The position numbers were made by a program, and so were the translations under genes. Of a stretch of 64,000 bases of DNA, positions 1 through 64,000 are shown one piece after another. The stretch is from positions 159,647 to 223,646 of the IMG/VR virus record IMGVR_UViG_3300042326_002445. One strand, given 5' to 3'. The notes beneath the pieces are model-generated. The model worked only from the letters and a program-made list of their open reading frames with translations. It did no database searches and was not told the DNA's origin. Numbering within the stretch: the first letter of the stretch is position 1; each line of letters opens with the position of its first letter.

Positions 1-2
1 TG

Positions 3-347
3 TCTAAAATAGACAGCCAGGCTGATTTCAGGACTGCACTATCTATCAGTTCTGCAATTGGAGACTTTTATCTTCGTTCACCATCATGCATAGATATTGT
101 AGAACTGAGAGAAAAATTTAGACACATTTACGAGCAGTACTTGCTTGACAAAAGTGGAATGGTGTGTAAGATACACGATACCTACTTGGCACGAAACGTG
201 TTTAGCGGTACCGTACAAGACATGAAAAAATCTCTCCCTGTCTATTCTGCTGCTTGGTCAAATTATCTGGAAGAAGAAATTTTCTTGAAGGATAAGCCTA
301 AGAAAAACAGTATCAATATTTTAGATGAAGAGATGGAAATTTTCTGA
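3..347 (+). CDS. hypothetical protein, 5'-partial
   Basis: Frame is open from base 3 to the TGA at 345-347; track ORF 141..347 is its 3' part. Confidence 0.6.
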   Translation, partial: SKIDSQADFRTALSISSAIGDFYLRSPSCIDIVELREKFRHIYEQYLLDKSGMVCKIHDTYLARNVFSGTVQDMKKSLPVYSAAWSNYLEEEIFLKDKPKKNSINILDEEMEIF

Positions 348-1278
348 TCTTCTTCAAAAAACAAAACACATAAGCTATCTTACTCAAATGAGAGTTTCGT
401 CATATGCTCTTGCATCGCTGACAGCTCTCATTTTTTCATTTGGAGTTTCTTGTTCATCTGAATATACTTGCCACGATGCATGGAGCGAACAGGCAGGCAG
501 TCGAAGAATTGTGGACTTGTCCGTTGCCATGCATCGTGGCGAGACGGTTTCTTTGAAAATTGATATCTACTTTGAAGTTGTAGTCTGTGAAATTAGAGAC
601 ATTGATAAAAAGCTTATATTGTCAAGTCTTGATCCTGATTTGATTGACAAAGAGATTGATCTATTGAGATCTTCTTTTGCTCCAATGAATGTTGATTTTT
701 TTGTAAATGAAGTTCACCCATTAGTCGAAAAGATTTGCGTCAATAATGCATCAGATATTGAAAAAGTGCTTTCTGAAAAAATCACTGAAGTAATGAATAG
801 GGACGATGAAGCTTCTTGCGATCAGAAAGCAATGAATAATAAAAGATCTTGTAGTATTTTCTTCCAATTTTCGATTGGAAAAAATTACGCAGGCTTGAGC
901 AAGATGCCCTATTGGGAAAATTGTCGTGGCATCCGAATCTGTGGGCCATCTATCCATGACTACTTGCTTGCACATGAAATGGGACATTATTTTGGCCTTC
1001 AACATACCTTCATGGAAGGAGGAGATAACATCCCAGACACTCCAAATGGACCCATTCTTGAATCAAACATTGGAACATTAGAGGATCCTAACTTTCACAA
1101 TATTATGACTTATTCTCCCAATGGGGTAGAAAGACATTTTACAAAAGATCAAATGGAATATATGAGAAAATGCATCCTTGGATTCAGGTATGATGAAATG
1201 TACATGTACATTGACACAAATTGGAAAAATAAAAAAGTGTCTGAAATGGTAGAAGATGCAATCTTTAATATTAAGTAA
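325..1278 (+). CDS. M43 (pappalysin/ulilysin-like) zinc metalloprotease, possible lipoprotein
   Basis: HEMGHYFGLQH zinc motif and NIMTY Met-turn; hydrophobic stretch ending FGVSC after an ATG at 388. Confidence 0.75.
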   Translation: MKRWKFSDLLQKTKHISYLTQMRVSSYALASLTALIFSFGVSCSSEYTCHDAWSEQAGSRRIVDLSVAMHRGETVSLKIDIYFEVVVCEIRDIDKKLILSSLDPDLIDKEIDLLRSSFAPMNVDFFVNEVHPLVEKICVNNASDIEKVLSEKITEVMNRDDEASCDQKAMNNKRSCSIFFQFSIGKNYAGLSKMPYWENCRGIRICGPSIHDYLLAHEMGHYFGLQHTFMEGGDNIPDTPNGPILESNIGTLEDPNFHNIMTYSPNGVERHFTKDQMEYMRKCILGFRYDEMYMYIDTNWKNKKVSEMVEDAIFNIK

Positions 1279-1963
1279 CAATAGGCTTTGTCTTTGCAAT
1301 AAACTCTATGCACGTATCCATGATAGATTTATGGTTTTCTTTGCTAAGACAAAATGCTCTTGAAGAGCTTGCAAACATACCAGCATTTTTAGTATCCATA
1401 AACATTATGATTTGATTGTTGTTTTTTTGAGAAGAATTTATAAGCGCTTTGATGTACTCCTGTGTTTCTGACTCGTTGAGTCCACGGCAGCAATTATCAA
1501 TTAGCAAGCAGCAATTTTGTATGGTAGAATCATGCAGGTCTGCAAGAGGTATTGCAGCGCTTGTTGCTATCTCTCCAAAATAAAGGTCTTGATCAACCAC
1601 ATTGTGTCTTTCTCCTGGGTAGTACAATATGGCATTTTTAATAACTTTTTCTATAGATATCTTAGATTGAATGGCAATTTTATTGGTTAATTTGGATGGC
1701 AAGCCAAAAGATATTGGTTGCATATCATAAAAATTGCCCTCTACACTTATGTGTCTATCCAGTGTTGATTTTAAAATGCCATTTTCCCCATGGAACAGAT
1801 TCATCTGCCATGCGTCGGACAGTAATTTTGATAAATAAGTTTTACCTGAATTGTGATCTCCATAAATAGCAAATTCGTTATATGGATTTCCGTCTGGTTT
1901 ACTTAAATTTATGAATATATTTTTACCGTCTCGGTCTTTAAATTCAATTTTACTTATCTTCAT
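1271..1963 (-). CDS. P-loop NTPase-like protein
   Basis: Walker A GDHNSGKT; Walker B-like LLIDN. Confidence 0.55.
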   Translation of the reverse strand: MKISKIEFKDRDGKNIFINLSKPDGNPYNEFAIYGDHNSGKTYLSKLLSDAWQMNLFHGENGILKSTLDRHISVEGNFYDMQPISFGLPSKLTNKIAIQSKISIEKVIKNAILYYPGERHNVVDQDLYFGEIATSAAIPLADLHDSTIQNCCLLIDNCCRGLNESETQEYIKALINSSQKNNNQIIMFMDTKNAGMFASSSRAFCLSKENHKSIMDTCIEFIAKTKPIVT

Positions 1964-2339
1964 GGACTATGTGATTGCTTGGAACTACAACAACCATCTT
2001 TTTGAGGCTGTGTGGTTCTTTTGTCGTCACAATTCTTGTTTTCATTCCACTATCATCTTGCTTTTGAGAAACACCGTCAACAATGTTTCCACAAAAGTTC
2101 ATCTTAACTCTGTTTAAGATGTCTTCTTTTTTATTTTGTACTTTGAAAACTTTTCTTATATTTGCTGGAAAGATGTTATGGCTTTTTTCACTCTTGTCTT
2201 TGATTACAAGTATGTAGCCTTTAGTAGGGCTTGGGGCTATAGCTTGAAAGATTCCGGTCACAAAGTTGCCAAGTTCTGTTAAACCAGATATGTGCTTGTC
2301 TTTAAAGCCGTTTTCCAAACCTTTAAGGTACCAATTCAT
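1950..2339 (-). CDS. hypothetical protein with MNWY N-terminal motif
   Basis: 129 aa ORF starting MNWYLKG, like ORFs 16437..16838 and 46503..47030. Confidence 0.7.
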   Translation of the reverse strand: MNWYLKGLENGFKDKHISGLTELGNFVTGIFQAIAPSPTKGYILVIKDKSEKSHNIFPANIRKVFKVQNKKEDILNRVKMNFCGNIVDGVSQKQDDSGMKTRIVTTKEPHSLKKMVVVVPSNHIVHEDK

Positions 2340-2399
2340 GATTAATCATTCTTTCTATATTTTGTCGGATATGAGTGTCCTCATGGATATATATACAAG

Positions 2400-2897
2400 A
2401 TGGAAGAATTTTTTCCTATGAAAAAAAGACTGACTGAAATTGCCGTAAATTTAATGAACGCGCATTTTTCATCCATGATCCAAATGGATGGGCAGAAAAA
2501 GCATTGCAGCGCTATAGTCTACGACGGAGATGTCATAGCTGTTGGCTTTAACAGATACAGAACAAGTCAAATAGCATTTGAGTTTGGATATCAGTATGGC
2601 GAATATCACGCAGAACTGGACGCCTTAATCCAAGTGCATCACTTTATTAGAGATTTGGAGTACGATAAACTTTCTCTTGTTAACTTTAGGATTAACAGGT
2701 TTGCCAATATAGGCATTTCTAGGCCATGCTGTAAGTGCATGAAATGGGCAGATGGAGTATTCGGAACAATGGTATATACAGATGCTCATGGAGGTTTGGT
2801 TATGGAAAATAAAATGTCAAAAGAGCATTCTGTAATTCTCGATTCAGTTCAGTTGAGAAGAGAGCTTGGATGGAAGGATGGTGTATGTCATGCTTAA
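2400..2897 (+). CDS. zinc-dependent cytidine/dCMP deaminase-fold protein
   Basis: HAE and PCCKC zinc-binding motifs. Confidence 0.8.
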   Translation: MEEFFPMKKRLTEIAVNLMNAHFSSMIQMDGQKKHCSAIVYDGDVIAVGFNRYRTSQIAFEFGYQYGEYHAELDALIQVHHFIRDLEYDKLSLVNFRINRFANIGISRPCCKCMKWADGVFGTMVYTDAHGGLVMENKMSKEHSVILDSVQLRRELGWKDGVCHA

Positions 2898-3678
2898 GGA
2901 AAGAAAAAACAAATACGCATCTATGGTGTTTTCTCGTTCTGGGATTTGCAGCGATTTTGTCTCATGCTTCTCCAATAAAGAAAGCAATATTCTTTTGGCG
3001 TGCAGTGGTGGCCCAGATAGCGCTGCTATGATGGGAATTTCGAGAGTTTTACTTAATAGAGGCCTTGTTAAAAAGGTTGAGGTCGTTCATGTAAACCACA
3101 ACCTTAGAGAAGAGGCTTTGAATGATGCTGAGATGTGCGAGTCTCAAGCAGACATGTTTGATTTGCCATTTTTTTACTATGATATTTATCCTGGGCTTTT
3201 TGAAAAAAACACATATGAAGCTGGTAGAGAATTAAGATACCAGATCCTTCAGCACCATGCCCTCAAACATCATAGCGATGTGATCATGACGGCGCATCAT
3301 GCAGACGACATTGCCGAAACCGTTATGATGCATTTGGCAAGAGGATGTGGCATCAACGGTCTTTGTGGTGTCAGAGAAAGAAACTCTTCATTTGGACATG
3401 TTGATGTTGTAAGACCACTACTTAAGGTCAGAAAGAAAAAATTAGAAGAATTGTGCAATAAGGCTAATGTCCCTTATTGTATTGATAAATCTAACTTCAA
3501 TACAGAAAAGTCAAGAGCATATGTTAGGCACTCTGTAATTCCAGTTCTTGAAAAATTAAACCCAGCTTTTGTTGAACATGTTGTTAAAACAGCAATGTTC
3601 ATGCAAGACATTGTCGAGAAAGAATCATATGGGAAAAACAATAGAACCAAAAAGCATACTTCCAGTATTGACGGCTAA
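2866..3678 (+). CDS. tilS: tRNA(Ile)-lysidine synthetase (alternative start 2890)
   Basis: SGGPDS PP-loop, HVNHNLR, TAHHADDIAET, LARG, VVRPLL, DKSN, RAYVRH motifs; lacks the long C-terminal domains. Confidence 0.9.
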   Translation: MDGRMVYVMLKERKNKYASMVFSRSGICSDFVSCFSNKESNILLACSGGPDSAAMMGISRVLLNRGLVKKVEVVHVNHNLREEALNDAEMCESQADMFDLPFFYYDIYPGLFEKNTYEAGRELRYQILQHHALKHHSDVIMTAHHADDIAETVMMHLARGCGINGLCGVRERNSSFGHVDVVRPLLKVRKKKLEELCNKANVPYCIDKSNFNTEKSRAYVRHSVIPVLEKLNPAFVEHVVKTAMFMQDIVEKESYGKNNRTKKHTSSIDG

Positions 3679-3691
3679 TCAGGAGCAGATT

Positions 3692-4741
3692 ATGCATAAT
3701 AAATTTGAGCCAGATGTAAAACTTGATTTTTGTGATGTACTAATTTTGCCAAAATCTACTTCTGTAAGTAGCAGAAAAGAAGTCAATCTTGAAGTTCCAT
3801 TGAACTTCAGAAAAGCCGGTTTTTCTTTACCATGCGTTCCTGTGTGTGCATCCAATATGGACGGAGTGGGAACCATTTCGATGGGCAACAAGTTGGCATC
3901 ATACAAAATGATAACAACTTTAACAAAGTATACAACAGCTGGCGTTTTTGAGAAAGAAGACTATAAAAAATCAGATTACGTTTTTGGAACGTTTGGGTTA
4001 GATGATTACAGCAAATCTCTTATCCTCAACGAAAATATAGAAAATTACTTTTCTACTATTTGCCTTGATGTCGCAAATGGTTATATGGGCAAATTTTTAG
4101 ATTTTGTTAGTCTCGTTAGGGAGCGTTGGCCGCACATTGGTATACTCGCTGGCAATGTTGTCACCCCAGAGGGAGTTATCGATACCGCTCGTGCTGGTGC
4201 TGACTTTGTCAAAGTTGGCATAGGAAGTGGCTCAGTGTGCACAACACGGCGCGTTGCTGGCATAGGTTATCCTCAACTTTCAGCTCTTTTAGATTGTCGG
4301 ATTGCTGCTGAGGAAAGTGAATGCGGCATAGTTAGTGACGGCGGATGTGTTCATCCAGGGGACGTGTCTAAGGCTTTTGCCGCTGGCGCTGAGATCGTTC
4401 TGCTTGGTGGGATGCTCGCTGGTCATGACGAGGGCGCAGACGATGCAGTGGTCATTGACGATGGAGAAAAGAGAAGATTTATTTTCTCAGGATCTTCTTC
4501 TTCACGTGCTTTAAAAAAGATAGGAAATAATTCTAAGTACAGAACTTCGGAAGGAAGAGTTGTGCTTATGGAAGCTAAGGGTTCAGTTGAAGAAACTGTA
4601 AATCACATTTTGGGAGGCTTGCGTTCAACTTGTTCTTACACAAACTGTTTTGATCTTAAAGATTTGTATATGAATTCGAAATTCATTCGTGTCAATAGAC
4701 AACTTAATGAGTACTTCGAACATCACACAATAGGTGTTTAA
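3692..4741 (+). CDS. guaC: GMP reductase
   Basis: [46 protein letters not shown]; AGGAG RBS at 3681-3685 before ATG 3692. Confidence 0.92.
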
Positions 4742-4841
4742 AGTGTCTACCTGTTTTGTGGTCACTCGTCTTACGCAAGGGATATATATAGGTGTGAAGC
4801 GTACTTTGTATGTCGCCTAAATTATCAAAAGGAGAAAAGAT

Positions 4842-5189
4842 ATGGAAGAAAGAGAAAAAGTAACGAATGGCGACATTGAGTTTGCCATGTTTTTAGCTGA
4901 TAGTGAAGACGTAAAAGAGCAGAAAAAAGAATTTCTTTTGCCAGGAAACATCTTTAAGATTTATGTTGAAACTTCTTATAACGATGATGAAGAGGGAGAA
5001 GAATTAGAAATCATTTACAATGTTTACACATGTGTAGATGGCATGTATTTTCCAATTGGCGTTTTCAAGAGTAAAAAAGAAGCTTTAAAATTTGCAAGAA
5101 ATTCATGCATTCAGCTCGAGAAGACGTTAAAGCAGAGAATGATTGATTGTGTCTCCAATCCCCCAAAGAAGGAAAAAGACTATGAATAA
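4842..5189 (+). CDS. acidic hypothetical protein
   Basis: 115 aa ORF with AGGAG RBS. Confidence 0.75.
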   Translation: MEEREKVTNGDIEFAMFLADSEDVKEQKKEFLLPGNIFKIYVETSYNDDEEGEELEIIYNVYTCVDGMYFPIGVFKSKKEALKFARNSCIQLEKTLKQRMIDCVSNPPKKEKDYE

Positions 5190-5346
5190 GACCGGAAGAA
5201 GAATGCTTAAAGTTAAGAAGAAGCGTAAGGAAAGAATCAAGGCAAAGCGCCAGCAGGCAATTACGCAGGCTCAGATGGAGAAAGAAGCAAGATCGCGTCG
5301 CCGCAAGGGGCTGACCAGTCAGTCTGGCAAGTCTGCGACAGGATGA
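5182..5346 (+). CDS. small very basic protein
   Basis: K/R-rich MNKTGRRMLKVKKKRKER; ATG overlaps the end of the previous gene. Confidence 0.6.
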   Translation: MNKTGRRMLKVKKKRKERIKAKRQQAITQAQMEKEARSRRRKGLTSQSGKSATG

Positions 5347-5795
5347 ATAGCTGATTGTGGTATAAACCATGCTTTTGGCCTCTCGTTATATGTCTTCATC
5401 TCATGAGCATATCTCTCTGAGCCTTTAAGCCAGCCAGCAATCCTGTATTTACAGCCGCTCCCGACTACAAGAACATATATCTTGTGGTCGGGATCGTCTT
5501 TTCTAAGTATTAAATCAAAATGATCTTCTCTTGCGGTTCTTACTTCGTATTTTTTAACGTCTGGAGATGACTTAAAAGTATTAGCTGTAAGCTTATCCTC
5601 AACGCCCAAAAACTTTTTAAAAGCGACTTCTCCTCTAGCTCCTAAAAGATGATAATCTAAGTTTTTTAAACTAGAAGCACCGTGCTTATCGTGGAGCCCA
5701 AGTTCTTTAACTCCTTCCATTCTTTTTTCAGCTATCTGACAAGCTTCTTGTAGGTCTTTTAGGTTCAAAACTACAGTATTTTCTTCTTTACCCAC
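5319..5795 (-). CDS. hypothetical protein, possible PD-(D/E)xK-like fold
   Basis: GEVAF...PDV..YEVRT pattern. Confidence 0.45.
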   Translation of the reverse strand: MGKEENTVVLNLKDLQEACQIAEKRMEGVKELGLHDKHGASSLKNLDYHLLGARGEVAFKKFLGVEDKLTANTFKSSPDVKKYEVRTAREDHFDLILRKDDPDHKIYVLVVGSGCKYRIAGWLKGSERYAHEMKTYNERPKAWFIPQSAIHPVADLPD

Positions 5796-5823
5796 TTGAC
5801 ACTCCTATCGTACACGCTATGAT
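5796..5823 (+). promoter_or_regulatory. sigma70-like promoter, predicted leaderless transcript
   Basis: TTGACA 5796-5801, 16-nt spacer, TATGAT 5818-5823; ATG at 5830 is 7 nt after the -10. Confidence 0.75.
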
Positions 5824-5829
5824 ACTGGC

Positions 5830-6063
5830 ATGAATCAGCTAGAGTCAATGCGTAAGATGTTATCGACAAAGTCTCAGGTCTGGGTGCGCTACAATCCAAA
5901 AGGAAGGGCTCCCCATCAGTCTAGGGCTAGGCTGCTTGAGCTACATGATTCTTATGCTTTGGTAAAACCAATCAAGCACGGAGGTCGTGTAGAAAAAGTG
6001 CCACTAAATACGATAAAGCTATGGCATAGTATGAATAATAAAATGAACAGTTTAAATGCGTAG
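5830..6063 (+). CDS. hypothetical protein
   Basis: 77 aa ORF directly behind the promoter. Confidence 0.7.
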   Translation: MNQLESMRKMLSTKSQVWVRYNPKGRAPHQSRARLLELHDSYALVKPIKHGGRVEKVPLNTIKLWHSMNNKMNSLNA

Positions 6064-6925
6064 AAACAAGCCTTGGATATTTTTAAACAAATCAGCTAAG
6101 TTATCTAACTCAAATTTTGAGTTAGGTTTTTGGCAAACTAATTTCATACAATTTACCCATATCTGTTTAGTTGATGAATCAACAGATAGCTTTAGCGAAA
6201 ATAACATTCATACAAGCATAGCAAGATTAGTTAATTCTAAAGATGCGAGTATGTTTAATTTTTTATGCTCCTTTCATTTTGGTGAATCTAAATTTCCACA
6301 AAATTCTTTTGAATTTTTTAAAATTAAAGATATTAAAAGAATTTGCGTTATAGTGAGTGACAAAATAAATGAAAGTCTTTACAGAGAAATATTGCTTGGG
6401 TTTTTTGACTTTATATTAGTTGATGAAGTAAGTGATCATTTTGGCGTAACTAATGTTATAAGAAACATTAATCCATTCGTAAAAATTTTTGTGTATAAGA
6501 ATTCAAGTTTAGATTTATTAGATCCAGTAAATAATAATTATAATATTATTGTGAATAGTTCATCAAAAAATGATGTAGTTTTAAAGAATCAAATTAAACA
6601 ACTTAATCTGAATGGGATTGAATGCGGTATAGAATGTTTAGAAAACTATCCAGTACACAAATCTTCAAATGGATGGATAGTCCTCCCGCAAATGAGAGAC
6701 AATAATGAGATTATAAGAAAATCAATTATTTTATATTCAAGTGGAGAAAAAGTGTTCGTTCCACAAGAAATATTTGATAATTTTCACTACGGGATACCTT
6801 ATAAATCTTTTAGAGAGATAAATGATTTGTCGATATATAATAAGTCAGATGACAAATGTGTTTTTGAATGTATTGCGCCATCAGATTTTGTAATAAAAAT
6901 ACTTTCTATTATTCATGGGAGTTAG
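6056..6925 (+). CDS. hypothetical protein, possibly a degenerate GT-B glycosyltransferase
   Basis: 289 aa; occupies the same position relative to 6915..7808 as the GT4 gene does relative to 42419..43231; no clear catalytic motifs. Confidence 0.4.
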   Translation: MRRNKPWIFLNKSAKLSNSNFELGFWQTNFIQFTHICLVDESTDSFSENNIHTSIARLVNSKDASMFNFLCSFHFGESKFPQNSFEFFKIKDIKRICVIVSDKINESLYREILLGFFDFILVDEVSDHFGVTNVIRNINPFVKIFVYKNSSLDLLDPVNNNYNIIVNSSSKNDVVLKNQIKQLNLNGIECGIECLENYPVHKSSNGWIVLPQMRDNNEIIRKSIILYSSGEKVFVPQEIFDNFHYGIPYKSFREINDLSIYNKSDDKCVFECIAPSDFVIKILSIIHGS

Positions 6926-7808
6926 TATGAGAGAGATAATTTGGTCAGTTTGTAGTGGAGACTCATGTTTGGCATTGCAGGGCTTTGTGCGTTCTTTAAG
7001 AGCTGCTGGTAATCAAAATGAATTTGTAGTATGGTCAGATTTTGAAATTGCAGGAGCTACAAGCATTCCAATCGATCAATCAATCAAGCTTGACTTTTTT
7101 GGAATGTGGAAGTTTGAATACCTTTCAAAACTTCACTCAATGCATCCAGATGCTCTTTTAGCATATTTTGGTCCTAATCATTATATGGTTTACAATTTTA
7201 CTAACTCTTTGAGTGAGTTGATGGGCGATGAACATTGTTTATCATTCTTAGAATCTAATTTGATGGGCGACAACTTGCAAAGACAAGAGTGGAATGAAAT
7301 AAATGTTCTTCAATTTTCTGACGCTGTAAGAAGCTTTGGCAATCTTTCTAATGATTGTTACAATCTAAACGCAAACCATTTTATGGTTCGTCCAAATTTT
7401 GTAAATGACTTTTACTCTATGACTAAGCTTGCTTCTGATCACTTAAGAAAAAGAAATATGAAAGTAAATGATGAACTTGTTCTTTCTGTCATAATGAATA
7501 CAAATATGCAAGATAAAAATAAGTATTTAATTTCAAATAATTCAGATACATACGGGATAGATGTGACTGGAGTGTTTACAGATAAACTTCCAGACGGCAC
7601 AGCATGGACATCGGAAGACTATTTTACTGGAGTAAAGTCTCAGGTCAATCCTAAACTTATATTCTGCCCTTTTAATAAGCACAATATAAAAAATATAGGT
7701 AGACAGCATCTTGGCAAGAGAATATCTAATATTGCTACTGGTCAGCCCGTAAATAAGGGCTGCGGAGCATGTCAGCGCTCAAAGCCTCCAGTCAAAGAGG
7801 TGCAGTGA
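6915..7808 (+). CDS. GT-A-like protein, paralog of 42419..43231, DxD absent, C-terminal GCGAC
   Basis: IIWSV...WKFEYL shared with the 42419 ORF; FGPNHY aligns with IDSDHY. Confidence 0.65.
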   Translation: MGVSMREIIWSVCSGDSCLALQGFVRSLRAAGNQNEFVVWSDFEIAGATSIPIDQSIKLDFFGMWKFEYLSKLHSMHPDALLAYFGPNHYMVYNFTNSLSELMGDEHCLSFLESNLMGDNLQRQEWNEINVLQFSDAVRSFGNLSNDCYNLNANHFMVRPNFVNDFYSMTKLASDHLRKRNMKVNDELVLSVIMNTNMQDKNKYLISNNSDTYGIDVTGVFTDKLPDGTAWTSEDYFTGVKSQVNPKLIFCPFNKHNIKNIGRQHLGKRISNIATGQPVNKGCGACQRSKPPVKEVQ

Positions 7809-7848
7809 TAAGAAAATTGGTATTATCTTGTAATAGGAGAATGACTAT

Positions 7849-8208
7849 ATGCTTATTAAAAGTTTTCTTACAATACAAAACCAATTAAGAATTTTACACT
7901 GGCAAACAACTTCATATGCCCAGCACAAGGCCCTTGGGTCTGCTTACGAAGACCTAGATGAACTTGTAGACGACTTTATTGAGATATTTGCTGGTGGCGA
8001 TAGGTCTATCTTGGAGGTAGGATCTTTTGAGTGTAAGTGTCACTCAATTGATTCCATATCTCCCTTAGACTTTATGAGTAGTGTAGAGAAGTTTGTTTCT
8101 GAAAGTCTTTCTGACGCTATCCCAGAGCATCGTTCCGATCTTCACAACATTAAAGATGAGATGCTGGCTGTGGTTAACAAAACTAAGTATTTGCTCAATT
8201 TAAAATAA
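7849..8208 (+). CDS. ferritin/Dps-like four-helix protein
   Basis: QLRILHWQTTSYAQHKALG..YE.L..LVD.FIE pattern of the phage Dps-like family. Confidence 0.7.
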   Translation: MLIKSFLTIQNQLRILHWQTTSYAQHKALGSAYEDLDELVDDFIEIFAGGDRSILEVGSFECKCHSIDSISPLDFMSSVEKFVSESLSDAIPEHRSDLHNIKDEMLAVVNKTKYLLNLK

Positions 8209-8306
8209 TTTATGTGCATAGAACGAGAAAACAACGAAAATTTACCAAGAGATTTTGCTATTCCGGTCATTGACAGCCACTCTTCGGATATAGATATAGA
8301 AGACTA

Positions 8307-8393
8307 GGACAGATGTCCGAGTGGTTGAAGGAGCAGCATTGGAAATGCTGTTTACGGGAAACCGTAACGTGGGTTCGAATCCCACTCTGTCCG
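8307..8393 (+). tRNA. tRNA-Ser (anticodon GGA)
   Basis: Acceptor GGACAGA/TCTGTCC, anticodon arm CAGCA-TTGGAAA-TGCTG, long variable arm, GTTCGAAT T-loop, G73; no encoded CCA. Confidence 0.95.
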
Positions 8394-8406
8394 CTATGGA
8401 GTTTCT

Positions 8407-8610
8407 ATGACCAGGAAAAGTACGATTTCTGCTTTATCAAAACTGGAAGTTCATTTGGTTGATAAAAGTGACTATCAAATTAATTCCGATGAACTTTATT
8501 TTTTGCCCATTCCAGATGAAATTATTAATAATTTAAAATGGAATGATGGAGATGAATTGAAAATGTCTATCAAAGATGGTAAAATTATATTAGTTAAAAA
8601 TAAGGTATAA
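8407..8610 (+). CDS. AbrB/MazE/SpoVT-family DNA-binding protein
   Basis: LPIPDEIINNLKWNDGDELKMSIKDGKIILVK. Confidence 0.75.
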   Translation: MTRKSTISALSKLEVHLVDKSDYQINSDELYFLPIPDEIINNLKWNDGDELKMSIKDGKIILVKNKV

Positions 8611-8634
8611 GTCTGCTGCTATAGAATTAATAGT

Positions 8635-8961
8635 ATGCGCAGGATTTTTAGTTTAATAAAAGATTTTGTAAAAACAGCATCAACGTCTCATTCTGTTTCT
8701 AGATTCCAATCAGCAGTTTTAAAATCTGGCAAATCTAGTTCCTCAAGAAAAAGCTTAGAGGTTAAGCTGCACTACAAGCGCTCATCTGAATTAGTGTCAG
8801 TAGACGTTGACGAATATACGAAGTCTGGGCATAAACATCGCAAGTATGAACTAGAAAACATATCGCCAAGCAATTTTTCTAGATTAGAAAAAATGATATC
8901 AAAAGGCCAATGGGGAATGTTTTTTGCGGTAGTTAACAAACACAGGGTTAAAGAAGACTAA
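8635..8961 (+). CDS. hypothetical protein
   Basis: 108 aa ORF; N-terminal FVKTAS. Confidence 0.7.
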   Translation: MRRIFSLIKDFVKTASTSHSVSRFQSAVLKSGKSSSSRKSLEVKLHYKRSSELVSVDVDEYTKSGHKHRKYELENISPSNFSRLEKMISKGQWGMFFAVVNKHRVKED

Positions 8962-11468
8962 ATCTCAGCAAATGCATCTGGACTAGTTCCCCTTGACAAG
9001 TTTCTTATGCCGGAAAGATGCTTAATGGCGTCCCATTTTTCTTTTCTTATTCTTGCTAGCTGTTCTTTAGCATCAGTAGAAGTAGATTCTGCTGCTTTCT
9101 TTTCTGCTTCCGATAGTGTTTGAATCTTTTCAGCTATTTTCTTCTTTTCTTGTAGTAAGTTATAGAATTTTCTGTCTAGAGTGTTATCCGCAATCATATA
9201 TGTCACATTGATTGATTTTCTTGAGCTTATTCTATAAAATCTTCCAAGAGACTGGTCGTCATCGCTTGGAGACCAATCAAAGTCATTGACAATTACGTCT
9301 GTAAGTATATTCGGAAAGTCTAATCCAGTTCCGCCTGCATCTATGCTTATTACTATTGCCATATATTGTGAGGTAGGGTTTTTAAATTCGTTGATTAGAT
9401 TCTGTCTTTCTGTTCTGTTCTGTCCACCGTATATGGCTGCTACTTGCTTATTCTGTCCAGGATACATAGCATCTAAATCTAGCTTCAAAAGTCTTTGTAT
9501 CTCTTTTAAAGAATCTGCGTGAGCTGTAAATATACCAACTTTATTACCTCTTTCCATGATAGAAATTGCATAAGCCACAGTATTTGGTACTTTGCTCATT
9601 GCAATTTTCTCTCTTATCTTACTCATTTCTTGAGCAGATGGTCTTTCTCTATTCCTAACACCCTGCATGATTTCATCAATTTCGTCTGAAGAAAGAGAAA
9701 TAGGACTTTCATTTACAGTCATTTCTGGTATGTTTGGATTAACTTCTTTTTTACTTCTTCTTATATATATTCCCTGATCTGTTAATAAGTCTCTGATCAT
9801 ATCAGCTTTTTGCATTTTCTCTTCTTCATCATCTGAAGACTCAAACCTTCTTTTGAATTCTCCGTATTCCATGTTGCCTAGTCCATGATTTACTGCCTGT
9901 AGCTGATTAAGAAGATCTCTTGGCTTGTTTGCCACGATTGTTGCAGAAGCTCCCCATACAAACGGTATATATTTAGTAACTTCTTGAACGTTAAATGTTC
10001 TGTGACTGTTTCTATGCTTTAGGAAACCGTTCAGGTTTTTATCTTCTGGGTTCCCATTTTTAACCATGTGTATTTCGTCCAATATGCATACGGTAAATTT
10101 CTTTTGTTTTGCATAATTTATTAAAGTTTCCGTTACAATTTCTCTTAATGGTTTTTTTGATCCGTCTGGACTGGAGAAAAGTGAATCTTCTTCAAAAAGC
10201 TGATATGGTAACACAGTCCATCGTGATGGTGCTTGCCAATTTTCAGATATGTCAGCATCGCTAGCTCCAGTAATTTTTTGTATTTCTACTACAAGTTGTG
10301 GCACAACTGCATTTTTTGTTATAATCAAGCAGCCAGGTCCGCTTGTTTTCATTCTTATATCTGCTGCGACTATGCATTGAATCGTTTTTCCTACACCAAC
10401 CTCATCTCCTAAAAGTGCACTTTGTCTGGAGTAAAGAAACTGTATCCCTTTTACTTGAGCAGGAAAAAACTTTTTATCTTCTTCTGGGATATTCAAATTT
10501 CTAAAAAACATGTTCTCGTACTGAGATATTAAATCTGTAAATTCTTTATTTGTTTTAAATCCATCTAGCTGTCCATCTACTCTAGTCTTTTTGATCTTTT
10601 TGCTTCTAATCAATTCATCAATGAGAGCACCCATTGCAGCTGTATTAAAATCATTTTTCTCAAGCATTTTTTGTAAATTTTTTAATTCTCTGAAGTCGCA
10701 TCTTAAATAATATATTGTTCTCATACTTGTATTTATTTGCGCAACTTTGTATTGAGTATCTATGTTGTTTGCAGTGTCTGCTTTCTTGGGAAATAAAAAT
10801 GTTATAACATCATCCATTTGTTTTGAAACGACAGAAGGGTCTCTGCTCCCCTGATTGACGGTGATTTTTAATAACCAATTTGGATTATCCGAAATTTCTG
10901 CCAACACCATTGGATTAACGTAGCCTTCTTTATCTTCTGGTGAGCCATTAAGCACAGGAGTTAATGGAGATGTTTCAAATCTGCTTGCTGCAAGAGCTTC
11001 CACAAATTGTCTCATTAGATTTTTAGTAACACTAGATATAACATATGTTGTGTCGCCAACTGGAGCAACTTTATTTTGGAATATTCTTTTTACTATACTG
11101 TAAAATATGGCGCTAAATTTGTCAGTATTTGTTCTCCTGTCTTGTGTTTTTATAGTAAGATCGCCAAATTTATCAAAAGATACAACTTTTATCATAGTAT
11201 CTTCATTATTTCTTACAGATTGAGGCACGTCAAATACAGTTGTGTCATGAGCATTTATACTTAATTCTGTTAGTATGTTTTCTATTGCCATTTTATATTG
11301 AAAATTAGACTGCATTGTCTTTCTAGACCCAAAAGACATTGTCATAATGAGAGGTATCTTTGCAGACGAAGCTTTATGGGCAAATCTACAAAATTCATTA
11401 GGAGTAATACCTATAAGGGTTACAAAAAGATTTCCTAATCTGTCGATATTAAATGTGTAAGTGCTCAT
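8958..11468 (-). CDS. SNF2-family (SF2) helicase/ATPase with a long uncharacterised N-terminus
   Basis: GDEVGVGKT, DEIH, SAT, IDAGGTGLDF, QSLGRFYRIS motifs. Confidence 0.9.
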   Translation of the reverse strand: MSTYTFNIDRLGNLFVTLIGITPNEFCRFAHKASSAKIPLIMTMSFGSRKTMQSNFQYKMAIENILTELSINAHDTTVFDVPQSVRNNEDTMIKVVSFDKFGDLTIKTQDRRTNTDKFSAIFYSIVKRIFQNKVAPVGDTTYVISSVTKNLMRQFVEALAASRFETSPLTPVLNGSPEDKEGYVNPMVLAEISDNPNWLLKITVNQGSRDPSVVSKQMDDVITFLFPKKADTANNIDTQYKVAQINTSMRTIYYLRCDFRELKNLQKMLEKNDFNTAAMGALIDELIRSKKIKKTRVDGQLDGFKTNKEFTDLISQYENMFFRNLNIPEEDKKFFPAQVKGIQFLYSRQSALLGDEVGVGKTIQCIVAADIRMKTSGPGCLIITKNAVVPQLVVEIQKITGASDADISENWQAPSRWTVLPYQLFEEDSLFSSPDGSKKPLREIVTETLINYAKQKKFTVCILDEIHMVKNGNPEDKNLNGFLKHRNSHRTFNVQEVTKYIPFVWGASATIVANKPRDLLNQLQAVNHGLGNMEYGEFKRRFESSDDEEEKMQKADMIRDLLTDQGIYIRRSKKEVNPNIPEMTVNESPISLSSDEIDEIMQGVRNRERPSAQEMSKIREKIAMSKVPNTVAYAISIMERGNKVGIFTAHADSLKEIQRLLKLDLDAMYPGQNKQVAAIYGGQNRTERQNLINEFKNPTSQYMAIVISIDAGGTGLDFPNILTDVIVNDFDWSPSDDDQSLGRFYRISSRKSINVTYMIADNTLDRKFYNLLQEKKKIAEKIQTLSEAEKKAAESTSTDAKEQLARIRKEKWDAIKHLSGIRNLSRGTSPDAFAEI

Positions 11469-11497
11469 TATTTATATTTTTCGAGGACTTTTGGTCC

Positions 11498-12256
11498 ATG
11501 ACCTCCATGTTTACTCTTTTAACAGCAAGTTATAATAATATTTCGTATCTTGAGCAGTGGATGCACAGTGTTTTATCTCAAGATTATAGACCTTTACGTG
11601 TTTCTTTCGTTGATGATTGCAGCAATGATGGGACTGACGTGAATTTTCATAAATATGCACAAAAATTAGCAAATCAAGACATACAAGTAGAATACGTAAA
11701 AAATAGCAAAAGACTTTTTTATGGAAATTGTCTAAAGATCGCTTATGACATGTCAAAGGGAGATTTTTTTGGCTGTTTAGACGCAGATGATGGCTTAACC
11801 TCAGACGCCGTCTCTTCCGTAATGGAACAATATTTAAAATATCCGCATATTGGTTACGTGTATACTCAGTTTAAAATGTGCGACATCAATCTTAATCCTA
11901 CGAAAAGAGGTTTTAGTTCATGTCCACCTATGGGTAGCAGTCTTTTAAATGAGGGCAAAAGGAATAAACATTGTTATAGTCATTTTAGAACTTTTTCTAA
12001 TAGGGTAGAAAGATTGGAAAAAATATGGGCAAAAGATATGAGGTGCGCTGTTGATAAATACATGGGATATCGTCTTGAGGAGCTCGCAGACGGCCTGTTT
12101 CTCGACAAAGAGTGTTATCTGTGGAGGACTGGCAGAAAAGACTCCATAGGACATACAGAGCCATCTAGGGCTCAGTGGACAAAGGTTATGATTGAAGCCC
12201 GTAAGAGACGCACTATGTGGAAATTAAGTCCAAGACCAATCATTCATATAAAATGA
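11498..12256 (+). CDS. GT2 glycosyltransferase
   Basis: TASYNN, FVDDCSND, LDADD. Confidence 0.85.
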   Translation: MTSMFTLLTASYNNISYLEQWMHSVLSQDYRPLRVSFVDDCSNDGTDVNFHKYAQKLANQDIQVEYVKNSKRLFYGNCLKIAYDMSKGDFFGCLDADDGLTSDAVSSVMEQYLKYPHIGYVYTQFKMCDINLNPTKRGFSSCPPMGSSLLNEGKRNKHCYSHFRTFSNRVERLEKIWAKDMRCAVDKYMGYRLEELADGLFLDKECYLWRTGRKDSIGHTEPSRAQWTKVMIEARKRRTMWKLSPRPIIHIK

Positions 12257-14613
12257 AAATATCTGTTGTCACTACACTTTTTAATTATAAATCATACATT
12301 GTAGACTGCATAAAAAGTGTAGTGACGCAAGATTTTTATGATTTAGAAATGATTGTTGTAGATGACGGATCAACTGACGGGGGTCCAGAGTGTGTTGAAA
12401 GAAAATTTGCAGAAGACTCAAGAGTAAAGCTGGTCCGTTTAAACAAAAATTATGGCTATTCAGTTGCCAAAAATGTTGGGATATCCATGTCTTCTGGAAG
12501 CTTTATATGCATGCTTGATGCAGACGACATGCTTATGCCCAGTTCGCTTTCAAAAAGATATAATAAGATTCTAGAAGGTTTCGACTTAGTGCATGGATGG
12601 GCTTACAACTTTCATAAAAATAAACGTTGGGAAAATGATTTAAGAAAAAAATGGATTGAAAATAAAAAACCAGTGTTTCAATGGAAGAATATCCACCCAC
12701 AATGCGTTCTTCTTAAAAAAGATTTGCATAATTCTATAGGCTTGTATGATGAAGATCTAAAATGCAAGAGTGACAGAGAAATGTGGGCTAGAATATTTAA
12801 CCACGGGTTTAAAATTGGTTTTATAGATGAACCTGTTGCTCTTTATAGGCAACATCCATCTCAGATGCATAAAAGCCCGTGGAAAATAAAGAATAATAAG
12901 CGTTTAGCAAGCGAGCTTTTGAGTCTTGTCGAAATAAGAAAGAGCGATATATCAGAATGCCAAATGCTATCTAATTATAATTGGAAAGATAAAATATTGA
13001 GCAAGCAAAAGTTAAATAATTCAGAAGCTGAGCCGATGGCTAGGGAAAATCCAGCATTGTTGTATGGAGAAGATTTTTTTTCTAAAAGAACTTCTAACAA
13101 GCATGATTGGGGCCTTGAGATGGGAAAGTATTTGTCAATGAAGTTGAATCTTTCGTCTGTTATAGATTGGGGATGTGGTATTGGATCTTTAATTTCTGGT
13201 GCAAAATTACAAGGTGTGGAAAAATTGCTTGGAGTAGAGGTTGGTTATGATGCGGCAAAGCCATATCTTGTTGAAAACGTAAAAGATAATATTGTGTACG
13301 GAAATGCTGCGCACAAATGCGATTTCGGCAAATTTGACGCAGCAGTATCTATAGAGGTAGCCGAACACTTATTGCCAGAACAGGCTGATGTTTTTTGTGA
13401 TAATTTAGCTAATAGCTCTTCAAGAATTATTGTTATTACTGCTGCAAGACCAGGACAAGAAGGTGTTTATCATTTTAATTGTCAACCAAAAGAATATTGG
13501 ATAAATAAGATACAAAAGCTTGGATTCACATACAGGCAAGATTTGTCGGATAAGATATCAAAGGGATGGAGAGAAAATGTCCCTGGGATTCCTTCGTATC
13601 TCACTCAAAATGTTATGGTATTTAAAATAGATTCTAAATGTCCAGATGATATAAAAAAAAAGAACATACATATAGGCAAATCAGCTGACATTATTAAAGT
13701 TAGTTTTGATCTTCCAGATAATGACTCTAGTGGCAAGCATAAATTTTTTCAAAGAGTAAGAGAGAATCTTCACTTTTTTAACTGCAAACCAGTTGGTTCT
13801 GCTGAAAAATCAGATATACATTTTTATATAAATAATCCAAGTAAAAAGTCTGTAGTTAACATTAAAAGATTAGATGGCGTATATTTTGATGGGACAAATA
13901 GTACAAAAGTAAAAAATTCTGGCATACTTAATTCTATGAAAATTGCAGATGGAATAGTATTTCAAAGTCAATACTGTAAGGATTACGGTTGTAAAATACT
14001 TAATTTTAATTCGCATAAACCTAATGCGGTTATATACAACGGTTGTGACCCGAGTGAATTTACGGTTGCTCCAAAAGAAATTGGATGTCCATATTTCTTA
14101 GCTTTATGTAAATGGCGTCGTCACAAAAGACTACGGGAATCTGTTGATGGCTTTATAAAAGCTAATATTGATGGTGTTAAACTTGTTGTGTGTGGACCCC
14201 CAGACTACAGAGTTGACCATCCTGGAGTTATATATGCTGGAGATTTGAACAGATCTGATTTAGCACGGTATATCGCTGGATGTATTGGTACAGTGCACCT
14301 TGCATGGATAGATTGGTGTCCCAATTCTGTTGTAGAAAGCATAGTCGCTGGAAAACAGGTAATACATACTAATTCTGGCGGAACATCAGAAATAGTAAAA
14401 AATAGGGGATATATGGTTTCTGATACTGTTTGGCATGGAGAGCAGGCGAGTCCTAAGAATCCACCGCAAATCAATTTAGACGAAATCGCATTGGCATACA
14501 TAAAGAGTTATCGCAATCCAATAATAAATTTTAATTATAATGATTTATTGATATCTAATTCAGTAAAGCAGTATATAGAATTTGGAATTTCCGTACTCAG
14601 GAGTAAAAAGTGA
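12253..14613 (+). CDS. three-domain fusion: GT2 + class I SAM methyltransferase + GT4
   Basis: VDDGSTD/LDADD (GT2); IDWGCGIG, SIEVAEHL (methyltransferase); CPNSVVESIVAGKQVIHTNSGG (GT4). Confidence 0.85.
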   Translation: MKISVVTTLFNYKSYIVDCIKSVVTQDFYDLEMIVVDDGSTDGGPECVERKFAEDSRVKLVRLNKNYGYSVAKNVGISMSSGSFICMLDADDMLMPSSLSKRYNKILEGFDLVHGWAYNFHKNKRWENDLRKKWIENKKPVFQWKNIHPQCVLLKKDLHNSIGLYDEDLKCKSDREMWARIFNHGFKIGFIDEPVALYRQHPSQMHKSPWKIKNNKRLASELLSLVEIRKSDISECQMLSNYNWKDKILSKQKLNNSEAEPMARENPALLYGEDFFSKRTSNKHDWGLEMGKYLSMKLNLSSVIDWGCGIGSLISGAKLQGVEKLLGVEVGYDAAKPYLVENVKDNIVYGNAAHKCDFGKFDAAVSIEVAEHLLPEQADVFCDNLANSSSRIIVITAARPGQEGVYHFNCQPKEYWINKIQKLGFTYRQDLSDKISKGWRENVPGIPSYLTQNVMVFKIDSKCPDDIKKKNIHIGKSADIIKVSFDLPDNDSSGKHKFFQRVRENLHFFNCKPVGSAEKSDIHFYINNPSKKSVVNIKRLDGVYFDGTNSTKVKNSGILNSMKIADGIVFQSQYCKDYGCKILNFNSHKPNAVIYNGCDPSEFTVAPKEIGCPYFLALCKWRRHKRLRESVDGFIKANIDGVKLVVCGPPDYRVDHPGVIYAGDLNRSDLARYIAGCIGTVHLAWIDWCPNSVVESIVAGKQVIHTNSGGTSEIVKNRGYMVSDTVWHGEQASPKNPPQINLDEIALAYIKSYRNPIINFNYNDLLISNSVKQYIEFGISVLRSKK

Positions 14614-15551
14614 TTAGTCATGTGATATTGCATTATAACAGACCTTGGCTTCTCAAAGCTCATATAGATTTAATTAGACATTTTTGTCCGTCTGTTTCTG
14701 AAATAATAATAGCTGATGATGGATCTGACAGTAGAGTTATTAACTATATAAGCAAGATAGGAGCAAATGATGTCTATGTGCAAAAGAATCACTTGCATGA
14801 ATGGGACAAAAGTTCTGCTTCTAATACTCTCATTAATAGTATTAAAAGATGCAAAAATAAATATATAAGTTTTTCCGAAGACGATTTTTTTGTTTGCCCA
14901 AGCGGGATAGATGACAGCTCTTTTTACAATAACGGAGAGTATCCCAGTGGAAAGATTTCAGGTGGTTGCGATCCGTTAGAAGATTGTCTATTTCTTTTCA
15001 AGAATCAAAGAGCAATCATAATTCAGCCTTCCAGAGATGCAAATGGATGGAAAGGAGTTCCATGTACTGGAAAAACCAGGGCAAATAAGTCTACTTGGTG
15101 CCAAATTGATCACGAAAAGAAGAAAAGATTTTATTATAGTAATTGGCCTTGGGTTATGCAGTATCAAGTGGCAAAGCACTTAGATATTCCAAGAGATTCT
15201 GGCATGTGGAGAGTCGAAAGTCATTTAAATAAGTGGATGACTAAGAATTTTGGAAATGGTAATTGGAATTGGTGTGCTCAAAAAAGAATGTTCATTCACG
15301 TTGGTCTGCCTTTTTCTAAAAAAGATATGAGATATTCAGATAATACTGAAAAGTCTATGATTAGAAATGAGCAGTCAAAAGCATTTGCCGACTCTATAGG
15401 TCATAAGCAAAATTTTGAAAATATTAATGATTTTAATAATATTTTTTTAGAAAAATGGCTTGAAAAGAAAAGCGAAATTTTAGTCCAATCTCTTTCAGAA
15501 AATGGCATAAAGAACACTTTTGAAAGGTTCGCAACCGAGGTTATGTCGTGA
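14610..15551 (+). CDS. GT2-like glycosyltransferase
   Basis: ILHYNRP, ADDGSD, SEDDF. Confidence 0.7.
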   Translation: MISHVILHYNRPWLLKAHIDLIRHFCPSVSEIIIADDGSDSRVINYISKIGANDVYVQKNHLHEWDKSSASNTLINSIKRCKNKYISFSEDDFFVCPSGIDDSSFYNNGEYPSGKISGGCDPLEDCLFLFKNQRAIIIQPSRDANGWKGVPCTGKTRANKSTWCQIDHEKKKRFYYSNWPWVMQYQVAKHLDIPRDSGMWRVESHLNKWMTKNFGNGNWNWCAQKRMFIHVGLPFSKKDMRYSDNTEKSMIRNEQSKAFADSIGHKQNFENINDFNNIFLEKWLEKKSEILVQSLSENGIKNTFERFATEVMS

Positions 15552-16447
15552 AGATAGATTATATTGTTTTACATTGGAATAGGCCTTATTTTGCAGAAAT
15601 TAATGTAAAATTGGCAAAGCTTTATTTCCCTTTCATTAGAAATTTTATACTTCTTGACGATGGCTCAGAACCAAATTGTATTGAAATTTTAAAGAAAGAA
15701 TTTACTGAAGTAATAACGAGTAAAAATAATAAAAATGAGTGGAAAAACGGCAGTGTTGGTTATTTGTTGGAAAATTTTTTTACACAATCAGATGCGGACT
15801 TTATAATATTTACAGAAGATGATTTTTTACCGTGTTTGAATTATTTTGATGATTCAGAAACAGAAAACACTCTAATATCTCCTGATGTCCTGTTTAAACA
15901 GTGTGTGGTTGCAGAGAATTTAGAAACACATATACACAACATAGGCAGTCCTTTTTTCTATTTAAATTTAGGAAAATCTAATTATGGATGGAAGTCTTTA
16001 GACGCATACGAGTACAATGATAATTTTTTAAGAGTAATTCCGCATAAAGAAAAAAGAATTTATAGCAATTGGCCTTGGATAATGGGTAAAAATGTGTTTA
16101 AAAAAGCTATGAAAAATTTGAAAGATGCACCCATTTGGCAAATAGAAAATATAATTGACGGTAACATGAAAAAAATATCTAGAGTTAAGCCTTTGTGTGT
16201 AAAGCAAAAAATGTTTATACATGCTGGCTTCATATGCACAACGAGAAAAGACGCATTTTCTCAAATAGGCAAATTTAATAAAAATAGACTCACTAGTGCT
16301 AGTAACTTTACTGGAGAGTCTCAGACTAGTCTAGATGCTTTGCGTAGTGAATATTTATCTAAATATTTTTCTGGAAAAAGAATAAGCATGGAAGATCTTT
16401 TTACAAAAGGACTTCATCATGCTTTGAAAAATTTTATCACTTCATAG
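15548..16447 (+). CDS. GT2-like glycosyltransferase, tandem paralog of 14610..15551
   Basis: VLHWNRP, LDDGSE, TEDDF, YSNWPW, MFIH.G shared with the upstream gene. Confidence 0.7.
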   Translation: MKIDYIVLHWNRPYFAEINVKLAKLYFPFIRNFILLDDGSEPNCIEILKKEFTEVITSKNNKNEWKNGSVGYLLENFFTQSDADFIIFTEDDFLPCLNYFDDSETENTLISPDVLFKQCVVAENLETHIHNIGSPFFYLNLGKSNYGWKSLDAYEYNDNFLRVIPHKEKRIYSNWPWIMGKNVFKKAMKNLKDAPIWQIENIIDGNMKKISRVKPLCVKQKMFIHAGFICTTRKDAFSQIGKFNKNRLTSASNFTGESQTSLDALRSEYLSKYFSGKRISMEDLFTKGLHHALKNFITS

Positions 16448-16838
16448 TAACTTCTGAGACAATACCGGCTAATGGAATTGGCTGACTGATTGGCTGCCAT
16501 CCAGATAGCATATTACTGTCTTTGGGCTTAGCGCCTATCTCAGCGTTTGTTGCTACAGTCACGTGAGGCTTTCTGCCGTCTTTAACATCGTATCCTTTTA
16601 CTCCAACTGCTATCACCTTTTCATCTTTTGCCCATTCAGTGGCAGTCAAATTTATAATTTGCCCAATTTCTTTTTTGTTTTTTGCTGGTCCCATATTTAT
16701 GGTCATATGATGTGCATAAATCTTCCAGCCTTTTGGGATAAACGTACTCATTCTTTCAACCAAAATTTGATGACTTGCTTGGTCTAGAATGATGCCCGTA
16801 TATGATATGTTTTGATTAGCTTTTTTATACCAATTCAT
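16437..16838 (-). CDS. 2H phosphoesterase with MNWYKKA N-terminal motif
   Basis: Two HxT motifs: HHMTI and PHVTV. Confidence 0.8.
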   Translation of the reverse strand: MNWYKKANQNISYTGIILDQASHQILVERMSTFIPKGWKIYAHHMTINMGPAKNKKEIGQIINLTATEWAKDEKVIAVGVKGYDVKDGRKPHVTVATNAEIGAKPKDSNMLSGWQPISQPIPLAGIVSEVTMK

Positions 16839-16916
16839 AATGTATAATTTTATTTTCCTATATGGATCATTCTTTCCTTTCTTATTGTCTCGAAGGATAC
16901 GATATATTTAGAGTAG

Positions 16917-16987
16917 TGCCCCGTGATGTAACGGTAGCATCGGAGCCTTTGAAGCTTTTTGTCTTGGTTCGAATCCAAGCGGGGCAG
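16917..16987 (+). tRNA. tRNA-Gln (anticodon TTG)
   Basis: Acceptor TGCCCCG/CGGGGCA, anticodon loop CTTTGAA, GTTCGAAT T-loop, U1-A72 and G73; no encoded CCA. Confidence 0.93.
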
Positions 16988-16992
16988 TTTTT

Positions 16993-17388
16993 ATGAATAA
17001 AAGCGATATTTCAAAAGTAGAATTTATTTTTCCAAAATTAATTCAAATATGGGAAAAAGCACCAGAGTCAAGGCCTGCATCTATGTCTGGCGTCAGATGT
17101 GCTCATGACCTATGGGATTGGTGTGATGAAAGACTAATGGATTTTGATGATCTTGAAACATATTTGAGTATGTTTATAATTGAAAAATTATCTAAATTTT
17201 TTGCTTTGTCTATTACCATTAAAAATGGAACTCAAGAAATAAAAAATGTAGATGAAAATATATCTGTTTCTGGTTTCAGCATTATTTCATCTCTATCTGA
17301 AATGATAAAAATTTCTGAGAATATGAATGAATTAAAGAATAGTTCTGTTGAGACTATTCGAAAGACAGTTCTTAAGGCTGCTCGCTAA
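16993..17388 (+). CDS. hypothetical protein
   Basis: 131 aa ORF. Confidence 0.7.
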   Translation: MNKSDISKVEFIFPKLIQIWEKAPESRPASMSGVRCAHDLWDWCDERLMDFDDLETYLSMFIIEKLSKFFALSITIKNGTQEIKNVDENISVSGFSIISSLSEMIKISENMNELKNSSVETIRKTVLKAAR

Positions 17389-17658
17389 TTATCGTAGCTT
17401 TAATACATAGACGCACATTTCAGCTCTTTTGCTGAATAATTCTATACTTTTTTTAATTTCTATACAATTAAGGTTTTCTATAAAATCTTTATTTTTAAGA
17501 GTATCGTCTATTAGCAAATTAAATTCTTTTACAGTTTTATCTTCTAAGTCTTGTTTTAAAGCTTCTTTCCATAAAGAAATATCCCAACCAAATATTTTGT
17601 TTACACCTAAAGCCTTGAGGGTGTCTAGGTTGTTCGATAAATGATTAGGTTCGCACAT
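17389..17658 (-). CDS. hypothetical protein
   Basis: 89 aa ORF; stop abuts the convergent gene. Confidence 0.55.
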   Translation of the reverse strand: MCEPNHLSNNLDTLKALGVNKIFGWDISLWKEALKQDLEDKTVKEFNLLIDDTLKNKDFIENLNCIEIKKSIELFSKRAEMCVYVLKLR

Positions 17659-18283
17659 GATTATGGAAAAACACCTACAGTTTAATTCAGAAAAATTTAA
17701 TAAATTCTTTTCTTCTCCTTTTGATTTTTCAAAACAAATTTCTCTTGAAAAGTATTTGATTACCTCATTAGGTCATGATTTTGTTACAGAAGAAGAAAGA
17801 TGTAAAGTGCTTTTAAAAACTTCATTTACAAAAAACGAAGCTATGGGGTATGCAAGCTATAGTGGCGGTCACCCTTCTCGAAAGTTTATAACAAAACTTA
17901 TGCAGATAATGAGATCGTTAGACACGGAAATTATCTTGTTTTGGATGAACTGCTTGCAGTCTGACGAATATCACAGAGCATTTTTGCAAAAGTGTTGGCG
18001 AGCAAGTGGGTGTAAGCTAAGCGAAAATTGGCAGACAAGAGCATTTCGCATTTGGGATTTTGTAAAAGTTAATAAATTTGTCGCAACCAATGCTGTCATA
18101 ATATTGCCTGATAAAAAGTCTTGTGAAGACCATAAAGACCTTGACGGAGCTATGAATAATTTTGGAATGGCTGGATCAAATTTTTTTGTAAGAAAAAATA
18201 GGTATAGTTTACCTTCTTTTTGTATGTGTTTAAACATTGATGTTTTGAATGAATGTATCATAGACATGAAAGACGGGATATAA
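17657..18283 (+). CDS. hypothetical protein
   Basis: 208 aa ORF. Confidence 0.75.
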   Translation: MIMEKHLQFNSEKFNKFFSSPFDFSKQISLEKYLITSLGHDFVTEEERCKVLLKTSFTKNEAMGYASYSGGHPSRKFITKLMQIMRSLDTEIILFWMNCLQSDEYHRAFLQKCWRASGCKLSENWQTRAFRIWDFVKVNKFVATNAVIILPDKKSCEDHKDLDGAMNNFGMAGSNFFVRKNRYSLPSFCMCLNIDVLNECIIDMKDGI

Positions 18284-18289
18284 TACAGT

Positions 18290-18883
18290 ATGAGCAATCA
18301 GAAAAAATCAAAGTCAAAAATTTCACAAAAGTCTAATAGCGTAAAAAATTTTAATAACTACCATTCTCATATGTGGAAAACTTATGCATCTAATGTTTCG
18401 ACTGGGAGTATTAATTCTTACCCATATAAGTGGGAAGACAAGTCGTTTGAGCCAGAAATTATTGATTTAGGCTTCGAAGGATGGACTTTTTCTCTTACGC
18501 ACAATGTTACTCAGACAAAGATTGAGGGAATAAAACATTTTGAAGCTAGTGGAATATCTATTGTTATTGCAGCTTCAATTTTAGATAGTAGCAAAAATGA
18601 TTGGTATAAAGTTTTTGTGTCCCTCAATACAGCAACTCCAAATGATTCAAATATAATTAATCAAGATGAAAATAATATAGATATAAAAGTTTCAATCAAG
18701 TCTAATGATGATGACTACAAAAATTGGTTTAAAAACTGGTCAATTAACCAAGACGGCATGTGCTTATCTTTTTCTTCAAAAGACAACATGTCTGTAATTG
18801 AAGAAATGTCTATAATAGGAAATATTATAGAAAAAATTAAGGGGAGACTAATCCTTGAAAAACTTTCGCAAAACAAATCTTAA
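18290..18883 (+). CDS. hypothetical protein
   Basis: 197 aa ORF. Confidence 0.75.
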   Translation: MSNQKKSKSKISQKSNSVKNFNNYHSHMWKTYASNVSTGSINSYPYKWEDKSFEPEIIDLGFEGWTFSLTHNVTQTKIEGIKHFEASGISIVIAASILDSSKNDWYKVFVSLNTATPNDSNIINQDENNIDIKVSIKSNDDDYKNWFKNWSINQDGMCLSFSSKDNMSVIEEMSIIGNIIEKIKGRLILEKLSQNKS

Positions 18884-19004
18884 AAACAATCAAGTACAAA
18901 TCGATAAATGTGCTTTTAAGATATGGCTTAGTGGTTTTGTTGTAGGCGTGATACTAACTTTTTCTTTTGTTAGTTTGGTTATGGTGCTTAATGCTTGGCA
19001 TTAA
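18855..19004 (+). CDS. small single-pass membrane protein (not in ORF track)
   Basis: TTG start after GGGGAG; 49 aa with IWLSGFVVGVILTFSFVSLVMVL. Confidence 0.5.
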   Translation: MKNFRKTNLKNNQVQIDKCAFKIWLSGFVVGVILTFSFVSLVMVLNAWH

Positions 19005-19379
19005 TTAGAAAGCTATTTGACGCATTTGCTCAAGTAAAGCTTTGCCTGATGTAAGCAATTCTATGTTTACATTTTTTTCTTTTGCTTTTGTCGCATTTTT
19101 TGGGTCTTTTACATATTCTATTGCTTCTTGAAATACATTTTTTAAAGCTATTAGTGCGTCGTTGTTATTAGACTGTTCTGCTTCTTCTATAAAACAATGC
19201 CAAGTGTTGTTGTGAGTTAATCCTCTAGGACCTGTATTACCACCTTGTATGTTTTTTATTGGGTTTACTTTAATAAAATTTTTATTAAGTATATCTACTA
19301 GGTCTTTACATTCTTGAGCTAGAACTGTAGACTGATTTTGTGAAATTTTATTAAAATGTTTGGTAACTATTTTAAGCAT
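19005..19379 (-). CDS. hypothetical protein
   Basis: 124 aa; N-terminal FNKISQ resembles YKISQ of ORF 46503..47030. Confidence 0.7.
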   Translation of the reverse strand: MLKIVTKHFNKISQNQSTVLAQECKDLVDILNKNFIKVNPIKNIQGGNTGPRGLTHNNTWHCFIEEAEQSNNNDALIALKNVFQEAIEYVKDPKNATKAKEKNVNIELLTSGKALLEQMRQIAF

Positions 19380-19397
19380 ATTGGTAATTACCGTTAT

Positions 19398-20015
19398 TTA
19401 TCTTATATTCCTATAGTCTTTAAATGTGTTTTCTATATCAGAATGATCTGCTCTTTGCCAAGCGAGGTGAGGCCTAAAGCCATAACACGGCATCTTTTTC
19501 TGCAAAAATGCTAAATGCAAATCTGCTGGCTTAGTAAATATCACGTTTTCACTAAAACGTTCCATAATCATTTCTAAGGCTGTTCTTTTGATGGCGTAGC
19601 AATGGGTCGTGTATGTCTTTCTAAGGCGATGTACGTGCCTGTTTATCATCATTATTGGATTATGTCTATGACTTCCACCTAGATAAAGCATTTGCCAATC
19701 TTTTGGCACCATAGGATAGTATTCCTGAAATCTTTTACCTACATTTCTATCGAATTCTACGTCATCTTCCATAATAAGTGCTGTTTTTATTGTCTTGTCT
19801 GCCAGTATCATCTCAAACACTTTTCTATGAGACATGCAGCAGCCAGCAGCTCCTGGTTTTAGTTCACCTATATTTGTCAGAGTGTGACCGTCAACTGCGT
19901 CTACAAAATGAACGTCTAATTGCAATTCTGAGAAGATTTGTGAGCATCTTTCTCTACGATCTGTTCGCCTCTGCAGATTAATGCAGTAAATTTTATTAAA
20001 ATCTCTTAGTAACAT
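19398..20015 (-). CDS. GT25 glycosyltransferase
   Basis: CINLQRRTDRR, DAVDG, GCCMSH, MEDD. Confidence 0.85.
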   Translation of the reverse strand: MLLRDFNKIYCINLQRRTDRRERCSQIFSELQLDVHFVDAVDGHTLTNIGELKPGAAGCCMSHRKVFEMILADKTIKTALIMEDDVEFDRNVGKRFQEYYPMVPKDWQMLYLGGSHRHNPIMMINRHVHRLRKTYTTHCYAIKRTALEMIMERFSENVIFTKPADLHLAFLQKKMPCYGFRPHLAWQRADHSDIENTFKDYRNIR

Positions 20016-20049
20016 ATATGATGTTTTGTCGAAAAAATATAACAATACT

Positions 20050-20793
20050 ATGGCTAAATATTTAATTAATTATGCAGCAACTGGAACAAATTGGGCACAA
20101 AACAATCCTAATGGTGGCTATTTTAATGCGCAAAAATTAAATAGCAAAACTGGATTAGAAGTCGCTGGATTTGATCATGTTATAAATTACGGGATCCATT
20201 CTTTATCAGAAGATTTTAAAAAAACGCATTCTAAGCATTTTCAATATACTAGAGGCGCTGGATATTGGGTATGGAAGCCTCAAGTAATAATAGACGCTCT
20301 AAGTAAAATAAAAAATGATGACATACTCATGTATTCTGATTCTGGATGTCATTTTATACACTCAATGAACCCAATTTTTGAGAAAATGGAAAATACATCT
20401 AAAAAATGCTTATGTTTTAATTTAGCTCAAAAAGAACATGAGTGGACAAAAAGAGATTGTTTCATTGCCATGGAGTGCGATCAGCCTGATATTGTTTACG
20501 GCAAACAAATTATGAGTACATTTTTCTTATGCAAAAAAAATGACTTTTCTACTTTCATTGCAAATGAATGGCAAAGATGGATAAGTGATTTCCATATGGT
20601 TGCAGACGAATTCGTATCTCCTAGTGTATCTCCTAATTATCCAGAATTTAAAGAACACAGGCATGATCAGTCAATTTTTAGTCTATTATGCAAAAAACAC
20701 AGAATTGATTTTATGGAAGACATTACAGAATGGGGCGATCCATCAGAAAGAAAAACTCCACAAATTGTTTCTCATACTAGGAAAAGAGATTGA
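20050..20793 (+). CDS. putative GT-A nucleotide-sugar transferase
   Basis: RGAGYWVWKP, YSDSG, EHRHDQSIFSLL. Confidence 0.6.
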   Translation: MAKYLINYAATGTNWAQNNPNGGYFNAQKLNSKTGLEVAGFDHVINYGIHSLSEDFKKTHSKHFQYTRGAGYWVWKPQVIIDALSKIKNDDILMYSDSGCHFIHSMNPIFEKMENTSKKCLCFNLAQKEHEWTKRDCFIAMECDQPDIVYGKQIMSTFFLCKKNDFSTFIANEWQRWISDFHMVADEFVSPSVSPNYPEFKEHRHDQSIFSLLCKKHRIDFMEDITEWGDPSERKTPQIVSHTRKRD

Positions 20794-21561
20794 ATGAAAA
20801 TAGATAAAGTAATACACGCATGTGATGATAAAGATTTTTATCTTGACTTTTGGCCTATAGTATCAAAAATATGGCGTCTCAAATTTAATGTAGAACCAAT
20901 ATTGTTGCATTTTGGCAACAAAAATCCAACACAAGAGTTTGGCACAGTCATTAAGATGCCAATAATAAAAGATGTGCCTGTAAATACATTGTGCCAAATA
21001 TCTAGGTATTGGATACCATCTACAGATCTGAGTGCGACTTGGATGACCTCTGATATAGACATGATTCCAATATCAAGGCATTATTTTACTGGTTGGTTAA
21101 ATGATGTACCAAATGACAAATGGGTGCATCTGAATTCTGACAAGGGAGAGTCTCATCCGTATATAGTTTATCTATGTTGCTATAATGTAGCAAAAGGGCA
21201 AACATTTAAAGACATATTAGAACTGCCTGATAGTTTTGAGGATTTTGTAAATTTAGGATTTTGGAAAGAAAATACTCATAATTATACTCCTCATGGACTA
21301 TCCGGTTCTCTTCCCCATTGGGGCGCTGATGAAATGTGGTCAAGTAGAAAGCTAAATCAATACTCAGACCAATCAAGAATAGTAAGAAAATTTAGAGATT
21401 GTGGACCTCATGAATGTCACAGAATAGATCGCATTAACTGGGGATGGAATGATTCTGGTGTTACTTCAGAAGACTACTATGACTGTCATGCTGCGCGCCC
21501 TTATGAAAAGCACAAGGGCTCTATAGATAGACTTGTGGAGCTAATACTTAAAAATGTTTGA
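20794..21561 (+). CDS. putative GT-A glycosyltransferase
   Basis: SDIDMIP DxD motif; W..DE; in the glycan operon. Confidence 0.55.
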   Translation: MKIDKVIHACDDKDFYLDFWPIVSKIWRLKFNVEPILLHFGNKNPTQEFGTVIKMPIIKDVPVNTLCQISRYWIPSTDLSATWMTSDIDMIPISRHYFTGWLNDVPNDKWVHLNSDKGESHPYIVYLCCYNVAKGQTFKDILELPDSFEDFVNLGFWKENTHNYTPHGLSGSLPHWGADEMWSSRKLNQYSDQSRIVRKFRDCGPHECHRIDRINWGWNDSGVTSEDYYDCHAARPYEKHKGSIDRLVELILKNV

Positions 21562-22303
21562 CTTCGATTTAAAGTATGAAGACTTTGTATGGGGAGATAA
21601 GTTTTCCCAACTATCTAATATAAAATTTTTAAAGATAGATGACGCTTTTAGTTTTATACAAAGCAATACATCTGATGTCAATATAGTAAGTCACAACGGA
21701 GACTACCCGATAGATGGTAAGTTTGAAAATTATCAAAACAATTTTCCAAGATGGTATGGACAAAATATTGTTACTGGTTGCAATAAGTTTAAGCCTATTC
21801 CCATAGGATTGGAAAATGATTATGTTGCTAACTCTGTTGAAAAAAAGCATATGCTTTTAAATTTATCTAATTCTTCCAAGTCTGTGCGGCCTAATAAAAT
21901 GCTATATATCAATCATAATATTGGCACTAACTCTCATGAAAGGCAAGCTCCATACAATATTTTCAGCAACAGCAGCTGGTGTACTGTTGAGCACTCTGGC
22001 GGCTTTTCTTATCAGAGTATTTATTATTCAAAAATACTAGACCATACTTTTATGCTTAGTCCGCCCGGCAATGGTATAGATTGTCACAGAACTTGGGAGA
22101 TATTATATTTAAGAAGAATTCCTGTTCTTAAAAAAGTTGGTAGATTGCAAGAGCTGTATTCAGAACTTCCAGTCGTTTTTATTGATGCTTATGATCAGTT
22201 AAATGAATCTTTTTTAAGACAAGAGTTAAACTCATTAAGTAATAAGACTTTTAATTTTGAAAAATTAAAGTTCTCTTATTGGAAAAGTTTGGTGCAATCG
22301 TGA
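21554..22303 (+). CDS. exostosin/GT47-like glycosyltransferase
   Basis: LSPPGNGIDCHRTWEILYLRRIPV. Confidence 0.7.
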   Translation: MFDFDLKYEDFVWGDKFSQLSNIKFLKIDDAFSFIQSNTSDVNIVSHNGDYPIDGKFENYQNNFPRWYGQNIVTGCNKFKPIPIGLENDYVANSVEKKHMLLNLSNSSKSVRPNKMLYINHNIGTNSHERQAPYNIFSNSSWCTVEHSGGFSYQSIYYSKILDHTFMLSPPGNGIDCHRTWEILYLRRIPVLKKVGRLQELYSELPVVFIDAYDQLNESFLRQELNSLSNKTFNFEKLKFSYWKSLVQS

Positions 22304-22926
22304 TCAACATTAACAATTTTAGTGAATTAAAAATTAATTTTTTGATGAATAATGGTGATCCTGGATTCCATGGGGATGTAAGAATGATCGAAACTATGGA
22401 TGACATAATTAAAAAATGCGATCATTTTATAGAGACTGGTACTAGATACGGTAACACTCTTTTCTTTGTATCTAGAAATTACAACATTAAATGTTGGTCA
22501 TGCGAAATAGGAGACATGACGCCGCAAAGCGTTTATAATCACGATAATGTTTATTTTCAACAAATTAAGTCTCCTGATTTTTTATATTTTTTAGAAAAAA
22601 AGCACTCACATATATGCGAAAAAACTTGTGTTTTTTATCTTGATGCTCATAGTGATACAGAATCAGTCTGGGAAGAAGAGCTTGCATTTATATTAAAGAA
22701 TTTTAGTAAATTTTATATTGTTATAGATGATTTCAATATTATGAATGATAGTTTTTCTCATAATGGTTATAGTTTAAGCGTAGCAAAATCAATAATAAAA
22801 AATAGAGCTAAAATATATGTACCAGATTACAGAGAACAAACATCTGAGTTTCATTCTCTTACGGGATGGATTTTGATAACCAACATAGATGAATCGTTCA
22901 GAAACGTAAAGGAGCTATATGAGTAG
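22279..22926 (+). CDS. class I SAM methyltransferase-like protein
   Basis: FIETGTRYGNT, FYLDAH, IVIDDF. Confidence 0.65.
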   Translation: MEKFGAIVININNFSELKINFLMNNGDPGFHGDVRMIETMDDIIKKCDHFIETGTRYGNTLFFVSRNYNIKCWSCEIGDMTPQSVYNHDNVYFQQIKSPDFLYFLEKKHSHICEKTCVFYLDAHSDTESVWEEELAFILKNFSKFYIVIDDFNIMNDSFSHNGYSLSVAKSIIKNRAKIYVPDYREQTSEFHSLTGWILITNIDESFRNVKELYE

Positions 22927-23500
22927 ACAATTAGGAAAAAAAGAAACTTTTGATTTTTGGTTTAATAACAGAGAGTTTGACGAACATGATCAGTTTGGCA
23001 GCAAATACTATGTTAATGAGTTTTACAGCAGAATAGTTTCAAAGCTAGACATACCTAAGAGTGGATTCATCGTAGTAGCTGGAACAAATAGAGCTGTTTC
23101 TTTTGAAATTTTGTGTGATATATTTGGAAAAGATAGGTGCATAGGGTTTGATTTGTATAATCCTAATGGTCACGAAAGAGTTGTAATAAAAGATTGCATG
23201 CTTTTGTCTAAAGAAGACGACATTCCCATAGCATTTGCGCACAACGATGTTGGAAGTCTTTCTCATACTCCAGATGTAAAAATACACGCCCACAAATGGT
23301 TAACTAAAAATATTGTACCTGGTGGTTACGTTATGGGGAACAATAACTTGAATAGAGCAAAATTTAAATTTGAAGAATTTATGAAAGAAAACGGTTTTGA
23401 AAATACTAATTTTTGTGAATTAGACAGCAGCAAATTTGACCTTTCTTCTTTTCCAATAGAGAGAATAGAGGGGTATATGCTTTCGAGAAAGAATTTTTAA
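22919..23500 (+). CDS. putative methyltransferase-fold protein
   Basis: CIGFDLY, IAFAHND, IVPGGYV. Confidence 0.5.
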   Translation: MSRQLGKKETFDFWFNNREFDEHDQFGSKYYVNEFYSRIVSKLDIPKSGFIVVAGTNRAVSFEILCDIFGKDRCIGFDLYNPNGHERVVIKDCMLLSKEDDIPIAFAHNDVGSLSHTPDVKIHAHKWLTKNIVPGGYVMGNNNLNRAKFKFEEFMKENGFENTNFCELDSSKFDLSSFPIERIEGYMLSRKNF

Positions 23501-23501
23501 C

Positions 23502-24131
23502 ATGAATGCCATAAACTTTGATAAGTCTATTATGCAGCTTGTTTCTTATCCAAGAACCGGTAGTCACTATGTTCGCATAGTAATAGAAGACATTACAAAA
23601 AGGCCTTGTGCTCCTACTTCTTTTTTGGGTTTTGATAAATTTGAACCATGGGGGTTTCACCTGCATGACAGAATTGTGGGAAATGGAGATGAGGGCATAA
23701 CTTCTGGATTTGATAAAGTAATATACTTATATAGGAATCCAGTAGATACCATTTATTCACACATAAAATATCAGAATGAGAGCGATTGGAGATCAATAGC
23801 AGAAGAGTATAAAAATCATCTCATGAGATGGCTTTACAATAATCACGATTGTAAAAAAATGATTTTTGTTAATTATGACATATTGCTAGATAAGCCGATA
23901 AAAGAATTTAAAAGAATTTTAGAATTTATGGATTTCTCAGTCAATGATGATGATTTGCAAAAATCTATAAGCAGAACAACAATATCTAGAGTTAGGGCAT
24001 TAACGGAAAAGTTAGATAATAAAGTAGTAAGTCAAGATCATTTTAATGGTCAGTACTTAATCGATAAGTCAATTTTTATTTCAGAAAATTCAGAAGAAAT
24101 AAATAAAATGTTTCAAGGCATTTATAAATAA
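23502..24131 (+). CDS. PAPS-dependent sulfotransferase
   Basis: 5'-PSB loop SYPRTGSHYVR and 3'-PB motif YRNPVDTIYS. Confidence 0.8.
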   Translation: MNAINFDKSIMQLVSYPRTGSHYVRIVIEDITKRPCAPTSFLGFDKFEPWGFHLHDRIVGNGDEGITSGFDKVIYLYRNPVDTIYSHIKYQNESDWRSIAEEYKNHLMRWLYNNHDCKKMIFVNYDILLDKPIKEFKRILEFMDFSVNDDDLQKSISRTTISRVRALTEKLDNKVVSQDHFNGQYLIDKSIFISENSEEINKMFQGIYK

Positions 24132-25097
24132 ATGAAAATATATAAAAAAATAAACTTTATTGACTACAATATATCTCATGCGGAAACATGGAAACACGCT
24201 AGTATAATGTGCGGTTGCAGAGTTCCTAAAGATTTGATGCACAATTATTATACACCTCCAAATAATATATGGTTAAAAAAATGTAATAATTTTTTTGAAG
24301 ATGAAGTAAATTCTGGAATATCTGTATTCACAGACCATGCAATTGTGGAAGTGAATAAATACAGATCGCAACATAAAGTTGCTTTAATTTTAGAACCCCC
24401 AATTGAGGCAAGGGGTATTTATGAAAAAGCCGTCAGTCTTCAGAATAAATTTGAGATTATATTTACTTTTCGAAAAAAATTAATAGAAAAAAATCCTGAA
24501 AAATTCAAATTCATGCCAGCTGATTTTGTTACATTAGAAGATGATGCGCATAAAATTCATACAAAAAATAAACTGATCTCTATGATATATTCTGGTATGA
24601 GAGGTCACAATAGAGATCTTAGGCATCAGGTTGGTAATATTTTGAGCGACAAAATTACATTATTTGGTGGAGGTAGTCCAAGCGGAGATGTGCCTTTAAA
24701 ATCTGATACTTTAAAAGACTATATGTTTTCTGTAGTAATAGAAAATTCAAAACCTTTTGACTACTATTTTACTGAAAAAATATTAGATTGTTTCATAACA
24801 GGTAATATCCCTATATATAATGGCTCTCCATCAATAGGAGATTTTTTTGACAAAAGGGGATTTCTCACATGGTCGTCTATAGACGAACTTGCAAATATTA
24901 TTGATTCTATTTCAGAAGATAAATATTATGAAATGCTGCCTTATGTAAAAATAAATTATGAATTAGCAAAAAAGTACGTTAGTGCTGATGACGTAATGAG
25001 TGATTTAATTTATGAAGCACTTCACAATAAAACGATAAATACTATGGAAAGATTTATATACAAAAATTGGAGTAATAATGAAAATAATCAATTATGA
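24132..25097 (+). CDS. GT10 (alpha-1,3/4-fucosyltransferase-like)
   Basis: YMFSVVIENS..YYFTEKILDCFITGNIPIY. Confidence 0.8.
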   Translation: MKIYKKINFIDYNISHAETWKHASIMCGCRVPKDLMHNYYTPPNNIWLKKCNNFFEDEVNSGISVFTDHAIVEVNKYRSQHKVALILEPPIEARGIYEKAVSLQNKFEIIFTFRKKLIEKNPEKFKFMPADFVTLEDDAHKIHTKNKLISMIYSGMRGHNRDLRHQVGNILSDKITLFGGGSPSGDVPLKSDTLKDYMFSVVIENSKPFDYYFTEKILDCFITGNIPIYNGSPSIGDFFDKRGFLTWSSIDELANIIDSISEDKYYEMLPYVKINYELAKKYVSADDVMSDLIYEALHNKTINTMERFIYKNWSNNENNQL

Positions 25098-25782
25098 TAC
25101 AAGCAAGTATGGATTTAGAGACTTAGTTCAATCAATATATGATGTTGATTTGTCTAATCTTGATACAGTTGATGCAAAAAAGAATTTAACTTTAGGTAAT
25201 GATACAAAAACTTCACTACATAAAGAGTTTTATAAAAAAATAGATGCTGGTTGGCCAGAATTTATGAACTTATATACTTCTTTTGTATCAGAAGTTGTGC
25301 ACCCTATGTTTGAGGATGACGTTCTTGTTTATCAAAAAACTCCAGGCATAAGGTTTTGCAGACCTGGAGCTAAGGCGGTATATAAGTGGCACTCAGATGG
25401 AGATGCTGACCATAAGCACCCTCTTGGAGAAGTGAATGTGTTTTTGCCTTTGAACAAATGCTTCGACACAAATTCTGTATGGTTTGAGACTATACCTGGC
25501 ATGGGAGATTGGCGTCCACTAGAAATGGATTATGGTCAATTGTTTATAGGTTATTGGAATCAGTGCAGGCATGGAAACAAAGAAAATTCTACGGGAAAAA
25601 CGAGAGTCAGTTTTGATTTTAGAGTTATTCCAGGTTTTGCTTACGATGAAAATTGTACATTGCAGAGTTGCACAACTAAGCAAAAATTTGTTATTGGAAG
25701 TTATTATGAAAAGATAAAAAGAGATCCGACACCATCTATGTATGACCCAGTGGAAAATGCAAAACTAGGAGCAGCATGCTAG
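25078..25782 (+). CDS. StrG-like Fe(II)/2-oxoglutarate oxygenase-fold protein
   Basis: WHSD HxD motif, HGN, TRVSFDFR. Confidence 0.65.
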   Translation: MKIINYDTSKYGFRDLVQSIYDVDLSNLDTVDAKKNLTLGNDTKTSLHKEFYKKIDAGWPEFMNLYTSFVSEVVHPMFEDDVLVYQKTPGIRFCRPGAKAVYKWHSDGDADHKHPLGEVNVFLPLNKCFDTNSVWFETIPGMGDWRPLEMDYGQLFIGYWNQCRHGNKENSTGKTRVSFDFRVIPGFAYDENCTLQSCTTKQKFVIGSYYEKIKRDPTPSMYDPVENAKLGAAC

Positions 25783-26441
25783 ACCCAAATCAGTACGAAG
25801 CCAGTCTTCTCAAGCATATGATGAATCGGTATGATTTGAATGATCCATGGGAAGTCGTTGATACTTTTGAAAATATTATTGCTAGTTACTCTGGAAGTAA
25901 ATATGCAGTATCAGTTGACAATTGTACTGATGCCATGTTTTTGTGTCTTAAGTATTTAAAGGCTGATGGAGTGATTGAAATACCCAAAAGAACATATGTA
26001 TCTGTTCCATGTACAATTATAAATGCTGGCTGCAAAGTTAAATTTATTGATATAGCGTGGAGTGGAGCCTACAAGCTTAATCCTTACAATGTTTACGATT
26101 CAGCAACAAGAATGAAAAGAAACATGTACGTAGAAGACTCTTATTATTGTTTGTCTTTTCATAGGAGAAAGCATATACCGATAGGCAAAGGCGGAATGAT
26201 ATTGACTAATAATAAAGATGCCTATGAATGGTTTAAGGTTGTCAGATACGAGGGAAGACACATGGACAGGTTATACAAAGATGATCATTTTGATCAAATT
26301 GGATGGAATATGTATATGACTCCAGAACAGGCGGCAAAGGGCATATATTTATTCGATAAACATGTAGTCGATGACAACCCAGATTTAGAAACTTCTGGTA
26401 TACATAAGGACCTATCAGAATATTCCATTTTCACAGCTTGA
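25776..26441 (+). CDS. DegT/DnrJ/EryC1/StrS-family sugar aminotransferase, short form
   Basis: AVSVDNCTDAMFLCL, LSFHRRKHIPIGKGGMILT, GWNMYM; only 221 aa. Confidence 0.75.
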   Translation: MLDPNQYEASLLKHMMNRYDLNDPWEVVDTFENIIASYSGSKYAVSVDNCTDAMFLCLKYLKADGVIEIPKRTYVSVPCTIINAGCKVKFIDIAWSGAYKLNPYNVYDSATRMKRNMYVEDSYYCLSFHRRKHIPIGKGGMILTNNKDAYEWFKVVRYEGRHMDRLYKDDHFDQIGWNMYMTPEQAAKGIYLFDKHVVDDNPDLETSGIHKDLSEYSIFTA

Positions 26442-27199
26442 GGTTTAATATGTTCTCTAAAAAAGATGTAATTAAAAAAATATTGTTGACTTGTAGTTCA
26501 GCAAAGGAAGGTCATGTTCCAAGTGCGCTTTCTATATTGGATATTTTATATGTTGTATATAGAGACTACGTATCCTTAGAAAAAGGAAGATTTGTACTAT
26601 CAAAAGGTCATGCATCAATAGGGCTTTACGCAATTCTTGATTATTTTAGCATGCTTGAGGAGCCTATTGAAAACTTTTGTAAGTTTGATTCAAAACTTGG
26701 AGGACATCCATCTTGCAGACTTAATCATGTTGAATGCTCGACTGGATCATTAGGGCATGGTATGCCATTCGCTCTTGGAATGGCAATGAGTGAGAAAATC
26801 AAAGGTTCTGATAAAAAAGTTTTTACTATTATTGGAGATGGGGAATCGAACGAAGGGACTATATGGGAAACAGCCCTTCTTGCTAGCCATCATAAAGTAA
26901 ATAATTTCTGTTGCATATTAGATCATAATCATTCTACCGACAGGGCTCTTGATATAGGCAACATGATTCAAAAATTTAAATCCTTTGGTTGGATGTGCAG
27001 TAAAGTGAACGGTCATGATTTGACAAACTTATCTAAAGTTCTTAAGAAATCAGATCCTGAAAAGCCGCACTTCATACTCGCTCATACGGTAAAAGGAAAA
27101 GGCATTAAATGCATGGAGAACAATCCAGAATGGCATCATAAGTCTCCAAGTCAAATAGATTGTGATAACATGATTAAGGAATTATATGAAAGCGTCTAA
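26438..27199 (+). CDS. transketolase, N-terminal (ThDP-binding) subunit
   Basis: GHVPSALS, LSKGHA, STGSLGHG, GDGESNEG, HTVKGKG, WHH. Confidence 0.9.
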   Translation: MRFNMFSKKDVIKKILLTCSSAKEGHVPSALSILDILYVVYRDYVSLEKGRFVLSKGHASIGLYAILDYFSMLEEPIENFCKFDSKLGGHPSCRLNHVECSTGSLGHGMPFALGMAMSEKIKGSDKKVFTIIGDGESNEGTIWETALLASHHKVNNFCCILDHNHSTDRALDIGNMIQKFKSFGWMCSKVNGHDLTNLSKVLKKSDPEKPHFILAHTVKGKGIKCMENNPEWHHKSPSQIDCDNMIKELYESV

Positions 27200-28031
27200 G
27201 AGTTTAATTATTAATACTAGAGAATATGGCATGTTTTCTAGTCTTCTGCAAATTATAGATAATTTAAAGTTTTGCGAGCTTAATAATATGAAGCCAATAT
27301 TAAATATTGGTGATAAATTTTTGTATCGCGATGGTCCAGAAAACCCTTGGAGTCATTATTTTAAGCCTATCAATGACGGAGTCGCAGAGGGAGAAGTTTA
27401 CGAAGTTTCTCAGTTAACAAAAACAGCTAACTTCTTTCTAGAAAATTATGTGATGACTCAGCCATCCATTCATGACTATAGGCTAAAATTGTGGAATATG
27501 ATTGCAGACAGAGACGATCTTCTGGCTCATCGCCAGGACATAAAAGCAATGCTTGATAAGTACGTTAAGCCATTGCCTGCAATTACAGATGAAGTAAAGA
27601 AATTTGCCAAAAAACATTTTAAGAAAGATAGTGTTCTCTCAGTTCACATCAGAAGTACGGATTATAAGTTTGTGAATCTTCCCTTGCTTATAGATAGAAT
27701 CAAAAAGATTCAGCAGCAAAACAATTACGACAAGATATTTGTAGCTTCAGATAGCTTAGAGGCTATTATGGGTATATACAACGCATTTCCTAATGTTTGT
27801 TACTATGAAACTAATTTAAGGTGCGAAAAAATTGATTCGCCCAAGCCCCTGTGCCACATTGTATTTGGTCAAGACAAAATAAGGCATGGGAGAGACGCTA
27901 TTGTAGAGTGCCTACTACTTTCTAAGGGTAAAGAAATAGTGTGTATTAATTCTAACGTTGCTGGAATGGCTTGCTATCTAAATCCAGAAATGAAAATACA
28001 TTTAATGCAAAGACAAGTGCATGGGGGATGA
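27186..28031 (+). CDS. NodZ/GT23-like O-fucosyltransferase
   Basis: GMFS, VHIRSTD, FVASDS, L.LSKG...CINSNV. Confidence 0.6.
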   Translation: MKASKSLIINTREYGMFSSLLQIIDNLKFCELNNMKPILNIGDKFLYRDGPENPWSHYFKPINDGVAEGEVYEVSQLTKTANFFLENYVMTQPSIHDYRLKLWNMIADRDDLLAHRQDIKAMLDKYVKPLPAITDEVKKFAKKHFKKDSVLSVHIRSTDYKFVNLPLLIDRIKKIQQQNNYDKIFVASDSLEAIMGIYNAFPNVCYYETNLRCEKIDSPKPLCHIVFGQDKIRHGRDAIVECLLLSKGKEIVCINSNVAGMACYLNPEMKIHLMQRQVHGG

Positions 28032-28662
28032 TAAATTGGAAATGAGTCAAATTGTAAGTATTTCAGAATCTATAAGAAAAAAATTTCCCACTAGATGGGA
28101 GTGTCAAACTCCAAGAGAATTTTTTTACATGTATCATTTAATAGATGAGTGCAACAATATTGATGGAGCTTTTGCAGAAATAGGTGCTTATCAGGGTTTT
28201 ACAAGTGAATTTATTTTCTTAATTAAGAAAAAAGAAAAACGTTTTTTTGTCTGTGATACGTTTACTGGCTTGCGAGACGTTGGAGAGCATGACCGTTATT
28301 TAGATATACCTAATGGTGGTTTAAGTGTTGGAGTTGAAGAATTCTGCAACATGAATGATTTTGTCAAAGAAGAATCAGTTGCATTAATAAATGGATATTT
28401 TCCAGATTCTGCAACAAGTGAAATGAATAATTCTACTTATTCATTTGTTCATATTGATACTGATACTCATGACTCTACAAAAAATAGTTTACATTATTTT
28501 TATCCAAAAATGGCTCACGGTGGAAAAATTTTAGTTCACGATTATAGAAATCATCAAGGAACAAAAGGTGTTGCAAAAGCGGTTGATGATTTTATGATTG
28601 ATAAAGAAGATTCGCTTATGACACACGAAGACAGTACTCAAGCAATTATAACGAAAATATAA
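28021..28662 (+). CDS. TylF/MycF-type sugar O-methyltransferase
   Basis: GAFAEIGAYQG, CDTFTG, GYFPDS, VHIDTD, GGKILVHDY, GVAKAVDDF. Confidence 0.85.
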   Translation: MGDDKLEMSQIVSISESIRKKFPTRWECQTPREFFYMYHLIDECNNIDGAFAEIGAYQGFTSEFIFLIKKKEKRFFVCDTFTGLRDVGEHDRYLDIPNGGLSVGVEEFCNMNDFVKEESVALINGYFPDSATSEMNNSTYSFVHIDTDTHDSTKNSLHYFYPKMAHGGKILVHDYRNHQGTKGVAKAVDDFMIDKEDSLMTHEDSTQAIITKI

Positions 28663-28663
28663 A

Positions 28664-29539
28664 ATGAGAAAACAATTTGTAAAATCAATGAAAGAAATAC
28701 TGTACGGAGATATTGATTCCGTACTGTTACTGGGAGACATTGGAGTCTTTGGTTTTAGAGAAGAATTAAAAAATCTATCCAATAGAGCATACAACATCGG
28801 GATACTGGAGCAAGCGACTATCAGCTTAGCTGCAGGCATGGCTCGTGGCGGCTTGATCCCTTTTGTCCACACCATAGCTCCCTTTATGGTTGAACGCGCA
28901 TTGGAGCAAATAAAGGTCGATTTTGGATATCAAGAATTAAACGGTAATTTCATAAGTGTTGGAGCATCCTATGACTATGCCGGATTGGGCTGCACTCATC
29001 ATTGTCCTGGAGACATTCAGGGGCTCATGAGTATCCCAAATATAAATATATTTACACCGGGTTCTTCTAAGGAATTTGATAATCTATTAAAATTTTATTA
29101 TAAAAATAATGGACCAAAATATTTCAGATTGAGTGAATACGAAAACAATCTTTCTTTTGAATGCGAACCGGGAAGGGCATGCATAGTAAAAGAAGGCAGT
29201 CTCGCAACTATTGTTTGCTATGGACCAATATGCGATTCTGTTATGAGTGCATGTGATAATTTGGATGTTTGCATTTTGTATTACAACTCTATTTTGCCAT
29301 TTGATTCAGAAACTTTGAGTAATAGTTTTAATGAAAAAATTATAATATGTGAGCCTTTTTATGCTGGTACAACAAATTATTTAATTACGAATGCTCTACA
29401 AGGCAAAAAATATAGCCTATTCAATATAGGCGTCCCAAGAAGATTTCTTCATAATTATGGCGATAAAAAACAACACGATCAACATTTGTCTTTAGATGTT
29501 GAGGGTATAAGAAAAAGGATCAAAGAATGCTTAGTTTGA
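28664..29539 (+). CDS. transketolase, C-terminal subunit
   Basis: NIGILEQATISLAAGMA, RALEQIKVD, GCTHH, GPKYFRL. Confidence 0.9.
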   Translation: MRKQFVKSMKEILYGDIDSVLLLGDIGVFGFREELKNLSNRAYNIGILEQATISLAAGMARGGLIPFVHTIAPFMVERALEQIKVDFGYQELNGNFISVGASYDYAGLGCTHHCPGDIQGLMSIPNINIFTPGSSKEFDNLLKFYYKNNGPKYFRLSEYENNLSFECEPGRACIVKEGSLATIVCYGPICDSVMSACDNLDVCILYYNSILPFDSETLSNSFNEKIIICEPFYAGTTNYLITNALQGKKYSLFNIGVPRRFLHNYGDKKQHDQHLSLDVEGIRKRIKECLV

Positions 29540-30558
29540 TAAAAGAAGAATGCAAAGATATTGTAAACAAAATTGATTTTTCTTCCTTAAAAGGAAAAAG
29601 AGTTCTTATCACTGGAGCATCTGGAATAGTTGGTGTCTACATGGTTGCATGTCTTAAGAATATTAGTAGGCAATATAATATAGATATTTTTTGCTGGATA
29701 AATAATGATGTAGACCCGGTGTTCGAAGATCTGTATGATGGGTGTGCGATTATAAAGGGTGATATATGCGATGATGGGCTGCTAGATTCAGTCTATAAAG
29801 ATTTGTGTGAAACTCTAAGTGGATTTGATCTTATAATACATGCTGCAGGGTATGCTCAACCCAATAAGTTTTTAGAAAATAAGATTAAAACTATACAGCT
29901 CAATACCACATCAACAGCAAAGCTATTCAAAATGTTGAATAAAGACGGTACTTTTGTATTTATGAGTACCAGTGAACTCTATAGTGGCATAGATCATGAT
30001 AACATATCTGAGGACGATATAGGAACATCGTCTACTAATCATCCTAGATCTTGTTATATTGAAGGAAAAAGATGTGGAGAAGCTATTTGCCATGCTTACT
30101 CGAAGGATCACAATATAAAAATTATGAGGCTTAGTTTAGCTTACGGTCCAGGCACAAAGCATAATGATCAAAGAGTGTTGAACTCATTATTTCAAAAAGC
30201 TTTTCAGACAGGTAAAATAAATCTATTAGATAGTGGGTCTTCAACCAGAACATACGGCTATATTTCAGACATCACTGAAATGATGTGGAACGTAATTTTG
30301 TTTGGTAAAGAATCAGTATATAATATGGCTGGAGACTCTAAGACTAGCATACGCGAATTGGCTGAAATAATAGGGAGTCTTACAGGCGTCCCAGTTACAA
30401 TACCTTCAAGTGACGACAATCAACTTTTAGGCACACCAAAAAATGTAAACTTAAGTTTAAATAGATATTTTAATGAATTTAATCACATCAATTTTGTACC
30501 CCTCCATGAAGGCTTAAGAAGAACAATGGAGTGGCAGAAAGGTCTATATGTCAAATAA
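29527..30558 (+). CDS. NAD-dependent nucleotide-sugar epimerase/dehydratase (SDR)
   Basis: ITGASGIVG, STSELY, CYIEGKR YxxxK. Confidence 0.85.
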   Translation: MLSLIKEECKDIVNKIDFSSLKGKRVLITGASGIVGVYMVACLKNISRQYNIDIFCWINNDVDPVFEDLYDGCAIIKGDICDDGLLDSVYKDLCETLSGFDLIIHAAGYAQPNKFLENKIKTIQLNTTSTAKLFKMLNKDGTFVFMSTSELYSGIDHDNISEDDIGTSSTNHPRSCYIEGKRCGEAICHAYSKDHNIKIMRLSLAYGPGTKHNDQRVLNSLFQKAFQTGKINLLDSGSSTRTYGYISDITEMMWNVILFGKESVYNMAGDSKTSIRELAEIIGSLTGVPVTIPSSDDNQLLGTPKNVNLSLNRYFNEFNHINFVPLHEGLRRTMEWQKGLYVK

Positions 30559-31465
30559 AATAAGCCCAGATCATTTTTCCAATATATTAGGTTTTAGCAT
30601 TGACACTACAGTTGCTAAAAAAATAGAGCAATTTGATCTTCAATATCAGGATCTGACAGAGCAAGAGATGAACGACTACCTAATTAGGGTCGTAGATGTA
30701 TTGACGGGAGATATCGTAAAAAGTGGAGCTCATAGAATAGATGATTGGGAAAAAGGCTGGGGTGAAAACTTAGATCTTTATAGGCAAACAAAAGATATAA
30801 ACTCTCTTGTGCCAAAATATCATTGTAAAAATAGATATGTAAGATGGATGGGAAAGATAGTCAATCCAATCACTCCAGCTTTCGATTATAAAATACATAT
30901 ATGCTTTATTGATGCAATCTTGCATCATTATTTAAAAGATGGATATACAAGTGTGTATGAATTTGGATGTGGTCCCGGATATCATCTTTTAAGGCTTCGT
31001 AATGATAGGCCAGATTTAGACCTTACTGGACTTGATTGGGCAAAGTCTTCACAAGACCTTATACGGGAAATCAGTACCTCTTTATCAAAGCCAATTAATG
31101 CACACAATCTGGATTTCTTTAAACCAGATTACAATTTTGATATTAATGAAAACAGTATCGCATACACTGTAGCTGCATTAGAACAAACGGGTAGCAACTA
31201 CATTAAATTCGTTGACTATTTACTTGATAAGAAGCCAGCTTTGTGTATAAATATGGAACCAATAGCTGAGCTTTTAGATGAAACTAAATTAATTGACAAT
31301 CTTTCTATAAAGTATTTTAGAAAAAGAAATTATTTACATGAATATTTAACTCATCTAGAATGGCTTGAGTCAATTGGTAAAATCAAAATAATTGATAAGA
31401 GAAGAATATATAGCGGTAGCTATTTTATTGAGGGTCATTCTCTAGTAGTTTGGAAACCAATTTAA
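30548..31465 (+). CDS. class I SAM methyltransferase
   Basis: YEFGCGPG, LTGLDW, YTVAALEQ. Confidence 0.75.
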   Translation: MSNKISPDHFSNILGFSIDTTVAKKIEQFDLQYQDLTEQEMNDYLIRVVDVLTGDIVKSGAHRIDDWEKGWGENLDLYRQTKDINSLVPKYHCKNRYVRWMGKIVNPITPAFDYKIHICFIDAILHHYLKDGYTSVYEFGCGPGYHLLRLRNDRPDLDLTGLDWAKSSQDLIREISTSLSKPINAHNLDFFKPDYNFDINENSIAYTVAALEQTGSNYIKFVDYLLDKKPALCINMEPIAELLDETKLIDNLSIKYFRKRNYLHEYLTHLEWLESIGKIKIIDKRRIYSGSYFIEGHSLVVWKPI

Positions 31466-32358
31466 CTCATAATATCTTGCATGATAATTTTGATTGGATT
31501 GTAAGAGTTAAGATAAAGATCTTTAGCATGATTAATGCTGTAGTCTTCTAAGCGTTTTTGGCTATTTATTATATCTTTTATCCTATCTATCTCTCTTCCA
31601 TCATATTCAATATATTCAAATGCATTAGGATAAAATTTTTCTATATCTCTATGCCCATTGTATATTGGTATTGTATTGCATAATATTGCATCTATAAATT
31701 TTTCACTTATGTTCCCACTTACGCAAGAGTTTTCAAGACATATGGAATATTTATATTCAGATAATCCTGAAATCTTATTCATCAAAGGTCCCCTGTATCG
31801 TTTATCGCTCAGGTTCCATCCTCTTCCATACATGTCAAATTCTATATCAGAATTTAAAAGTTTCGTTACTAGCTCTCTTCTTTTATTGTAATTTGTATAT
31901 GACCTATTGTCTACAGGCGCATTTGAAACAATAATGGAGAGTGTTTTTGTTTTATTAAATTGTGATGTTAATATTTTTTTAGTAGTTTCTGATGAAGGCT
32001 GAATTTCTCCACTGCCATCTGGATTTGCATCATAAAGTCTGTGAGTTCCAAGAAGAGGCGACCATATTGTTCTTCCGTTTTCGTATTTATTTGTTTCATA
32101 TGTAACAATCTTTTTGCAATAAGAAAGCATGTTTTTATCAAAATTTTCAGACCAATAAGGCTCTATTACAATTCCATAAGTTTTATCTTTTTCAATTCTG
32201 TATGATGGATTGTGCACATAGTTCATTATTACTAAATGAGTATAGTCGTCTTGATGAGTTAAAACATCGCTGTAGCTACCATCGTGGTTCCATATATCGT
32301 TGATAAAACGATATATGTTATAGTCACTATTCCAGTAGCCAGCAAATTTTATTTTCAT
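31462..32358 (-). CDS. GT10 fucosyltransferase-like
   Basis: YKYSICLENS..SGNISEKFIDAILCNTIPIY. Confidence 0.75.
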   Translation of the reverse strand: MKIKFAGYWNSDYNIYRFINDIWNHDGSYSDVLTHQDDYTHLVIMNYVHNPSYRIEKDKTYGIVIEPYWSENFDKNMLSYCKKIVTYETNKYENGRTIWSPLLGTHRLYDANPDGSGEIQPSSETTKKILTSQFNKTKTLSIIVSNAPVDNRSYTNYNKRRELVTKLLNSDIEFDMYGRGWNLSDKRYRGPLMNKISGLSEYKYSICLENSCVSGNISEKFIDAILCNTIPIYNGHRDIEKFYPNAFEYIEYDGREIDRIKDIINSQKRLEDYSINHAKDLYLNSYNPIKIIMQDIMS

Positions 32359-32990
32359 TCTTTTCCTTGTATCTCACTAACATATGTTCCGTTTTGCGAT
32401 CCTTGTGTCATTATTCCAGGCTCATACCAATACACAATAGTATTAAGTTTTATAAATCTATAATTTAAATCAAAATCTATTGGCAAGTGAGCTTTTCCAT
32501 TTTTCATGTCTTCATATACTTTTTGTGCAGCTTTTGGATGGACTATCATGCTATCTGTGCATTTTGTCTTCCACCTATTTGGACATTTTACAAAACCTTC
32601 GCCTTCTGTGCGTATCCCACATCCAGTACCAAAAAAACAAAATTCCCAGTCTTCTGGTATATTATTAAAATTATATACAAAATTATCTAATGTTTCTGGG
32701 TTAAATATTACGTCATCTTCTAGTATCATTGAAGCCTGTCCGCTGTCTGCAATCTTTTTAAATGTTCTAAATTGCTTATGTATGAGAGACTTATTTCCTT
32801 TGTTTATCTCTACAGCAGGAAAGTCTTCTGGAAGTATTGCTCTTTTTTCAGGTATGCTTGAAAATTCTATTTCACTGCTTTCTGACGTTACTACTTCCAA
32901 ATCTTCTAAAAACTTACATTGCATTAACAAGCCTGTGACTTTTAAGAATCTTTCAGTAAAACCTTTTTTGTGCATTAAAAAAACTTTCAT
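32355..32990 (-). CDS. GT25-like glycosyltransferase
   Basis: SLIHKQ, MILEDD, LPIDFDL, QGS. Confidence 0.65.
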   Translation of the reverse strand: MKVFLMHKKGFTERFLKVTGLLMQCKFLEDLEVVTSESSEIEFSSIPEKRAILPEDFPAVEINKGNKSLIHKQFRTFKKIADSGQASMILEDDVIFNPETLDNFVYNFNNIPEDWEFCFFGTGCGIRTEGEGFVKCPNRWKTKCTDSMIVHPKAAQKVYEDMKNGKAHLPIDFDLNYRFIKLNTIVYWYEPGIMTQGSQNGTYVSEIQGKE

Positions 32991-33111
32991 TATACTCTCC
33001 TTGATATTTTATAATGATTATATTATATTTTACGGCATTACTGATTTAAATACTGTTTGTTTTACTGCGCATTTAATAAAATATGACGAAATAGGTATGG
33101 GTGACTAAATT

Positions 33112-33945
33112 ATGCTTTTATCAATATTGGTTCCAGGCAAAAATGACAACTTTAGATACAATGGTTCAAAAACCATTGAATTTAATATTAATCAAACTTT
33201 AGATAATATAGAATATTCTGGGTTTAAAGATGTAGAACTCGTATTGTGCGATTGGGGTAGTGAGAAGAAAATAGTAGATGAAATAGTTAAAAGAAAACAT
33301 AAGAATTTTAAATGTGTTTATGTTCCCCCAGATATAGCACAAAAATATAATGGTCAGGCAAATTATTCTATAGTGCATCCAATTAACACTGCATTTAGGC
33401 ATAGCTCTGGTAAATATGTATGCTTCTGGGATTCTGATTGCTTTGTGCTTCAAGATAGCTTTGTAAAGCTTTATGAGTTTGTTCTTCAAATGGAAGCTAC
33501 TCAAGACATGCAATTTTATTGGGGTTCTAGATATCATATACCGTATGAATCCTATAATGATTTAAGAAGTCATAAAGAATTAGTTGCAAAAATAAATAAT
33601 GGTATGCAAGTTATGCATGATAAAATAGCTGGAGGAGGTAAATTTATGGGAGCCTCTATATCATTGTTAATGAACAGAATTTTATGGGAGGATAGTACTG
33701 GATGGTATGAAAATCTTCCGTATTGGGGATGGCAGGATATTGAGTTCCACCATCGCTTGATGAAGAGATACAGCTATGGCGGCGATCTGGAAGATTGGGG
33801 CATGAGTTTTTTTCACATGCTTCAGCCTGCCAGTAAAGACGGCACAAAAAATAAGCACTTGATGAATCCCTCAATAAACGCAACATTCTTTAAAGCTAAT
33901 CCTCCAAGTTGGGGTTTAGCAAATGAGAAATTGGAAATAATGTAA
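33112..33945 (+). CDS. GT2-like glycosyltransferase, tandem copy 1
   Basis: LCDWGS, WDSD DxD, WGWQDIEF. Confidence 0.7.
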   Translation: MLLSILVPGKNDNFRYNGSKTIEFNINQTLDNIEYSGFKDVELVLCDWGSEKKIVDEIVKRKHKNFKCVYVPPDIAQKYNGQANYSIVHPINTAFRHSSGKYVCFWDSDCFVLQDSFVKLYEFVLQMEATQDMQFYWGSRYHIPYESYNDLRSHKELVAKINNGMQVMHDKIAGGGKFMGASISLLMNRILWEDSTGWYENLPYWGWQDIEFHHRLMKRYSYGGDLEDWGMSFFHMLQPASKDGTKNKHLMNPSINATFFKANPPSWGLANEKLEIM

Positions 33946-34297
33946 TGATATTATCCATATTAATCCCTGGTAAAAATGATGATTTTCGATGCAATGGTAC
34001 AAAAACAATAGAATTTAATTTGAATCAAGTTTTGGATAATCTTGAATTTTTTAACTTTCCAGATTTAGAGTTAGTGCTTTGTGATTGGGGAAGTAAAAAG
34101 AAAATAGTAGGATCAATATTGGAAAGAAAACACAAAAACTTTAAATGCGTTTATGTCAGACCAAGCGTTGCTAAAAAATATAATGGTAAGGCGAATTATT
34201 CTATAGTACATCCAATTAATACTGCATTTAGGCATAGCTCTGGTAAATATGTATGCTTCTGGGATTCTGATTGCTTTGTGCTTCAAGATAGCTTTGT
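33388..34297 (+). repeat. 77-nt perfect direct repeat (33388-33464 and 34221-34297) between the tandem GT paralogs
   Basis: actgcatttagg...gatagctttgt is identical in both copies, 833 nt apart; a second identical tract of about 38 nt lies at the 3' ends. Confidence 0.9.
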
Positions 34298-34784
34298 CAA
34301 GCTATACGAGTTTGTTCATCAAATGAATATAAATTCTGATAAAAAATTTTACTGGGGATCTAGATGGCATATATCTTATGATGAATATACGTATCTATCT
34401 TCTCACAAAGATTTATTAGAAAAAATAAACAATGGTCTTCAGCCATCAAGAAAAGACTCATTTGACTATGGTCAAAATTTTATGGGTGGTTCTATATCGC
34501 TCTTGATGGACAGGTCAATATGGGAAGAAAGTACAGGTTGGTATGAGAAATTGCCCTATTGGGGATGGCAGGACATTGAGTTTCACAGAAGATTGTTGAC
34601 CAAATATGTTCAGGGTGAAGATCTTGTTTCGCATGGAATGGTATTTTATCATTTAAATCAACCAGAAAAAATGGATAAATTACAAAATAAACACAAATTT
34701 AATGAGCAAATAAATGCAAAATCTTTTAAAGCTAATCCTCCAAGTTGGGGTTTAGCAAATGAAAAATTGGAGATAATAGAATGA
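33945..34784 (+). CDS. GT2-like glycosyltransferase, tandem copy 2
   Basis: Same motifs; clear paralog of 33112..33945. Confidence 0.7.
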   Translation: MILSILIPGKNDDFRCNGTKTIEFNLNQVLDNLEFFNFPDLELVLCDWGSKKKIVGSILERKHKNFKCVYVRPSVAKKYNGKANYSIVHPINTAFRHSSGKYVCFWDSDCFVLQDSFVKLYEFVHQMNINSDKKFYWGSRWHISYDEYTYLSSHKDLLEKINNGLQPSRKDSFDYGQNFMGGSISLLMDRSIWEESTGWYEKLPYWGWQDIEFHRRLLTKYVQGEDLVSHGMVFYHLNQPEKMDKLQNKHKFNEQINAKSFKANPPSWGLANEKLEIIE

Positions 34785-35527
34785 GCGTTTTAGTGAATTA
34801 TACAGGAAGGCTTGGTAACAATATTCTGCAATATTGCATGGCAAGTTATTTATCCTATAAGTTTGACCTTTCTTTGCATAAATCTTTAGATTTAAATGAA
34901 GACTTTGAAATCAATCAGAAAGAAGGCGGAAGATCATTCGAAAATCATATTGAAGTAAATGATGATAATTTACAAGAAATACTCGCCAGAAAAAGTATAG
35001 ATTCTGGCATAAGAGTTAACGGCTGGTTTTCAAGCAAATATGTTTTTGAAAATGAAGAAATAATTTCTTATTACAAAAAGTGCATTGTCCCAAAAAAGAT
35101 AGACAATCCAACAGATTTATTTGTGCATGTCCGACTTGGAGACATCGACAAACAATTTAATCTGCCATATAAATACTACAAATATCAAATTTCTAAAATT
35201 GATTATAATGATTGTTTTTTAACTAGTGATAGCATAAGTCATCGCATAGTTAAAGATTTGCAAAAAAGATTCAAAAATATTCAGTTGTTTACTGGATGTA
35301 GTCCAAGTTTTACTATTAGGTACGGCGCTAATTGTGATAAGCTTGTCTTAAGTTCTGGTACTTTTAGTCTTTGTATGGCACTTTTTAATAGAGGTGCTCC
35401 AAATGTTTATTGCATAGATAATTATTCAATGGAAAAATATTTTAAAATAAAGCAATGGGATGGTGGGGGATTCTCTGCTTTTATTGGCAAGTCTAATTTT
35501 AATTTTTACAATGAGAGTAAAGCATGA
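34781..35527 (+). CDS. GT11-like (alpha-1,2-fucosyltransferase-like)
   Basis: GRLGNNILQY, HVRLGD, LSSGTFS. Confidence 0.7.
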   Translation: MSVLVNYTGRLGNNILQYCMASYLSYKFDLSLHKSLDLNEDFEINQKEGGRSFENHIEVNDDNLQEILARKSIDSGIRVNGWFSSKYVFENEEIISYYKKCIVPKKIDNPTDLFVHVRLGDIDKQFNLPYKYYKYQISKIDYNDCFLTSDSISHRIVKDLQKRFKNIQLFTGCSPSFTIRYGANCDKLVLSSGTFSLCMALFNRGAPNVYCIDNYSMEKYFKIKQWDGGGFSAFIGKSNFNFYNESKA

Positions 35528-36429
35528 ATACATTAATTACTGGCGGAAAAGGGTTACTTGGTAGCGCTCTTGATTTTGGCTTTAAGCCAAGCAAAGATGA
35601 GGTTGATTGCCTAAAATATGATCAACTTTCTAACTATATCAAGAATAACAATATTGACTCTGTTGTTCATGCAGCTGCAAGAGTCGGCGGCGTAAAAGCA
35701 AATACAGATTTTGTTTATGACTTCTTTTCTGAAAATATTATGATGAGCACTAATGTAATGAATGCTTGTAAAGAGTTTTCATTTAAAAAAGCAATATTCA
35801 TAGTTTCAACATGCGCCTTTCCAACATCGGCTCCATTGCCACTAAAAGAAGAGTATCTTCATACTGGAGAACCACATCATACAAACTTTGGCTATGCTTA
35901 TGCAAAGAGAATGCTTGAAGTTGGATCAAGGGCCTTGCGACAGCAGTATAAGATAAATAGCTCTTGCGTCATACCATGCAATCTATACGGACAAGACGAT
36001 AATTATAATCTGCAAAGTGGTCACGTAATCCCAAGCCTTATACATAAGTGCTGGATAGCAAAAAGCACAAATACAATATTAGAAATTTGGGGTTCAGGTA
36101 AAGCAGAGAGAGAATTTATATACATCAAAGATTTTGCCAATATTGTTGATGAGATAATGAATAAAGACATTAATGTTGCTGAAACAATGATAGTATCTCC
36201 TGGTCTAACTTACACTATAGAGGAAATAGTTTATCATATTATAAAAATACTTAAGTTTGAAGGAAACGTATTTTTTGATAAAAATAAACCCGAAGGCATA
36301 ATGAAGAAAAATTCAGATAACTCTACCTTCAAGAAACATTTCTCTGACTTTAAATTTACAGATTTAGACACTGGGCTTAACGCTACAATTGAATATTTCA
36401 TAAAAAATTATGAATCTTTGAGAAAATAA
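35524..36429 (+). CDS. fcl: GDP-L-fucose synthase
   Basis: HAAARVGGVKAN, STCAFP, HHTNFGYAYAKR, PCNLYG, HVIPSL, WGSGKAEREFIY, KPEG. Confidence 0.92.
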   Translation: MNTLITGGKGLLGSALDFGFKPSKDEVDCLKYDQLSNYIKNNNIDSVVHAAARVGGVKANTDFVYDFFSENIMMSTNVMNACKEFSFKKAIFIVSTCAFPTSAPLPLKEEYLHTGEPHHTNFGYAYAKRMLEVGSRALRQQYKINSSCVIPCNLYGQDDNYNLQSGHVIPSLIHKCWIAKSTNTILEIWGSGKAEREFIYIKDFANIVDEIMNKDINVAETMIVSPGLTYTIEEIVYHIIKILKFEGNVFFDKNKPEGIMKKNSDNSTFKKHFSDFKFTDLDTGLNATIEYFIKNYESLRK

Positions 36430-36433
36430 AATT

Positions 36434-37375
36434 ATGAAAGTACTTGTAACTGGTGGTGCTGGATTCATTGGATCTAATTTAGTAGACCGATTAGTTTATG
36501 ATGGTCACGATGTCACGGTGATTGATAACGAATCATCGGATGCCCATGATCAGTTCTATTGGAATCCCGCTGCCAAGAACTACAAGTATGACATCAATGA
36601 CTACACGATGGTTCGTAAACTGTATGAAGGCGTGGACACGGTTTTCCACCTTGCTGCTGAAGCCCGTATTCAGCCATGCATTGTTGATCCACTGAAGGCG
36701 GTGGAAGCCAATATGCTAGGAACCGCTACTGTATTGCAGTGCGCTCGTGTATGCGATGTCAAGCGTGTCATTTATTCATCTACTTCTTCTGCTTATGGTG
36801 TGAAAAATACACCTCCCCTTCACGAGGATATGCCAAATGACTGCCTGAATCCGTATTCGGTTTCAAAAGTAGGTGGTGAAGAATTATGCAAAATGTATTC
36901 AAAATTATATGGTTTAGAAACTATTATTTTTAGGTATTTTAACGTTTACGGAGAGCGTCAGCCGTTGAGGGGTCAGTATGCTCCAGTGATAGGAATATTC
37001 TTGCGTCAAAGAGCATCCGGGCAGCCTATGACTATTGTAGGAGACGGCAATCAGAGAAGGGATTTTACACATGTTAGCGATGTTGTTGAAGCTAATATTT
37101 TAGCGTCGAAATTTACAGCGCCTGAATATAATATTTCAGATTTTGGCAGTTGCAGTATTTATACAAATTGGCTATGGGGTCAAATATATAACATAGGAAC
37201 TGGAAGAAACCATTCAATCAATGAAATAGCTAACCTAATGGGTGGTGAGACAAAAAACATACCTCCAAGATTGGGAGAATCTCGTGTCACTTTGGCTAAT
37301 GCAGAAAAAGCAAAAAAGCATTTCGGATGGATCCCAAAAGTTAGTCTTGAAAATTGGATAGAAATGAGTAAATAA
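36434..37375 (+). CDS. NAD-dependent nucleotide-sugar epimerase
   Basis: VTGGAGFIGS, FHLAA, SSTSSAYG, PYSVSK, RYFNVYG, RDFTHVSDVV. Confidence 0.9.
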   Translation: MKVLVTGGAGFIGSNLVDRLVYDGHDVTVIDNESSDAHDQFYWNPAAKNYKYDINDYTMVRKLYEGVDTVFHLAAEARIQPCIVDPLKAVEANMLGTATVLQCARVCDVKRVIYSSTSSAYGVKNTPPLHEDMPNDCLNPYSVSKVGGEELCKMYSKLYGLETIIFRYFNVYGERQPLRGQYAPVIGIFLRQRASGQPMTIVGDGNQRRDFTHVSDVVEANILASKFTAPEYNISDFGSCSIYTNWLWGQIYNIGTGRNHSINEIANLMGGETKNIPPRLGESRVTLANAEKAKKHFGWIPKVSLENWIEMSK

Positions 37376-37377
37376 AT

Positions 37378-38076
37378 ATGAATGAAGAAAGATATGAACA
37401 TCCACAAATAAAGTTTATGAAAAATATAGATCCAAACTTATCAAGTTTGGAGCAATTTAACTTAATTAGGTCGTATCCTTGGGGCTGTGAACAACCTCAG
37501 GTAGACGTGTTTTGCGAATTGTTAAAAACAATAGATCACGACCATCCAAGCATGATTGAGCTTGGAAGTGCAGGTGTAGGCGGTTCTTTTTATTCAGTTC
37601 TTTTTGAAAAATGGTTTGATAAAAAATGCACTATTATCAATAACGATCCAAGACTTGAAATATTGCAAGAAATAAAAACATATTGGAAAAATCAGCATTT
37701 GACAAACGCAATACTTTGTCATGGATATGTTGGAACGCCAAAGCATTATCAAGCAAGCCCAGATTTTGAAGCAGAAAAAGTACCAAGATTAACGGTAAAG
37801 CAAATGATGGAAGATAACAACATTGTTAATCTTGATATCTTGCATGCAGATATACAGGGTTCTGAAATTTCCCTATGCGAAGAATTAGTAAGTCATAATA
37901 TAATAAAAAAAATACGTTACTATTTTATTAGCACTCATTCAGGAGAAAATCTTAATACTTATGATTTATGTTTAAATGTTTTTAATAATAGTATGAAATG
38001 TAAGTTTCATTTTTCGGATCCGCTTAAGGGTGGCTGGGGAGATGGACTGATAGTGGTAGAGAATATTGAATTTTAA
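37378..38076 (+). CDS. FkbM-like methyltransferase
   Basis: IELGS, LDILHADIQGSE, FISTHS. Confidence 0.7.
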   Translation: MNEERYEHPQIKFMKNIDPNLSSLEQFNLIRSYPWGCEQPQVDVFCELLKTIDHDHPSMIELGSAGVGGSFYSVLFEKWFDKKCTIINNDPRLEILQEIKTYWKNQHLTNAILCHGYVGTPKHYQASPDFEAEKVPRLTVKQMMEDNNIVNLDILHADIQGSEISLCEELVSHNIIKKIRYYFISTHSGENLNTYDLCLNVFNNSMKCKFHFSDPLKGGWGDGLIVVENIEF

Positions 38077-38093
38077 TTTAAGGTAATTATTTT

Positions 38094-38705
38094 ATGAAAC
38101 AAGAAATATTAGATTTATGGTATAAAAATAACGATGTACATGATTTTTTGCATAGACATAAACTTTCTAACGAAAGTTTAATAGTGGATGTGGGATCATA
38201 CAAGGGCAGCTGGCTGCATCATATGAACAAGCTTTACGGATGCAGATGCATCGGGGTGGAACCAGTGGCAGAATTTGTAAAAGAGTCTGTGAAATTAGAA
38301 TTCAATAACGATTGTCAAATTCATCATTTTGGATTAACTACTGACGATTTGTTAGAAGATTATATAAATATTGATGAAGATGCTTCTTCCATGTTTAAAA
38401 TACAAGGATTAGAAACAGGAAGAAAAATTGATCTTAAAAATGCAAAAGACTTTTTTTTATCAATAGGCGACCGCATAGATGTATTGCAAATTAATTGTGA
38501 AGGAATGGAATACAGCTTAATACCATTTATGATTGATAACGATCTATTTAAAAACGTAAATTTTGTTCAAATACAGTTTCATGACATATCTGAATCTAGC
38601 AATAGAGCCATGCATCATTGCATAGATATAATAGAAAAAAATGGGTTTAAAACTAAGTTTGAATACCCTTTTGTGTGGTACGGTGCAGAAAAGGTGAGCA
38701 AATGA
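38094..38705 (+). CDS. FkbM-family methyltransferase
   Basis: VDVGSYKG, GVEP, QINCEGMEY, QIQFH. Confidence 0.8.
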   Translation: MKQEILDLWYKNNDVHDFLHRHKLSNESLIVDVGSYKGSWLHHMNKLYGCRCIGVEPVAEFVKESVKLEFNNDCQIHHFGLTTDDLLEDYINIDEDASSMFKIQGLETGRKIDLKNAKDFFLSIGDRIDVLQINCEGMEYSLIPFMIDNDLFKNVNFVQIQFHDISESSNRAMHHCIDIIEKNGFKTKFEYPFVWYGAEKVSK

Positions 38706-39202
38706 TATCTTATTCGCAATCAGGCCAAGATTTATACGCATTTGAAAAATCTAATCAAAAGACGAACGGTTTTTATATTGAGATAGGAGCATTTCATCCC
38801 ATAGAAAATAGTAATTCTTATATGCTGGAAGAGCTTGGCTGGAAAGGTATTAGTTTTGAAATTAGCGATATTACAGATTTATGGTATAGTAAAAGAAAAA
38901 ATAAGCTTATAGTTTGTGATGCAACTAGTTTTGATTTTTTAAATTGTTTTAATCAAAATAACGTGCCTAATCAAATTGATTATCTTTCTTTAGACATAGA
39001 TGGTGAAACATTAAATTGCCTTAAAAAACTGCCATTAAGTCAATTTCGTTTTAAATCAATTACTATTGAACATGACGAATATCATAGGGGCAGTAGCATG
39101 AAAAATGAGATAAGAGATATACTTTTAGGCAATGGGTATTCATTGGATAGACCAGATGTGTCTAGCAATAATCTGATATACGAAGACTGGTGGACGGGTT
39201 AA
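38702..39202 (+). CDS. FkbM-family methyltransferase
   Basis: SQSGQD, YIEIGA, IDYLSLDIDG, TIEHD, YEDWW. Confidence 0.8.
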   Translation: MISYSQSGQDLYAFEKSNQKTNGFYIEIGAFHPIENSNSYMLEELGWKGISFEISDITDLWYSKRKNKLIVCDATSFDFLNCFNQNNVPNQIDYLSLDIDGETLNCLKKLPLSQFRFKSITIEHDEYHRGSSMKNEIRDILLGNGYSLDRPDVSSNNLIYEDWWTG

Positions 39203-39978
39203 GCGAATTGCCAATTAGCAGGAAATAGATCTTTAGTGCAATCTGATTGAGATGGATGTCTGTCTTGATGTGGCCATTTTTTTCCAAACCAGTTTTTAGG
39301 ACATATGACTACGTCTGGCTTGCCTAGCCATGCAGCCCACCAGCTAAAGGTACTGTTTGCCATTATGATGTGCTTGCAATTACTCATCAAGTACATGGAT
39401 GGCAAAGGTGCCATATCTACAAATGTGAAATCATGACCTCTAAGGTTGTTTTGACACCAATTTAAATCATCAGAAAAAACTAGAATAGAGCCTTTTTCAC
39501 TTATCCTTGAAAGGCAATGATTGTAATATTCTCCATTAAATTCTGGATATATATCTGGATACTTTAAATAATCAGTTCTTCTGATGTGCAAGGCAGTGGC
39601 AGTATCTCCATTAAAAAATCTTTTATATTTTCCACCATCGTGATTTTTGGCGGTATCCACCACGCTATGCTCAAAAGAAAAGCATTTCCTTACTTCATCT
39701 TCTGCAAAAGAGAAATATCTTTCTGATTGAAAATATCCATCAAGATGCGTATCGTTTTTTATGCCTTCAAAAGATGAGTCATAAGAAAACATGTTTTCAT
39801 TAAATTTATGTACTGCTTTTCTGTTTGCTTGATTTAGGCCTTTTAACTTAAATCCTCTTATATGAGAATTGTCTCCTATATAGTGTGCAGATGTACCATT
39901 TCTTTTTGCTGCACACATGGCTGCAGCAATCTGAAACATATTATTTCCAGTTCTTCCATATAGTTCTACTGTAATCAT
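39199..39978 (-). CDS. GT11 alpha-1,2-fucosyltransferase
   Basis: GRTGNNMFQ, GYFQSERYF, HIRRTDY, FSDD, ANSTFSWWAAWL. Confidence 0.88.
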   Translation of the reverse strand: MITVELYGRTGNNMFQIAAAMCAAKRNGTSAHYIGDNSHIRGFKLKGLNQANRKAVHKFNENMFSYDSSFEGIKNDTHLDGYFQSERYFSFAEDEVRKCFSFEHSVVDTAKNHDGGKYKRFFNGDTATALHIRRTDYLKYPDIYPEFNGEYYNHCLSRISEKGSILVFSDDLNWCQNNLRGHDFTFVDMAPLPSMYLMSNCKHIIMANSTFSWWAAWLGKPDVVICPKNWFGKKWPHQDRHPSQSDCTKDLFPANWQFA

Positions 39979-40760
39979 TTAAATATCTTCTCCACTATTT
40001 GATGTATACCGTCTATTGATTTAAAGTTTAAAGATTGAGCTATTTCTAGGTTCTTCAATACAGCATGCTTTCTGCTTTCGTATTCAGCTTCAAAGTTAAA
40101 TGAATTTTTTATTGGCATAAAGTCTTTTAGCCATATAATTCCAGATTTGTCAAATACATCAAAAACTTTTTTTGTTCCCCAATATATTGGAATAGTTCCT
40201 GTCAAAAAACAGTCTAATATTTTTTCTGTAAAATATGTATCCACACAGCTATTCTCCATAGCGACAGAAAATCTATAATCTTTAAGAGCATCTATCTTTG
40301 ATTCCACTGATCTCTCTCTTCCGTGACCAAAAAGATCAGCTATTGAAGACATTTCACCTGCAACTTCTTGCCTGTATTGATGTCCTTGGCACATCACTTT
40401 TGAAGATGCTATCATGCTGATATCCTTACTTTTTGGATATATTTTTTGGTCTATTAAATCTATCCAAGCTGGCACACACGGATGGATCTGAATAACATTA
40501 TTTTTTGTGATTAGTTTATTGCAATGAGTAATTACTGCATCGTAATTAACTTTTCTATGCTCTACTGCGTTGTATATATCTGGTTCTATTGCTCGTGGCT
40601 CTAAAAGCCATAGTGCTTTTTTGCATGGCTTATTAAAACTGTTTATTCTATTAACAGAAACTATCAGGTCCGCATTATCAATATCAGAGCTAATCCAATT
40701 ATGGTGCGAAAGAGCTTCAAGCTTGTAATCCCAGTCTATAAATACTTTGTATTTTTTCAT
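39975..40760 (-). CDS. GT10 fucosyltransferase-like
   Basis: YRFSVAMENS..TYFTEKILDCFLTGTIPIYWG. Confidence 0.8.
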   Translation of the reverse strand: MKKYKVFIDWDYKLEALSHHNWISSDIDNADLIVSVNRINSFNKPCKKALWLLEPRAIEPDIYNAVEHRKVNYDAVITHCNKLITKNNVIQIHPCVPAWIDLIDQKIYPKSKDISMIASSKVMCQGHQYRQEVAGEMSSIADLFGHGRERSVESKIDALKDYRFSVAMENSCVDTYFTEKILDCFLTGTIPIYWGTKKVFDVFDKSGIIWLKDFMPIKNSFNFEAEYESRKHAVLKNLEIAQSLNFKSIDGIHQIVEKIFK

Positions 40761-41371
40761 TTTAAAAAGTCATATTTTCTATGACCGCCCTCTATGTCTG
40801 AGTAGCCTTCTCTTTGCCAAGCAAGATGGTGACAAAATCCATAGCATGATATTCTTTTTTGTATTTTGTGCAAATGTACATCCGCTGGTAGGTTAAAGAT
40901 ATTGCTATCAGAAAATTGTTCCATTAAAACATTAACTGCATTTTGATTTATTGCATAGCAATGAGTGGTGAATGTCTTCCTAAGTTTGTGTACGTACTCA
41001 TTTATCTTTTTAGGCGGCTCATTGTGAGACCCCCCAAAGAAAAGTAAATTCCAATCTTCTGGCACATGTTTGTAGTATTGTGAAAAAAGATTTTTAAAGT
41101 TTGGATGAAATTCAATATCATCTTCAAGAACTAGTACTTTTTGCAAACTTTTATCATCAAACATTTTTTGATATATTTTTTTATGAGAAAGGCAGCAGCC
41201 TGCAGCTCCTTTCTTGAGCCCCTTAGTATCGGATATGGTATCGCCATCAATAGCTTCTATAAATTCAACGTTCAGTCCGTGTGTGCGGAATATTCTTTCG
41301 CATTCTGAACGACGATCTTTTCTTCTTTGCAAATTAATGCAGTATATTTTATTAAAATCTGATATGTGCAT
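40757..41371 (-). CDS. GT25 glycosyltransferase, paralog of 19398..20015
   Basis: DFNKIYCINLQRR, GAAGCCLSH, LEDD, TTHCYAI shared. Confidence 0.85.
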   Translation of the reverse strand: MHISDFNKIYCINLQRRKDRRSECERIFRTHGLNVEFIEAIDGDTISDTKGLKKGAAGCCLSHKKIYQKMFDDKSLQKVLVLEDDIEFHPNFKNLFSQYYKHVPEDWNLLFFGGSHNEPPKKINEYVHKLRKTFTTHCYAINQNAVNVLMEQFSDSNIFNLPADVHLHKIQKRISCYGFCHHLAWQREGYSDIEGGHRKYDFLK

Positions 41372-41374
41372 ATT

Positions 41375-42295
41375 TTATATTTTATGAGATTCTGCTGCTA
41401 TCCTATTGAGTACGGATTGTTTTTGTAACTGTAAAAAGTCTTCAAACATTCTTACCAGCTTTAACTTTTCCTCATTATTTAAATGAATAAAATATTTTTG
41501 TATTTTTAAACCTTTATTCCTTACTGGTAGCGGAGTCACTTTTTCATTACTTGGATGCCATAAATGGAACATTTCTATACGTGGATTGTCACATCCTACA
41601 AACTTTTTAAATAATTCAATTTTATCCACAAAGAACTGATCTTCTATTGAGTATGCCCAGAAGTAATATGGATCAAATCCACCAACTTTATTAAATAGCT
41701 CTCTTTTAATAACTATAGATCCTCCTGGAGCTCCTGGCCTTCCAGTATGAAAAGAGTTAGGTCTTACAATTGCTTGTTCTACACTTATATGATTAGAAAA
41801 TATCTCATTTGAGATCTGTTCATTTAAATAATTTACTCTTCTACCAGCAAATGACTGGACTATATCTTTTCCATTTAAGTTATCTCTTAACTGCTTCCAG
41901 AAATGCTTTGGCATCCATAGGTCAACGTCATGAAAATGTATGTATTTTGAATCATGTAAAAAACTTCCAATATTCATTGATAAGCATTTATTGAACAAGT
42001 CTTTGTTTTTGTTCATGAAAATATAGTCTATGTCATGTTGTATGCACATGTCTATTGCTTCTGGATTATTTGAGTGTTCAACAACAACCATTCTATGAGA
42101 ATTTTCACTCTCTTGTCTACATTCATTAAAGCATTTTATAAATTGAGCAAGATGCTTGTTTCTTCCACATACGGGAACAACTGTAAGAAAATCGTAGTAA
42201 GATCTTGGAACAGACCTATATCTTGCGTTTTCTAAACGTTCAATAATATTGCTTTTATTGCCAATAAAATTGTCTAATAAAAACTGCATGTTCAT
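41375..42295 (-). CDS. GT2/GT7-like glycosyltransferase
   Basis: HDVD DxD, GGFDP...IED, FHLWH. Confidence 0.7.
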   Translation of the reverse strand: MNMQFLLDNFIGNKSNIIERLENARYRSVPRSYYDFLTVVPVCGRNKHLAQFIKCFNECRQESENSHRMVVVEHSNNPEAIDMCIQHDIDYIFMNKNKDLFNKCLSMNIGSFLHDSKYIHFHDVDLWMPKHFWKQLRDNLNGKDIVQSFAGRRVNYLNEQISNEIFSNHISVEQAIVRPNSFHTGRPGAPGGSIVIKRELFNKVGGFDPYYFWAYSIEDQFFVDKIELFKKFVGCDNPRIEMFHLWHPSNEKVTPLPVRNKGLKIQKYFIHLNNEEKLKLVRMFEDFLQLQKQSVLNRIAAESHKI

Positions 42296-42315
42296 GTTTT
42301 ATTTATCGTCATTAT

Positions 42316-42343
42316 AAAAATAACCGCTGTCTTGCGACAGCGG
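42316..42343 (-). terminator. intrinsic terminator
   Basis: Minus strand CCGCTGTC-GCAA-GACAGCGG followed by TTATTTTT. Confidence 0.8.
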
Positions 42344-42418
42344 ATAAAAAGGGGTAATGGGGCGAAAATTGGCAAGGTGTTACGCCCATAGCACCTTGAT
42401 TAGTGGAGTAGGGAAGAA

Positions 42419-43231
42419 TTAGACGTATCGTCTGTCTGGATTCTTCTTCATGATCTCTTTGCCCATTTTGACGAGAGCGTTTTTGCTTCTCATCGCATGC
42501 ACGATAGCTGGATCAACAACCGACTCCTTATGAGTCATGTATTCAACAAATTTCCAAGGCATACCTTCAGGTATGTTGTCTTTTAATGCTCCAGTCCATT
42601 CACTTGCCCATATGTCCATGTAGTTTTTATGCATTCTTTTTTCGTAATCAAGACTGAACATATGAGACAATACCCCTATAGGGACCTCCTCTGGTAAATT
42701 AAGTCCTAATTTTGCTTGATATTGTCTGAAATTATTCACTACATATTTTGCGTGTTTGGCGAACTCTTTTTTACAAATCCAGAAACCACCATTTGTGTTG
42801 TACACCACTTTTTGAGACACTCCAAACTGTCTCCAAAGGTTGACCATATTTTCATTCTTCACGCTCCACCAGTCAGACCTTAGTGTTGTTGGGTCATTGA
42901 GCGGACTTTCCAGAAAGCTGTGCCAAACATCATTACCTATAATTTCTGAAAAATCTAGGATTGGTTTTCTGACAAAATAATGATCACTATCTATAAATAC
43001 TAGCAGATCGTAATCCATTTCTGCGACCTTGACAAGATACTCAAATTTCCAATATTGAGTTTGATCCATTTGTATCTCTTTTATCATAGCTCTTGTTTTG
43101 CAGCCATGAAGAGGCTCATCGCAGTAAACCACAATGTCATGTTCAATGCCGCAGTTCCTCATGCTTTGCACAAGAGATTGTAGCATATACCTATATTCAC
43201 CCCAAGCAACAGACCAAATCAATGTTTTCAT
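42419..43231 (-). CDS. GT-A nucleotide-diphospho-sugar transferase-like
   Basis: FIDSDH DxD, NGGFWI, PEE; paralog of 6915..7808. Confidence 0.65.
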   Translation of the reverse strand: MKTLIWSVAWGEYRYMLQSLVQSMRNCGIEHDIVVYCDEPLHGCKTRAMIKEIQMDQTQYWKFEYLVKVAEMDYDLLVFIDSDHYFVRKPILDFSEIIGNDVWHSFLESPLNDPTTLRSDWWSVKNENMVNLWRQFGVSQKVVYNTNGGFWICKKEFAKHAKYVVNNFRQYQAKLGLNLPEEVPIGVLSHMFSLDYEKRMHKNYMDIWASEWTGALKDNIPEGMPWKFVEYMTHKESVVDPAIVHAMRSKNALVKMGKEIMKKNPDRRYV

Positions 43232-44283
43232 GATTTTACCTCTATGTTTTGACCAGCAAGGTTTAAAAGATTATCCCATTTAGCAATATATTTATTCTTG
43301 TCACACCATATATCTTTGGCGTACTCACTAGCCTTTTTGCCCATAGTCTTTCTAGTATGCGTGTCACACATATGCCTTGCTGCGTCCTTAGCCTGATCAA
43401 GATTGTCCCATAAGAATCCGCATTCATTTTCTATGATCATGTTTGGAAAGTTCCATTTGCGTGGAGCTATTACTGGTGCTCCAGTAAGCTGGCTTTCCAT
43501 AATTGCCCTACTTTGATTTTCTACAAATTTAAAATTGCAGTTGTACAGAAATACGTCAAGGTCTACGAACCACTCATGAGTTGGCATAGCGTTAGTTGCG
43601 TACAGTCTCCATTTATCATTGAATTCATACCAGCTGTAAATGGAAGATAATGAGTCAGACCATCCTAGTATTGAATACTCACAGTTTAGCCCTTCGCAAA
43701 CTTGGTCATAAAAAATAGGAAAGTTATCGCCAAATTTCATTACGTCATCTCTGGAAACTTTTCCAAACACTGTTTTATTTCTTAAGGGTCTGTCTATATA
43801 CTTCCACATATCAGCTTCAAAGTAATTTTCTAATACAAATGTTTTTTGAAGACGATTTTGATTTGCTACTTCTTTATGCATCACAGACCTATGAAAGGGT
43901 GATGTGTATAGTACAACGTCTACTTGATTTTTCTTTATGGCGCTCAATTCCTCTGGAGTATGCCACATCATATCATTAGACCACATGAATTTTAGACCAG
44001 ATTCTTTTATGAAATTTATTCTTTGAAAATCAGCAAAAACACGGAAATTGCAATTGGAGTAGGCAAAACCTGTTAATTTTTTTGGCAAGCTTGACATCAT
44101 GCAATATTTTATGCCAAGTTTATCTAAAAAGTCTGTATTATGCTTTTCTCTCAGTCTAAATTCATCATTGGGAATACATGTAATATTATGAGTATCTTTT
44201 AATAAAACGAGCAATTCTTTCAGTCTTGTGTCTGCTCCACCAAGATCTGATATCCATTGAAATACATATAGGTTTTCTTTCAT
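43228..44283 (-). CDS. GT4 (GT-B) glycosyltransferase
   Basis: LGGADTRL, ENQSRAIMESQLTGAPVIAP, ENECGFL. Confidence 0.75.
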   Translation of the reverse strand: MKENLYVFQWISDLGGADTRLKELLVLLKDTHNITCIPNDEFRLREKHNTDFLDKLGIKYCMMSSLPKKLTGFAYSNCNFRVFADFQRINFIKESGLKFMWSNDMMWHTPEELSAIKKNQVDVVLYTSPFHRSVMHKEVANQNRLQKTFVLENYFEADMWKYIDRPLRNKTVFGKVSRDDVMKFGDNFPIFYDQVCEGLNCEYSILGWSDSLSSIYSWYEFNDKWRLYATNAMPTHEWFVDLDVFLYNCNFKFVENQSRAIMESQLTGAPVIAPRKWNFPNMIIENECGFLWDNLDQAKDAARHMCDTHTRKTMGKKASEYAKDIWCDKNKYIAKWDNLLNLAGQNIEVKS

Positions 44284-44336
44284 GTATCATTTATCGGTTA
44301 AAAAGTAAATCTGCTGATTAGACGAAGAACTATTAT

Positions 44337-44999
44337 ATGGAAAATACAGTAACATTTACAACTACAGCGATGGCTAGACCGGAGATACTTGAACAAACAT
44401 ATTATAATTTTCAAATATGCTTGAATATAAACATGAAAGATTTTGATTTACGAATAAATGTTGACCCATTGCCAAAAATAAATAAAGTTGATGAAGTAGT
44501 AAATGTAGCAAAGAAATTCTTTAAAAATGTTGACTATAACATATCAAAAGATGCCAATTTTCCTAGCGCAATCAAGTGGTGTTGGATGGACTTGCACACT
44601 AAATACACTTTTCACTTGGAAGACGATTGGGAGTTAACAAGGGGTATACCGCTCTATGAATTAGTAAAAATGCTTGAGAGCAATAAAGATATTAATCAAG
44701 TTTTACTAAGACCGTATCTTGAAACACATAAAGTAAGTTTAGTTCCTGGATTAATAAGAAGTGATGTCGCAATGTATTTAAGTAGGCATATGTTGCTTAA
44801 TAAAAATCCAGAAAAACAAATTCATTCAAATGAGCATACAGGAAAAGACGGAGATCCTGGCTTTGACGCCAATAAAGTCATAGTATATCCAGAAGATGTG
44901 TGCCTAAGGGACATCGGAAGAGTTTGGATGAAATCTCAATCTGTAATCAGGCCTGGCCCAGACTTCGTAAAATGGGAAAAGAAAAAAGATATTTACTGA
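44337..44999 (+). CDS. GT2-like glycosyltransferase
   Basis: TAMARP, INVD, FHLEDDW. Confidence 0.6.
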   Translation: MENTVTFTTTAMARPEILEQTYYNFQICLNINMKDFDLRINVDPLPKINKVDEVVNVAKKFFKNVDYNISKDANFPSAIKWCWMDLHTKYTFHLEDDWELTRGIPLYELVKMLESNKDINQVLLRPYLETHKVSLVPGLIRSDVAMYLSRHMLLNKNPEKQIHSNEHTGKDGDPGFDANKVIVYPEDVCLRDIGRVWMKSQSVIRPGPDFVKWEKKKDIY

Positions 45000-46003
45000 G
45001 CCATTTCGGGTGTAGCTACATTTTCCTTATGACCAGAAAACTGAATATTGACAATATCAGTATTGTCTCTAATAACGTCATCTAAAAATCTCTGCATCTC
45101 ATAAAGACTTGAGAATTCAACAAGTTTATTTTCAAACTTTAGTTTAAAAGTTCCAACAGCTTGCAGTATATCGCATTTATTAATGACTAGATCTGTGCAT
45201 CCAGATATCTTAATTGACTCCATAAGCTTGTCAACGTTTAGCCAATTCACCATTCTTTTTCTTCCGGTAGTAGATCCAAATTCTTCTCCTATTGTGATTA
45301 TCTTATTTAAAGTTTCATCATCCCAAAGAGATTCTGGGAATAGGGGGTCAACTCCGCTTTTAGTGTCATAAATTTTAGCAACACCAATCAGTCTGCGTAT
45401 TTTTTGAGGAGAGAAGCCAAGCGAGCAAGCACCATATGGCATAGTGGTACTACTTGTGACAAACGGATAGCAGCCATGGTCTATGTCGAGCCAAACACTC
45501 TGTGCCCCTTCGCAAAGTACCTTTCCCTCTAATTTTCCATCCCATAAGTACTCGCTCGGAAATAAGTCTTTTGCCCTGATCCCCTTGCGAAGCATTTTAT
45601 CTGCATAGCATGGAGCAATTCCCTGTCCAGTTGTTCCCAATCCTTTTTTTAAGTTATTTACATCAAACTGAATGTGTTCTTCAGTTATAATATGCGCATT
45701 AGGAGATACTTTTACTAAAGAAGTGTCAAAACCAGATGCCTTTAAGTATTCAATTTCTTCAAAAAACTTTTTCACATTTACTACACAACCTGGGCCTATA
45801 ATGCACTTTTTACCTTTAAAAATACCAGAAGGTATCATGTGTGTTTTGTATTTTTTGTCATTTAAATATACTGTATGTCCAGCATTTGGCCCACCATTCC
45901 ATCTGCAAACATAGTCATACTTTTCAGCAAGTGCGTTTGCAATTTTTCCCTTACCTTCATCGCCCCAAGAAAGTCCGTAAATAACATCAACAAATTTGAT
46001 CAT
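44993..46003 (-). CDS. purA: adenylosuccinate synthetase, short form
   Basis: WGDEGKG, RWNGGPNAGHT, IPSG, GTTGQGIAPCY, EGAQ, PFVTSS, TTGR. Confidence 0.93.
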   Translation of the reverse strand: MIKFVDVIYGLSWGDEGKGKIANALAEKYDYVCRWNGGPNAGHTVYLNDKKYKTHMIPSGIFKGKKCIIGPGCVVNVKKFFEEIEYLKASGFDTSLVKVSPNAHIITEEHIQFDVNNLKKGLGTTGQGIAPCYADKMLRKGIRAKDLFPSEYLWDGKLEGKVLCEGAQSVWLDIDHGCYPFVTSSTTMPYGACSLGFSPQKIRRLIGVAKIYDTKSGVDPLFPESLWDDETLNKIITIGEEFGSTTGRKRMVNWLNVDKLMESIKISGCTDLVINKCDILQAVGTFKLKFENKLVEFSSLYEMQRFLDDVIRDNTDIVNIQFSGHKENVATPEMAQ

Positions 46004-46144
46004 CTGATACCTTTCTTAAAAAGTTTATAAATAAATTTAAAAGACATGTGTCCAATTGCGAAAGCAACCGCAAGAACTGTTAGCATTGTCCAAGTATTTT
46101 CACTCATATATTTTCTACTTTTACTTTCTTTATTATCGACTTAA

Positions 46145-46227
46145 TGCGAGCGGAGGGATTCGAACCTTCGTAGACAAATGTCAGCAGATTTACAGTCTGC
46201 CCTCGTTGACCGCTTGAGTACACTCGC
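46145..46227 (-). tRNA. tRNA-Tyr (anticodon GTA)
   Basis: GCGAGTG/CGCTCGC acceptor, GCAGA-CTGTAAA-TCTGC, long variable arm, G1-C72 and A73 (bacterial type). Confidence 0.95.
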
Positions 46228-46230
46228 AAA

Positions 46231-46302
46231 AGCCACCTGTGGGATTTGAACCCACAACCTCTGCTTTACAAAAGCAAGGCTCTACCGTTGAGCTAAAGTG
46301 GC
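46231..46302 (-). tRNA. tRNA-Thr (anticodon TGT)
   Basis: GCCACTT/AGGTGGC acceptor, TTGCT-TTTGTAA-AGCAG, TTCAAAT T-loop. Confidence 0.92.
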
Positions 46303-46309
46303 ATTCAAA

Positions 46310-46382
46310 CTCCTCCGACTGGACTCGAACCAGTGACCCGGGAGTTAACAGCTCCCTGCTCTACCAACTGAGCTACAGAGGA
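46310..46382 (-). tRNA. tRNA-Asn (anticodon GTT)
   Basis: TCCTCTG/CGGAGGA acceptor, GGGAG-CTGTTAA-CTCCC, G73. Confidence 0.95.
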
Positions 46383-46386
46383 ATAA

Positions 46387-46476
46387 CGGATAGAGAGGGA
46401 TTCGAACCCCCGGATGACTTCTTGAGCCATCGGCGGTTTAGTAAACCGCAGCCTTAAACCACTCGGCCATCTATCC
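46387..46476 (-). tRNA. tRNA-Ser body with anticodon ACT (A34)
   Basis: GGATAGA/TCTATCC acceptor, GCGGT-TTACTAA-ACCGC anticodon arm, long variable arm, G73. Confidence 0.88.
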
Positions 46477-46502
46477 ATGAATTTTATATCGGCACTGGAT
46501 CT

Positions 46503-47030
46503 TCACATGCCTGGTGGATTATAGGTTTGTTCGTATTCTTTTTTTGCAATCCTGTAATAAGCGCCTTCGCCCTCTTTTACAAGATAGTCTCCTGGCTTAA
46601 GAACCATGTCTTCTCCCCAAGAAGCTTTAAAGGTAATTGGTTCTGTTCCTAAATATTCAGCTACCATTCTAGGAGATTGTTCTGGAGTTACATCTTCCCC
46701 CATATTACCTTCATACATCTTTGAAAACTTTGAGGACTTTATAACATATTTTTCCGAACTTGGGCCACTCATTATGACATCGCCATCTTTAGCGGTGTTT
46801 TCTGTTTCTTTTCCGTCAGAAGTCATTGTCACTACTCTTAAATCTTCCTTATCATTTACTCCATAACTCATTGGAGGCATGCTTTCTATATTGCCGCCAA
46901 TGATTTTAAAGAAAGAGTATCTTCTTGCTTGTTTGTGAGTAGGTAGAAATTTCAAGCTTGATGCTACGTCTTCAATCCCATGCGAATTTCTACCTTGATC
47001 TTCTGATTGCGATATTTTGTACCAGTTCAT
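46503..47030 (-). CDS. PGDYG-like domain protein with MNWYKISQ N-terminal motif
   Basis: ASWGEDMVLKPGDYLV...YRIAKKEYEQTY. Confidence 0.65.
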   Translation of the reverse strand: MNWYKISQSEDQGRNSHGIEDVASSLKFLPTHKQARRYSFFKIIGGNIESMPPMSYGVNDKEDLRVVTMTSDGKETENTAKDGDVIMSGPSSEKYVIKSSKFSKMYEGNMGEDVTPEQSPRMVAEYLGTEPITFKASWGEDMVLKPGDYLVKEGEGAYYRIAKKEYEQTYNPPGM

Positions 47031-47131
47031 TTTTTCTCCTATTGTGTAAAATTATTTACAAAAATAACTACTCCTGTACCTTGCTTGTATTTTATACGTT
47101 ATATATTTCCGAAATAATGCTTGGAGGATTC

Positions 47132-47335
47132 ATGAAGAATTTTAAAATCTACTATACAGTTGCCACTATCACCAGTTTAATATTGCTTACTTTAAAAGTA
47201 TTTAACTTTTGCGAAATAGGATGGTCTTGGATTTTGTTGCCAGTTGCCGCACCGCTATTACTTCTTATTGCAGCAGCTGCCTTTGCGATTTGCATAGCAA
47301 TTTGCATGGCTTGTTTGTTTTTGCTTTTGAAATAG
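47132..47335 (+). CDS. small membrane protein
   Basis: GGAGG RBS; LTLKV...WSWILLP and a long hydrophobic helix. Confidence 0.75.
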   Translation: MKNFKIYYTVATITSLILLTLKVFNFCEIGWSWILLPVAAPLLLLIAAAAFAICIAICMACLFLLLK

Positions 47336-47377
47336 TATATCGGCAGGATATGTTTGATATTTATAGAATTTAAAATT

Positions 47378-47869
47378 ATGAAATTTAAATTTAACAAGAT
47401 AGATTGGTTGCAAGTGGGGATTAACACTGGTTGGCTAAAAAAAGCTGACGTAAGTGCAGAAGATCAAGAGTTAATATCTCAAATATCGAATGCTCCACCT
47501 TACAGCGCAAAGCAGCCTTCTGATGCTCTCATAAGAGATGCATATCTTGTCCTTCAAGACGCAATAGATAGACTGTTGCATATATCCAATCAGTTTTACC
47601 AATTTTCAGATAGTGTCAGAGATTCAGAAGATGACGTGCTGGCGTTGACTAATTTTTTAGAAGAAGACTATACGCATGTAATGCAAGAATATCCAAATAA
47701 GCCAGTTCGTTTTGCCCAAGAGATGATTAATGTTGCGAATCAGGCACTCAGTCACCTTGATATGCTTACGGATGCCATGAAGCGCCAAAACTTAAAAACA
47801 AGTTCTTTGATTAATGATATTCGTAAAGATCTCATATTTGGTCGTAGAATTTTAGAAAGCATTACTTAA
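47378..47869 (+). CDS. hypothetical helical protein with N-terminal W-x2-hydrophobic-G-x3-GW motif
   Basis: DWLQVGINTGWLKKA. Confidence 0.7.
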   Translation: MKFKFNKIDWLQVGINTGWLKKADVSAEDQELISQISNAPPYSAKQPSDALIRDAYLVLQDAIDRLLHISNQFYQFSDSVRDSEDDVLALTNFLEEDYTHVMQEYPNKPVRFAQEMINVANQALSHLDMLTDAMKRQNLKTSSLINDIRKDLIFGRRILESIT

Positions 47870-48496
47870 TTATTTAAGATATCCAGCAAGTGCTTTATGG
47901 ATCTTGTCTGGAATTCTCTTATGAGTGTGAACTCTAAAATTATCAGGCATCAATGACAGTATATATTTGCTTGCCATTGGGTCTCTTCTAAAAGCCCAAA
48001 ACTTTTGTTCTTCTTCCATTATCCAATGCGAATATATGTATACATTTGCTCTTCTAGCATAACCATGAAGGTTTATTGGTAGCTTAAACTTTTTAGCTAT
48101 TCTGCAGGCCTTTATCTCGCAGTCTCTTTCCATTTCTCTCACGATATTAAATGCGTTTTCAAGTCTTTTCTTTTGTATCTTTTCTCTAGAAAACCACTTG
48201 TCTACATATATTAATGCAGAGTCTGATTTCTTATATATTTTAGACTTTTCAAGCCATTGTAAAAAATGGCCGTATTCATGAACTAAAGCCTCAAGCCACA
48301 GATTGTTCTTTTTTGCTACTCTAATTACTCTTTCTTGTTCAGAGAAGTAAGCACTGCTTGTATAGCCTCCGCAGTGCACCGTATATCCCTGACCCCATAT
48401 TAGAGTCATTTTGTATTCTTGCAAATGTTTTTTAACGTGCTTAATAAATCTTTTTACGGACTTATATCTTGCTAAGTGCTCACTTGTTTTTAGCAT
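47870..48496 (-). CDS. HExxH zinc metallopeptidase-like protein
   Basis: LVHEYGHFLQ with a downstream Glu (ERDCE). Confidence 0.65.
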   Translation of the reverse strand: MLKTSEHLARYKSVKRFIKHVKKHLQEYKMTLIWGQGYTVHCGGYTSSAYFSEQERVIRVAKKNNLWLEALVHEYGHFLQWLEKSKIYKKSDSALIYVDKWFSREKIQKKRLENAFNIVREMERDCEIKACRIAKKFKLPINLHGYARRANVYIYSHWIMEEEQKFWAFRRDPMASKYILSLMPDNFRVHTHKRIPDKIHKALAGYLK

Positions 48497-48626
48497 ACAA
48501 ACTCCTCCCTGCTTATATGTCGATTAAAGCGTGCCCGAAGCAGCTGTTATTATTTCTCTTTTAAGCAATCTTTCACCTTGAGGAGGAATATGTAAAAACA
48601 TCGATAAATTAAAAAATAGAGTTTTT

Positions 48627-49022
48627 ATGGAAAAAGAATCTTTAGAAAAATCGGCAGACCTAAGACAATGGCTCAAAGAAAAATGGGTGGATATATCTCG
48701 TACAGATAAAAGCGGCAAACACCCACCATGCGGTAGGTCGGATTCATCTAAGGGGGCCTACCCAAAATGTCGGCCCTCCAAGAAAGTATCCAAGAAGACC
48801 CCCACAACATCCCGTGGAATGTCAAAAAAGACTAAAAGCAAGGCTGTCAGACAAAAAAGAGATGCTGAAAAGTCTCCAAGAGTGGACAAAAAGCCTCATA
48901 TGACATCTCATCATGATTTAAAAAATAAAAAATCTTCCTCTGAAATCCGTATGACCAAAGAGGCTTGGTTTGAGATAGGCTTAAAAGCGGGGTGGATCAA
49001 TGTCAAAGACAGCTCAAATTAG
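48627..49022 (+). CDS. basic hypothetical protein
   Basis: WLKEKWVDISR..KHPPCGR...YPKCRP; ends with EAWFEIGLKAGWI. Confidence 0.75.
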   Translation: MEKESLEKSADLRQWLKEKWVDISRTDKSGKHPPCGRSDSSKGAYPKCRPSKKVSKKTPTTSRGMSKKTKSKAVRQKRDAEKSPRVDKKPHMTSHHDLKNKKSSSEIRMTKEAWFEIGLKAGWINVKDSSN

Positions 49023-49087
49023 CGAAGGCACTTGCAACTTAAAAGAAAAACTTAAATTTTTCTTTTGGTTTTGGACTGGCTGGATGC

Positions 49088-49115
49088 TTGCACTTATATC
49101 ATGCACTAGTATAAT
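49088..49115 (+). promoter_or_regulatory. sigma70-like promoter, predicted leaderless transcript
   Basis: TTGCAC 49088-49093, 16 nt, TATAAT 49110-49115; ATG 49122 at +7. Confidence 0.75.
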
Positions 49116-49121
49116 GCGTTA

Positions 49122-49352
49122 ATGTTCGCCATAAAAGTTGTCGGATATGACATTGACGGGGAGCCTCTTTTGCTTGCCGATGGCATTGGCGGTGAAGGGC
49201 GTAAAATTCTTGTTTTTTCATCTAAAGAATCTGCAGACAAAACATGCAAAGAGATGAATGTCATCAGTGGTCGCATGAAGACTACTGGTGGTTACGAAGT
49301 CATTAAGATTAAAAAAGAGTGGATTGAAGGCATGTCAGTCGAGCATCTGTAA
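49122..49352 (+). CDS. hypothetical protein
   Basis: 76 aa ORF; no RBS. Confidence 0.7.
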   Translation: MFAIKVVGYDIDGEPLLLADGIGGEGRKILVFSSKESADKTCKEMNVISGRMKTTGGYEVIKIKKEWIEGMSVEHL

Positions 49353-49388
49353 TCTTCGTATAAAAGTAAAAAAAGTTTCCGACAGCAC

Positions 49389-49416
49389 TTGACAAGGCTG
49401 TGCGCGCATGTATAGT
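49389..49416 (+). promoter_or_regulatory. sigma70-like promoter
   Basis: TTGACA 49389-49394, 16 nt, TG-TATAGT 49411-49416. Confidence 0.7.
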
Positions 49417-49553
49417 ACATGCACAAGGCGATTGCTTCCGTATACGCAAACGCTTTGTCTGCAGGCACTTACAAAAACTCTTTCATCAACTGAATCTGTT
49501 GTTTCAGTGATGCGAAGGAACAGTACTTGCTGAATTCTAGGAGAGTAAGCCAG

Positions 49554-50180
49554 ATGATCAACTTTATCGCCACTCAAGAGCACAAGACTACTACCGCAAG
49601 CAAGTCTATGACCCTCTACGAGATGTACGAGTACATCAGAGCGCACAGAGTAGAGCTTGCCTCAATGAAAAAGCAGGCCGCAAATACTCGAATTGAGCTT
49701 GAGCACATCGTTGCAGACATGACTTACAAGATTGCTTCTGTTGAAAGTGCTAAGAAGGCAAATAGACTGAGATCTGCTCTTGATGAGATGATCAAGAACA
49801 TTAGGGCAATTGAGGCATGCTCAAAAGAGATCGTAAGTCTTGAAGATCAGGCAAAATCTAAAAATTCTCAAAAGGACATCAGAAAGCCTTTCAGGGAATG
49901 TGTTGAGAACTTTGTTAAGCTTAAGGGTTCAGAGCCTTTTGAGCCCACCGAAGTAGCAAGGTTTGTTGCAGAGTCAAGAAATCAGCCTTTGACTAATTCT
50001 TTGCGAGTGTTTACTCACCGCATCATCAAAGACTTTGTGCTTGAAAAAAAGATCGTGCAGCTTGCTCATGGGCTTTATGAAAGCTCAAATGCTCCCACTC
50101 TCTTTTGTGAAGGATCTGTGATTATCGACAGTGCACAGATTACAGAGTCTTCTGTAGACCCAAAAGCAAATTGCGCATAA
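49554..50180 (+). CDS. coiled-coil protein with a possible C-terminal winged helix
   Basis: AGGAGA RBS; heptad-rich middle; KIVQLAHGLY wing-like end. Confidence 0.65.
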   Translation: MINFIATQEHKTTTASKSMTLYEMYEYIRAHRVELASMKKQAANTRIELEHIVADMTYKIASVESAKKANRLRSALDEMIKNIRAIEACSKEIVSLEDQAKSKNSQKDIRKPFRECVENFVKLKGSEPFEPTEVARFVAESRNQPLTNSLRVFTHRIIKDFVLEKKIVQLAHGLYESSNAPTLFCEGSVIIDSAQITESSVDPKANCA

Positions 50181-50229
50181 AATAGCAATATCGCCTTCTG
50201 TCTTTTTCTTATGTTGCCGATATAGGGGG

Positions 50230-50526
50230 ATGGACAACATAGAAAAAACAGAAGGCGATATTATTTCTATCTTCAATCAGATAGATTACATTTTGCAAAA
50301 CTTAGATGTAGAGCCACTACCTGGGCATGTGATTGCTACTTTATGTCAATCTAGGCGCTATATCAATTCACTTGAGCATGACTTGCAGTTTCTTGCCAGT
50401 GAAGAAAAATGGGTTTTGCAAAACGAATTCATAAATCAATTAAAAAATGAGAATTTAGATCTTAGACGACAAATGGACAATAACAATGAACCAGAAGTGT
50501 CCGACAATTTGAATAGTGAAATTTAA
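50230..50526 (+). CDS. hypothetical coiled-coil protein
   Basis: 98 aa ORF with GGGGG RBS. Confidence 0.65.
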   Translation: MDNIEKTEGDIISIFNQIDYILQNLDVEPLPGHVIATLCQSRRYINSLEHDLQFLASEEKWVLQNEFINQLKNENLDLRRQMDNNNEPEVSDNLNSEI

Positions 50527-50534
50527 CATCCAAG

Positions 50535-50882
50535 ATGGAGAAAAAAATAATGTCAGAAAATATTGTAAAACTTGATACTGATAATTTTGACAAAGAAATT
50601 TATCAGAGTGATACTCCTTGTTTTGTTCAGTTCAGCACGCCGTGGTGTGCTCCGTGCAGAACCTTTGCGCCTATCATGGCTTCTTTATCTGAGCAGTTTA
50701 ATGGCAAGTGCAAATTTGGAAAAATCGATGCAGAAGAAAATATGGAACTAGCATATAAGTTTAATATTTCTTCTGTTCCAACTATGCTAATATTTAAAAA
50801 AGATCAAGTGGTTGAGCGAATAAATGGACTGGTTCCTAGAGATAATCTAGTATCAAAAATAGAAAACGTTTTACAATCATAA
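50535..50882 (+). CDS. trxA: thioredoxin
   Basis: FSTPWCAPCR active site; SVPT cis-Pro loop. Confidence 0.9.
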   Translation: MEKKIMSENIVKLDTDNFDKEIYQSDTPCFVQFSTPWCAPCRTFAPIMASLSEQFNGKCKFGKIDAEENMELAYKFNISSVPTMLIFKKDQVVERINGLVPRDNLVSKIENVLQS

Positions 50883-50898
50883 GTAAGATTGGATAAAA

Positions 50899-51894
50899 AT
50901 GCAAAAAACAGCGATTATCACAGGCGTCAATGGTCAGGATGGATCTTACCTTTCAGAGCTACTGCTATCGAAAGGTTACAGAGTAATAGGGCTGAAGAGA
51001 AGAACTTCAACTATTAATACATCTAGAGTAGATCATTTGATGTCTCACCCAGATTTTATATTGCGTTATTATGACTTGCAAGATGGACCATGCATAACTC
51101 ACCTTCTTGGCTCATGTCATGTTGATGAACTTTACAATCTGGCTGCACAGTCTCATGTGGGGGTGTCTTTTGAAATTCCAGAATACACATCATACGGGAT
51201 ATGCCAAGGAACCTTAAAGATACTTGAGGCAATACGCGCATCAAGTCCTCATACAAAGTTCTACCAAGCATCTTCTTCTGAAATGTTTGGAGACAGTACT
51301 GATTATGATGACAATCAGGCTTTTAATGAGAATAGTAAAATGTTACCTGTATCCCCATATGCATGCTCAAAGCTGCATGCGCATCACATGACTCGTGTTT
51401 ACAGAAATGCATACGGTATGCATGCGTCTTCCGGCATACTGTTTAATCATGAAAGCCCTCGTCGTGGTGAAACTTTTGTAACACGCAAAATCACAATTGC
51501 TGCTGCAAAGATTAAGCTTGGCATGCAAAGAAAGTTGAGTCTAGGCAATCTTGATGCTAAAAGAGATTGGGGTCATGCAGCAGATTATGTTGAAGCCATG
51601 TGGCTTATGCTTCAGCACGATTTTGGCGATGACTACGTGATCGCTACGAATGAAACTTACACTGTACGTGACTTCTTGAAGGTAGTTTTTGATCACGCTG
51701 GACTAGGAAGCTATGAGCAATATGTAGTAATAGACCAAAGACTTTTCCGTCCAAATGAAGTTCCTTTCTTAAAAGGAAATCCCGCAAAGGCAAAGTCAGT
51801 TTTGGGATGGAAGCCGAAGTACAACATGGAATCGCTAGCAATCAGCATGTTTGATGAAGACATGAAAAATTTAACAGAAAAGGTTTTAAGATGA
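50899..51894 (+). CDS. gmd: GDP-mannose 4,6-dehydratase
   Basis: ITGVNGQDGSYL, YNLAAQSHV, YQASSSEMFG, SPYACSK, NHESPRRGETFVTRKI, LGNLDAKRDWGHA. Confidence 0.95.
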   Translation: MQKTAIITGVNGQDGSYLSELLLSKGYRVIGLKRRTSTINTSRVDHLMSHPDFILRYYDLQDGPCITHLLGSCHVDELYNLAAQSHVGVSFEIPEYTSYGICQGTLKILEAIRASSPHTKFYQASSSEMFGDSTDYDDNQAFNENSKMLPVSPYACSKLHAHHMTRVYRNAYGMHASSGILFNHESPRRGETFVTRKITIAAAKIKLGMQRKLSLGNLDAKRDWGHAADYVEAMWLMLQHDFGDDYVIATNETYTVRDFLKVVFDHAGLGSYEQYVVIDQRLFRPNEVPFLKGNPAKAKSVLGWKPKYNMESLAISMFDEDMKNLTEKVLR

Positions 51895-52298
51895 GTAAGA
51901 AAAAAGATAATTCGAAAAAAGTTAATGGGAAGAAGCATGCAAAGAAAGAGGTTAAGAAGAAGGAAAAGAAGACTTCAAAGACAGCACAATCTAAGCCTAT
52001 GAAACCTCAGTTTGTATGGCCAAAAGAACATGAAGTAAAAGACAATAAGCCATGCAATGTCTCTGAGGAAAAGAAGGAAGAAACTTTGATGCCCGAAGAA
52101 GCTGGTTTTGCTTCATTTGAGGAACCCAAGCTGAATGGTGATGAAACTCCATTTATATTTACAAGTCACGTTTCGGTTGGAACATCTGCAAACTTTGATG
52201 AAATTAAAAGCAAGACATCTGAAATTGTTGAAAAAACAAAGAAAGACATCAAGGGCATGTGGAAAACTTTCATACGAAGGATGAAAGGGCTGGCTTGA
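51891..52298 (+). CDS. K/E-rich hypothetical protein
   Basis: 135 aa; ATGA overlap with gmd. Confidence 0.7.
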   Translation: MSKKKDNSKKVNGKKHAKKEVKKKEKKTSKTAQSKPMKPQFVWPKEHEVKDNKPCNVSEEKKEETLMPEEAGFASFEEPKLNGDETPFIFTSHVSVGTSANFDEIKSKTSEIVEKTKKDIKGMWKTFIRRMKGLA

Positions 52299-52322
52299 TT
52301 AAAGTTTTTGCAGGTGTATAAT
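52295..52322 (+). promoter_or_regulatory. sigma70-like promoter with extended -10, near-leaderless
   Basis: TTGATT 52295-52300, 16 nt, TG-TATAAT 52317-52322; ATG at 52331. Confidence 0.6.
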
Positions 52323-52330
52323 AGCCTGTT

Positions 52331-52525
52331 ATGATTCTTAAAGCATACTTTCTTCCAGTTGCAGCAGCTTTCTGCGTTTTTGCAGTAACTGCTGCAATTT
52401 TTATTCACAGCAAATTAAAAAATAAAAAAGTAACTAGAAAAAGTTATTCTGGAAATTCTTTGTCTTCTCAAATGCTTGACGACATTAAAAAAATAGAGAA
52501 GATTCTCTATGATAGTCAGGGATGA
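52331..52525 (+). CDS. small membrane-anchored protein
   Basis: N-terminal hydrophobic helix followed by basic residues. Confidence 0.65.
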   Translation: MILKAYFLPVAAAFCVFAVTAAIFIHSKLKNKKVTRKSYSGNSLSSQMLDDIKKIEKILYDSQG

Positions 52526-52549
52526 TTTGAGAAATCTTTTGATTACCTG

Positions 52550-52578
52550 TTGACAAGTATAGACAACATCTCTATACT
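52550..52578 (+). promoter_or_regulatory. sigma70 promoter of csrA
   Basis: TTGACA 52550-52555, 17 nt, TATACT 52573-52578. Confidence 0.8.
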
Positions 52579-52621
52579 ACAAGAGAAGTCACGTGACTCA
52601 AACATCAAGCCAAGGAAGGTT

Positions 52622-52813
52622 ATGCAAAAAGAAAAAAACGAAAAGAAGGTTTTAGTTGTTTCTCGAAAAGTAGGAGAGATTGTGGTGATTGGCGACAGCG
52701 CCAGCCCTCTTGGAGAGATTGAAGTTGTTCGAATTGACGGGGGTAAGGTAAGAATTGCATTGAGGTTTCCTGAAGACATCAGGATCAACCGTAAAGAGAT
52801 TGCGTTAGCGTAA
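52622..52813 (+). CDS. csrA: carbon storage regulator CsrA/RsmA-family RNA-binding protein
   Basis: VLVVSRKVGEIVVIG...EVVRIDGGKVRIAL.FPEDIRINRKEI. Confidence 0.85.
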   Translation: MQKEKNEKKVLVVSRKVGEIVVIGDSASPLGEIEVVRIDGGKVRIALRFPEDIRINRKEIALA

Positions 52814-52837
52814 TAAGTTTTTTCATTTAGATTTTTG

Positions 52838-52868
52838 AAGGCTGCACATGAATATGTGCGGCCTTTTT
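52838..52868 (+). terminator. intrinsic terminator after csrA
   Basis: AAGGCTGCACAT-GAAT-ATGTGCGGCCTT plus T tract. Confidence 0.8.
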
Positions 52869-52913
52869 ATCTTTTTAGAACAGTGTTGGATATAGGTGTA
52901 TAGGAGATACTTC

Positions 52914-53543
52914 ATGGGAGCAAATGATCCTGTAGCCACATACCTTATCATTGAGCATTCTGGTGAAAAATACTATTCATACCGTGAAAGTAAGGAACAC
53001 TTTGCTGTTGCGGAAGAATCGAGAAGAGCCTCTGGGCTTAAAAGGCTTTCAGAAACTCTTTTAGATGAAGACTGTGATCTTTCACATCTTCCCGCCAATA
53101 CGTACATTGTGATTAATCTTGATTCTCAAAATGCTTGCATTGCTTCAAGAGAAGAAGTACTTATGAAAGATTTTTGGGGTGAAAAGTGTGAAGATTTTGA
53201 GGGCAAGTGTGCTGGATGTATCGCATGGCAGATTTTTGAGTCTACGGGCACTGTCCCCTTGTCAGATGAAGTTTCTGACAAAGTGAAAATGAATAAGAAT
53301 AATGGAAAGCTTGCCACATGGGACTACAGAGTTGTTAGATCAGTTTGTCCTACGAGTGGCGAAGAAAGCTTTGCAATTTATGAAGTCTACTATGACAAAT
53401 GCGGCAGACCAGAGAGTCGCACCGCAGATCCTGTCGCTGCATTTGGCAATAATTTGAAAGAATTGAAGAAAGACATGAAATACATGAAAAAGGCACTGAA
53501 AGAGCCTGTATTGGACGATTCAATCTTTAACGAGGAAAAATAA
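52914..53543 (+). CDS. hypothetical multi-module protein
   Basis: AGGAG RBS; DFWGEKC...CAGCIAW segment and WDYRV...YEVYYD...PVL segment. Confidence 0.7.
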   Translation: MGANDPVATYLIIEHSGEKYYSYRESKEHFAVAEESRRASGLKRLSETLLDEDCDLSHLPANTYIVINLDSQNACIASREEVLMKDFWGEKCEDFEGKCAGCIAWQIFESTGTVPLSDEVSDKVKMNKNNGKLATWDYRVVRSVCPTSGEESFAIYEVYYDKCGRPESRTADPVAAFGNNLKELKKDMKYMKKALKEPVLDDSIFNEEK

Positions 53544-53544
53544 A

Positions 53545-54009
53545 ATGGCTTTAAACTTTGGAACATTCGGAACTTCTAGACTTTACGGAACTGGTAATTT
53601 TTTACATCAGTCAAACGCAGAAGGCTCTACCTATCTAGACTTTGCGTATACACTTCCGCTTTCTTTTACTCCATCTTTTGAGCACCCAGTTCCAACTGAT
53701 GAAGGAATCTATCAGCCCACTGTAGGACATTCATATCCTAATGTGCTTTTTACTGGATTCGCTGACGGTTTTTGGGTGCACAGAGTTTTTCTTGAAGGAC
53801 GATTGGTAAAAACATTTACACTTGTTGATCAGCAGTTTGCAATACCAATACAGTTTGATTTTGTTGAAAGCGTGTGCTTGCAGACATCTACAGAATTAGA
53901 TGGAGGTGATATAGACGGAAAATGTCCCGATGTTCCAGGCCCTGCCAGTATTGTTACCTTGTGCGCAGGTCTAGCACTAATTATGGGTAAGCGCAGTAGA
54001 CGTTTTTAA
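53545..54009 (+). CDS. protein with a PEP-CTERM-like C-terminal sorting signal
   Basis: VPGPASIVTLCAGLALIMGKRSRRF: Pro-x-Pro motif, TM helix, Arg cluster at the C-terminus. Confidence 0.7.
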   Translation: MALNFGTFGTSRLYGTGNFLHQSNAEGSTYLDFAYTLPLSFTPSFEHPVPTDEGIYQPTVGHSYPNVLFTGFADGFWVHRVFLEGRLVKTFTLVDQQFAIPIQFDFVESVCLQTSTELDGGDIDGKCPDVPGPASIVTLCAGLALIMGKRSRRF

Positions 54010-54063
54010 TTAAACGCACCTTTCTGCTGTCACACACTGTGCGTAAAAAGTCGATAATTGAAT

Positions 54064-54189
54064 ATGGACCCGATACTGCAATTAGCAATTATTCTTGTTT
54101 GTGGCGCACTCGGAACTGTAATTATAATTAATGAAGTGCCAAGAAACGTAATAAAAGCAAAAAGAAAAAGTAAGGTAAAAAGCAAATGA
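54064..54189 (+). CDS. small membrane protein (not in ORF track)
   Basis: 41 aa MDPILQLAIILVCGALGTVIII plus basic tail; stop overlaps the next ATG. Confidence 0.55.
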   Translation: MDPILQLAIILVCGALGTVIIINEVPRNVIKAKRKSKVKSK

Positions 54190-54533
54190 AAGTAGTTATA
54201 GCTGGGTCGAGAGGTATTAACGACAAAAATGTCGTTAATCAGGCTATTAAAGACTCTGGTTTTAAAATCACAGAAATACTTTGTGGCTGTGCAAAGGGAG
54301 TGGACAGTCTAGGTAGAGATTACGGTCTGCAAAATAATATTCCAGTTGCTGAATTTCCAGCAAACTGGACTAAGTACGGAAATGCAGCTGGCATTATGAG
54401 AAATATCGTTATGTCTAAAAAGTGCGATGCTCTCATTGCTATTTGGGACGGCCACTCAAGAGGCACGAAGCACATGATTGAGTGTGTTGAAAAACTAAAA
54501 CTTCCTAGTTATGTAAAAATAATCGAAACATAA
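54186..54533 (+). CDS. YspA-related SLOG family protein
   Basis: IAGSR, GCAKGVDSLG, ANW.KYG.AAG..RN..M, IAIWDG.SRGTKHMI. Confidence 0.85.
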   Translation: MKVVIAGSRGINDKNVVNQAIKDSGFKITEILCGCAKGVDSLGRDYGLQNNIPVAEFPANWTKYGNAAGIMRNIVMSKKCDALIAIWDGHSRGTKHMIECVEKLKLPSYVKIIET

Positions 54534-54615
54534 TTTTTCATATTGTGGCACTGAAACAGTGATGCATGGATACTTAAATATGCACAATCAAATTGCGAAA
54601 GAAAGGAAGTGCATC

Positions 54616-54810
54616 ATGGAAAAAGTTTCAACACATTTCGTTGCCAATTTTTCGACTGAAGAAATTCCTCAAAGTGTAATCGGTCTTTGGAGAAACTGGA
54701 TTTTTTGTGGTTCTATAAGCCCGATTTTAGATTATGGTCACGAAAAAGATATAGCAAAGGCACTGGAAAAAAGTGCGAATGACGAAAACAAAATTTCAAG
54801 GAGAAAATAA
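54616..54810 (+). CDS. hypothetical protein (start uncertain; track start 54559)
   Basis: AAGGAAG before ATG 54616. Confidence 0.5.
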   Translation: MEKVSTHFVANFSTEEIPQSVIGLWRNWIFCGSISPILDYGHEKDIAKALEKSANDENKISRRK

Positions 54811-54977
54811 TGAACACAACTAAAAATGAAAACTCATCAGAAACTGAAGTAGCTCGCCTCAATTCCATCATATCTGAGGCACTGAATAAGCTTGAAAAAG
54901 CACCAAGCAACCTTTTTACAACTTCAAGGCACGCAATATTTATTTATGAATTAGAAGAGATTTTGAGAAAAGCGTAA
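54810..54977 (+). CDS. small hypothetical protein (not in ORF track)
   Basis: AGGAG RBS; TAATG coupling; 55 aa. Confidence 0.6.
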   Translation: MNTTKNENSSETEVARLNSIISEALNKLEKAPSNLFTTSRHAIFIYELEEILRKA

Positions 54978-54981
54978 TGAA

Positions 54982-55128
54982 ATGAAGTACATCAAAAGTC
55001 TGTTGGAAGCTAAAAAGGTAAGACCAATAGAAGTTGTTATGTCTGTCACGGACATAGCAATTGACGGATTTTTAACTATGTGTATTTTAGCTATCATATT
55101 GGCACTTATTAGTTGGACTTTCAAATAA
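54982..55128 (+). CDS. small membrane protein (not in ORF track)
   Basis: 48 aa with a C-terminal hydrophobic helix. Confidence 0.5.
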   Translation: MKYIKSLLEAKKVRPIEVVMSVTDIAIDGFLTMCILAIILALISWTFK

Positions 55129-55194
55129 TAACGTATTTTATGAAATGAAGATTGCATTGATCACGAATGTATTGTTTAATAACTGGTCAAAAAC

Positions 55195-55758
55195 ATGATA
55201 AATGCAAAAGAGACACGTAATATCATAGATCATTATGCATACTGGAAAGACGACGCTATTAGAGCTGATCTTAATGACAAGCGTTTTGATTATTCAGTTG
55301 TCTGCTGCAACATTGGGAATGATTTTAATATTGCAACCGTTATTCGTAACGCTAATGCGTTTTTGGCGAAAGAAGTAGTCATTTATGGAAACAAAAAGTA
55401 CGACAGGCGTGGGACCGTTGGAACTCATAACTACACTAATTTTCGTCATGTTAAGTCTGTTGACGATCTATCTGCTTACTTTTGCTCATTGGGCGGATTA
55501 CATGGTTGCAAAAAGATCAAAATAGTCGGTATAGACAATGTTGAGAATTCAGAAAACATAAACGATTTTTTATTTGAACCCTCAGTTTACTATGTTCTGA
55601 TTTTTGGCCAAGAGCAGATAGGTATACCTCAAGAGGTGCTTGAAGTGTGCGATAATGTCCTATACATTCCTCAGTATGGATCAGTTCGGAGCATCAATGT
55701 TGGCTCCGCAAGCGCAATCGCCATGAACGCATACTGCGCCGCCTGCGCCATCGTGTAA
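55195..55758 (+). CDS. SpoU/TrmH-family (SPOUT) RNA 2'-O-methyltransferase
   Basis: NIATVIRNANAF, IFGQEQIGI, YIPQYGSVRSINVGSASAIAM. Confidence 0.88.
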   Translation: MINAKETRNIIDHYAYWKDDAIRADLNDKRFDYSVVCCNIGNDFNIATVIRNANAFLAKEVVIYGNKKYDRRGTVGTHNYTNFRHVKSVDDLSAYFCSLGGLHGCKKIKIVGIDNVENSENINDFLFEPSVYYVLIFGQEQIGIPQEVLEVCDNVLYIPQYGSVRSINVGSASAIAMNAYCAACAIV

Positions 55759-55782
55759 TCTACAAAAAGTACAGTACGGGGC

Positions 55783-55811
55783 TTGACAAAGCCCGCCTCC
55801 TGCACTACCTT
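55783..55811 (+). promoter_or_regulatory. sigma70-like promoter, predicted leaderless; -35 embedded in an inverted repeat
   Basis: TTGACA 55783-55788, 17 nt, TACCTT 55806-55811; ATG 55818 at +7; GGGCTT-GAC-AAAGCCC. Confidence 0.75.
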
Positions 55812-55817
55812 GTAGTC

Positions 55818-56078
55818 ATGTCAATGGCACAAGTAATGGAGCGCATGTCCTCCAAAGGCTACAGGTTTGCGGTTGGGATGATGACGCCAACTGCTATTCA
55901 ATTACTTTTCCCTAATTTTAATCCTTGCACTGGGCCGACGATGGTTCCCATGTGGGTGCGAGAAGAAAAAGACGGGTATGTGTTCTGCGTGCTTGGCTCT
56001 GAGCCCACAGAGAATCATCCTGAAAAGAAATTGCCACGTAGTTACTTTCTTAATCTCAACATTTTGCCCAAGCAATGA
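55818..56078 (+). CDS. hypothetical protein
   Basis: 86 aa; no RBS. Confidence 0.7.
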   Translation: MSMAQVMERMSSKGYRFAVGMMTPTAIQLLFPNFNPCTGPTMVPMWVREEKDGYVFCVLGSEPTENHPEKKLPRSYFLNLNILPKQ

Positions 56079-56557
56079 GAAAACCATATACTGAGCAAGA
56101 ATGGATTGTAAGAGGCAGAGAGCTTCTTTCAAGCAAATCCATTCAAAGTGCTGACGGCTGTATCTTATGGAATGGCTATGTCCACAAGACTTGTGGATAT
56201 GGCGTTCAAAAATTCATGGGAATGCCACGAGATGTTCGTCGTGTTGCTCTTATCTGCGCTGGTATGCAGCACAAAAAAGGAGTAGTAATTCCGTCATGCG
56301 GCAATAGACTGTGCATTAATCCTGAACATTTGTCACTTGTGAATCGACAGGTGTGGCGCGAAAAAAGATTTCCAACTGTTTTCCCTATTGGGGCAGGAGA
56401 GAAAAATGGTCGTGCAAGGCTTAATGAAAGTCTTGTTCGCAAGATGAGAAAAGACCGTGATGTCGGCAAGAAAGTCTCTGAACTTTCTGAAGAGTACGGG
56501 GTTTCAGAAAGCACTGTGCGAGAAATCCTAAGTAAAAATCTTTGGAAGCATTGCTAG
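56075..56557 (+). CDS. His-Me finger (HNH-type) protein with a C-terminal HTH, likely catalytically degenerate
   Basis: CILWNG..GYG, CGNRLCINPEHL, GEKNGRARL...VS.STVR.I. Confidence 0.75.
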   Translation: MRKPYTEQEWIVRGRELLSSKSIQSADGCILWNGYVHKTCGYGVQKFMGMPRDVRRVALICAGMQHKKGVVIPSCGNRLCINPEHLSLVNRQVWREKRFPTVFPIGAGEKNGRARLNESLVRKMRKDRDVGKKVSELSEEYGVSESTVREILSKNLWKHC

Positions 56558-56569
56558 CAGGAGTAGATC

Positions 56570-57328
56570 ATGGAAGAACCTGATTTTGGCATCGAAGTCA
56601 CCACTTCTCCCTTTGATGGAATGCACGATGGTGATAAGATTTCCGATTGGATGGATCGTCGCGAGGACGGAGCCAGCATCAAGGAACTGTTGGAGGTGAT
56701 CTCTGACAGAACCTTTACGGCAATGGATTCTTATAGGAAAGAAAATAACCAAGATATGCCTCCACACGCGACTGCTTTCTACAGTGGTGGAGTTGCTTTT
56801 ATTTCTCCCAATAAGCTTGGTTGCATTGAAGAAAAAGACTTATTTTTTGAAGCCACTTCTCAGATCATCTATAAGGTCGCAGAAGACTTTGAAGATCAGC
56901 CGATTGTTGTTACTTTTGCATCAACAGCATGGTCTTGCTTTATGCGCAAGGAGCATGCGGAAGACTTGGATAAAATGTGTGCAGAAAAGAAAATTCCTAT
57001 CAGTTCTCAAGAATTGAAGAGCGCGCTTGTGGAGCAAGTTGTTAGAGATCATGGCTCCATGGAACAGGTCCCAGCAGATCATCCGTTCGTTTTGAAAATG
57101 GAAGTCATGGTTTTTACTTTTCATTTTCTTTCAATGGACGGGCCTATCTGTATCAGTCAATTTCGTCCCGTTAATCAGGGTGACGCAAGAATGATTGAAG
57201 ATTGTCATTTGCCGTTTTTCAACATCTTTCGTGTCGATAAGCACTTTGGGCACAATCGCGTAAACTTTGATGTGAGCAATTACGAGCCTGTCAACTTCAA
57301 GGATTCGGAGTTTTCAAATCAGGATTAA
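56570..57328 (+). CDS. hypothetical protein
   Basis: 252 aa; AGGAG RBS. Confidence 0.8.
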   Translation: MEEPDFGIEVTTSPFDGMHDGDKISDWMDRREDGASIKELLEVISDRTFTAMDSYRKENNQDMPPHATAFYSGGVAFISPNKLGCIEEKDLFFEATSQIIYKVAEDFEDQPIVVTFASTAWSCFMRKEHAEDLDKMCAEKKIPISSQELKSALVEQVVRDHGSMEQVPADHPFVLKMEVMVFTFHFLSMDGPICISQFRPVNQGDARMIEDCHLPFFNIFRVDKHFGHNRVNFDVSNYEPVNFKDSEFSNQD

Positions 57329-57330
57329 AA

Positions 57331-57657
57331 ATGCAGACGGAAAACAAAACTGTCAAGAAGAAGTCTCTTCCTCACTACGGCAAGAAGCTACCATTTGGTA
57401 TTTTTTCATTTAGAGTTTGCGTTTCCAAGGACAGGAAAGATGATCTAACCTCAGCAATCGGCGTGATGCATCATCACATTCGTGATGCATTTAGGTCTAT
57501 GACAGAAGAAGACGGTAATGTTTGTGCCGAGTTCCGATGTCAGGGAGCCTATCGAAGAAAAGCCATCATTAATCATTTTGCTGAAACGCTTCTTGATTTT
57601 GTTGTTCAACACTCCACGGACGGCATCCACTTTGGTGCTGCTGAAAGAAATGTCTAG
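57331..57657 (+). CDS. hypothetical protein
   Basis: 108 aa. Confidence 0.7.
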   Translation: MQTENKTVKKKSLPHYGKKLPFGIFSFRVCVSKDRKDDLTSAIGVMHHHIRDAFRSMTEEDGNVCAEFRCQGAYRRKAIINHFAETLLDFVVQHSTDGIHFGAAERNV

Positions 57658-58243
57658 TCAAACATGGCTGATTGGTTGCACTCACTTTGGACATGAAGCC
57701 ATGTACGGCTTCAGGCGATTCAATGGAGAGAAAGTGCGCCCTTTTTCAAGCGCAGCAGAAGGCGATGCAAAGATGGTGGAGAACTGGAACTCTGCCGTTA
57801 AGCCAGGAGACAAGGTGTATGTGCTTGGCGATGTTGCGTTCAAGCCAAAAGACATGGAGATTCTTTCAACTCTTCATGGCTCTAAGGTTCTCATCAAGGG
57901 TAACCACGACACCATGGACCTGTCCGTCTACAGGAAGTATTTTTACGACATTCGTGCCACTCATCAACTTGCTGATGAAGTGCTGTCGCACATCCCACTG
58001 CACCCAGGGTCTCTTTACAGGCACCGGAGCAAGACAAACTGGGTTAACATCCACGCACATCTTCACGCAGAAGCGGTACTGGAGAACTATGATGGCTCCC
58101 CAGACGACATTATGAGACCACATGTTTCAGAGGACTTAAGATATTTCTCTGTATGTGTAGAGAGAATTGGCTATACTCCGATATCTCTTGAAGAAGTGCG
58201 AGACAGGATTAAAAAGAGAGGCATAGTTGAAAAGAAGAACTGA
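57650..58243 (+). CDS. calcineurin-like metallophosphoesterase
   Basis: GCTHFGH, LGDV, KGNHD, LSHIP, HAHLH. Confidence 0.85.
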   Translation: MSSQTWLIGCTHFGHEAMYGFRRFNGEKVRPFSSAAEGDAKMVENWNSAVKPGDKVYVLGDVAFKPKDMEILSTLHGSKVLIKGNHDTMDLSVYRKYFYDIRATHQLADEVLSHIPLHPGSLYRHRSKTNWVNIHAHLHAEAVLENYDGSPDDIMRPHVSEDLRYFSVCVERIGYTPISLEEVRDRIKKRGIVEKKN

Positions 58244-58532
58244 TAGTTCCGAGCGCATGCACCTCATGGAAACTGGTATCCGTGAGAGAATGGAACTTGA
58301 TCAAGGTTATTCATTTAACCAGTTGATGTTTGCTGCTTCGGAGCACATTCCAGAAGGCATCAATTCAACAGAACTGAGCAAAGTAATTGACGACATGATG
58401 GCTCGCAGCATCATTATTGCAACGAGCAAAGGTGGTAAGAGTCGTTTCTTACCGTTTTTTCACGAAGAAGCAACTTACTTCATCAATCCTTTTGGAGAAC
58501 TGATGAACAAAGCAAAGGAAGCAAATGGGTAA
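58227..58532 (+). CDS. winged-helix-like hypothetical protein
   Basis: Three helices plus beta hairpin pattern; ends TYFINPFGELMNKAK. Confidence 0.55.
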   Translation: MKRRTDSSERMHLMETGIRERMELDQGYSFNQLMFAASEHIPEGINSTELSKVIDDMMARSIIIATSKGGKSRFLPFFHEEATYFINPFGELMNKAKEANG

Positions 58533-58788
58533 TTCTTTGAGTCGTTTGGAAGAAGACATCATTTGTGCTATCTCTCAGACAAGTAAGATTGATTACGATA
58601 CGCTGCAGAGATGTTTAATGAAAAAGCACAAAAGTTTGCTCAAGAGAGAGTTTGAGTACTCTGTCAACAACCTTGTCAGAGAAAATTACGTTGAAAAAAC
58701 ATGTGTAAGAGATGCTCTGGGCAAGGTGTCATGCATTGATTTTTCTCTCACGCCTTTTTACGATCTGCTGAGAGCGGCAAAAAACTGA
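58525..58788 (+). CDS. winged-helix-like hypothetical protein
   Basis: VNNLVRENYVEK...FSLTPFYDLLRAAK. Confidence 0.55.
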   Translation: MGNSLSRLEEDIICAISQTSKIDYDTLQRCLMKKHKSLLKREFEYSVNNLVRENYVEKTCVRDALGKVSCIDFSLTPFYDLLRAAKN

Positions 58789-58975
58789 AGTTTGCGGTCA
58801 CTCTGCCACTGGTCGGGATACTGATAGATAAGTATGCACCACGACCTGTTCATTTGGTTTTTTGTTATCGGACTCCCATCTGCAATTGCATTCTTGGGAT
58901 ACGCATACGCCAATGAAGTCTGGCCGTTTGATCCCAAAGTTCACTACAGCAACGATTGCTTGAGAAAGAGCAGCA

Positions 58976-59125
58976 ATGTCTACTCCAAAAGAAAAATCTG
59001 AGTACATCACTCTGTCGATTCCAGTTTCTGCCATCAAGTGCATTGTTCTTGCTGGCTTCACGGCATGGGGAGTTTGGATTCTCTTCCAGATGGTGAAAAT
59101 CATCCCCACGATCCCTTCGAAATAA
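58976..59125 (+). CDS. small membrane protein (not in ORF track)
   Basis: 49 aa MSTPKEKSEY...IVLAGFTAWGVWILFQMV. Confidence 0.55.
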   Translation: MSTPKEKSEYITLSIPVSAIKCIVLAGFTAWGVWILFQMVKIIPTIPSK

Positions 59126-59138
59126 AGGGGATTTTTCC

Positions 59139-59438
59139 GTGAATAAATCCAGTCCTTCAAGACTAGAGATTCAGGAAATGGCGATTGTTTTTTTGCGCAA
59201 AGGCAAATTGACCCTTGGCGAGATGTACGGTCTTTTTGAGGCTTATTACCGCACAAGTCACACCTCAAGAAGCAGTGAGTATTTTGCGGGAAGAATTATC
59301 AATGGTCTTAGTGCACTAGAAAAAAAGGGTGTTATTTTAGAAAGTCGCGCAGACAACCCGCATAATCCAACCTATGTCATCAACCCGATGTGGGAGATTT
59401 TAGACAAGGCTCGCACCGAAGCAGGCATCAAATCATGA
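59139..59438 (+). CDS. winged-helix-like hypothetical protein
   Basis: GLSALEKKGVI...TYVINPMWEILDKAR. Confidence 0.55.
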   Translation: MNKSSPSRLEIQEMAIVFLRKGKLTLGEMYGLFEAYYRTSHTSRSSEYFAGRIINGLSALEKKGVILESRADNPHNPTYVINPMWEILDKARTEAGIKS

Positions 59439-59842
59439 ATAGTGCCTCTTATACAGTTTTAGATGAATTGTACAGAATTTCTAAACTGCTTGATACAGAT
59501 GCGGGGGCTGTGGAGTTTGCCGTCTTACGTGAAGGCATCTCCAATCAGATTGAAGACATTGAAAGCGATGTTCTTGACTTTAAGAGAAAAGTCTTGAGCG
59601 ACTGCGATGATGTCTACGGCATCGTTGCCGGAATAGAGAAGATCAGGATGTGCTCATCTGCTCGTGACAGCATTATGTCTGTTGTTGAAAAAGCGCAGAA
59701 AGACCTTTATTCATGCATCTCTATACTTGATGATGCTGTCAGGAGCATAAACCGAGCAAGAAGTGCTGACTCTGCAAAGAGAGCTTCTTCTTATCTCTAC
59801 GACGCACACCAGTGTCTTTCAGAGGCACTTAGGCTCCTTTAA
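59435..59842 (+). CDS. helical hypothetical protein
   Basis: ATGA overlap with the upstream gene. Confidence 0.7.
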   Translation: MNSASYTVLDELYRISKLLDTDAGAVEFAVLREGISNQIEDIESDVLDFKRKVLSDCDDVYGIVAGIEKIRMCSSARDSIMSVVEKAQKDLYSCISILDDAVRSINRARSADSAKRASSYLYDAHQCLSEALRLL

Positions 59843-59864
59843 TGAATGAGGCGGGAGTATAAAA

Positions 59865-60374
59865 ATGGATAGCGATTCACGATCAGAAAAAGAGCAAATT
59901 GATTCTTTGGTCAAAGCGCTTTCCGAAAATGGAAAAGACGGCAAATCTATTGATGATTGTTTGCAAGAAGAAAAAGAAAACTTCAAGCAGAGTGCGGAAG
60001 ACTTTTGGAACAGACTTTCTAACGATGATCGTTTAAGGGCGTTCTATGAAGTCTGCAAGAGAATCCATGAAGGAGACCTTGTGCACCGTGGCTCTTACAG
60101 ATACGTTCTGTATCAGATATTTGGATTTGGTCCAGATGCGTACTTTGCAGGATTAGAGTGTGGATACATCGACATCCACAACTCCATCATGCCACCTGAA
60201 GACATAAAAAAAACAGAGAGCATTATTTCTGCCATGATGGAGGCAAGAGATGAGGCAAGACGCGAAGTGTGTGAGTTGAAGTCTCACAACTTTGAGGGAA
60301 AGATCTCTCCTCAAAGTTATGCAGCAATGAGGAAGTGGGACTGCTTCCCTGACGAATCACAGGGCCAGAAATAG
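59865..60374 (+). CDS. hypothetical protein with an RDEARREV...WDCF module
   Basis: 169 aa. Confidence 0.75.
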   Translation: MDSDSRSEKEQIDSLVKALSENGKDGKSIDDCLQEEKENFKQSAEDFWNRLSNDDRLRAFYEVCKRIHEGDLVHRGSYRYVLYQIFGFGPDAYFAGLECGYIDIHNSIMPPEDIKKTESIISAMMEARDEARREVCELKSHNFEGKISPQSYAAMRKWDCFPDESQGQK

Positions 60375-60470
60375 CGTCCTGTAATCGGTTCAGTACTTTT
60401 TTGAAATCTTGCCGTTTTCTGTGCTCTGAATCTTCAGATGTTGGACCTGTATCTATACGAGGCCACAACC

Positions 60471-60683
60471 ATGAATACTTGCAAAGCAATCGAACAGTTC
60501 ATGAAAGAAAACGGCTTTTTCATTTCAAGAAAAGGCAAACACTTAGTTTGGAAGAATCGTGATGGAGCAACTGTGGTGACAAGCAAAACTCCATCAGACC
60601 ACAGAACATTGAAAAACATAGAGTCATTAGTCAGAAAAATTAGACGGACAAACAGTTTGGCTAGTTTAAAAAATGCGGCATAA
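60471..60683 (+). CDS. HicA-like (dsRBD-fold) protein
   Basis: FMKENGF...KGKHLVWK...VVTSKTPSD, the HicA G-x-H pattern. Confidence 0.6.
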   Translation: MNTCKAIEQFMKENGFFISRKGKHLVWKNRDGATVVTSKTPSDHRTLKNIESLVRKIRRTNSLASLKNAA

Positions 60684-60724
60684 ATTTTCATTTTAAAAAG
60701 TGTCGGAAAAGTAGCATACACCTC

Positions 60725-60752
60725 TTGACAGCCCCCAACGGTTGCGTAAACT
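60725..60752 (+). promoter_or_regulatory. sigma70-like promoter, predicted leaderless transcript
   Basis: TTGACA 60725-60730, 16 nt, TAAACT 60747-60752; ATG 60759 at +7. Confidence 0.75.
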
Positions 60753-60758
60753 ACCTCT

Positions 60759-61049
60759 ATGACACTTGCCACTTCTACGAAAAAGCCATCGAAGCACCAC
60801 TACTTCATCCATTACAAGAAGGGTGACTACATCTCCACCAGAGATCTGCTGGAGGAGCGTTACGAAAGCGCCGTGTACGGATCAGGCATGTTCATCCAGA
60901 CGGGAGCATTCGACATCCACCTGTACTGCACTTCACAGAAGTTCAGAAACATCAAGCGGCTTCTCCATCGGAATGTCGTGAACAAGCTTGGGTCGCCCAT
61001 TAGTTTCAACTACACCCGCCAGACTGCTGCCGAATACAACAAGAGATAA
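60759..61049 (+). CDS. hypothetical protein, paralog of 63465..63734
   Basis: KKP.K.HY...Y..GDY...GSG....FD.H.YCT shared. Confidence 0.75.
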   Translation: MTLATSTKKPSKHHYFIHYKKGDYISTRDLLEERYESAVYGSGMFIQTGAFDIHLYCTSQKFRNIKRLLHRNVVNKLGSPISFNYTRQTAAEYNKR

Positions 61050-61070
61050 TTCTGAAACAAGGAAACCACC

Positions 61071-61901
61071 ATGCCTGCCAAAAAGAAAAACAAGATCAAT
61101 CCCATTCTTGCAAAGTTCTTTAAAGATGCTGTTCACAGCGACAACTTCTTAAAATTGATAGCCAAAAATTTTGCAGAGATTGATTTCTCCTATTACTCCA
61201 ACAAGCTGGATGAGCCTTTTGTGTTTTGCCTTCTGGACCTTGTGAACTGCAAGGACAAGAAGATGAAGGAGATCGCATACAATGTTGCTCAGCAATCGCT
61301 GTCGAAGCGGTGCATCGACAAGGCTCTTGCGTCCAAAGATTGCCGTCTCATGTGTATGGCTATCGAAAATGCTCGTCTGACAAAGGAGCAGGAACTCATT
61401 TGCATGACCTGCGAGTATGAGGATGTGCGGGGAACTGCTGCAGACAGTTGTCACGCGAGCAAGACGGTTTTGGGGCTTGCGCTTCAGGACGCTTCCCGGA
61501 GGGTCCGCATGGAGGCAGTAAGTAACTCCGAGATGCTCAATTACAGTGATTTGGCTGTTCAGGCTCTTAGCAGTCGTTCTCCAGATATTCGCACATCCAT
61601 CACAAAATACGCCTGTTGGAGCAAGACGGTGTGCGGTGCTGATGTTCACAAGGCTGCATTGGTCAGCAAATGGACCGATGTCCGCATTGAGATCGCTGAA
61701 AGTTCCGTGTACCTCACGGAGGGTCAGTGGCATACTCTTCTGGAAGACCCCAACAAAAATGTTCGCAAGGCAGCGCGTAAGCACCCGAACGCAAAGAAGT
61801 GGAAAGATCCTCTTCGCGCTCTTCTCCGCAAGGCTCGTGCTGCGCGCAAGGCGGGCAAAGTGGTCATCGAATCCCCCGCAGCAGAACCCATTGCCGACTG
61901 A
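61071..61901 (+). CDS. HEAT/LRV-like repeat protein
   Basis: Recurrent LxDxxxxVRxxA units (ALQDASRRVRMEA, LLEDPNKNVRKAA). Confidence 0.75.
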   Translation: MPAKKKNKINPILAKFFKDAVHSDNFLKLIAKNFAEIDFSYYSNKLDEPFVFCLLDLVNCKDKKMKEIAYNVAQQSLSKRCIDKALASKDCRLMCMAIENARLTKEQELICMTCEYEDVRGTAADSCHASKTVLGLALQDASRRVRMEAVSNSEMLNYSDLAVQALSSRSPDIRTSITKYACWSKTVCGADVHKAALVSKWTDVRIEIAESSVYLTEGQWHTLLEDPNKNVRKAARKHPNAKKWKDPLRALLRKARAARKAGKVVIESPAAEPIAD

Positions 61902-61909
61902 GGAGTCCC

Positions 61910-62131
61910 ATGGATTTCGACATGAACAGACCGACATCTTCCACCCGTGCAGATTTCATTCGTGATCTGCGAGAAATTGCTGCCGAAGCAAAAAATGGCG
62001 CAGATTTGGAAGACTGCCGTAAGCGAGCAGAAGAAGTTCTATGGAAATTGGCGAGGCTTGGCATCTACCCACATCCAACACACACCGAGTGGTTTCAGCC
62101 AATCTCCAAAGCATTGGGCTGGGATGATTAA
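61910..62131 (+). CDS. hypothetical protein
   Basis: GAGGAG RBS before ATG 61910. Confidence 0.7.
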   Translation: MDFDMNRPTSSTRADFIRDLREIAAEAKNGADLEDCRKRAEEVLWKLARLGIYPHPTHTEWFQPISKALGWDD

Positions 62132-62169
62132 ACATAAATATTCTTTTGAAGTGAAAGGAATCACGCAAG

Positions 62170-62547
62170 ATGGCACTTGAACCAAAGCCACAGGAAATAA
62201 GGCTGAGACACATCAACGAGTCACTTTCTGAGGCAATCAGATATTTTGATCCAGACAGATGGTATGAACATCGTCTTCTGATGCTTCAAATGAAGGACAT
62301 GATTGACGAACTCGTGTCTCAACGCGACGATGCGAGGGAGCAGGAAGAGCGCTTTTCCGATGATGCCCTGCGCCTGATGGAGGAGCGCAATCAGGCGCTG
62401 AAGGAGCGTGACGAGGCAAGACGAGAAGTTGCCCAGTCGCAAGCGCAGTACAACTCCCTCATGTTTGACAATTCTCGTTTACACGATCCTCATGCCATTG
62501 CTGAGTCAAGGGGCTGGGACTGCTTCAAGAAAGATGACGGTAAGTGA
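62170..62547 (+). CDS. coiled-coil protein with an RDEARREV...GWDCF module
   Basis: 125 aa; shares its module with 59865..60374. Confidence 0.75.
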   Translation: MALEPKPQEIRLRHINESLSEAIRYFDPDRWYEHRLLMLQMKDMIDELVSQRDDAREQEERFSDDALRLMEERNQALKERDEARREVAQSQAQYNSLMFDNSRLHDPHAIAESRGWDCFKKDDGK

Positions 62548-62687
62548 AGATAAGTCCCCAAACTCTTGATCTATTGGATTTGTTGTGGCTCAACTTCATG
62601 ATTCTGACCTTTATTGCTTTTCTGTGTGTCGGCATTGCCATCGGCATGACAGAGATTGAGATACACGAAATGAGGAATTTCAAGTGA
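62544..62687 (+). CDS. small membrane protein (not in ORF track)
   Basis: GTGA coupling at both ends; hydrophobic FMILTFIAFLCVGIAIG. Confidence 0.55.
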   Translation: MKISPQTLDLLDLLWLNFMILTFIAFLCVGIAIGMTEIEIHEMRNFK

Positions 62688-63058
62688 GCAAGAAGTATCG
62701 CAAGGCGACAAATGACATTGTGGAAGGCGCGTTTACTGCTTCTCACTCCCGTAGCGAACGAATGCTGTCAAAGTGCATGAGAGATCCGCATCCCTTGATC
62801 CGTTTTGCGGCGGCAGGAAATCCAAACGCCACGGCAAAAATACTCCGATTGGCAATGGCAGATCCGTGTCCAGAAGTTCGTGGAGCAGCCGCTTCCAATG
62901 GAAGGATCAGCCGTTCTCTGTGGAATGAAGCTGCCATTGACTCCAGCAAGCTTGTTCGCTCCGAAGCAGCAGCAAACGCCAAGGCAATCAGGAGTGGATG
63001 GAATGATCCACTTCACTCCTTGCTCTACAGTGCTAAAAAGAAAAAATTGAAGAAGTAA
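62684..63058 (+). CDS. LRV/HEAT repeat protein
   Basis: DPHPLIRFAAAGNPNAT, DPCPEVRGAAASN, DSSKLVRSEAAAN. Confidence 0.8.
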   Translation: MSKKYRKATNDIVEGAFTASHSRSERMLSKCMRDPHPLIRFAAAGNPNATAKILRLAMADPCPEVRGAAASNGRISRSLWNEAAIDSSKLVRSEAAANAKAIRSGWNDPLHSLLYSAKKKKLKK

Positions 63059-63101
63059 TCTTTATCTTTTATGTAATCTATGTCAAAGTAGCGTACTATA
63101 C

Positions 63102-63130
63102 TTGACGGCGCTAGCCTCTTGTGCTACCAT
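63102..63130 (+). promoter_or_regulatory. sigma70-like promoter, near-leaderless
   Basis: TTGACG 63102-63107, 17 nt, TACCAT 63125-63130; ATG at 63140. Confidence 0.7.
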
Positions 63131-63139
63131 ACGATGAGC

Positions 63140-63445
63140 ATGGCTAAGAACAGTACTCCTGAAGAACTCCTGAAAGACTTAGGCAGTAAGAATGGTTATG
63201 TCCGCTGTGCTGCTGCGGAGCATCCCAATGCTACTCCCGAAGTCCTGCTGAAGGCAATCGAAGACAGGTCTGTTCGTGTGCGCCGCCATGCTGCCCGGAA
63301 TCCCAATGCCACTCCCGAAGTACTCCTGAAGGCAATTGGAGACAAGGATTGGTCCGTTTGCAGCGCTGCTCAAGAGAGTTTACAAAACGATCCCCTTCTT
63401 CAACTCCAAGTCTCTGCTCTGAAGGCACAGAAAGCCGCCTCTTAA
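63140..63445 (+). CDS. 26-aa leucine-rich-variant (LRV) repeat protein
   Basis: PNATPEVLLKAI repeated at a 78-nt period. Confidence 0.85.
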   Translation: MAKNSTPEELLKDLGSKNGYVRCAAAEHPNATPEVLLKAIEDRSVRVRRHAARNPNATPEVLLKAIGDKDWSVCSAAQESLQNDPLLQLQVSALKAQKAAS

Positions 63446-63464
63446 GAAAATTAAGGAAAACAAA

Positions 63465-63734
63465 ATGACTAATAAAATCAAGACCAAGAAGCCGATCAAG
63501 TACCACTACATTTTCTTTTACAGCCGTGGAGATTATTTTGATATTTCTCATGCACTTGAAGATTTTTACCAGCCATATTTTTGCGGGAGTGGCTGTGGAG
63601 GGAGTGGATTTGATGTCCACTTTTACTGCACCGCCAAGGAATACAAGCGCATTGTAGCGTTTGCCCGTCGCAATTATGGCAAGATCAAGAGCGTCATTCG
63701 TTATACCGATGAAGCCTTTAATGGAGATAGCTGA
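63465..63734 (+). CDS. hypothetical protein, paralog of 60759..61049
   Basis: AAGGA RBS; shared HY/GDY/GSG/FD.H.YCT motifs. Confidence 0.75.
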   Translation: MTNKIKTKKPIKYHYIFFYSRGDYFDISHALEDFYQPYFCGSGCGGSGFDVHFYCTAKEYKRIVAFARRNYGKIKSVIRYTDEAFNGDS

Positions 63735-63735
63735 C

Positions 63736-64000
63736 ATGGCTACTTATACTCCTGAAGAACTCCTGAAAGACCTAGACAGCAATGATCGCGTTGTCCGCTA
63801 TTGTGCTGCCGGGAATCCCAATGCCTCTCCCGAAGTCCTGTTGAAGGCAATGGAAGACGATTATAAGGAAGTTCGCTGGAAGGCTGCCGATAATCCTAAT
63901 GCCACTCCCGAAGTCCTGATGAAGGCAATGAAAGACAAGGAATACAGTGTCCGCTATGCTGCTGCCGGGAATCCCAATGCCACTCCCGAAATTTTGCTTA
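63736..64000 (+). CDS. 26-aa LRV repeat protein, 3'-partial (not in ORF track)
   Basis: MATYTPEELLKDL...NPNASPEVLLKAM...NPNATPEVLMKAM...NPNATPEILL; frame open to the window end. Confidence 0.85.
   Translation, partial: MATYTPEELLKDLDSNDRVVRYCAAGNPNASPEVLLKAMEDDYKEVRWKAADNPNATPEVLMKAMKDKEYSVRYAAAGNPNATPEILL

What the first reader, a model, noticed from the sequence alone, without database searches (positions are those of the whole stretch)
16900..54058. Recurring CGATA(A/T)A motif upstream of genes and tRNAs: candidate phage-specific promoter
Seen: CGATAAAT at 17635, 48602, and on the minus strand at 42301-42308 and 44289-44296. Variants are CGATATAT 16900 (before tRNA-Gln), minus-strand CGATATAA 46484-46491 (before the four-tRNA cluster), CGATATAG 50218 and CGATAAT 54052. 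All lie 4-17 nt before a start codon or tRNA and lack a -35. CG looks scarce in this AT-rich DNA. Known: T4-type late promoters are a lone -10 element (TATAAATA). Inference: the recognition site of a phage sigma factor.
Basis: partly seen in the sequence, partly recalled or inferred. Interest (0 to 1): 0.6.

Follow-up and report, generated by a model that had tools for sequence, protein, structure and literature searches.

The report
Phage-specific CGATAAAT promoter element
A short DNA word, CGATA(A/T)A(T), sits just upstream of genes and tRNAs in an uncultured giant lake-water phage and its relatives, and is most likely a one-part promoter read with a phage-made sigma factor; this is a clear but not revolutionary example of how such phages run their own transcription.

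Summary
The window is the last 64 kb of a 223.6-kb viral contig from lake water.

- **Placement:** across the whole contig CGATAAAT occurs 15 times. Nine copies lie 7-50 nt upstream of a gene or tRNA, in sense orientation, where only 1.8% of positions lie (p about 1e-12).
- **Unbiased searches:** it is the top upstream 8-mer and the top motif of a de novo search of non-coding stretches.
- **Sequence rules:** the leading C is essential. T4's TATAAATA is not enriched. No -35 element exists.
- **Geometry:** a third of sites put the C 12-14 nt before the ATG, or 14-17 nt before a tRNA 5' end. In the published sigma-28 register (C-13 G-12 A-11) that places the start on the ATG, giving leaderless mRNAs.
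- **Conservation:** the element is kept at the same distance before an orthologous glycosyltransferase gene in four diverged genomes, although the flanks differ. It is absent from more distant phages carrying that gene.
- **Readers:** the contig encodes two divergent sigma-70-family proteins. No gp55 homologue and no phage RNA polymerase were found.

Best reading: a lone, CG-prefixed -10-type promoter for a phage sigma factor. It is of a middle or general class, not T4-type late. No transcript data exist, and which sigma reads it is unproven.

The parts
6011..6018 (+). CGATAAAG, 45 nt before the ATG at 6056 (289-aa gene).
   Evidence: The same word at the same distance occurs in relatives L019 and L020, and CGATAAAG occurs 72 nt before the orthologue in L021. 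Conservation here may partly reflect coding constraint.
11476..11483 (-). Variant CGAAAAAT, with its C 15 nt before the ATG at 11468 (836-aa helicase-like gene). Lower confidence.
   Evidence: The CGAAAWA class is only weakly enriched upstream (6 of 55).
16900..16907 (+). CGATATAT, with its C 17 nt before the 5' end of tRNA-Gln (16917-16987).
17635..17642 (+). CGATAAAT, 22 nt before the ATG at 17657 (208-aa gene).
18902..18909 (+). CGATAAAT in the 121-nt gap between convergent genes. Only a 49-aa ORF (18855-19004) spans it, and its target is unclear.
25033..25040 (+). CGATAAAT, 45 nt before the ATG at 25078, inside the end of the preceding gene. A possible internal operon promoter.
33087..33094 (+). 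Variant CGAAATAG, 25 nt before the ATG at 33112, in a 121-nt divergent intergenic region.
42301..42308 (-). CGATAAAT with its C 13 nt before the ATG at 42295 (306-aa gene). There is no room for a Shine-Dalgarno site, so the geometry is leaderless.
   Evidence: The orthologue in L035 has CGAAAAAA with its C 12 nt before the ATG.
42324..42343 (-). Intrinsic-terminator hairpin with a T-run, immediately upstream of the 42308 element. This is a terminator-then-promoter arrangement.
   Evidence: The fold is -17.1 kcal/mol with z -5.6.
44289..44296 (-). CGATAAAT with its C 13 nt before the ATG at 44283 (351-aa glycosyltransferase), in leaderless geometry. This is the best-conserved site.
   Evidence: CGATAAA is kept 13-14 nt before the orthologous ATG in L033, L034 and L035 while the flanks differ. 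It is absent in distant phages L036 and L038 and in the cellular homologue L037.
46484..46491 (-). CGATATAA with its C 14-15 nt before the 5' end of the four-tRNA cluster (Ser, Asn, Thr, Tyr; 46477 down to 46144).
47110..47117 (+). Variant CGAAATAA, 22 nt before the ATG at 47132. That ATG opens a 67-aa membrane ORF preceded by GGAGG.
48602..48609 (+). CGATAAAT, 25 nt before the ATG at 48627 (131-aa gene, DUF5872 by synteny).
50218..50225 (+). CGATATAG with its C 12 nt before the ATG at 50230 (98-aa gene), in leaderless geometry.
54052..54059 (+). Variant CGATAATT with its C 12 nt before the ATG at 54064. That ATG opens an unannotated 41-aa membrane ORF (54064-54189).

Best explanation
CGATA(A/T)A(T), with looser variants CGA(A/T)A(A/T)A, is the single recognition element of a promoter class specific to this phage lineage.

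**Proposed mechanism (inferred):**
- It is a -10-type element in which C and G occupy -13/-12 and the first A is -11.
- Host core RNA polymerase reads it when carrying an alternative sigma factor. That sigma is most likely one of the two encoded by the phage.
- No -35 element is needed.
- Transcription would start about 13 nt downstream of the C. At roughly a third of sites this is the A of the ATG (leaderless mRNA), or a few nucleotides before a mature tRNA 5' end. At the other sites it leaves a 10-35-nt leader, often with a Shine-Dalgarno site.

**The sigma candidates (genome coordinates, just outside the window):**
- Sigma-1: 281 aa, about 157472-158317, roughly 1.3 kb upstream of the window start.
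- Sigma-2: 254 aa, 119906-120670, SigH-like.

**Shown here:** placement, orientation, sequence requirements, conservation in relatives, presence of the sigma genes.

**Inferred:** that the element is a promoter, the start position, and which sigma reads it. Sigma-1 genes carry sigma-70-type promoters in relatives, and sigma-2 lies in an operon behind a CGATATAA site. This fits a cascade of host sigma-70, then sigma-1, then CGATA promoters, but it does not prove it.
For: 1. **Unbiased enrichment.** CGATAAAT is the top 8-mer in the 50 nt upstream of all genes and tRNAs (9 of 15 copies, 34-fold, p 1.5e-11), on a par with the Shine-Dalgarno word AGGAG. It is first of 840 permutations. A de novo expectation-maximisation search of 70 non-coding upstream stretches converges on (A)CGATAWAT, ahead of the Shine-Dalgarno motif.
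2. **Strand and sequence specificity.** The reverse complement has 1 of 15 copies upstream. [A/T/G]GATAAAT has 1 of 74.
3. **It precedes tRNAs as well as proteins.** tRNA-Gln, the four-tRNA cluster, and a tRNA in relative L021. This argues against a translation signal.
4. **Geometry.** 10 of 27 upstream sites in this genome and its relatives have the C 12-14 nt before the start (p 6e-6, though some sites are orthologous). The solved sigma-28 open complex has its -10 element as (-15)GCCGATAA(-8), that is C-13 G-12 A-11 (PMC12784957). That register puts +1 on the ATG.
5. **Phylogenetic footprint.** CGATAAA is kept 13-14 nt before the glycosyltransferase ATG in four genomes that share almost no 15-mers.
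6. **Independent replicate.** In seven relative loci (101 kb, gene calls from the source database) CGATAWA has 10 of 36 copies in the upstream zone against 3.1% expected (p 9e-8). [A/T/G]GATAWA has 12 of 264, not significant.
7. **Negative control.** Distant phages and a cellular contig carrying the same glycosyltransferase lack the motif.
8. **Terminator-then-promoter arrangement** at 42343-42301.
9. **Two sigma-70-family genes are present.**
   - Sigma-1: Sigma70_r2 24.7 bits (cut-off 24) and phrog_351 at 2e-10; a weak Sigma70_r4 match at the C-terminus; the predicted fold matches full-length sigma factors.
   - Sigma-2: SigH-family models at 2.5e-23 and PDB 3mzy SigH at 7.5e-9.
10. **No phage RNA polymerase** of T7 type or beta/beta' type was detected.
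11. **Sigma-70-type promoters** (TTGACA-N17-TATACT and similar) precede the sigma-1 gene in relatives.
Against: - There is no transcript evidence at all. All 24 public runs that hold this sequence are listed as (guessed) DNA, lake-water metagenomes kept only as contigs; none is RNA.
- Nothing links either sigma to the motif. Both sigma candidates have a sigma-4-like domain, yet no -35 element is found, so that domain's role is unexplained.
- Neither sigma belongs to the FliA/WhiG family whose -10 element the motif resembles (TIGR02479 18-21 bits against a cut-off of 189.6). In the sigma-1/WhiG alignment printed, my reading by eye is that sigma-1 lacks the basic residue at the position where sigma-28 contacts G-12. 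No tool scored this.
- The contig is only about 55% of the genome, so another polymerase or sigma may be missing.
- 24 of 54 CGATAWA copies lie inside genes in sense orientation. The looser CGAAAWA class is weakly enriched, and at least one such site (genome 158717) looks like a coding coincidence.
- Several conserved sites overlap coding sequence.
Confidence: 0.65

Rival explanations
1. The element is a promoter, but a host alternative sigma factor reads it, not a phage one. A FliA/sigma-28-like group-3 sigma is the obvious candidate, because its -10 consensus GCCGATAA contains the same CGATAA core.
For: - The core and inferred register are identical to the sigma-28 -10 element (PMC12784957).
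- Neither phage sigma is a FliA-family member.
- The host is unknown.
Against: - The sigma-28 -35 element (TAAA/TCTAAAG) and the G-C at -15/-14 are absent.
- The motif tracks the phage lineage across relatives of differing GC content.
- The phage carries two sigma genes of its own.
- Relying on a flagellar sigma for replication and tRNA genes would be unusual (own knowledge).
Confidence: 0.12
2. The element is the promoter of a phage-encoded RNA polymerase that has not been recognised. The polymerase could lie in the missing ~45% of the genome or inside one of the giant ORFs.
For: - The contig is about 55% complete.
- Twelve ORFs longer than 1200 aa have no recognisable domains.
- Short single-element promoters are typical of phage polymerases (own knowledge).
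Against: - No T7-like, beta or beta' domains were found.
- The DxDGD matches in the giant ORFs look, by eye, like dockerin or EF-hand-type repeats and not polymerase catalytic loops.
- The motif looks like a sigma-type -10 element, with an A at the -11 position followed by an AT-rich tract.
- Two sigma genes are present.
Confidence: 0.1
3. The element acts at the RNA level or as a regulator's operator. It could be an RNA-processing site, a translational operator, or a binding site for a phage DNA-binding protein, and not a promoter.
For: - The distance to the start codon is fixed (12-14 nt) at a third of sites.
- Some copies lie within operons.
Against: - It precedes tRNA genes at the same distance.
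- Distances otherwise range from 12 to more than 45 nt.
- The element is not palindromic and occurs as single copies.
- It follows a terminator at 42324-42343.
- No Rfam family matches.
Confidence: 0.08
4. It is a chance or compositional artefact of AT-rich intergenic DNA.
For: - The total count is only about 1.7 times the expectation.
- Intergenic DNA is AT-rich.
Against: - It ranks first of 840 same-composition permutations.
- The leading C is required.
- It is strand-specific.
- The result is replicated in relatives.
- It is conserved at orthologous sites.
Confidence: 0.02

Closest known systems
Sigma-28 / FliA / SigD / WhiG (group-3) promoters: TAAA-N15-GCCGATAA
   Same: - The core CGATAA is identical.
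- The inferred register is the same (C-13 G-12 A-11), judged from the distance to leaderless start codons against the solved fliC complex (PMC12784957).
- In sigma-28 the G-C pair just upstream acts as an extended -10 element. A CG prefix that could similarly make up for a weak or absent -35 is my inference.
   Different: - No -35 element, and no conserved G-C at -15/-14.
- The last positions favour A/T-A-T.
- The phage sigmas are not FliA-family members.
- The targets are phage replication, glycosyltransferase and tRNA genes.
T4-type late promoters (TATAAATA; gp55 + gp33 + the gp45 sliding clamp)
   Same: - A lone AT-rich -10-type element without a -35.
- ATAAAT is shared.
- A phage-supplied specificity factor.
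- One sigma gene here lies between the clamp-loader and clamp genes.
   Different: - TATAAATA is not enriched, and C-G replaces T-A.
- No gp55 homologue was found.
- Both sigmas have a sigma-4-like domain.
- The downstream genes are not specifically late genes.
- The clamp link is untested; the complex prediction gave no answer.
Single-element promoters of phage-encoded sigma factors in phiEco32 and 7-11 (TAATGTATA / TGATGT)
   Same: A short -10-like element of about 9 bp without a -35, upstream of middle and late genes. It is read by a divergent phage sigma-70-family protein, while early genes use host sigma-70 promoters (PMC4331800).
   Different: - The sequence differs.
- The phage lineage is unrelated (a lake phage of more than 223 kb).
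- There are two sigma genes.
- Leaderless geometry is frequent, and the element is used before tRNA genes.
- Homology of the sigmas to phiEco32 gp36 was not tested.
Extended -10 (TGn-TATAAT) promoters of primary sigma factors
   Same: A dinucleotide just upstream of the -10 hexamer can make up for a missing -35 element (as summarised in PMC11598898).
   Different: The dinucleotide here is CG, directly abutting A-11, not TG at -15/-14. The hexamer is not TATAAT.

Membership tests
T4-type late promoter system | Consensus TATAAATA at -10 | tested here: not met
   Only 2 of 51 TATAAATA copies lie in the upstream zone. The enriched word needs C-G: [A/T/G]GATAAAT has 1 of 74 upstream.
T4-type late promoter system | gp55-type sigma (about 185 aa, a sigma-2 equivalent without sigma-4) | tested here: not met
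   T4 gp55 and phrog_234 find nothing in the 223-kb record. The two sigma-like proteins found have C-terminal sigma-4-like domains. The record is only about 55% complete.
T4-type late promoter system | No -35 element | tested here: met
   No conserved position lies between -45 and -1 of the motif, except a lone A at -37.
T4-type late promoter system | Activation through the sliding clamp bound by the sigma C-terminus | tested here: inconclusive
   The sigma-2 gene lies between the clamp-loader and clamp genes. The complex prediction of the sigma-2 tail with the clamp gave no answer.
Sigma-28 / FliA-type promoter | -10 core CGATAA with C-13 G-12 A-11 | tested here: met
   The core is identical. 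The modal distance of 13 nt from the C to the ATG fits the published register. The start sites themselves are not mapped.
Sigma-28 / FliA-type promoter | -35 element TAAA(GTTT) at fixed spacing, and G-C at -15/-14 | tested here: not met
   Neither is conserved in 27-29 aligned sites.
Sigma-28 / FliA-type promoter | Read by a FliA/WhiG-family sigma | tested here: not met
   TIGR02479 scores 18.1 and 20.9 bits against a cut-off of 189.6. WhiG is the best PDB hit for sigma-1, but only at E 0.006. Host sigma factors are unknown.
Single-element promoters of phage-encoded sigma factors (phiEco32-like) | A lone -10-like element upstream of non-early genes, with host sigma-70 promoters before the early genes | tested here: met
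   Sigma-70-like TTGACA-N16-17-TATAGT/TATACT sites occur in the higher-GC region 49-64 kb of the window and before the sigma-1 gene in relatives.
Single-element promoters of phage-encoded sigma factors (phiEco32-like) | A phage-encoded sigma shown to direct transcription from the element | not testable with these tools
SigH-type promoters (RNAGGAWWW-N11-12-RNNGAAT; recalled from own knowledge, not checked) | -35 AGGA box plus -10 GAAT | tested here: not met
   Sigma-2 is SigH-like, but no AGGA box occurs at a fixed distance. The -10 word is GATA/GAAA, not GAAT.

The most novel reading that the evidence does not exclude
This clade of uncultured giant freshwater phages may run a two-sigma cascade on -35-less, CG-prefixed -10 elements.
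- One sigma would read CGATAWAT before replication, glycosyltransferase and tRNA genes. Many of these transcripts would begin exactly at the start codon or near the tRNA 5' end.
- The second, SigH-like sigma is encoded between the clamp-loader and clamp genes. It would read the related word ACGAAATAT found in both intergenic gaps of the giant tail-gene module.
- That second step might be coupled to the sliding clamp, as in T4, but with a full sigma-2 plus sigma-4 protein.
Probability: 0.15. Interest if true: 0.6.

Novelty: new member of a known kind. Interest (0 to 1): 0.42.

Why it matters
- **Annotation.** It gives a concrete, testable promoter consensus for an uncultured lineage of very large lake phages. 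This allows operon and timing annotation of these genomes and reveals small unannotated genes, for example the 41-aa ORF at 54064 and the 67-aa ORF at 47132.
- **Transcript types.** It points to widespread leaderless transcription, and to tRNA transcripts that start near the mature 5' end.
- **Sigma mechanism.** Two phage sigma factors could be paired with a defined -35-less element whose core matches the sigma-28 -10 element. This would be a useful natural case for studying how a CG prefix can replace a -35 contact.

Tried and rejected
- **RNA evidence:** The look-up of sequencing runs returned only guessed-DNA lake-water runs kept as contigs. Read laying was therefore not used, because contigs cannot show starts.
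- **Close relatives in IMG/VR:** a DnaB query found none. A sigma-1 profile found only a second assembly of the same phage and very distant hits. Useful relatives came from the look-up of encoding contigs instead.
- **Cultured relatives:** none. The DNA polymerase is at most 40% identical to faecal phage contigs and 36% to a Streptomyces phage. Sigma-1 has no tblastn hit, and sigma-2 has only weak ones.
- **Sigma-2 tail with the clamp dimer:** no verdict, so it counts neither for nor against binding.
- **Permissive motif model:** a 12-wide expectation-maximisation model merged the motif with Shine-Dalgarno-like words and was discarded as a site list.
- **Hairpins upstream of sites 17635, 48602 and 44296:** not better than shuffles. 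Only 42308 has a real terminator.
- **GGATAWA as a general variant:** not enriched upstream.
- **WhiB as a clue to an actinobacterial host:** absent.
- **Literature search for the 8-mer:** it returned only primer sequences.
- **Site at genome 158717 (CGAAATAA):** rejected as a likely coding coincidence, because it is kept only in close relatives.

Full report
**Context.** The window is bases 159,647-223,646 of a single 223,646-bp viral record. CheckV rates the record about 55% complete, and its GC content is 35%. Identical sequence occurs only in lake-water metagenomes, and no RNA run holds it. No cultured relative exists.

The rest of the contig holds:
- a module of giant ORFs up to 5,596 aa, one of which has a tail-fibre hit;
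- a replication module with helicases, a DnaB-like helicase, a DnaE-like polymerase, a UvsX-like recombinase, a clamp loader and a clamp.

The window itself carries six tRNAs, a long array of glycosyltransferase-like genes, and a higher-GC right end with sigma-70-like promoters.

**Observation.** The copy at 54052 precedes an unannotated 41-aa membrane ORF. In the window CGATAWA occurs 25 times against 15.3 +/- 3.8 in shuffles.

The real signal is where the copies lie. Genome-wide, 9 of 15 CGATAAAT and 17 of 54 CGATAWA sit in the sense-strand zone 7-50 nt upstream of a gene or tRNA. That zone holds 1.8% of positions. Further tests agree:
- An unbiased k-mer scan of all upstream regions ranks CGATAAAT first among 8-mers, level with the Shine-Dalgarno word AGGAG.
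- CGATAAAT ranks first of 840 permutations of its own letters.
- A de novo expectation-maximisation search on 70 non-coding upstream stretches converges on (A)CGATAWAT.
- The reverse complement is not enriched.
- The leading C is indispensable: A/T/G-GATAAAT has 1 of 74 copies upstream.
- T4's TATAAATA is not enriched, at 2 of 51.
- CpG is scarce, observed/expected 0.61.
- No -35-like position is conserved.

**Anatomy.** The invariant letters are C, G, A, -, A, -, A. The fourth letter is T more often than A, the sixth is A or T, and the eighth is mostly T.

Distances from the C to the downstream start fall into two groups:
- A sharp mode at 12-14 nt holds 10 of 27 sites in this genome and its relatives (p 6e-6, some sites orthologous). 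This leaves no room for a ribosome-binding site.
- A spread of 17-48 nt covers the rest, often with a GGAG-type site in between.

The two tRNA-linked copies put the C 14-17 nt before the mature 5' end. The site at 42308 directly follows a strong terminator hairpin.

**Relatives.** Homologues of sigma-1 and of the glycosyltransferase at 43228-44283 led to eight syntenic contigs from other samples. Those contigs share almost no 15-mers with this genome or with each other.
- Before the glycosyltransferase orthologue the element is kept at the same distance in all four genomes while the flanks differ: CGATAAAT, CGATAAAA, CGATAAAT and CGATAAAG, with the C 13-14 nt before the ATG.
- The neighbouring 306-aa gene has CGATAAAT here and CGAAAAAA in L035 at the same place.
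- Relative L021 has CGATATAG before a tRNA, and CGATAAAA with its C 12 nt before a methyltransferase ATG.
- Pooled over seven relative loci, with the source's own gene calls, CGATAWA has 10 of 36 copies in the upstream zone (p 9e-8). The C-less word is not enriched.
- More distant phages (GC 57% and 25%) and a cellular Cyanobium-like contig carry the same glycosyltransferase without the motif. The element therefore belongs to the phage lineage, not to the gene.

**Who reads it.** The contig encodes two sigma-70-family proteins.
- **Sigma-1.** It is 281 aa after correcting the start by comparison with homologues, and lies 1.3 kb upstream of the window. It has a region-2 match just above Pfam's cut-off, PHROG sigma families, a conserved C-terminal helix-turn-helix with a weak region-4 match, and a predicted fold that aligns with full-length sigma factors.
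- **Sigma-2.** It is 254 aa and matches SigH-family models along its whole length, far below their cut-offs. It lies between the clamp-loader and clamp genes.

Neither is a FliA/WhiG member, and neither resembles T4 gp55. No T7-like or multisubunit polymerase domain was found. The DxDGD strings in the giant ORFs look, by eye, like calcium-binding-type repeats.

In relatives the sigma-1 gene is preceded by good sigma-70-type promoters. Sigma-2 sits in an operon behind a CGATATAA site. This suggests, but does not show, that sigma-1 reads the motif.

**Mechanism proposed.** The core CGATAA equals the -10 element of sigma-28 promoters. In the solved Pseudomonas sigma-28 open complex the fliC -10 element is (-15)GCCGATAA(-8), and the A at -11 is flipped out (PMC12784957).

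Applying that register here puts +1 thirteen nucleotides after the C. That is exactly the A of the ATG at the modal sites, and just ahead of the tRNA 5' ends. I therefore read the element as a -10-type promoter whose CG prefix substitutes for a -35 contact. It would yield leaderless mRNAs at about a third of sites.

The resemblance to sigma-28 is functional, not a matter of family membership. The -35 TAAA box and the upstream G-C are missing, and the sigmas are not FliA-like.

The closest known kinds are the single-element promoters of phage-encoded sigmas in phiEco32 and 7-11 (PMC4331800) and T4 late promoters (PMC2988020). It differs from the latter in sequence, in the factor, and in gene class.

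**Limits.**
- No transcript data exist, so start sites are inferred.
- The sigma assignment is inferred.
- The genome is incomplete.
- The looser CGAAAWA variants are only weakly enriched, and at least one is probably a coding coincidence.
- Both intergenic gaps inside the giant tail-gene module carry a longer shared word ending in ACGAAATAT. This may be a separate late class, but two sites cannot decide it.
- An A 37 nt upstream of the C in 20 of 27 sites is unexplained.

**Verdict.** The promoter reading is well supported by statistics, geometry and comparative evidence. The T4/gp55 analogy is not supported. This is a new member of a known kind, a phage-lineage-specific single-element promoter with phage sigma factors. 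Interest is moderate.

Noticed in passing
Genome 371-84881 and 127234-152899 (loci L011-L018), outside the window: Twelve ORFs exceed 1,200 aa, the largest being 5,596 aa, and they are packed almost without gaps. Of the four scanned against PHROGs, three have no family match and one has a central tail fibre J hit. Several carry repeated DFDGDG-type (dockerin or EF-hand-like) segments.
   Followed up: partly
window 20026-44283: About 25 consecutive genes of 200-350 aa. By synteny with annotated relatives (L033-L035) they are glycosyltransferases, methyltransferases and sugar epimerases. This is an unusually large glycan-modification arsenal for a phage.
   Followed up: partly
window 5796-5829: A sigma-70-type promoter in leaderless geometry: TTGACA, 17 nt, TATGAT, 6 nt, ATG. 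It is conserved in relatives L019 and L020. Other good TTGACA-N16-17-TATAGT/TATACT sites lie at 49389 and 52550, and by eye near 55790 and 63100.
   Followed up: partly
window 2385-2395, 4780-4790, 8286-8299: GGATATATATA lies 15 nt before the ATG at 2400 and also upstream of the gene at 4842. GGATATAGATATAG lies before tRNA-Ser(gga). These words are conserved in L019-L021, so they may form a second promoter-like motif, although GGATAWA as such is not enriched upstream.
   Followed up: partly
Genome 118798-121815 (L010, L016, L017): The SigH-like sigma gene lies between the clamp-loader and sliding-clamp genes. Its protein ends in a hydrophobic and acidic tail, as the clamp-binding ends of T4 gp55 and gp33 do. 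The complex prediction gave no verdict.
   Followed up: partly
Genome 46790-46879 and 63671-63733: The only two sizeable intergenic gaps inside the giant tail-gene module both contain a shared longer word ending in ACGAAATAT. This may be a distinct late promoter class.
   Followed up: no
37 nt upstream of the C of the motif, across sites in the window and in relatives: An A occurs in 20 of 27 sites (p about 1e-3 after correction), with no neighbouring conservation. Unexplained.
   Followed up: no
window 46386-46477 (- strand): A tRNA typed as Ser with the anticodon ACT, which is unusual. It is the first gene of the four-tRNA cluster.
   Followed up: no
window 43228-44283 (- strand); L037: The glycosyltransferase is 55% identical to a gene on a cellular, Cyanobium-like contig (GC 63%, next to RelA/SpoT and ABC transporter genes). 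This is a possible hint at gene exchange with picocyanobacteria or at the host.
   Followed up: partly
window 2866-3678, 3569-4741; genome 158265-158760: Auxiliary genes: a TilS-like tRNA-lysidine synthase domain (ATP_bind_3), an IMPDH or FMN-dehydrogenase-like protein, and a SET-domain protein that overlaps the end of the sigma-1 gene. The assignments come from the Pfam calls on relatives.
   Followed up: no
window 56000-64000: GC rises from about 33% to 43-47% towards the contig end. A weak Sigma70_r4-like helix-turn-helix lies at 56468-56536. This is possibly the early region, or DNA of different origin.
   Followed up: no
window 47132-47335 and 54064-54189: Two small membrane-protein ORFs (67 aa and 41 aa) that a simple ORF caller misses. 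Each lies directly behind a motif copy.
   Followed up: yes

What the first reader, a model, noticed from the sequence alone, without database searches (positions are those of the whole stretch)
23502..51894. Complete GDP-L-fucose route plus six fucosyltransferase-like genes, O-methylases and a sulfotransferase
Seen: gmd (50899) and fcl (35524), GT10 x3, GT11 x2, NodZ-like x1, TylF/FkbM methyltransferases and a sulfotransferase. Known: Gmd and Fcl convert GDP-mannose to GDP-L-fucose. Inference: the product is a multiply fucosylated, methylated and possibly sulfated glycan, which would be unusual for a virus. gmd sits outside the island, about 14.5 kb from fcl, suggesting separate acquisition or regulation.
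Basis: partly seen in the sequence, partly recalled or inferred. Interest (0 to 1): 0.62.

Follow-up and report, generated by a model that had tools for sequence, protein, structure and literature searches.

The report
Phage fucose, methyl and sulfate glycan island
An uncultured freshwater megaphage carries a roughly 33 kb sugar-building island that can make GDP-fucose and encodes six fucosyltransferase-like enzymes, many methyltransferases and a sulfotransferase. The sulfotransferase-fucosyltransferase core of the island is a module shared by unrelated aquatic phages.

Summary
They are conserved in sibling assemblies and under purifying selection. GT11b and the NodZ-like gene miss Pfam thresholds and rest on structure and motifs.

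The window is the last 64 kb of a 224 kb IMG/VR phage contig (about 55% complete; a sibling contig is from a freshwater lake virome).

The island is larger than reported (11453-44283). It also holds GT2, GT25 and GT4-like genes, a split transketolase cassette, a GalE-like epimerase, a mini-DegT and a 2OG-oxygenase-like gene, so the product is a heteroglycan.

"Separate acquisition" of gmd is not supported. gmd and fcl are adjacent in most viral loci, and both genes of this phage group with the same viral lineage. The split looks secondary and is shared with a sibling.

"Unusual for a virus" is only partly right. GT10-like genes occur at 421 or more IMG/VR sites, often with GT11, gmd and fcl. 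Chloroviruses and cyanophage S-SCSM1 are precedents.

The new point is a conserved module (MT-like, sulfotransferase, GT10, MT fold, oxygenase-like, mini-DegT) that recurs in distant marine and freshwater phage contigs. The acceptor is unknown.

The parts
11453..16447 (+). Left arm of the island: GT2 (11453-12256), a three-domain GT2 / methyltransferase-like / GT1-4 protein (12217-14613), and two paralogous GT2-like ORFs (14610-15551, 15548-16447)
   Evidence: Pfam; paralogy
19398..20045 (-). GT25 glycosyltransferase, 52% identical to 40757-41371
20026..22303 (+). Three conserved ORFs with no family assignment (20026-20793, 20794-21561, 21554-22303)
   Evidence: No Pfam hit; homologs in L004, L250 and L254
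22279..22926 (+). Module gene A: unknown, methyltransferase-like motifs. It lies just upstream of the sulfotransferase in distant contigs
   Evidence: weak methyltransferase hits only
22919..23500 (+). Module gene D: class I SAM-methyltransferase fold, 62-73% identical in distant phage contigs
   Evidence: model pLDDT 70, all top hits are methyltransferases
23502..24131 (+). Compact (209 aa) PAPS-type sulfotransferase
   Evidence: PF00685 41.3 bits; PAPS motifs aligned to 5x2b; family of 36 environmental clusters
24132..25097 (+). GT10a fucosyltransferase-like gene, starting right after the sulfotransferase
25078..25782 (+). Module gene E: Fe(II)/2OG-oxygenase-like, with invariant HxD...H and RxS
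   Evidence: Alignment; no Pfam or PDB sequence hit, so assigned by motif only
25776..26441 (+). Module gene F: mini-DegT (221 aa). It keeps the SFH..K lysine motif but lacks about 50 core residues and the C-terminal domain
   Evidence: 49-75% identical in distant contigs; dN/dS 0.05
26438..31465 (+). Split-transketolase cassette: TK-N 26438-27199, NodZ/FUT8-like GT 27186-28031, TylF O-methyltransferase 28021-28662, TK-C 28664-29539, SDR 29527-30558, methyltransferase-like 30548-31465
   Evidence: co-conserved in L004, L006 and L082-85
31462..32990 (-). GT10b (31462-32358) and a weak GT25-like ORF (32355-32990)
33112..34784 (+). Tandem GT2 duplicates, 70% identical; single copy in siblings L082-84
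34781..35527 (+). GT11b-like gene with a degenerate motif I (HVRLGD)
   Evidence: absent in L082-84
35524..36429 (+). Fcl, GDP-L-fucose synthase
36434..37375 (+). GalE-like sugar-nucleotide 4-epimerase
37378..39202 (+). Three FkbM-type methyltransferase ORFs (37378-38076 weak, 38094-38705, 38675-39202 partial domain)
39199..42295 (-). GT11a (39199-39978), GT10c (39975-40760), GT25 (40757-41371), GT2 (41375-42295)
42419..44283 (-). Two conserved ORFs; 43228-44283 is weakly GT1/4-like
50899..51894 (+). Gmd, GDP-mannose 4,6-dehydratase, 14.5 kb downstream of fcl

Best explanation
This is an auxiliary glycan-biosynthesis island of a large uncultured freshwater phage. Inferred from family membership and catalytic residues: Gmd and Fcl convert host GDP-mannose to GDP-L-fucose. 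Up to six soluble GT-B fucosyltransferase-family enzymes (three GT10, two GT11-like, one GT23-like) and at least ten other glycosyltransferases (GT2, GT25, GT4-like) then build a fucose-rich heteroglycan in the cytoplasm. Inferred from family and gene order: SAM-dependent methyltransferases (TylF, FkbM and two new methyltransferase-like genes) O-methylate the glycan, and a compact PAPS-dependent sulfotransferase sulfates it. That sulfotransferase is genetically coupled to GT10a. GDP-mannose, PAPS and SAM come from the host. The island has no initiating, flipping, polymerising or exporting protein, so it must act either on host lipid-linked envelope glycans exported by host machinery (my first choice, about 45%) or directly on phage proteins (about 35%). 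The separation of gmd from fcl is a secondary rearrangement of an ancestral adjacent pair.
For: Gmd and Fcl identity and catalytic residues. The short N-terminal helix of Fcl is a clade trait, not decay. GT10 motifs and alignment to H. pylori FucT. GT11. GT23-like fold. Sulfotransferase PAPS motifs. A FucT-like gene is adjacent to, or one gene from, the sulfotransferase in 9 of 10 sampled contexts; one of these carries a CysN-like gene and Wzm/Wzt, that is, a cellular O-polysaccharide-type cluster. Module genes are shared at 44-75% identity with a T4-like contig and Tara scaffolds. No transmembrane segment in any island ORF, and no polytopic membrane protein, Bac_transf or NTP_transferase on the 224 kb contig. 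Purifying selection. Congruent gmd and fcl trees and prevailing adjacency.
Against: No biochemical data exist. Donor specificity cannot be read from sequence. Fcl and Gmd fall below NCBIfam equivalog cut-offs (Gmd by 0.8 bits). GT11b and the GT23-like gene miss Pfam thresholds. The contig is only about 55% complete, so export or initiation genes and ManC could lie on the missing half. The cassette with mini-DegT, oxygenase-like gene and split transketolase implies other, unidentified sugars that some FucT-like enzymes might use. The acceptor is a guess: one cellular context favours envelope glycans, while virus precedents favour virions.
Confidence: 0.6

Rival explanations
1. The glycan is built directly on virion proteins (capsid, tail or fibre), giving the phage a methylated, sulfated, fucose-rich coat, as in chloroviruses, mimivirus fibrils and mycobacteriophages.
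For: All enzymes are soluble, with no lipid-carrier initiation or export genes on the contig. The set is large and self-contained, with 17 or more GTs plus sugar-nucleotide enzymes. A three-domain GT/MT/GT protein recalls PBCV-1 A064R. Virion glycosylation is known in phages (cited in PMC12619734). Giant RCC1, dockerin and pectate-lyase-like proteins on the contig could be targets.
Against: No target or glycosylation motif was identified. The sulfotransferase-GT10 pair also sits in a Wzm/Wzt cluster. GT25, GT10 and GT11 are typical LPS/O-antigen families.
Confidence: 0.35
2. Some or all FucT-like enzymes transfer another GDP-6-deoxyhexose made from the Gmd product or by the mini-DegT / oxygenase / transketolase cassette, so the glycan is less fucose-rich than the gene names suggest.
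For: Mini-DegT lies next to Fcl-like or Gmd genes in L249 and L253. The GT23-like gene is embedded between the two transketolase halves. Perosamine synthases are among the mini-DegT's solved matches.
Against: Fcl keeps the full Ser/Cys/Tyr/Lys/His set, and its best solved match is the human enzyme at 216 bits. From memory of CAZy, characterised GT10 members are fucosyltransferases. Mini-DegT lacks much of the fold.
Confidence: 0.2
3. The glycosyltransferases hypermodify phage DNA bases with glycans.
For: Phage GTs that decorate DNA are known (cited).
Against: No thymidylate-synthase-like hydroxymethylase on the contig. The GT families here (GT10, GT11, GT23, GT25) and the sulfotransferase are glycan or protein-glycan families.
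Confidence: 0.03
4. The island is bacterial DNA mis-assembled into a viral contig.
For: Its gene content resembles bacterial O-antigen loci.
Against: The same island with the same flanks occurs in several independent assemblies, up to 406 kb. Phage replication genes lie on the same contig. Fcl sits in a virus-only clade, and the nearest cellular Fcl is 44% identical or less.
Confidence: 0.02

Closest known systems
Chlorovirus PBCV-1 glycan machinery (GMD A118R, GMER A295L, A064R, A111/114R)
   Same: A virus-encoded GDP-L-fucose route, soluble glycosyltransferases including a fucosyltransferase domain, a multidomain GT + methyltransferase protein, and methylated 6-deoxy sugars (PMC7019647).
   Different: The host is eukaryotic and the capsid target is proven. 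PBCV-1 has no sulfotransferase and far fewer FucT-like genes. The genes are scattered rather than in a 33 kb island.
Cell-wall gene cluster of T4-like cyanophage S-SCSM1
   Same: A phage with gmd, fcl and three annotated fucosyltransferases (O-FucT, alpha-1,2-FucT, NodZ) plus five GTs (PMC9602691).
   Different: Annotation only. No sulfotransferase, TylF/FkbM set or split transketolase is reported. It is a different phage lineage (T4-like, against a phage with a split PHROG-405 polymerase).
Rhizobial Nod-factor fucose decoration (NoeL/NolK, NodZ, NoeI, NoeE); recalled from memory, not tested here
   Same: The same logic: Gmd + Fcl, an alpha-1,6-fucosyltransferase, a fucose 2-O-methyltransferase and a PAPS-dependent fucose sulfotransferase.
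   Different: The acceptor is a lipo-chitooligosaccharide with a single fucose. No homology to NoeE or NoeI was tested.
Bacterial ABC-transporter-dependent O-polysaccharide clusters
   Same: L251 carries homologs of module gene A, the sulfotransferase and GT10 beside Wzm, Wzt and a CysN-like gene.
   Different: The phage island lacks transporter, initiating transferase and PAPS synthesis genes.

Membership tests
GDP-mannose 4,6-dehydratase (Gmd, TIGR01472) | Full-length match at the equivalog cut-off | tested here: inconclusive
   414.2 bits against a cut-off of 415; PF16363 388.7 bits
GDP-mannose 4,6-dehydratase (Gmd, TIGR01472) | Glycine-rich NADP site, S/T-x-E and YxxxK catalytic residues | tested here: met
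   Alignment to 1n7g, 349 bits
GDP-L-fucose synthase (Fcl/GMER, NF047922) | Equivalog score | tested here: not met
   209 bits against a cut-off of 500. The helix after GxxGxxG is shortened, a trait shared by the viral clade
GDP-L-fucose synthase (Fcl/GMER, NF047922) | Ser-x-Cys, YxxxK and His catalytic set; nearest characterised proteins are Fcl | tested here: met
   Alignment to human 4e5y; the first 18 solved matches are all GDP-L-fucose synthases
GT10 alpha-1,3/4-fucosyltransferase | Pfam PF00852 over cut-off, and the ENS..(Y/I)(T/S)EK nucleotide-binding motif | tested here: met
   26.9, 40.5 and 41.4 bits against 23.9; motif in all three; aligned to 2nzw
GT10 alpha-1,3/4-fucosyltransferase | Uses GDP-L-fucose as donor | not testable with these tools
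   Needs an enzyme assay
GT11 alpha-1,2-fucosyltransferase | Pfam PF01531 over cut-off, and motif I HxRRxD | tested here: met
   39199-39978: 79.6 bits, HIRRTDY
GT11 alpha-1,2-fucosyltransferase | The same features for the second copy, 34781-35527 | tested here: inconclusive
   No Pfam hit; Atlas features 0.98 and structure TM 0.78 to GT11 clusters; motif HVRLGD
GT23 (NodZ/FUT8) fucosyltransferase | Pfam PF05830 or PF19745 over cut-off | tested here: not met
   11.7 bits against 28.3; homologs at 42-45% identity do carry these families
GT23 (NodZ/FUT8) fucosyltransferase | GT-B FucT-superfamily fold with an HxRxxD donor motif | tested here: met
   Top Foldseek hits are FUT8 and NodZ (E 6e-11), then POFUT2, AtFUT1 and POFUT1; invariant H154, R156 and D159
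PAPS-dependent sulfotransferase (PF00685) | Pfam over cut-off, and 5'-PSB and 3'-PB PAPS-binding motifs | tested here: met
   41.3 bits against 22; YPRTGSH and YRNPVD aligned to 5x2b
Sugar O-methyltransferases (TylF PF05711, FkbM PF05050) | Pfam over cut-off | tested here: met
   TylF 51.4 against 23; FkbM 33.6 and 31.9 against 22.7; 37378-38076 is below cut-off at 18.9
Self-sufficient O-antigen or capsule locus | Initiating phosphoglycosyltransferase, and flippase/polymerase or ABC exporter | tested here: not met
   No transmembrane proteins in the island, none polytopic on the contig, no Bac_transf. The contig is only about 55% complete
Virion glycosylation system (chlorovirus or mycobacteriophage type) | Glycan attached to structural proteins | not testable with these tools
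   Needs purified virions

The most novel reading that the evidence does not exclude
A mobile six-gene sulfo-fucosylation module (methyltransferase-like A, compact sulfotransferase, GT10, methyltransferase D, 2OG-oxygenase-like E, mini-DegT F) circulates among unrelated aquatic phages. In this megaphage it caps a fucose-rich glycan that coats the virion itself, giving a phage-made, fucoidan-like sulfated glycocalyx.
Probability: 0.2. Interest if true: 0.8.

Novelty: new variant of a known kind. Interest (0 to 1): 0.55.

Why it matters
Virus-encoded GDP-fucose synthesis and fucosyltransferases are known, but sulfation of a phage-made glycan is not described in the papers I could search. The island offers three things. 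It is one of the densest FucT sets seen in a virus: other viral GT10 loci hold 1-4 FucT-like genes within about 16 kb. It defines a conserved sulfotransferase-GT10 module that links marine T4-like phages and a freshwater megaphage and can be expressed and assayed directly. It also contains compact, strongly conserved enzymes of unknown chemistry (the mini-DegT, a 2OG-oxygenase-like protein and a split transketolase with variable inserts). Sulfated, methylated fucosides on cells or virions would affect phage adsorption, superinfection, grazing and carbon or sulfur flux in lakes and oceans.

Tried and rejected
- Separate acquisition of gmd is rejected. The gmd and fcl trees are congruent for this lineage, and the split is shared with the L004 contig.
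- Fcl as a decayed gene because of its short N-terminus is rejected. The deletion is shared by a broad clade, catalytic residues are intact, and dN/dS is 0.19.
- A bacterial origin traceable to a host gave nothing. The nearest cellular Fcl sequences are 44% identical or less and scattered over many phyla.
- megablast against cultured phages hit only a tRNA.
- One viral scan with the sulfotransferase alignment used poor N-terminal patterns and found only the phage's own lineage. It was replaced by the protein search.
- Profile search of the oxygenase-like gene against solved structures gave nothing; the assignment rests on motifs only.
- Pfam on three giant ORFs gave RCC1, dockerin and pectate-lyase-like domains but no glycosylation target.
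- My iterated local 'gmd' HMM drifted onto other SDRs; the counts were redone by best BLAST hit.
- The moraphage paper describes PolB phages. No link to this lineage was shown.


Full report
**Context.** The window is bases 159647-223646 of a single 223,646 bp IMG/VR virus record. The record is linear, with a CheckV completeness of about 55% and 34.7% G+C. The rest of the contig encodes phage-type replication proteins: a DNA polymerase split into two ORFs, a DnaB-like helicase, a UvsX-like recombinase and an exonuclease. It also encodes giant ORFs of up to 5,596 aa, some with RCC1, dockerin and pectate-lyase-like domains. Near-identical and sibling contigs occur in several metagenomes. One protein cluster sits on a 406 kb contig. 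A sibling contig comes from run ERR2814753, which is listed in the Lake Soyang freshwater virome paper (PMC7553992). This is therefore a large uncultured freshwater phage, not a cellular genome.

**Observation.**
- Gmd (50899-51894) is unambiguous. It scores 414 bits on TIGR01472 and 349 bits against Arabidopsis MUR1, and its catalytic residues are kept.
- Fcl (35524-36429) scores below the NCBIfam equivalog cut-off. Its first 18 solved matches are all GDP-L-fucose synthases, led by the human enzyme at 216 bits, and the Ser-x-Cys, YxxxK and His residues align.
- The short helix after the glycine-rich loop of Fcl is shared by a whole clade of viral Fcl proteins, so it is not decay.
- The three GT10 proteins pass the Pfam cut-off and keep the donor-binding ENS...EK core. 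One aligns to H. pylori FucT over that region.
- GT11a (39199-39978) is clear.
- GT11b (34781-35527) has no Pfam hit. It matches GT11 clusters by language-model features and by structure (TM 0.78).
- The NodZ-like protein (27186-28031) reaches only E 0.11 in Pfam. A confident AF2 model (pLDDT 89.9) finds FUT8 and NodZ first, then POFUT2, AtFUT1 and POFUT1. Homologs at 42-45% identity carry the NodZ or FUT8 Pfam families.
- The sulfotransferase keeps both PAPS-binding motifs.
- All island genes compared with siblings show dN/dS of about 0.22 or less, with synonymous sites saturated.

**What else is there.**
- Glyco-genes run from 11453 to 44283, further left than the finding's start. They include GT2 genes, a three-domain GT2 / methyltransferase-like / GT1 protein, three GT25-type genes and a tandem GT2 duplication.
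- A second pathway cassette is co-conserved in L004, L006 and L082-85. It consists of mini-DegT, transketolase N-half, GT23-like, TylF, transketolase C-half, an SDR and a methyltransferase-like gene.
- A GalE-like epimerase follows fcl.
- No island ORF has a predicted transmembrane segment.
- The contig has no polytopic membrane protein, Bac_transf, NTP_transferase (ManC), APS kinase or thymidylate-synthase-like gene. The island therefore depends on host GDP-mannose, PAPS, SAM and, if it acts on envelope glycans, on host initiation and export. The missing 45% of the genome limits this negative evidence.

**gmd versus fcl.**
- Among viral loci that hold both genes, 27 of 38 have them adjacent. 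Most of the others are about 1.1 kb apart or less, and the widest gap is 3.8 kb.
- In maximum-likelihood trees the window's Gmd groups with L008-L010 (support 99).
- Its Fcl lies in a virus-only clade with L004, L006, L007 and L008-L010 (support 99-100, also when 67 cellular sequences are added). In L006 and L008-L010 the two genes overlap or abut.
- The L004 contig (Fcl 92% identical, Gmd 75%) has gmd about 12.9 kb downstream of fcl in the same orientation.
- The simplest history is an ancestral fcl-gmd pair that was later split by inserted cassettes, a purA-like gene and a tRNA cluster. Independent acquisition is not needed. Separate regulation was not tested.

**How unusual.**
- Among 77 loci outside this lineage, a GT11 gene lies within 8 kb in 44, gmd in 23, fcl in 22 and both in 15.
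- FucT-like genes per locus range from 1 to 4.
- Chlorovirus PBCV-1 (PMC7019647) and cyanophage S-SCSM1 (PMC9602691) are published precedents.
- What stands out in this island is the number of FucT-like genes (six) and the sulfotransferase.

**The new point.** The 209 aa sulfotransferase belongs to a family of 36 unnamed environmental clusters. I sampled ten distant contexts, at 29-60% identity.
- A GT10 gene follows the sulfotransferase directly in seven.
- A GT11 gene follows it directly in one.
- A GT10 gene lies two genes upstream in one.
- One short contig is uninformative.

BLAST shows a shared set of genes:
- A (22279-22926)
- the sulfotransferase
- GT10a
- D (22919-23500)
- E (25078-25782)
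- F (the mini-DegT)

These often sit with Fcl, Gmd, GT11 and FkbM genes. D, E and F are 44-75% identical between this phage and Tara or T4-like contigs. L250 carries a T4 clamp-loader gene and RegA, and L253 carries PhoH. That is higher than the identity for Fcl and Gmd (43-51%).
- D models as a class I SAM methyltransferase (pLDDT 70).
- E has invariant HxD...H and RxS motifs typical of Fe/2OG oxygenases. This rests on motifs only.
- A has weak methyltransferase signals.
- One context (L251) is a cluster with a CysN-like gene and Wzm/Wzt. That ties the sulfotransferase-GT10 pair to PAPS use and to O-polysaccharide export in cells.

**Mechanism and limits.** The pathway-level reading is well supported by family membership and gene linkage: GDP-fucose synthesis, multiple fucosylation, O-methylation and sulfation of a heteroglycan built by soluble enzymes. 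It has not been tested biochemically. The acceptor is open. I lean slightly towards host envelope glycans because of L251 and the LPS-type GT families. Virion proteins are a close second, given the self-contained soluble machinery and the viral precedents. Some FucT-like enzymes may use other GDP-sugars. DNA glycosylation and mis-assembly are unlikely.

Noticed in passing
window 25776-26441: A 221 aa 'mini-DegT'. It keeps the SFH..K lysine motif but lacks about 50 core residues and the whole C-terminal domain. It is nevertheless 49-75% identical across unrelated phage contigs, with dN/dS of 0.05. Its chemistry is unknown.
   Followed up: partly
window 26438-27199 and 28664-29539: A transketolase split into N and C halves. 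The genes inserted between the halves vary: GT23-like + TylF here, FkbM alone or TylF + FkbM in siblings. This suggests a ThDP-dependent two-carbon transfer on a sugar, but the product is unidentified.
   Followed up: partly
window 44993-46003 (-) and 3569-4741 (+): A short (336 aa) adenylosuccinate-synthase-like gene: PurA models score 293 bits, below cut-off, and PurZ only 99 bits. There is also an IMPDH/GMP-reductase-family gene. These may be auxiliary purine metabolism genes. The purA-like gene has no homolog in the fetched part of the L004 contig.
   Followed up: no
window 46386-46477 (-): In a four-tRNA cluster (Tyr, Thr, Asn, Ser), the type II Ser-like tRNA has the anticodon ACU, with an unusual A at position 34. 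It was called by ARAGORN and matches Rfam tRNA at 53.6 bits.
   Followed up: partly
window 35524-36429 against L004: fcl is the most conserved island gene between the window and L004 (92% aa identity, dS 0.30), while its neighbours are 55-88% identical with saturated dS. This suggests a recent recombination patch.
   Followed up: no
window 33112-34784: Tandem GT2 duplicates, 70% identical. Siblings L082-84 have a single copy and lack GT11b, so the island changes by duplication and cassette gain or loss.
   Followed up: partly
G000:C1:371-84881 and 127234-152899 (outside the window): Runs of giant ORFs (1,200-5,596 aa), some with RCC1-like propellers, dockerin-like and pectate-lyase-like domains. 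They may be fibre or host-recognition proteins.
   Followed up: partly
window 51891-52298: A 135 aa ORF that overlaps the gmd stop codon and has no family hit. ORFs of 136-137 aa sit beside Fcl or GT11 genes in L249 and L250, but homology was not shown.
   Followed up: no
window 55195-55758; 61071-61901; 63661-63999: A SpoU-family RNA methylase and HEAT / LRV-repeat ORFs lie downstream of gmd. G+C rises from about 33% in the island to about 47% at the window end.
   Followed up: no

Follow-up and report, generated by a model that had tools for sequence, protein, structure and literature searches.

The 64,000-nt stretch of DNA analysed here (from here: the window) is the end of a 224 kb IMG/VR virus record (IMGVR_UViG_3300042326_002445) from a large uncultured phage. 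Eight coupled genes, named A to H, lie on the + strand at positions 25078-31465. The following features of the window are relevant:

25078..25782 (+), A: PhyH-type Fe(II)/2-oxoglutarate (2OG) dioxygenase, 234 aa
25776..26441 (+), B: conserved mini-DegT protein, 221 aa
26438..27199 (+), C: N-terminal (ThDP diphosphate-binding) subunit of a split transketolase (TK)-like enzyme
27186..28031 (+), D: GT23/GT65-like, GDP-fucose-type glycosyltransferase (tentative)
28021..28662 (+), E: TylF-family (sugar O-)methyltransferase
28664..29539 (+), F: C-terminal (pyrimidine-binding) subunit of the split TK-like enzyme
29527..30558 (+), G: UXS-like extended SDR
30548..31465 (+), H: class I SAM-dependent methyltransferase
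35524..36429 (+): GDP-L-fucose-synthase-like 3,5-epimerase/4-reductase (Fcl-like SDR)
50899..51894 (+): GDP-mannose 4,6-dehydratase (GMD)
12217..42295 (strand not given): surrounding island of soluble glycan enzymes

Gene content of the locus

The observation made in the first-pass annotation, a coupled run of a StrG-like oxygenase, a short DegT aminotransferase, a two-subunit TK, an SDR and two methyltransferases, was confirmed as far as the presence of these gene types is concerned, with the oxygenase identified only as of the 2OG/Fe(II) type. Two corrections have to be made. The TK subunits are not adjacent but separated by genes D and E, and gene D had been missed. Seven of the eight junctions are overlaps of 4-20 nt and one is a gap of 1 nt. 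All genes tested are under purifying selection against diverged relatives (dN/dS 0.05-0.17, or dS saturated), and an identical copy occurs in a second metagenome sample (L001).

Protein A possesses an HxD...H triad and an RxS motif, with H105, D107, H165, R176 and S178 invariant in 30 homologues. An AF2 model (pLDDT 89) showed a PhyH-type fold, and Foldseek searches yielded AndA, SptF, SyrB2 and EvdMO1, while a weak tail hit was obtained to TIGR04324. Protein B matches PF01041 (E 4e-21) in two pieces. Alignment to full-length relatives showed that it keeps the SFHxxK lysine but lacks the C-terminal domain and an internal segment of about 50 aa. Its best PDB match is 8VR3/8VR5, and it is 77% identical in the locus L004, with dN 0.15 and dS saturated.

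Protein C matches Transketolase_N (PF00456, 102.5 bits, E 3e-29) and protein F Transket_pyr (PF02779, E 4e-17). The best PDB matches of both are the chains of a split TK, 6YAK for C (E 9e-42) and 6YAJ, the C chain, for F. The assignment of D is at the level of a lead only. Its Atlas neighbours are NodZ/FUT8/O-FucT proteins, relatives carry PF05830 or PF19745 and an HxRxxD motif is conserved, but a profile search of the PDB listed POFUT1, NodZ, POFUT2 and FUT8 only weakly (E 0.01-0.6). Protein E matches PF05711 (E 1e-13) and PF13578 (Methyltransf_24), and in other lineages the same slot is occupied by MT24 or FkbM methyltransferases.

[quoted passage not shown] The AF2 model (pLDDT 91.6) has an N-terminal helix before strand 1, and the top Foldseek hits are 2B69, 8V4G/H, 8VR2 and EvdS6. 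G is likely a ketoreductase or, alternatively, the maker of the 4-keto acceptor. Protein H contains a GCGPG motif and an N-terminal extension of about 125 aa. Its Atlas neighbours are methyltransferases (score 0.99), whereas methyltransferase hits in NCBIfam and the PDB were faint.

The island of about 30 kb contains GT2 enzymes (one of 798 aa), GT25, a sulfotransferase, three GT10, one GT11, FkbM methyltransferases and a GalE-like SDR, as identified by Pfam scans. No transmembrane segment was detected in the 41 ORFs between 11.4 and 44.3 kb. The Fcl-like SDR matches human GDP-L-fucose synthase (E 7e-63) and NF047922 with 209 bits, below the cut-off of 500 bits, and keeps residues S107, C109, Y136, K140 and H179 of E. 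coli Fcl and the full GMER catalytic set. The GMD scored 414.2 bits against TIGR01472 (cut-off 415) and is 47% identical to E. coli Gmd.

Conservation of the cassette in viruses and bacteria

The conserved core consists of C, F and G. It recurs in 52-53 of 55 IMG/VR contigs, some of them unambiguously from T4-like phages with gp45, gp44, RegA and RNaseH nearby, and in about 70 of 79 bacterial MAG loci from more than 12 phyla. G directly follows the C-terminal TK subunit in 52 of 55 viral and about 70 of 79 bacterial loci. Homologues of H, a frequent fifth gene of the cassette, occur in 39 of 79 bacterial and 23 of 55 viral loci. In contrast, A and B were found only in the lineage of the window and in L004, and are therefore accessory genes of unknown role.

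In bacteria, the cassette often follows wzm-wzt and sits with GMD, ColD-like 3-dehydratases, Fcl-like SDRs, methyltransferases and GT10/GT11, and the counterpart of the Fcl-like SDR directly follows G. GMD is located within 7 kb of the TK in 18 of 55 viral loci and in 20 of the other 90 loci. The ColD-like neighbours have ColD as the best PDB match (E 2e-59), and 44 of 46 full-length DegT-family neighbours carry His at the PLP-lysine position, which makes them ColD-type dehydratases and not aminotransferases. On plasmid p2 of Azospirillum sp. TSA2s the order is GMD, Fcl-like, an unidentified 251-aa gene, N-terminal TK subunit, C-terminal TK subunit, methyltransferase. These neighbours are frequent but not universal, as some loci hold only both TK subunits, G and H.

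The cassette TKs have an altered substrate pocket

All cassette TKs keep the ThDP and catalytic residues, corresponding to H26, H66, H100, D155, N185, H261, R358, E411 and H473 of E. coli TktA. However, three sugar-phosphate-binding residues are replaced in every cassette member (H461 to G, D469 to L and R520 to E), while housekeeping TKs from genomes that carry the cassette keep H, D and R at these positions. The cassette-bearing genomes also encode ordinary TKs, separated by a score gap (>=239 versus <=120 bits). The cassette TKs form a clade that is split from housekeeping TKs by a branch with SH-aLRT 100, hence they do not cluster with the latter, the outcome that had been set beforehand as speaking against a role in nucleotide-sugar tailoring.

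Comparison to known systems

The YerE/YerF pair of CDP-yersiniose A biosynthesis, together with ErwE and other YerE-like enzymes, also combines a ThDP enzyme with a ketoreductase in O-antigen-type loci, next to a PMP-dependent 3-dehydratase (E1 there, ColD-like here) and a 4,6-dehydratase that make a (3,)6-deoxy-4-keto NDP-sugar. YerE and other ThDP branching enzymes act on 3,6-dideoxy-4-keto NDP-sugars (PMC12247030). YerE, however, belongs to the decarboxylase (acetolactate-synthase-like) ThDP family, uses pyruvate and works on CDP-sugars, whereas here the context is GDP-mannose-derived and the enzyme is a split TK, whose conserved donor histidines suggest a hydroxylated C2 unit. Pfam gave no TPP_enzyme_N/M match, and TPP_enzyme_C fell below its cut-off.

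Split-gene TKs have been proposed to transfer a hydroxyacetyl unit onto a keto sugar for the branched sugars of miharamycin and amipurimycin (PMC12247030). These are 13 putative Streptomyces sequences in antibiotic clusters, none characterised in vitro. The clade reported here sits in cell-surface or virion glycan loci, and the nearest Streptomyces split TK found is only about 34% identical. The housekeeping split TK of Carboxydothermus hydrogenoformans (6YAK/6YAJ) shares the two-chain architecture, the ThDP motif and the catalytic Glu and His residues, but the cassette enzyme forms a distant clade and has the three replacements.

G shares the UXS-like extended SDR fold and the STxE, RxxYxxxK and DxR motifs with HS5.17 of Campylobacter jejuni HS:5 and human UDP-xylose synthase, and the N-terminal helix before the Rossmann fold with HS5.17 (PMC10918830). 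Identity is only about 25%, there is no partner cytidylyltransferase, and neither known enzyme has a TK as partner. The GDP-colitose/GDP-fucose pathways share GMD, ColD-like His-type dehydratases and Fcl-like (ColC/Fcl) epimerase/reductases with the surroundings of the cassette, but the classical pathways contain no ThDP enzyme and no UXS-like SDR, and in the window itself the DegT-family member is a truncated Lys-type protein. We found no published description of the cassette.

Discussion

The interpretation given in the first-pass annotation was partly supported. Its central inference, a TK-type ThDP enzyme serving nucleotide-sugar tailoring rather than the pentose phosphate pathway, is supported by four independent lines of evidence: the neighbourhood conserved in about 130 loci, the separate clade in genomes that also hold ordinary TKs, the three uniformly replaced residues, and neighbours that make NDP-4-keto sugars, GMD and ColD-like 3-dehydratases. 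The proposed formation of an amino sugar was not supported, in view of the truncation of B and the His-type DegT-family neighbours in relatives. Membership of A and B in the core was not supported either.

Among the alternatives, it is possible but doubtful that G is a UXS/ArnA/Pcryo_0617-type oxidative decarboxylase converting an NDP-hexuronate into an NDP-4-keto-pentose, which would then be the TK acceptor or, in this lineage, the substrate of B. Human UDP-glucuronate decarboxylase ranks first in Foldseek, with 8VR2 (an oxidoreductase/decarboxylase), EvdS6 and ArnA also ranking high, and the STSE, YxxxK and D-x-R motifs are shared with UXS. The best PDB match of B (8VR3/8VR5) has a PDB code neighbouring that of 8VR2, a G-like enzyme from Psychrobacter Pcryo_0617, but that they belong to one pathway is a guess. 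The locus L003 carries a UDPG_MGDP_dh gene upstream, yet no sugar 6-dehydrogenase exists in the window, where the ORF at 3569-4741 is GMP reductase, and none appears among the frequent bacterial neighbours. The recurrent neighbours are GMD, ColD-like and Fcl-like genes instead, and G carries the helix described for the reductase HS5.17. Less likely, the TK and G act on an open-chain sugar linked to a nucleotide through its terminal phosphate, as in CDP-6-fructose, making an NDP-alditol or an unusual NDP-ketose to supply an alditol-phosphate substituent rather than a branched pyranose. The ligand-contacting residues of CDP-6-D-glucitol synthase (E140, R164, R208) align with G (PMC10918830), and loss of H461 and R520 with retention of R358 would suit a diphosphate-nucleoside tail at the mouth of the TK channel. 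However, there is no cytidylyltransferase in the window and CTP_transf_3 occurs in only 7 of 79 bacterial loci, the neighbouring transferases are of GDP-fucose type, and GMD and ColD-like neighbours point to pyranose 4-keto sugars.

Two further readings are improbable. Two-component TK systems feed glycolyl units to carrier proteins in some natural-product pathways, and a non-sugar C2 substituent, for example a glycolyl or glyceryl-type group later attached to a sugar, might be made in a similar way. The donor-side histidines are conserved, and distant split-TK relatives sit in secondary-metabolite contexts (R. fascians Fas2/Fas3 and S. clavuligerus), but no carrier protein, acyltransferase or ligase is conserved next to the cassette, and the conserved partner is a nucleotide-sugar SDR. 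The least likely possibility is an ordinary auxiliary metabolic TK boosting the pentose phosphate pathway of the host during infection. Pfam and NCBIfam name both halves transketolase, and phages carry pentose-phosphate genes such as transaldolase. This is contradicted by the replaced phosphate and stereo-determining residues, the separate clade, the coexisting ordinary TKs, the constant embedding in glycan loci and NCBIfam scores far below the equivalog cut-offs (195 against 488).

We favour, with no more than moderate confidence, a GDP-sugar analogue of the YerE/YerF pair. While gene content, conservation of the C-F-G trio, separation from housekeeping TKs, the altered phosphate pocket and the GDP-6-deoxyhexose neighbourhood were demonstrated by our analysis, the chemistry, including acceptor, donor and branch position, the role of G and the target of glycosylation are inferences. 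Several points argue against this reading. The acceptor is inferred from neighbours that are frequent but not universal, and the 224 kb record lacks a ColD-like gene. The Fcl-like enzyme keeps its epimerase and reductase residues, implying a free 4-keto substrate that a C4 branch would consume, so the order of steps remains tentative or two sugars may be made. G is as close to decarboxylating UXS-type enzymes as to the ketoreductase HS5.17. One phosphate contact may persist through R358, and TK channels are narrow, so that the fit of a pyranose 4-ketone is an assumption.

In this view, C and F together form a split, TK-type ThDP carboligase that has been recruited from sugar-phosphate metabolism into nucleotide-sugar tailoring. 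The GMD of the phage or host would make GDP-4-keto-6-deoxy-D-mannose, from which in many relatives a ColD-like PMP enzyme would remove the 3-OH. The split TK would load a two-carbon dihydroxyethyl (glycolaldehyde) unit on ThDP from a ketol donor and add it to the C4 ketone of the GDP-sugar, giving a 4-C-hydroxyacetyl branch, as the TK counterpart of YerE. G would reduce the new side-chain ketone, as YerF does; its closest solved relative reduces the same HOCH2-C(=O)- group in CDP-6-fructose. H and/or E would then O-methylate the product, and fucosyltransferase-like enzymes (D, GT10, GT11) would transfer the sugar in the cytoplasm onto virion proteins or host glycan intermediates. The cassette, widespread in bacteria and phages, would thus most likely build an undescribed two-carbon-branched sugar.

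Genomic setting

The window is the last 64 kb of a single-contig IMG/VR virus record of 223,646 bp, which is linear, was rated 55% complete by CheckV and has a GC content of about 0.33. Gp23, the NCLDV capsid, PolB and 16S rRNA were searched for in this 224 kb fragment and were not found, and PHROG scans of ten ORFs upstream of the window gave only helicases and an ATPase. The type of virus is hence indicated only by the 'virus' label of IMG/VR and by the Uroviricota-labelled Atlas neighbours. Close relatives of genes in the region are located on contigs of 370-420 kb. Upstream of the window (contig positions 371-152899), at a coding density of 98%, there are thirteen ORFs of more than 1200 aa, the largest comprising 5596, 3965, 3947 and 3286 aa. 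The two of these that were scanned (1245 and 1776 aa) had no PHROG match; they are possible giant fibre or surface proteins and candidate acceptors of the glycan.

From about 12 to 42 kb the window encodes roughly 40 soluble enzymes, and no membrane segment was detected among the 41 ORFs examined. This glycan island (12217-42295) is rich in families better known from eukaryotes (GT10, GT11, GT25 and Sulfotransfer_1, plus Fringe at 20268-20765 of the related locus L004). It contains GT2, GT25, GT10 (three copies) and GT11 glycosyltransferases, a sulfotransferase, FkbM methyltransferases and a GalE-like SDR, but no flippase, polymerase or ABC exporter. Assembly on a cytoplasmic acceptor, such as virion proteins or the cytoplasmic face of host intermediates, is inferred as the simplest reading. 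Other features of the window are:

3569-4741 (+), GMP reductase (NF003470, 347 bits), initially considered a UDP-glucose dehydrogenase
8307-8394 and 16917-16987, single tRNA-Ser and tRNA-Gln genes, the tRNA-Gln lying inside the glycan island
33112-33945 and 33945-34784, tandem duplicate GT2 genes, 70% identical to each other
35524-36429, GDP-L-fucose-synthase-like (Fcl-like) SDR
44993-46003 (- strand), PurZ-like adenylosuccinate-synthetase homologue (phrog_1211, E 2e-71)
46144-46477 (- strand), tight cluster of four tRNA genes (Tyr, Thr, Asn and a Ser with the unusual anticodon ACT)
50899-51894, GDP-mannose 4,6-dehydratase (GMD)
56000-64000, rise in GC content from about 0.33 to 0.47 over the last 8 kb
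63792-63990, 78-bp tandem repeat at the contig end, encoding HEAT-like NPNATPEVL repeats

Together, the PurZ-like protein and the GMP reductase hint at purine rerouting, possibly a 2-aminoadenine (Z) genome.

Gene content of the cassette

Eight + strand genes (A to H) fill positions 25078-31465, with seven junctions being overlaps of 4-20 nt and one a 1-nt gap. The run of gene types listed in the first-pass annotation is thus confirmed, although that annotation had overlooked gene D and the fact that the two transketolase (TK) halves are not adjacent. The genes are, in order:

A, PhyH-type Fe(II)/2OG dioxygenase (234 aa)
B, DegT-family remnant (221 aa)
C, N-terminal half of a split transketolase (TKN)
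D, fucosyltransferase-like protein, a tentative assignment
E, TylF-type methyltransferase
F, C-terminal half of the split transketolase (TKC)
G, UXS-like extended SDR
H, class I methyltransferase with an N-terminal extension

Searches of the PDB with the sequences of D, H and A gave nothing significant, and their family assignments come from Atlas features, Pfam hits of relatives, motifs and a fold model. Protein A has an invariant H105-x-D107...H165 iron triad and the 2OG site R176-x-S178, a confident model (pLDDT 89) matches PhyH-type enzymes with a jelly-roll fold, and one relative carries PF05721. Protein B keeps the PLP-binding lysine in the SFHxxK motif (SFHRRK at residues 127-132) but is not a complete two-domain DegT/DnrJ/EryC1 sugar aminotransferase of about 360-390 aa, since the C-terminal domain and an internal segment are absent. 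It is 77% conserved in a diverged relative with saturated dS, so it is not a decaying pseudogene. For C and F, PF00456 and PF02779 score above their cut-offs and the best PDB matches are 6YAK and 6YAJ. The assembly of both chains into one enzyme is inferred from this homology and from co-occurrence in 53 of 55 loci.

Occurrence in phages and bacteria

The TK N-subunit has a very large set of 55-85% identical relatives in metagenomes. The neighbourhoods of seven of them and a pattern scan of IMG/VR gave 55 viral contigs, among which TKN is present in 53, G in 52, an Fcl-like SDR in 33, a DegT-family gene in 27 and H in 23. Several of these contigs are unmistakably T4-like, with gp45, gp44, RegA, RNaseH and dUTPase next door. 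One contig labelled viral (IMGVR_UViG_3300032214_000867; loci L008 and L148) carries an OprB/SLH porin and a ferritin gene a few kb from the cassette and may be cellular (cyanobacterial) DNA or a phage with host-like genes. A scan of one genome per prokaryote species found 79 loci, all in MAGs or SAGs of more than 12 phyla, at 46-58% identity. TKN-TKC-G is again the rule in these loci, commonly followed by an Fcl-like SDR (37-43% identical to that of the window) and by H. In a Syntrophorhabdaceae chromosome (L077), the TKN-TKC pair is present twice (8240-9882 and 12660-14300), 4.4 kb apart, with identical TKC proteins.

The cassette often directly follows wzm and a wzt that carries a Wzt_C carbohydrate-binding domain, in about 18 of the bacterial loci (within L015-L083), which suggests that the product could be a chain-terminal residue read by the exporter. 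GT10, GT11, DUF268 methyltransferases and B12-radical SAM genes lie nearby. The slot between TKN and TKC (27186-28662 in the window, also in loci L002, L004, L008, L125, L128, L129 and others) holds a methyltransferase of a different family in different lineages (TylF, Methyltransf_24 or FkbM), sometimes with a fucosyltransferase-like gene, and is either an insertion hot spot or a functional link. In contrast, A and B occur only in the window's own lineage and in L004.

No DNA match to the region was found in INPHARED, and a protein search with TKN gave only hits of 37% identity or less, mostly bacterial contamination, so no cultured phage in this collection carries the cassette, and no isolate phage in GenBank has a close homologue. 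Hits on plasmids are only 34-40% identical and sit in other contexts, such as the fas operon and Streptomyces clusters, with plasmid p2 of Azospirillum sp. TSA2s as the nearest cultured analogue.

The cassette enzyme is distinct from housekeeping transketolases

Five genomes with the cassette also encode ordinary TKs, the scores falling from >=239 bits to <=120 bits. In a maximum-likelihood tree of the C-subunit, the cassette clade is separated from housekeeping TKs by a long branch with SH-aLRT 100, hence the clustering with housekeeping enzymes that had been named beforehand as a refutation was not observed. The window sits in a 7-member viral-like subclade with support 99, and the tree does not follow bacterial taxonomy. 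The best NCBIfam score is 194.7 bits against an equivalog cut-off of 488.

The cassette pairs were aligned to E. coli TktA, to two full-length TKs and to one housekeeping split TK from cassette-bearing genomes. In all 19 cassette pairs aligned, the equivalents of the catalytic and donor-binding histidines H26, H66, H100, H261 and H473, the ThDP/metal-binding GDG-N motif (D155, G156, N185), R358 and the cofactor-activating E411 are kept, except for one Q at H66 in a single MAG, while H461 is replaced by Gly, D469 by Leu and R520 by Glu. Two independent alignments agree, and the HMMER alignment to 6YAJ shows the same three replacements. In transketolases, H461 and R520 together with R358 hold the substrate phosphate, and D469 reads the C2 hydroxyl. 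Judged from the sequence, the cofactor and donor chemistry is therefore intact, while the sugar-phosphate clamp is dismantled, although R358 is retained. More distant split TK-like pairs, including those of Azospirillum p2, a Desulfobaculum plasmid, R. fascians Fas2/Fas3 and S. clavuligerus, share the loss of H461 and R520.

The cassette enzyme does not have the TPP_enzyme_N/M/C architecture of YerE-like ThDP lyases, the only match being a sub-threshold PF02775 hit of 21.7 bits against a cut-off of 21.9. Neither does it resemble best the alpha-keto acid dehydrogenase E1 pair of the AviB1/AviB2 type, as E1_dh scores 35 bits compared to 102.5 for Transketolase_N, and PDH E1 beta has an E value of 8e-4 only.

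Neighbouring genes point to GDP-mannose-derived sugars

The recurrent neighbours point to GDP-mannose-derived 4-keto-6-deoxyhexoses. GMD orthologues lie within 7 kb of the TK in 18 of 55 viral loci and in 20 of 90 other loci, and one lies in the window itself. The full-length DegT-family neighbours in relatives are closest to ColD, the GDP-4-keto-6-deoxymannose 3-dehydratase (E 2e-59), followed by the CDP-hexulose 3-dehydrase E1, and 44 of 46 carry His where aminotransferases have the PLP lysine, the hallmark of ColD and E1. This does not apply to B of the window, which has Lys. The cassette Fcl-like SDR keeps all five catalytic residues of E. coli GDP-fucose synthase (S107, C109, Y136, K140 and H179). 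However, the NCBIfam score of the enzyme at 35524-36429 is 209 against a cut-off of 500, so it may be a paralogue with another substrate. The transferases nearby are of GDP-fucose type, namely GT10, GT11 and the NodZ/FUT8-like D. On Azospirillum sp. TSA2s plasmid p2, a distant version reads GMD, Fcl-like, X (an unidentified 251-aa gene), TKN, TKC, methyltransferase, GT61, Fcl-like. This is the GDP-sugar mirror of the yersiniose logic, in which a 4,6-dehydratase and a PMP 3-dehydratase are combined with the ThDP enzyme YerE and the reductase YerF (PMC12247030).

By sequence, the best solved relative of G is the C. jejuni HS5.17 CDP-6-D-glucitol synthase (E 4e-30), closely followed by human UDP-xylose synthase. 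HS5.17 reduces the HOCH2-C(=O)- end of CDP-6-fructose, and its ligand contacts E140, R164 and R208 align with residues in G (PMC10918830). A confident model of G (pLDDT 91.6) has a helix at residues 2-15 before the first strand, the unusual feature described for HS5.17, whereas Foldseek ranks UXS1, HS5.17, the Pcryo_0617 oxidoreductase/decarboxylase and EvdS6 almost equally. CDP-alditol synthases of the HS5.17/Mnp2 type are paired with a PF01128 sugar-phosphate cytidylyltransferase, but no such gene was found among the 29 predicted proteins between 17.7 and 43.2 kb of the island scanned with Pfam, a scan that left out several small ORFs there and everything upstream of 17.7 kb. The only cytidylyltransferase-type neighbour seen among the bacterial loci is CTP_transf_3 (PF02348, not PF01128), in 7 of 79 loci.

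Proposed pathway and alternatives

In the model that we favor, GDP-mannose would be converted by GMD, and in many relatives, but not seen in the DNA of this record, a ColD-like enzyme would remove the 3-OH. The split TK would then add a glycolaldehyde unit at C4, G would reduce the new side-chain ketone, H and/or E would methylate the product, and fucosyltransferase-like GTs would transfer it. The analysis establishes the anatomy of the cassette, its conservation, the separation from housekeeping TKs, the altered pocket and the GDP-6-deoxyhexose context, while the acceptor, the donor, the branch position, the role of G, the glycosylation target and the catalysis itself are inferred. We are highly confident that the TK serves glycan tailoring rather than central metabolism, but the specific C4-branching model is only about as likely as not.

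Alternatively, G might not be the reductase of the hydroxyacetyl branch that a TK would create, which is our preference, but a UXS/ArnA-like generator of a 4-keto acceptor, the main rival in view of the nearly equal structural ranking. A redox-neutral variant is also conceivable, in which G would oxidise C4, the TK would branch, and the NADH of G would reduce the branch. Moreover, the intact epimerase/reductase residues of the cassette Fcl-like enzyme imply a free 4-ketone somewhere in the pathway, so the step order may differ, or two sugars may be made.

The interpretation in the first-pass annotation, a transketolase serving nucleotide-sugar tailoring rather than the pentose phosphate pathway, was partly supported: it holds in its core, but there is no good case for the amino sugar that it had considered, and A and B are accessory.

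Relation to known enzymes and significance

The cassette enzyme would work like YerE/YerF but is not a member of that family by domain architecture. It is a transketolase by fold and cofactor site, but differs from EC 2.2.1.1 in the substrate clamp, the score thresholds and the phylogeny. ThDP-dependent branching of nucleotide sugars is known only from YerE-like and E1-like enzymes, and TK-type branching remains an untested proposal for a handful of Streptomyces antibiotic clusters (PMC12247030). The nearest published idea is the split TK proposed for miharamycin and amipurimycin, for which a recent review counts only 13 putative sequences, all from Streptomyces. Literature searches on transketolases in connection with O-antigen, capsule, fucosyltransferase, phage or colitose and on a 4-C-dihydroxyethyl sugar found no description of the cassette or of such a sugar.

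A more far-reaching reading, which is possible but tentative, is that this would be the first transketolase-type enzyme family forming a C-C bond on a nucleotide-activated keto sugar. It would make a so far undescribed GDP-linked 4-C-(1,2-dihydroxyethyl)-6-deoxy (or 3,6-dideoxy) hexose, often methylated. In this view, the family is used across many bacterial phyla, frequently next to wzm-wzt as a possible O-polysaccharide building block or cap, and large aquatic phages have captured it to decorate virions or remodel the host surface.

Here, a distinct clade of split TKs with a rebuilt substrate pocket turns out to be common in uncultured bacteria, including Patescibacteria, Verrucomicrobiota, Omnitrophota and Proteobacteria, and in T4-like and larger phages. 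If the model holds, it would define a new, testable route to C-branched sugars and supply a ready enzyme family for the biocatalytic synthesis of tertiary alcohols. It would also predict an unknown monosaccharide in many environmental cell surfaces and show phages carrying complete pathways for exotic sugars, which bears on host recognition and superinfection exclusion.
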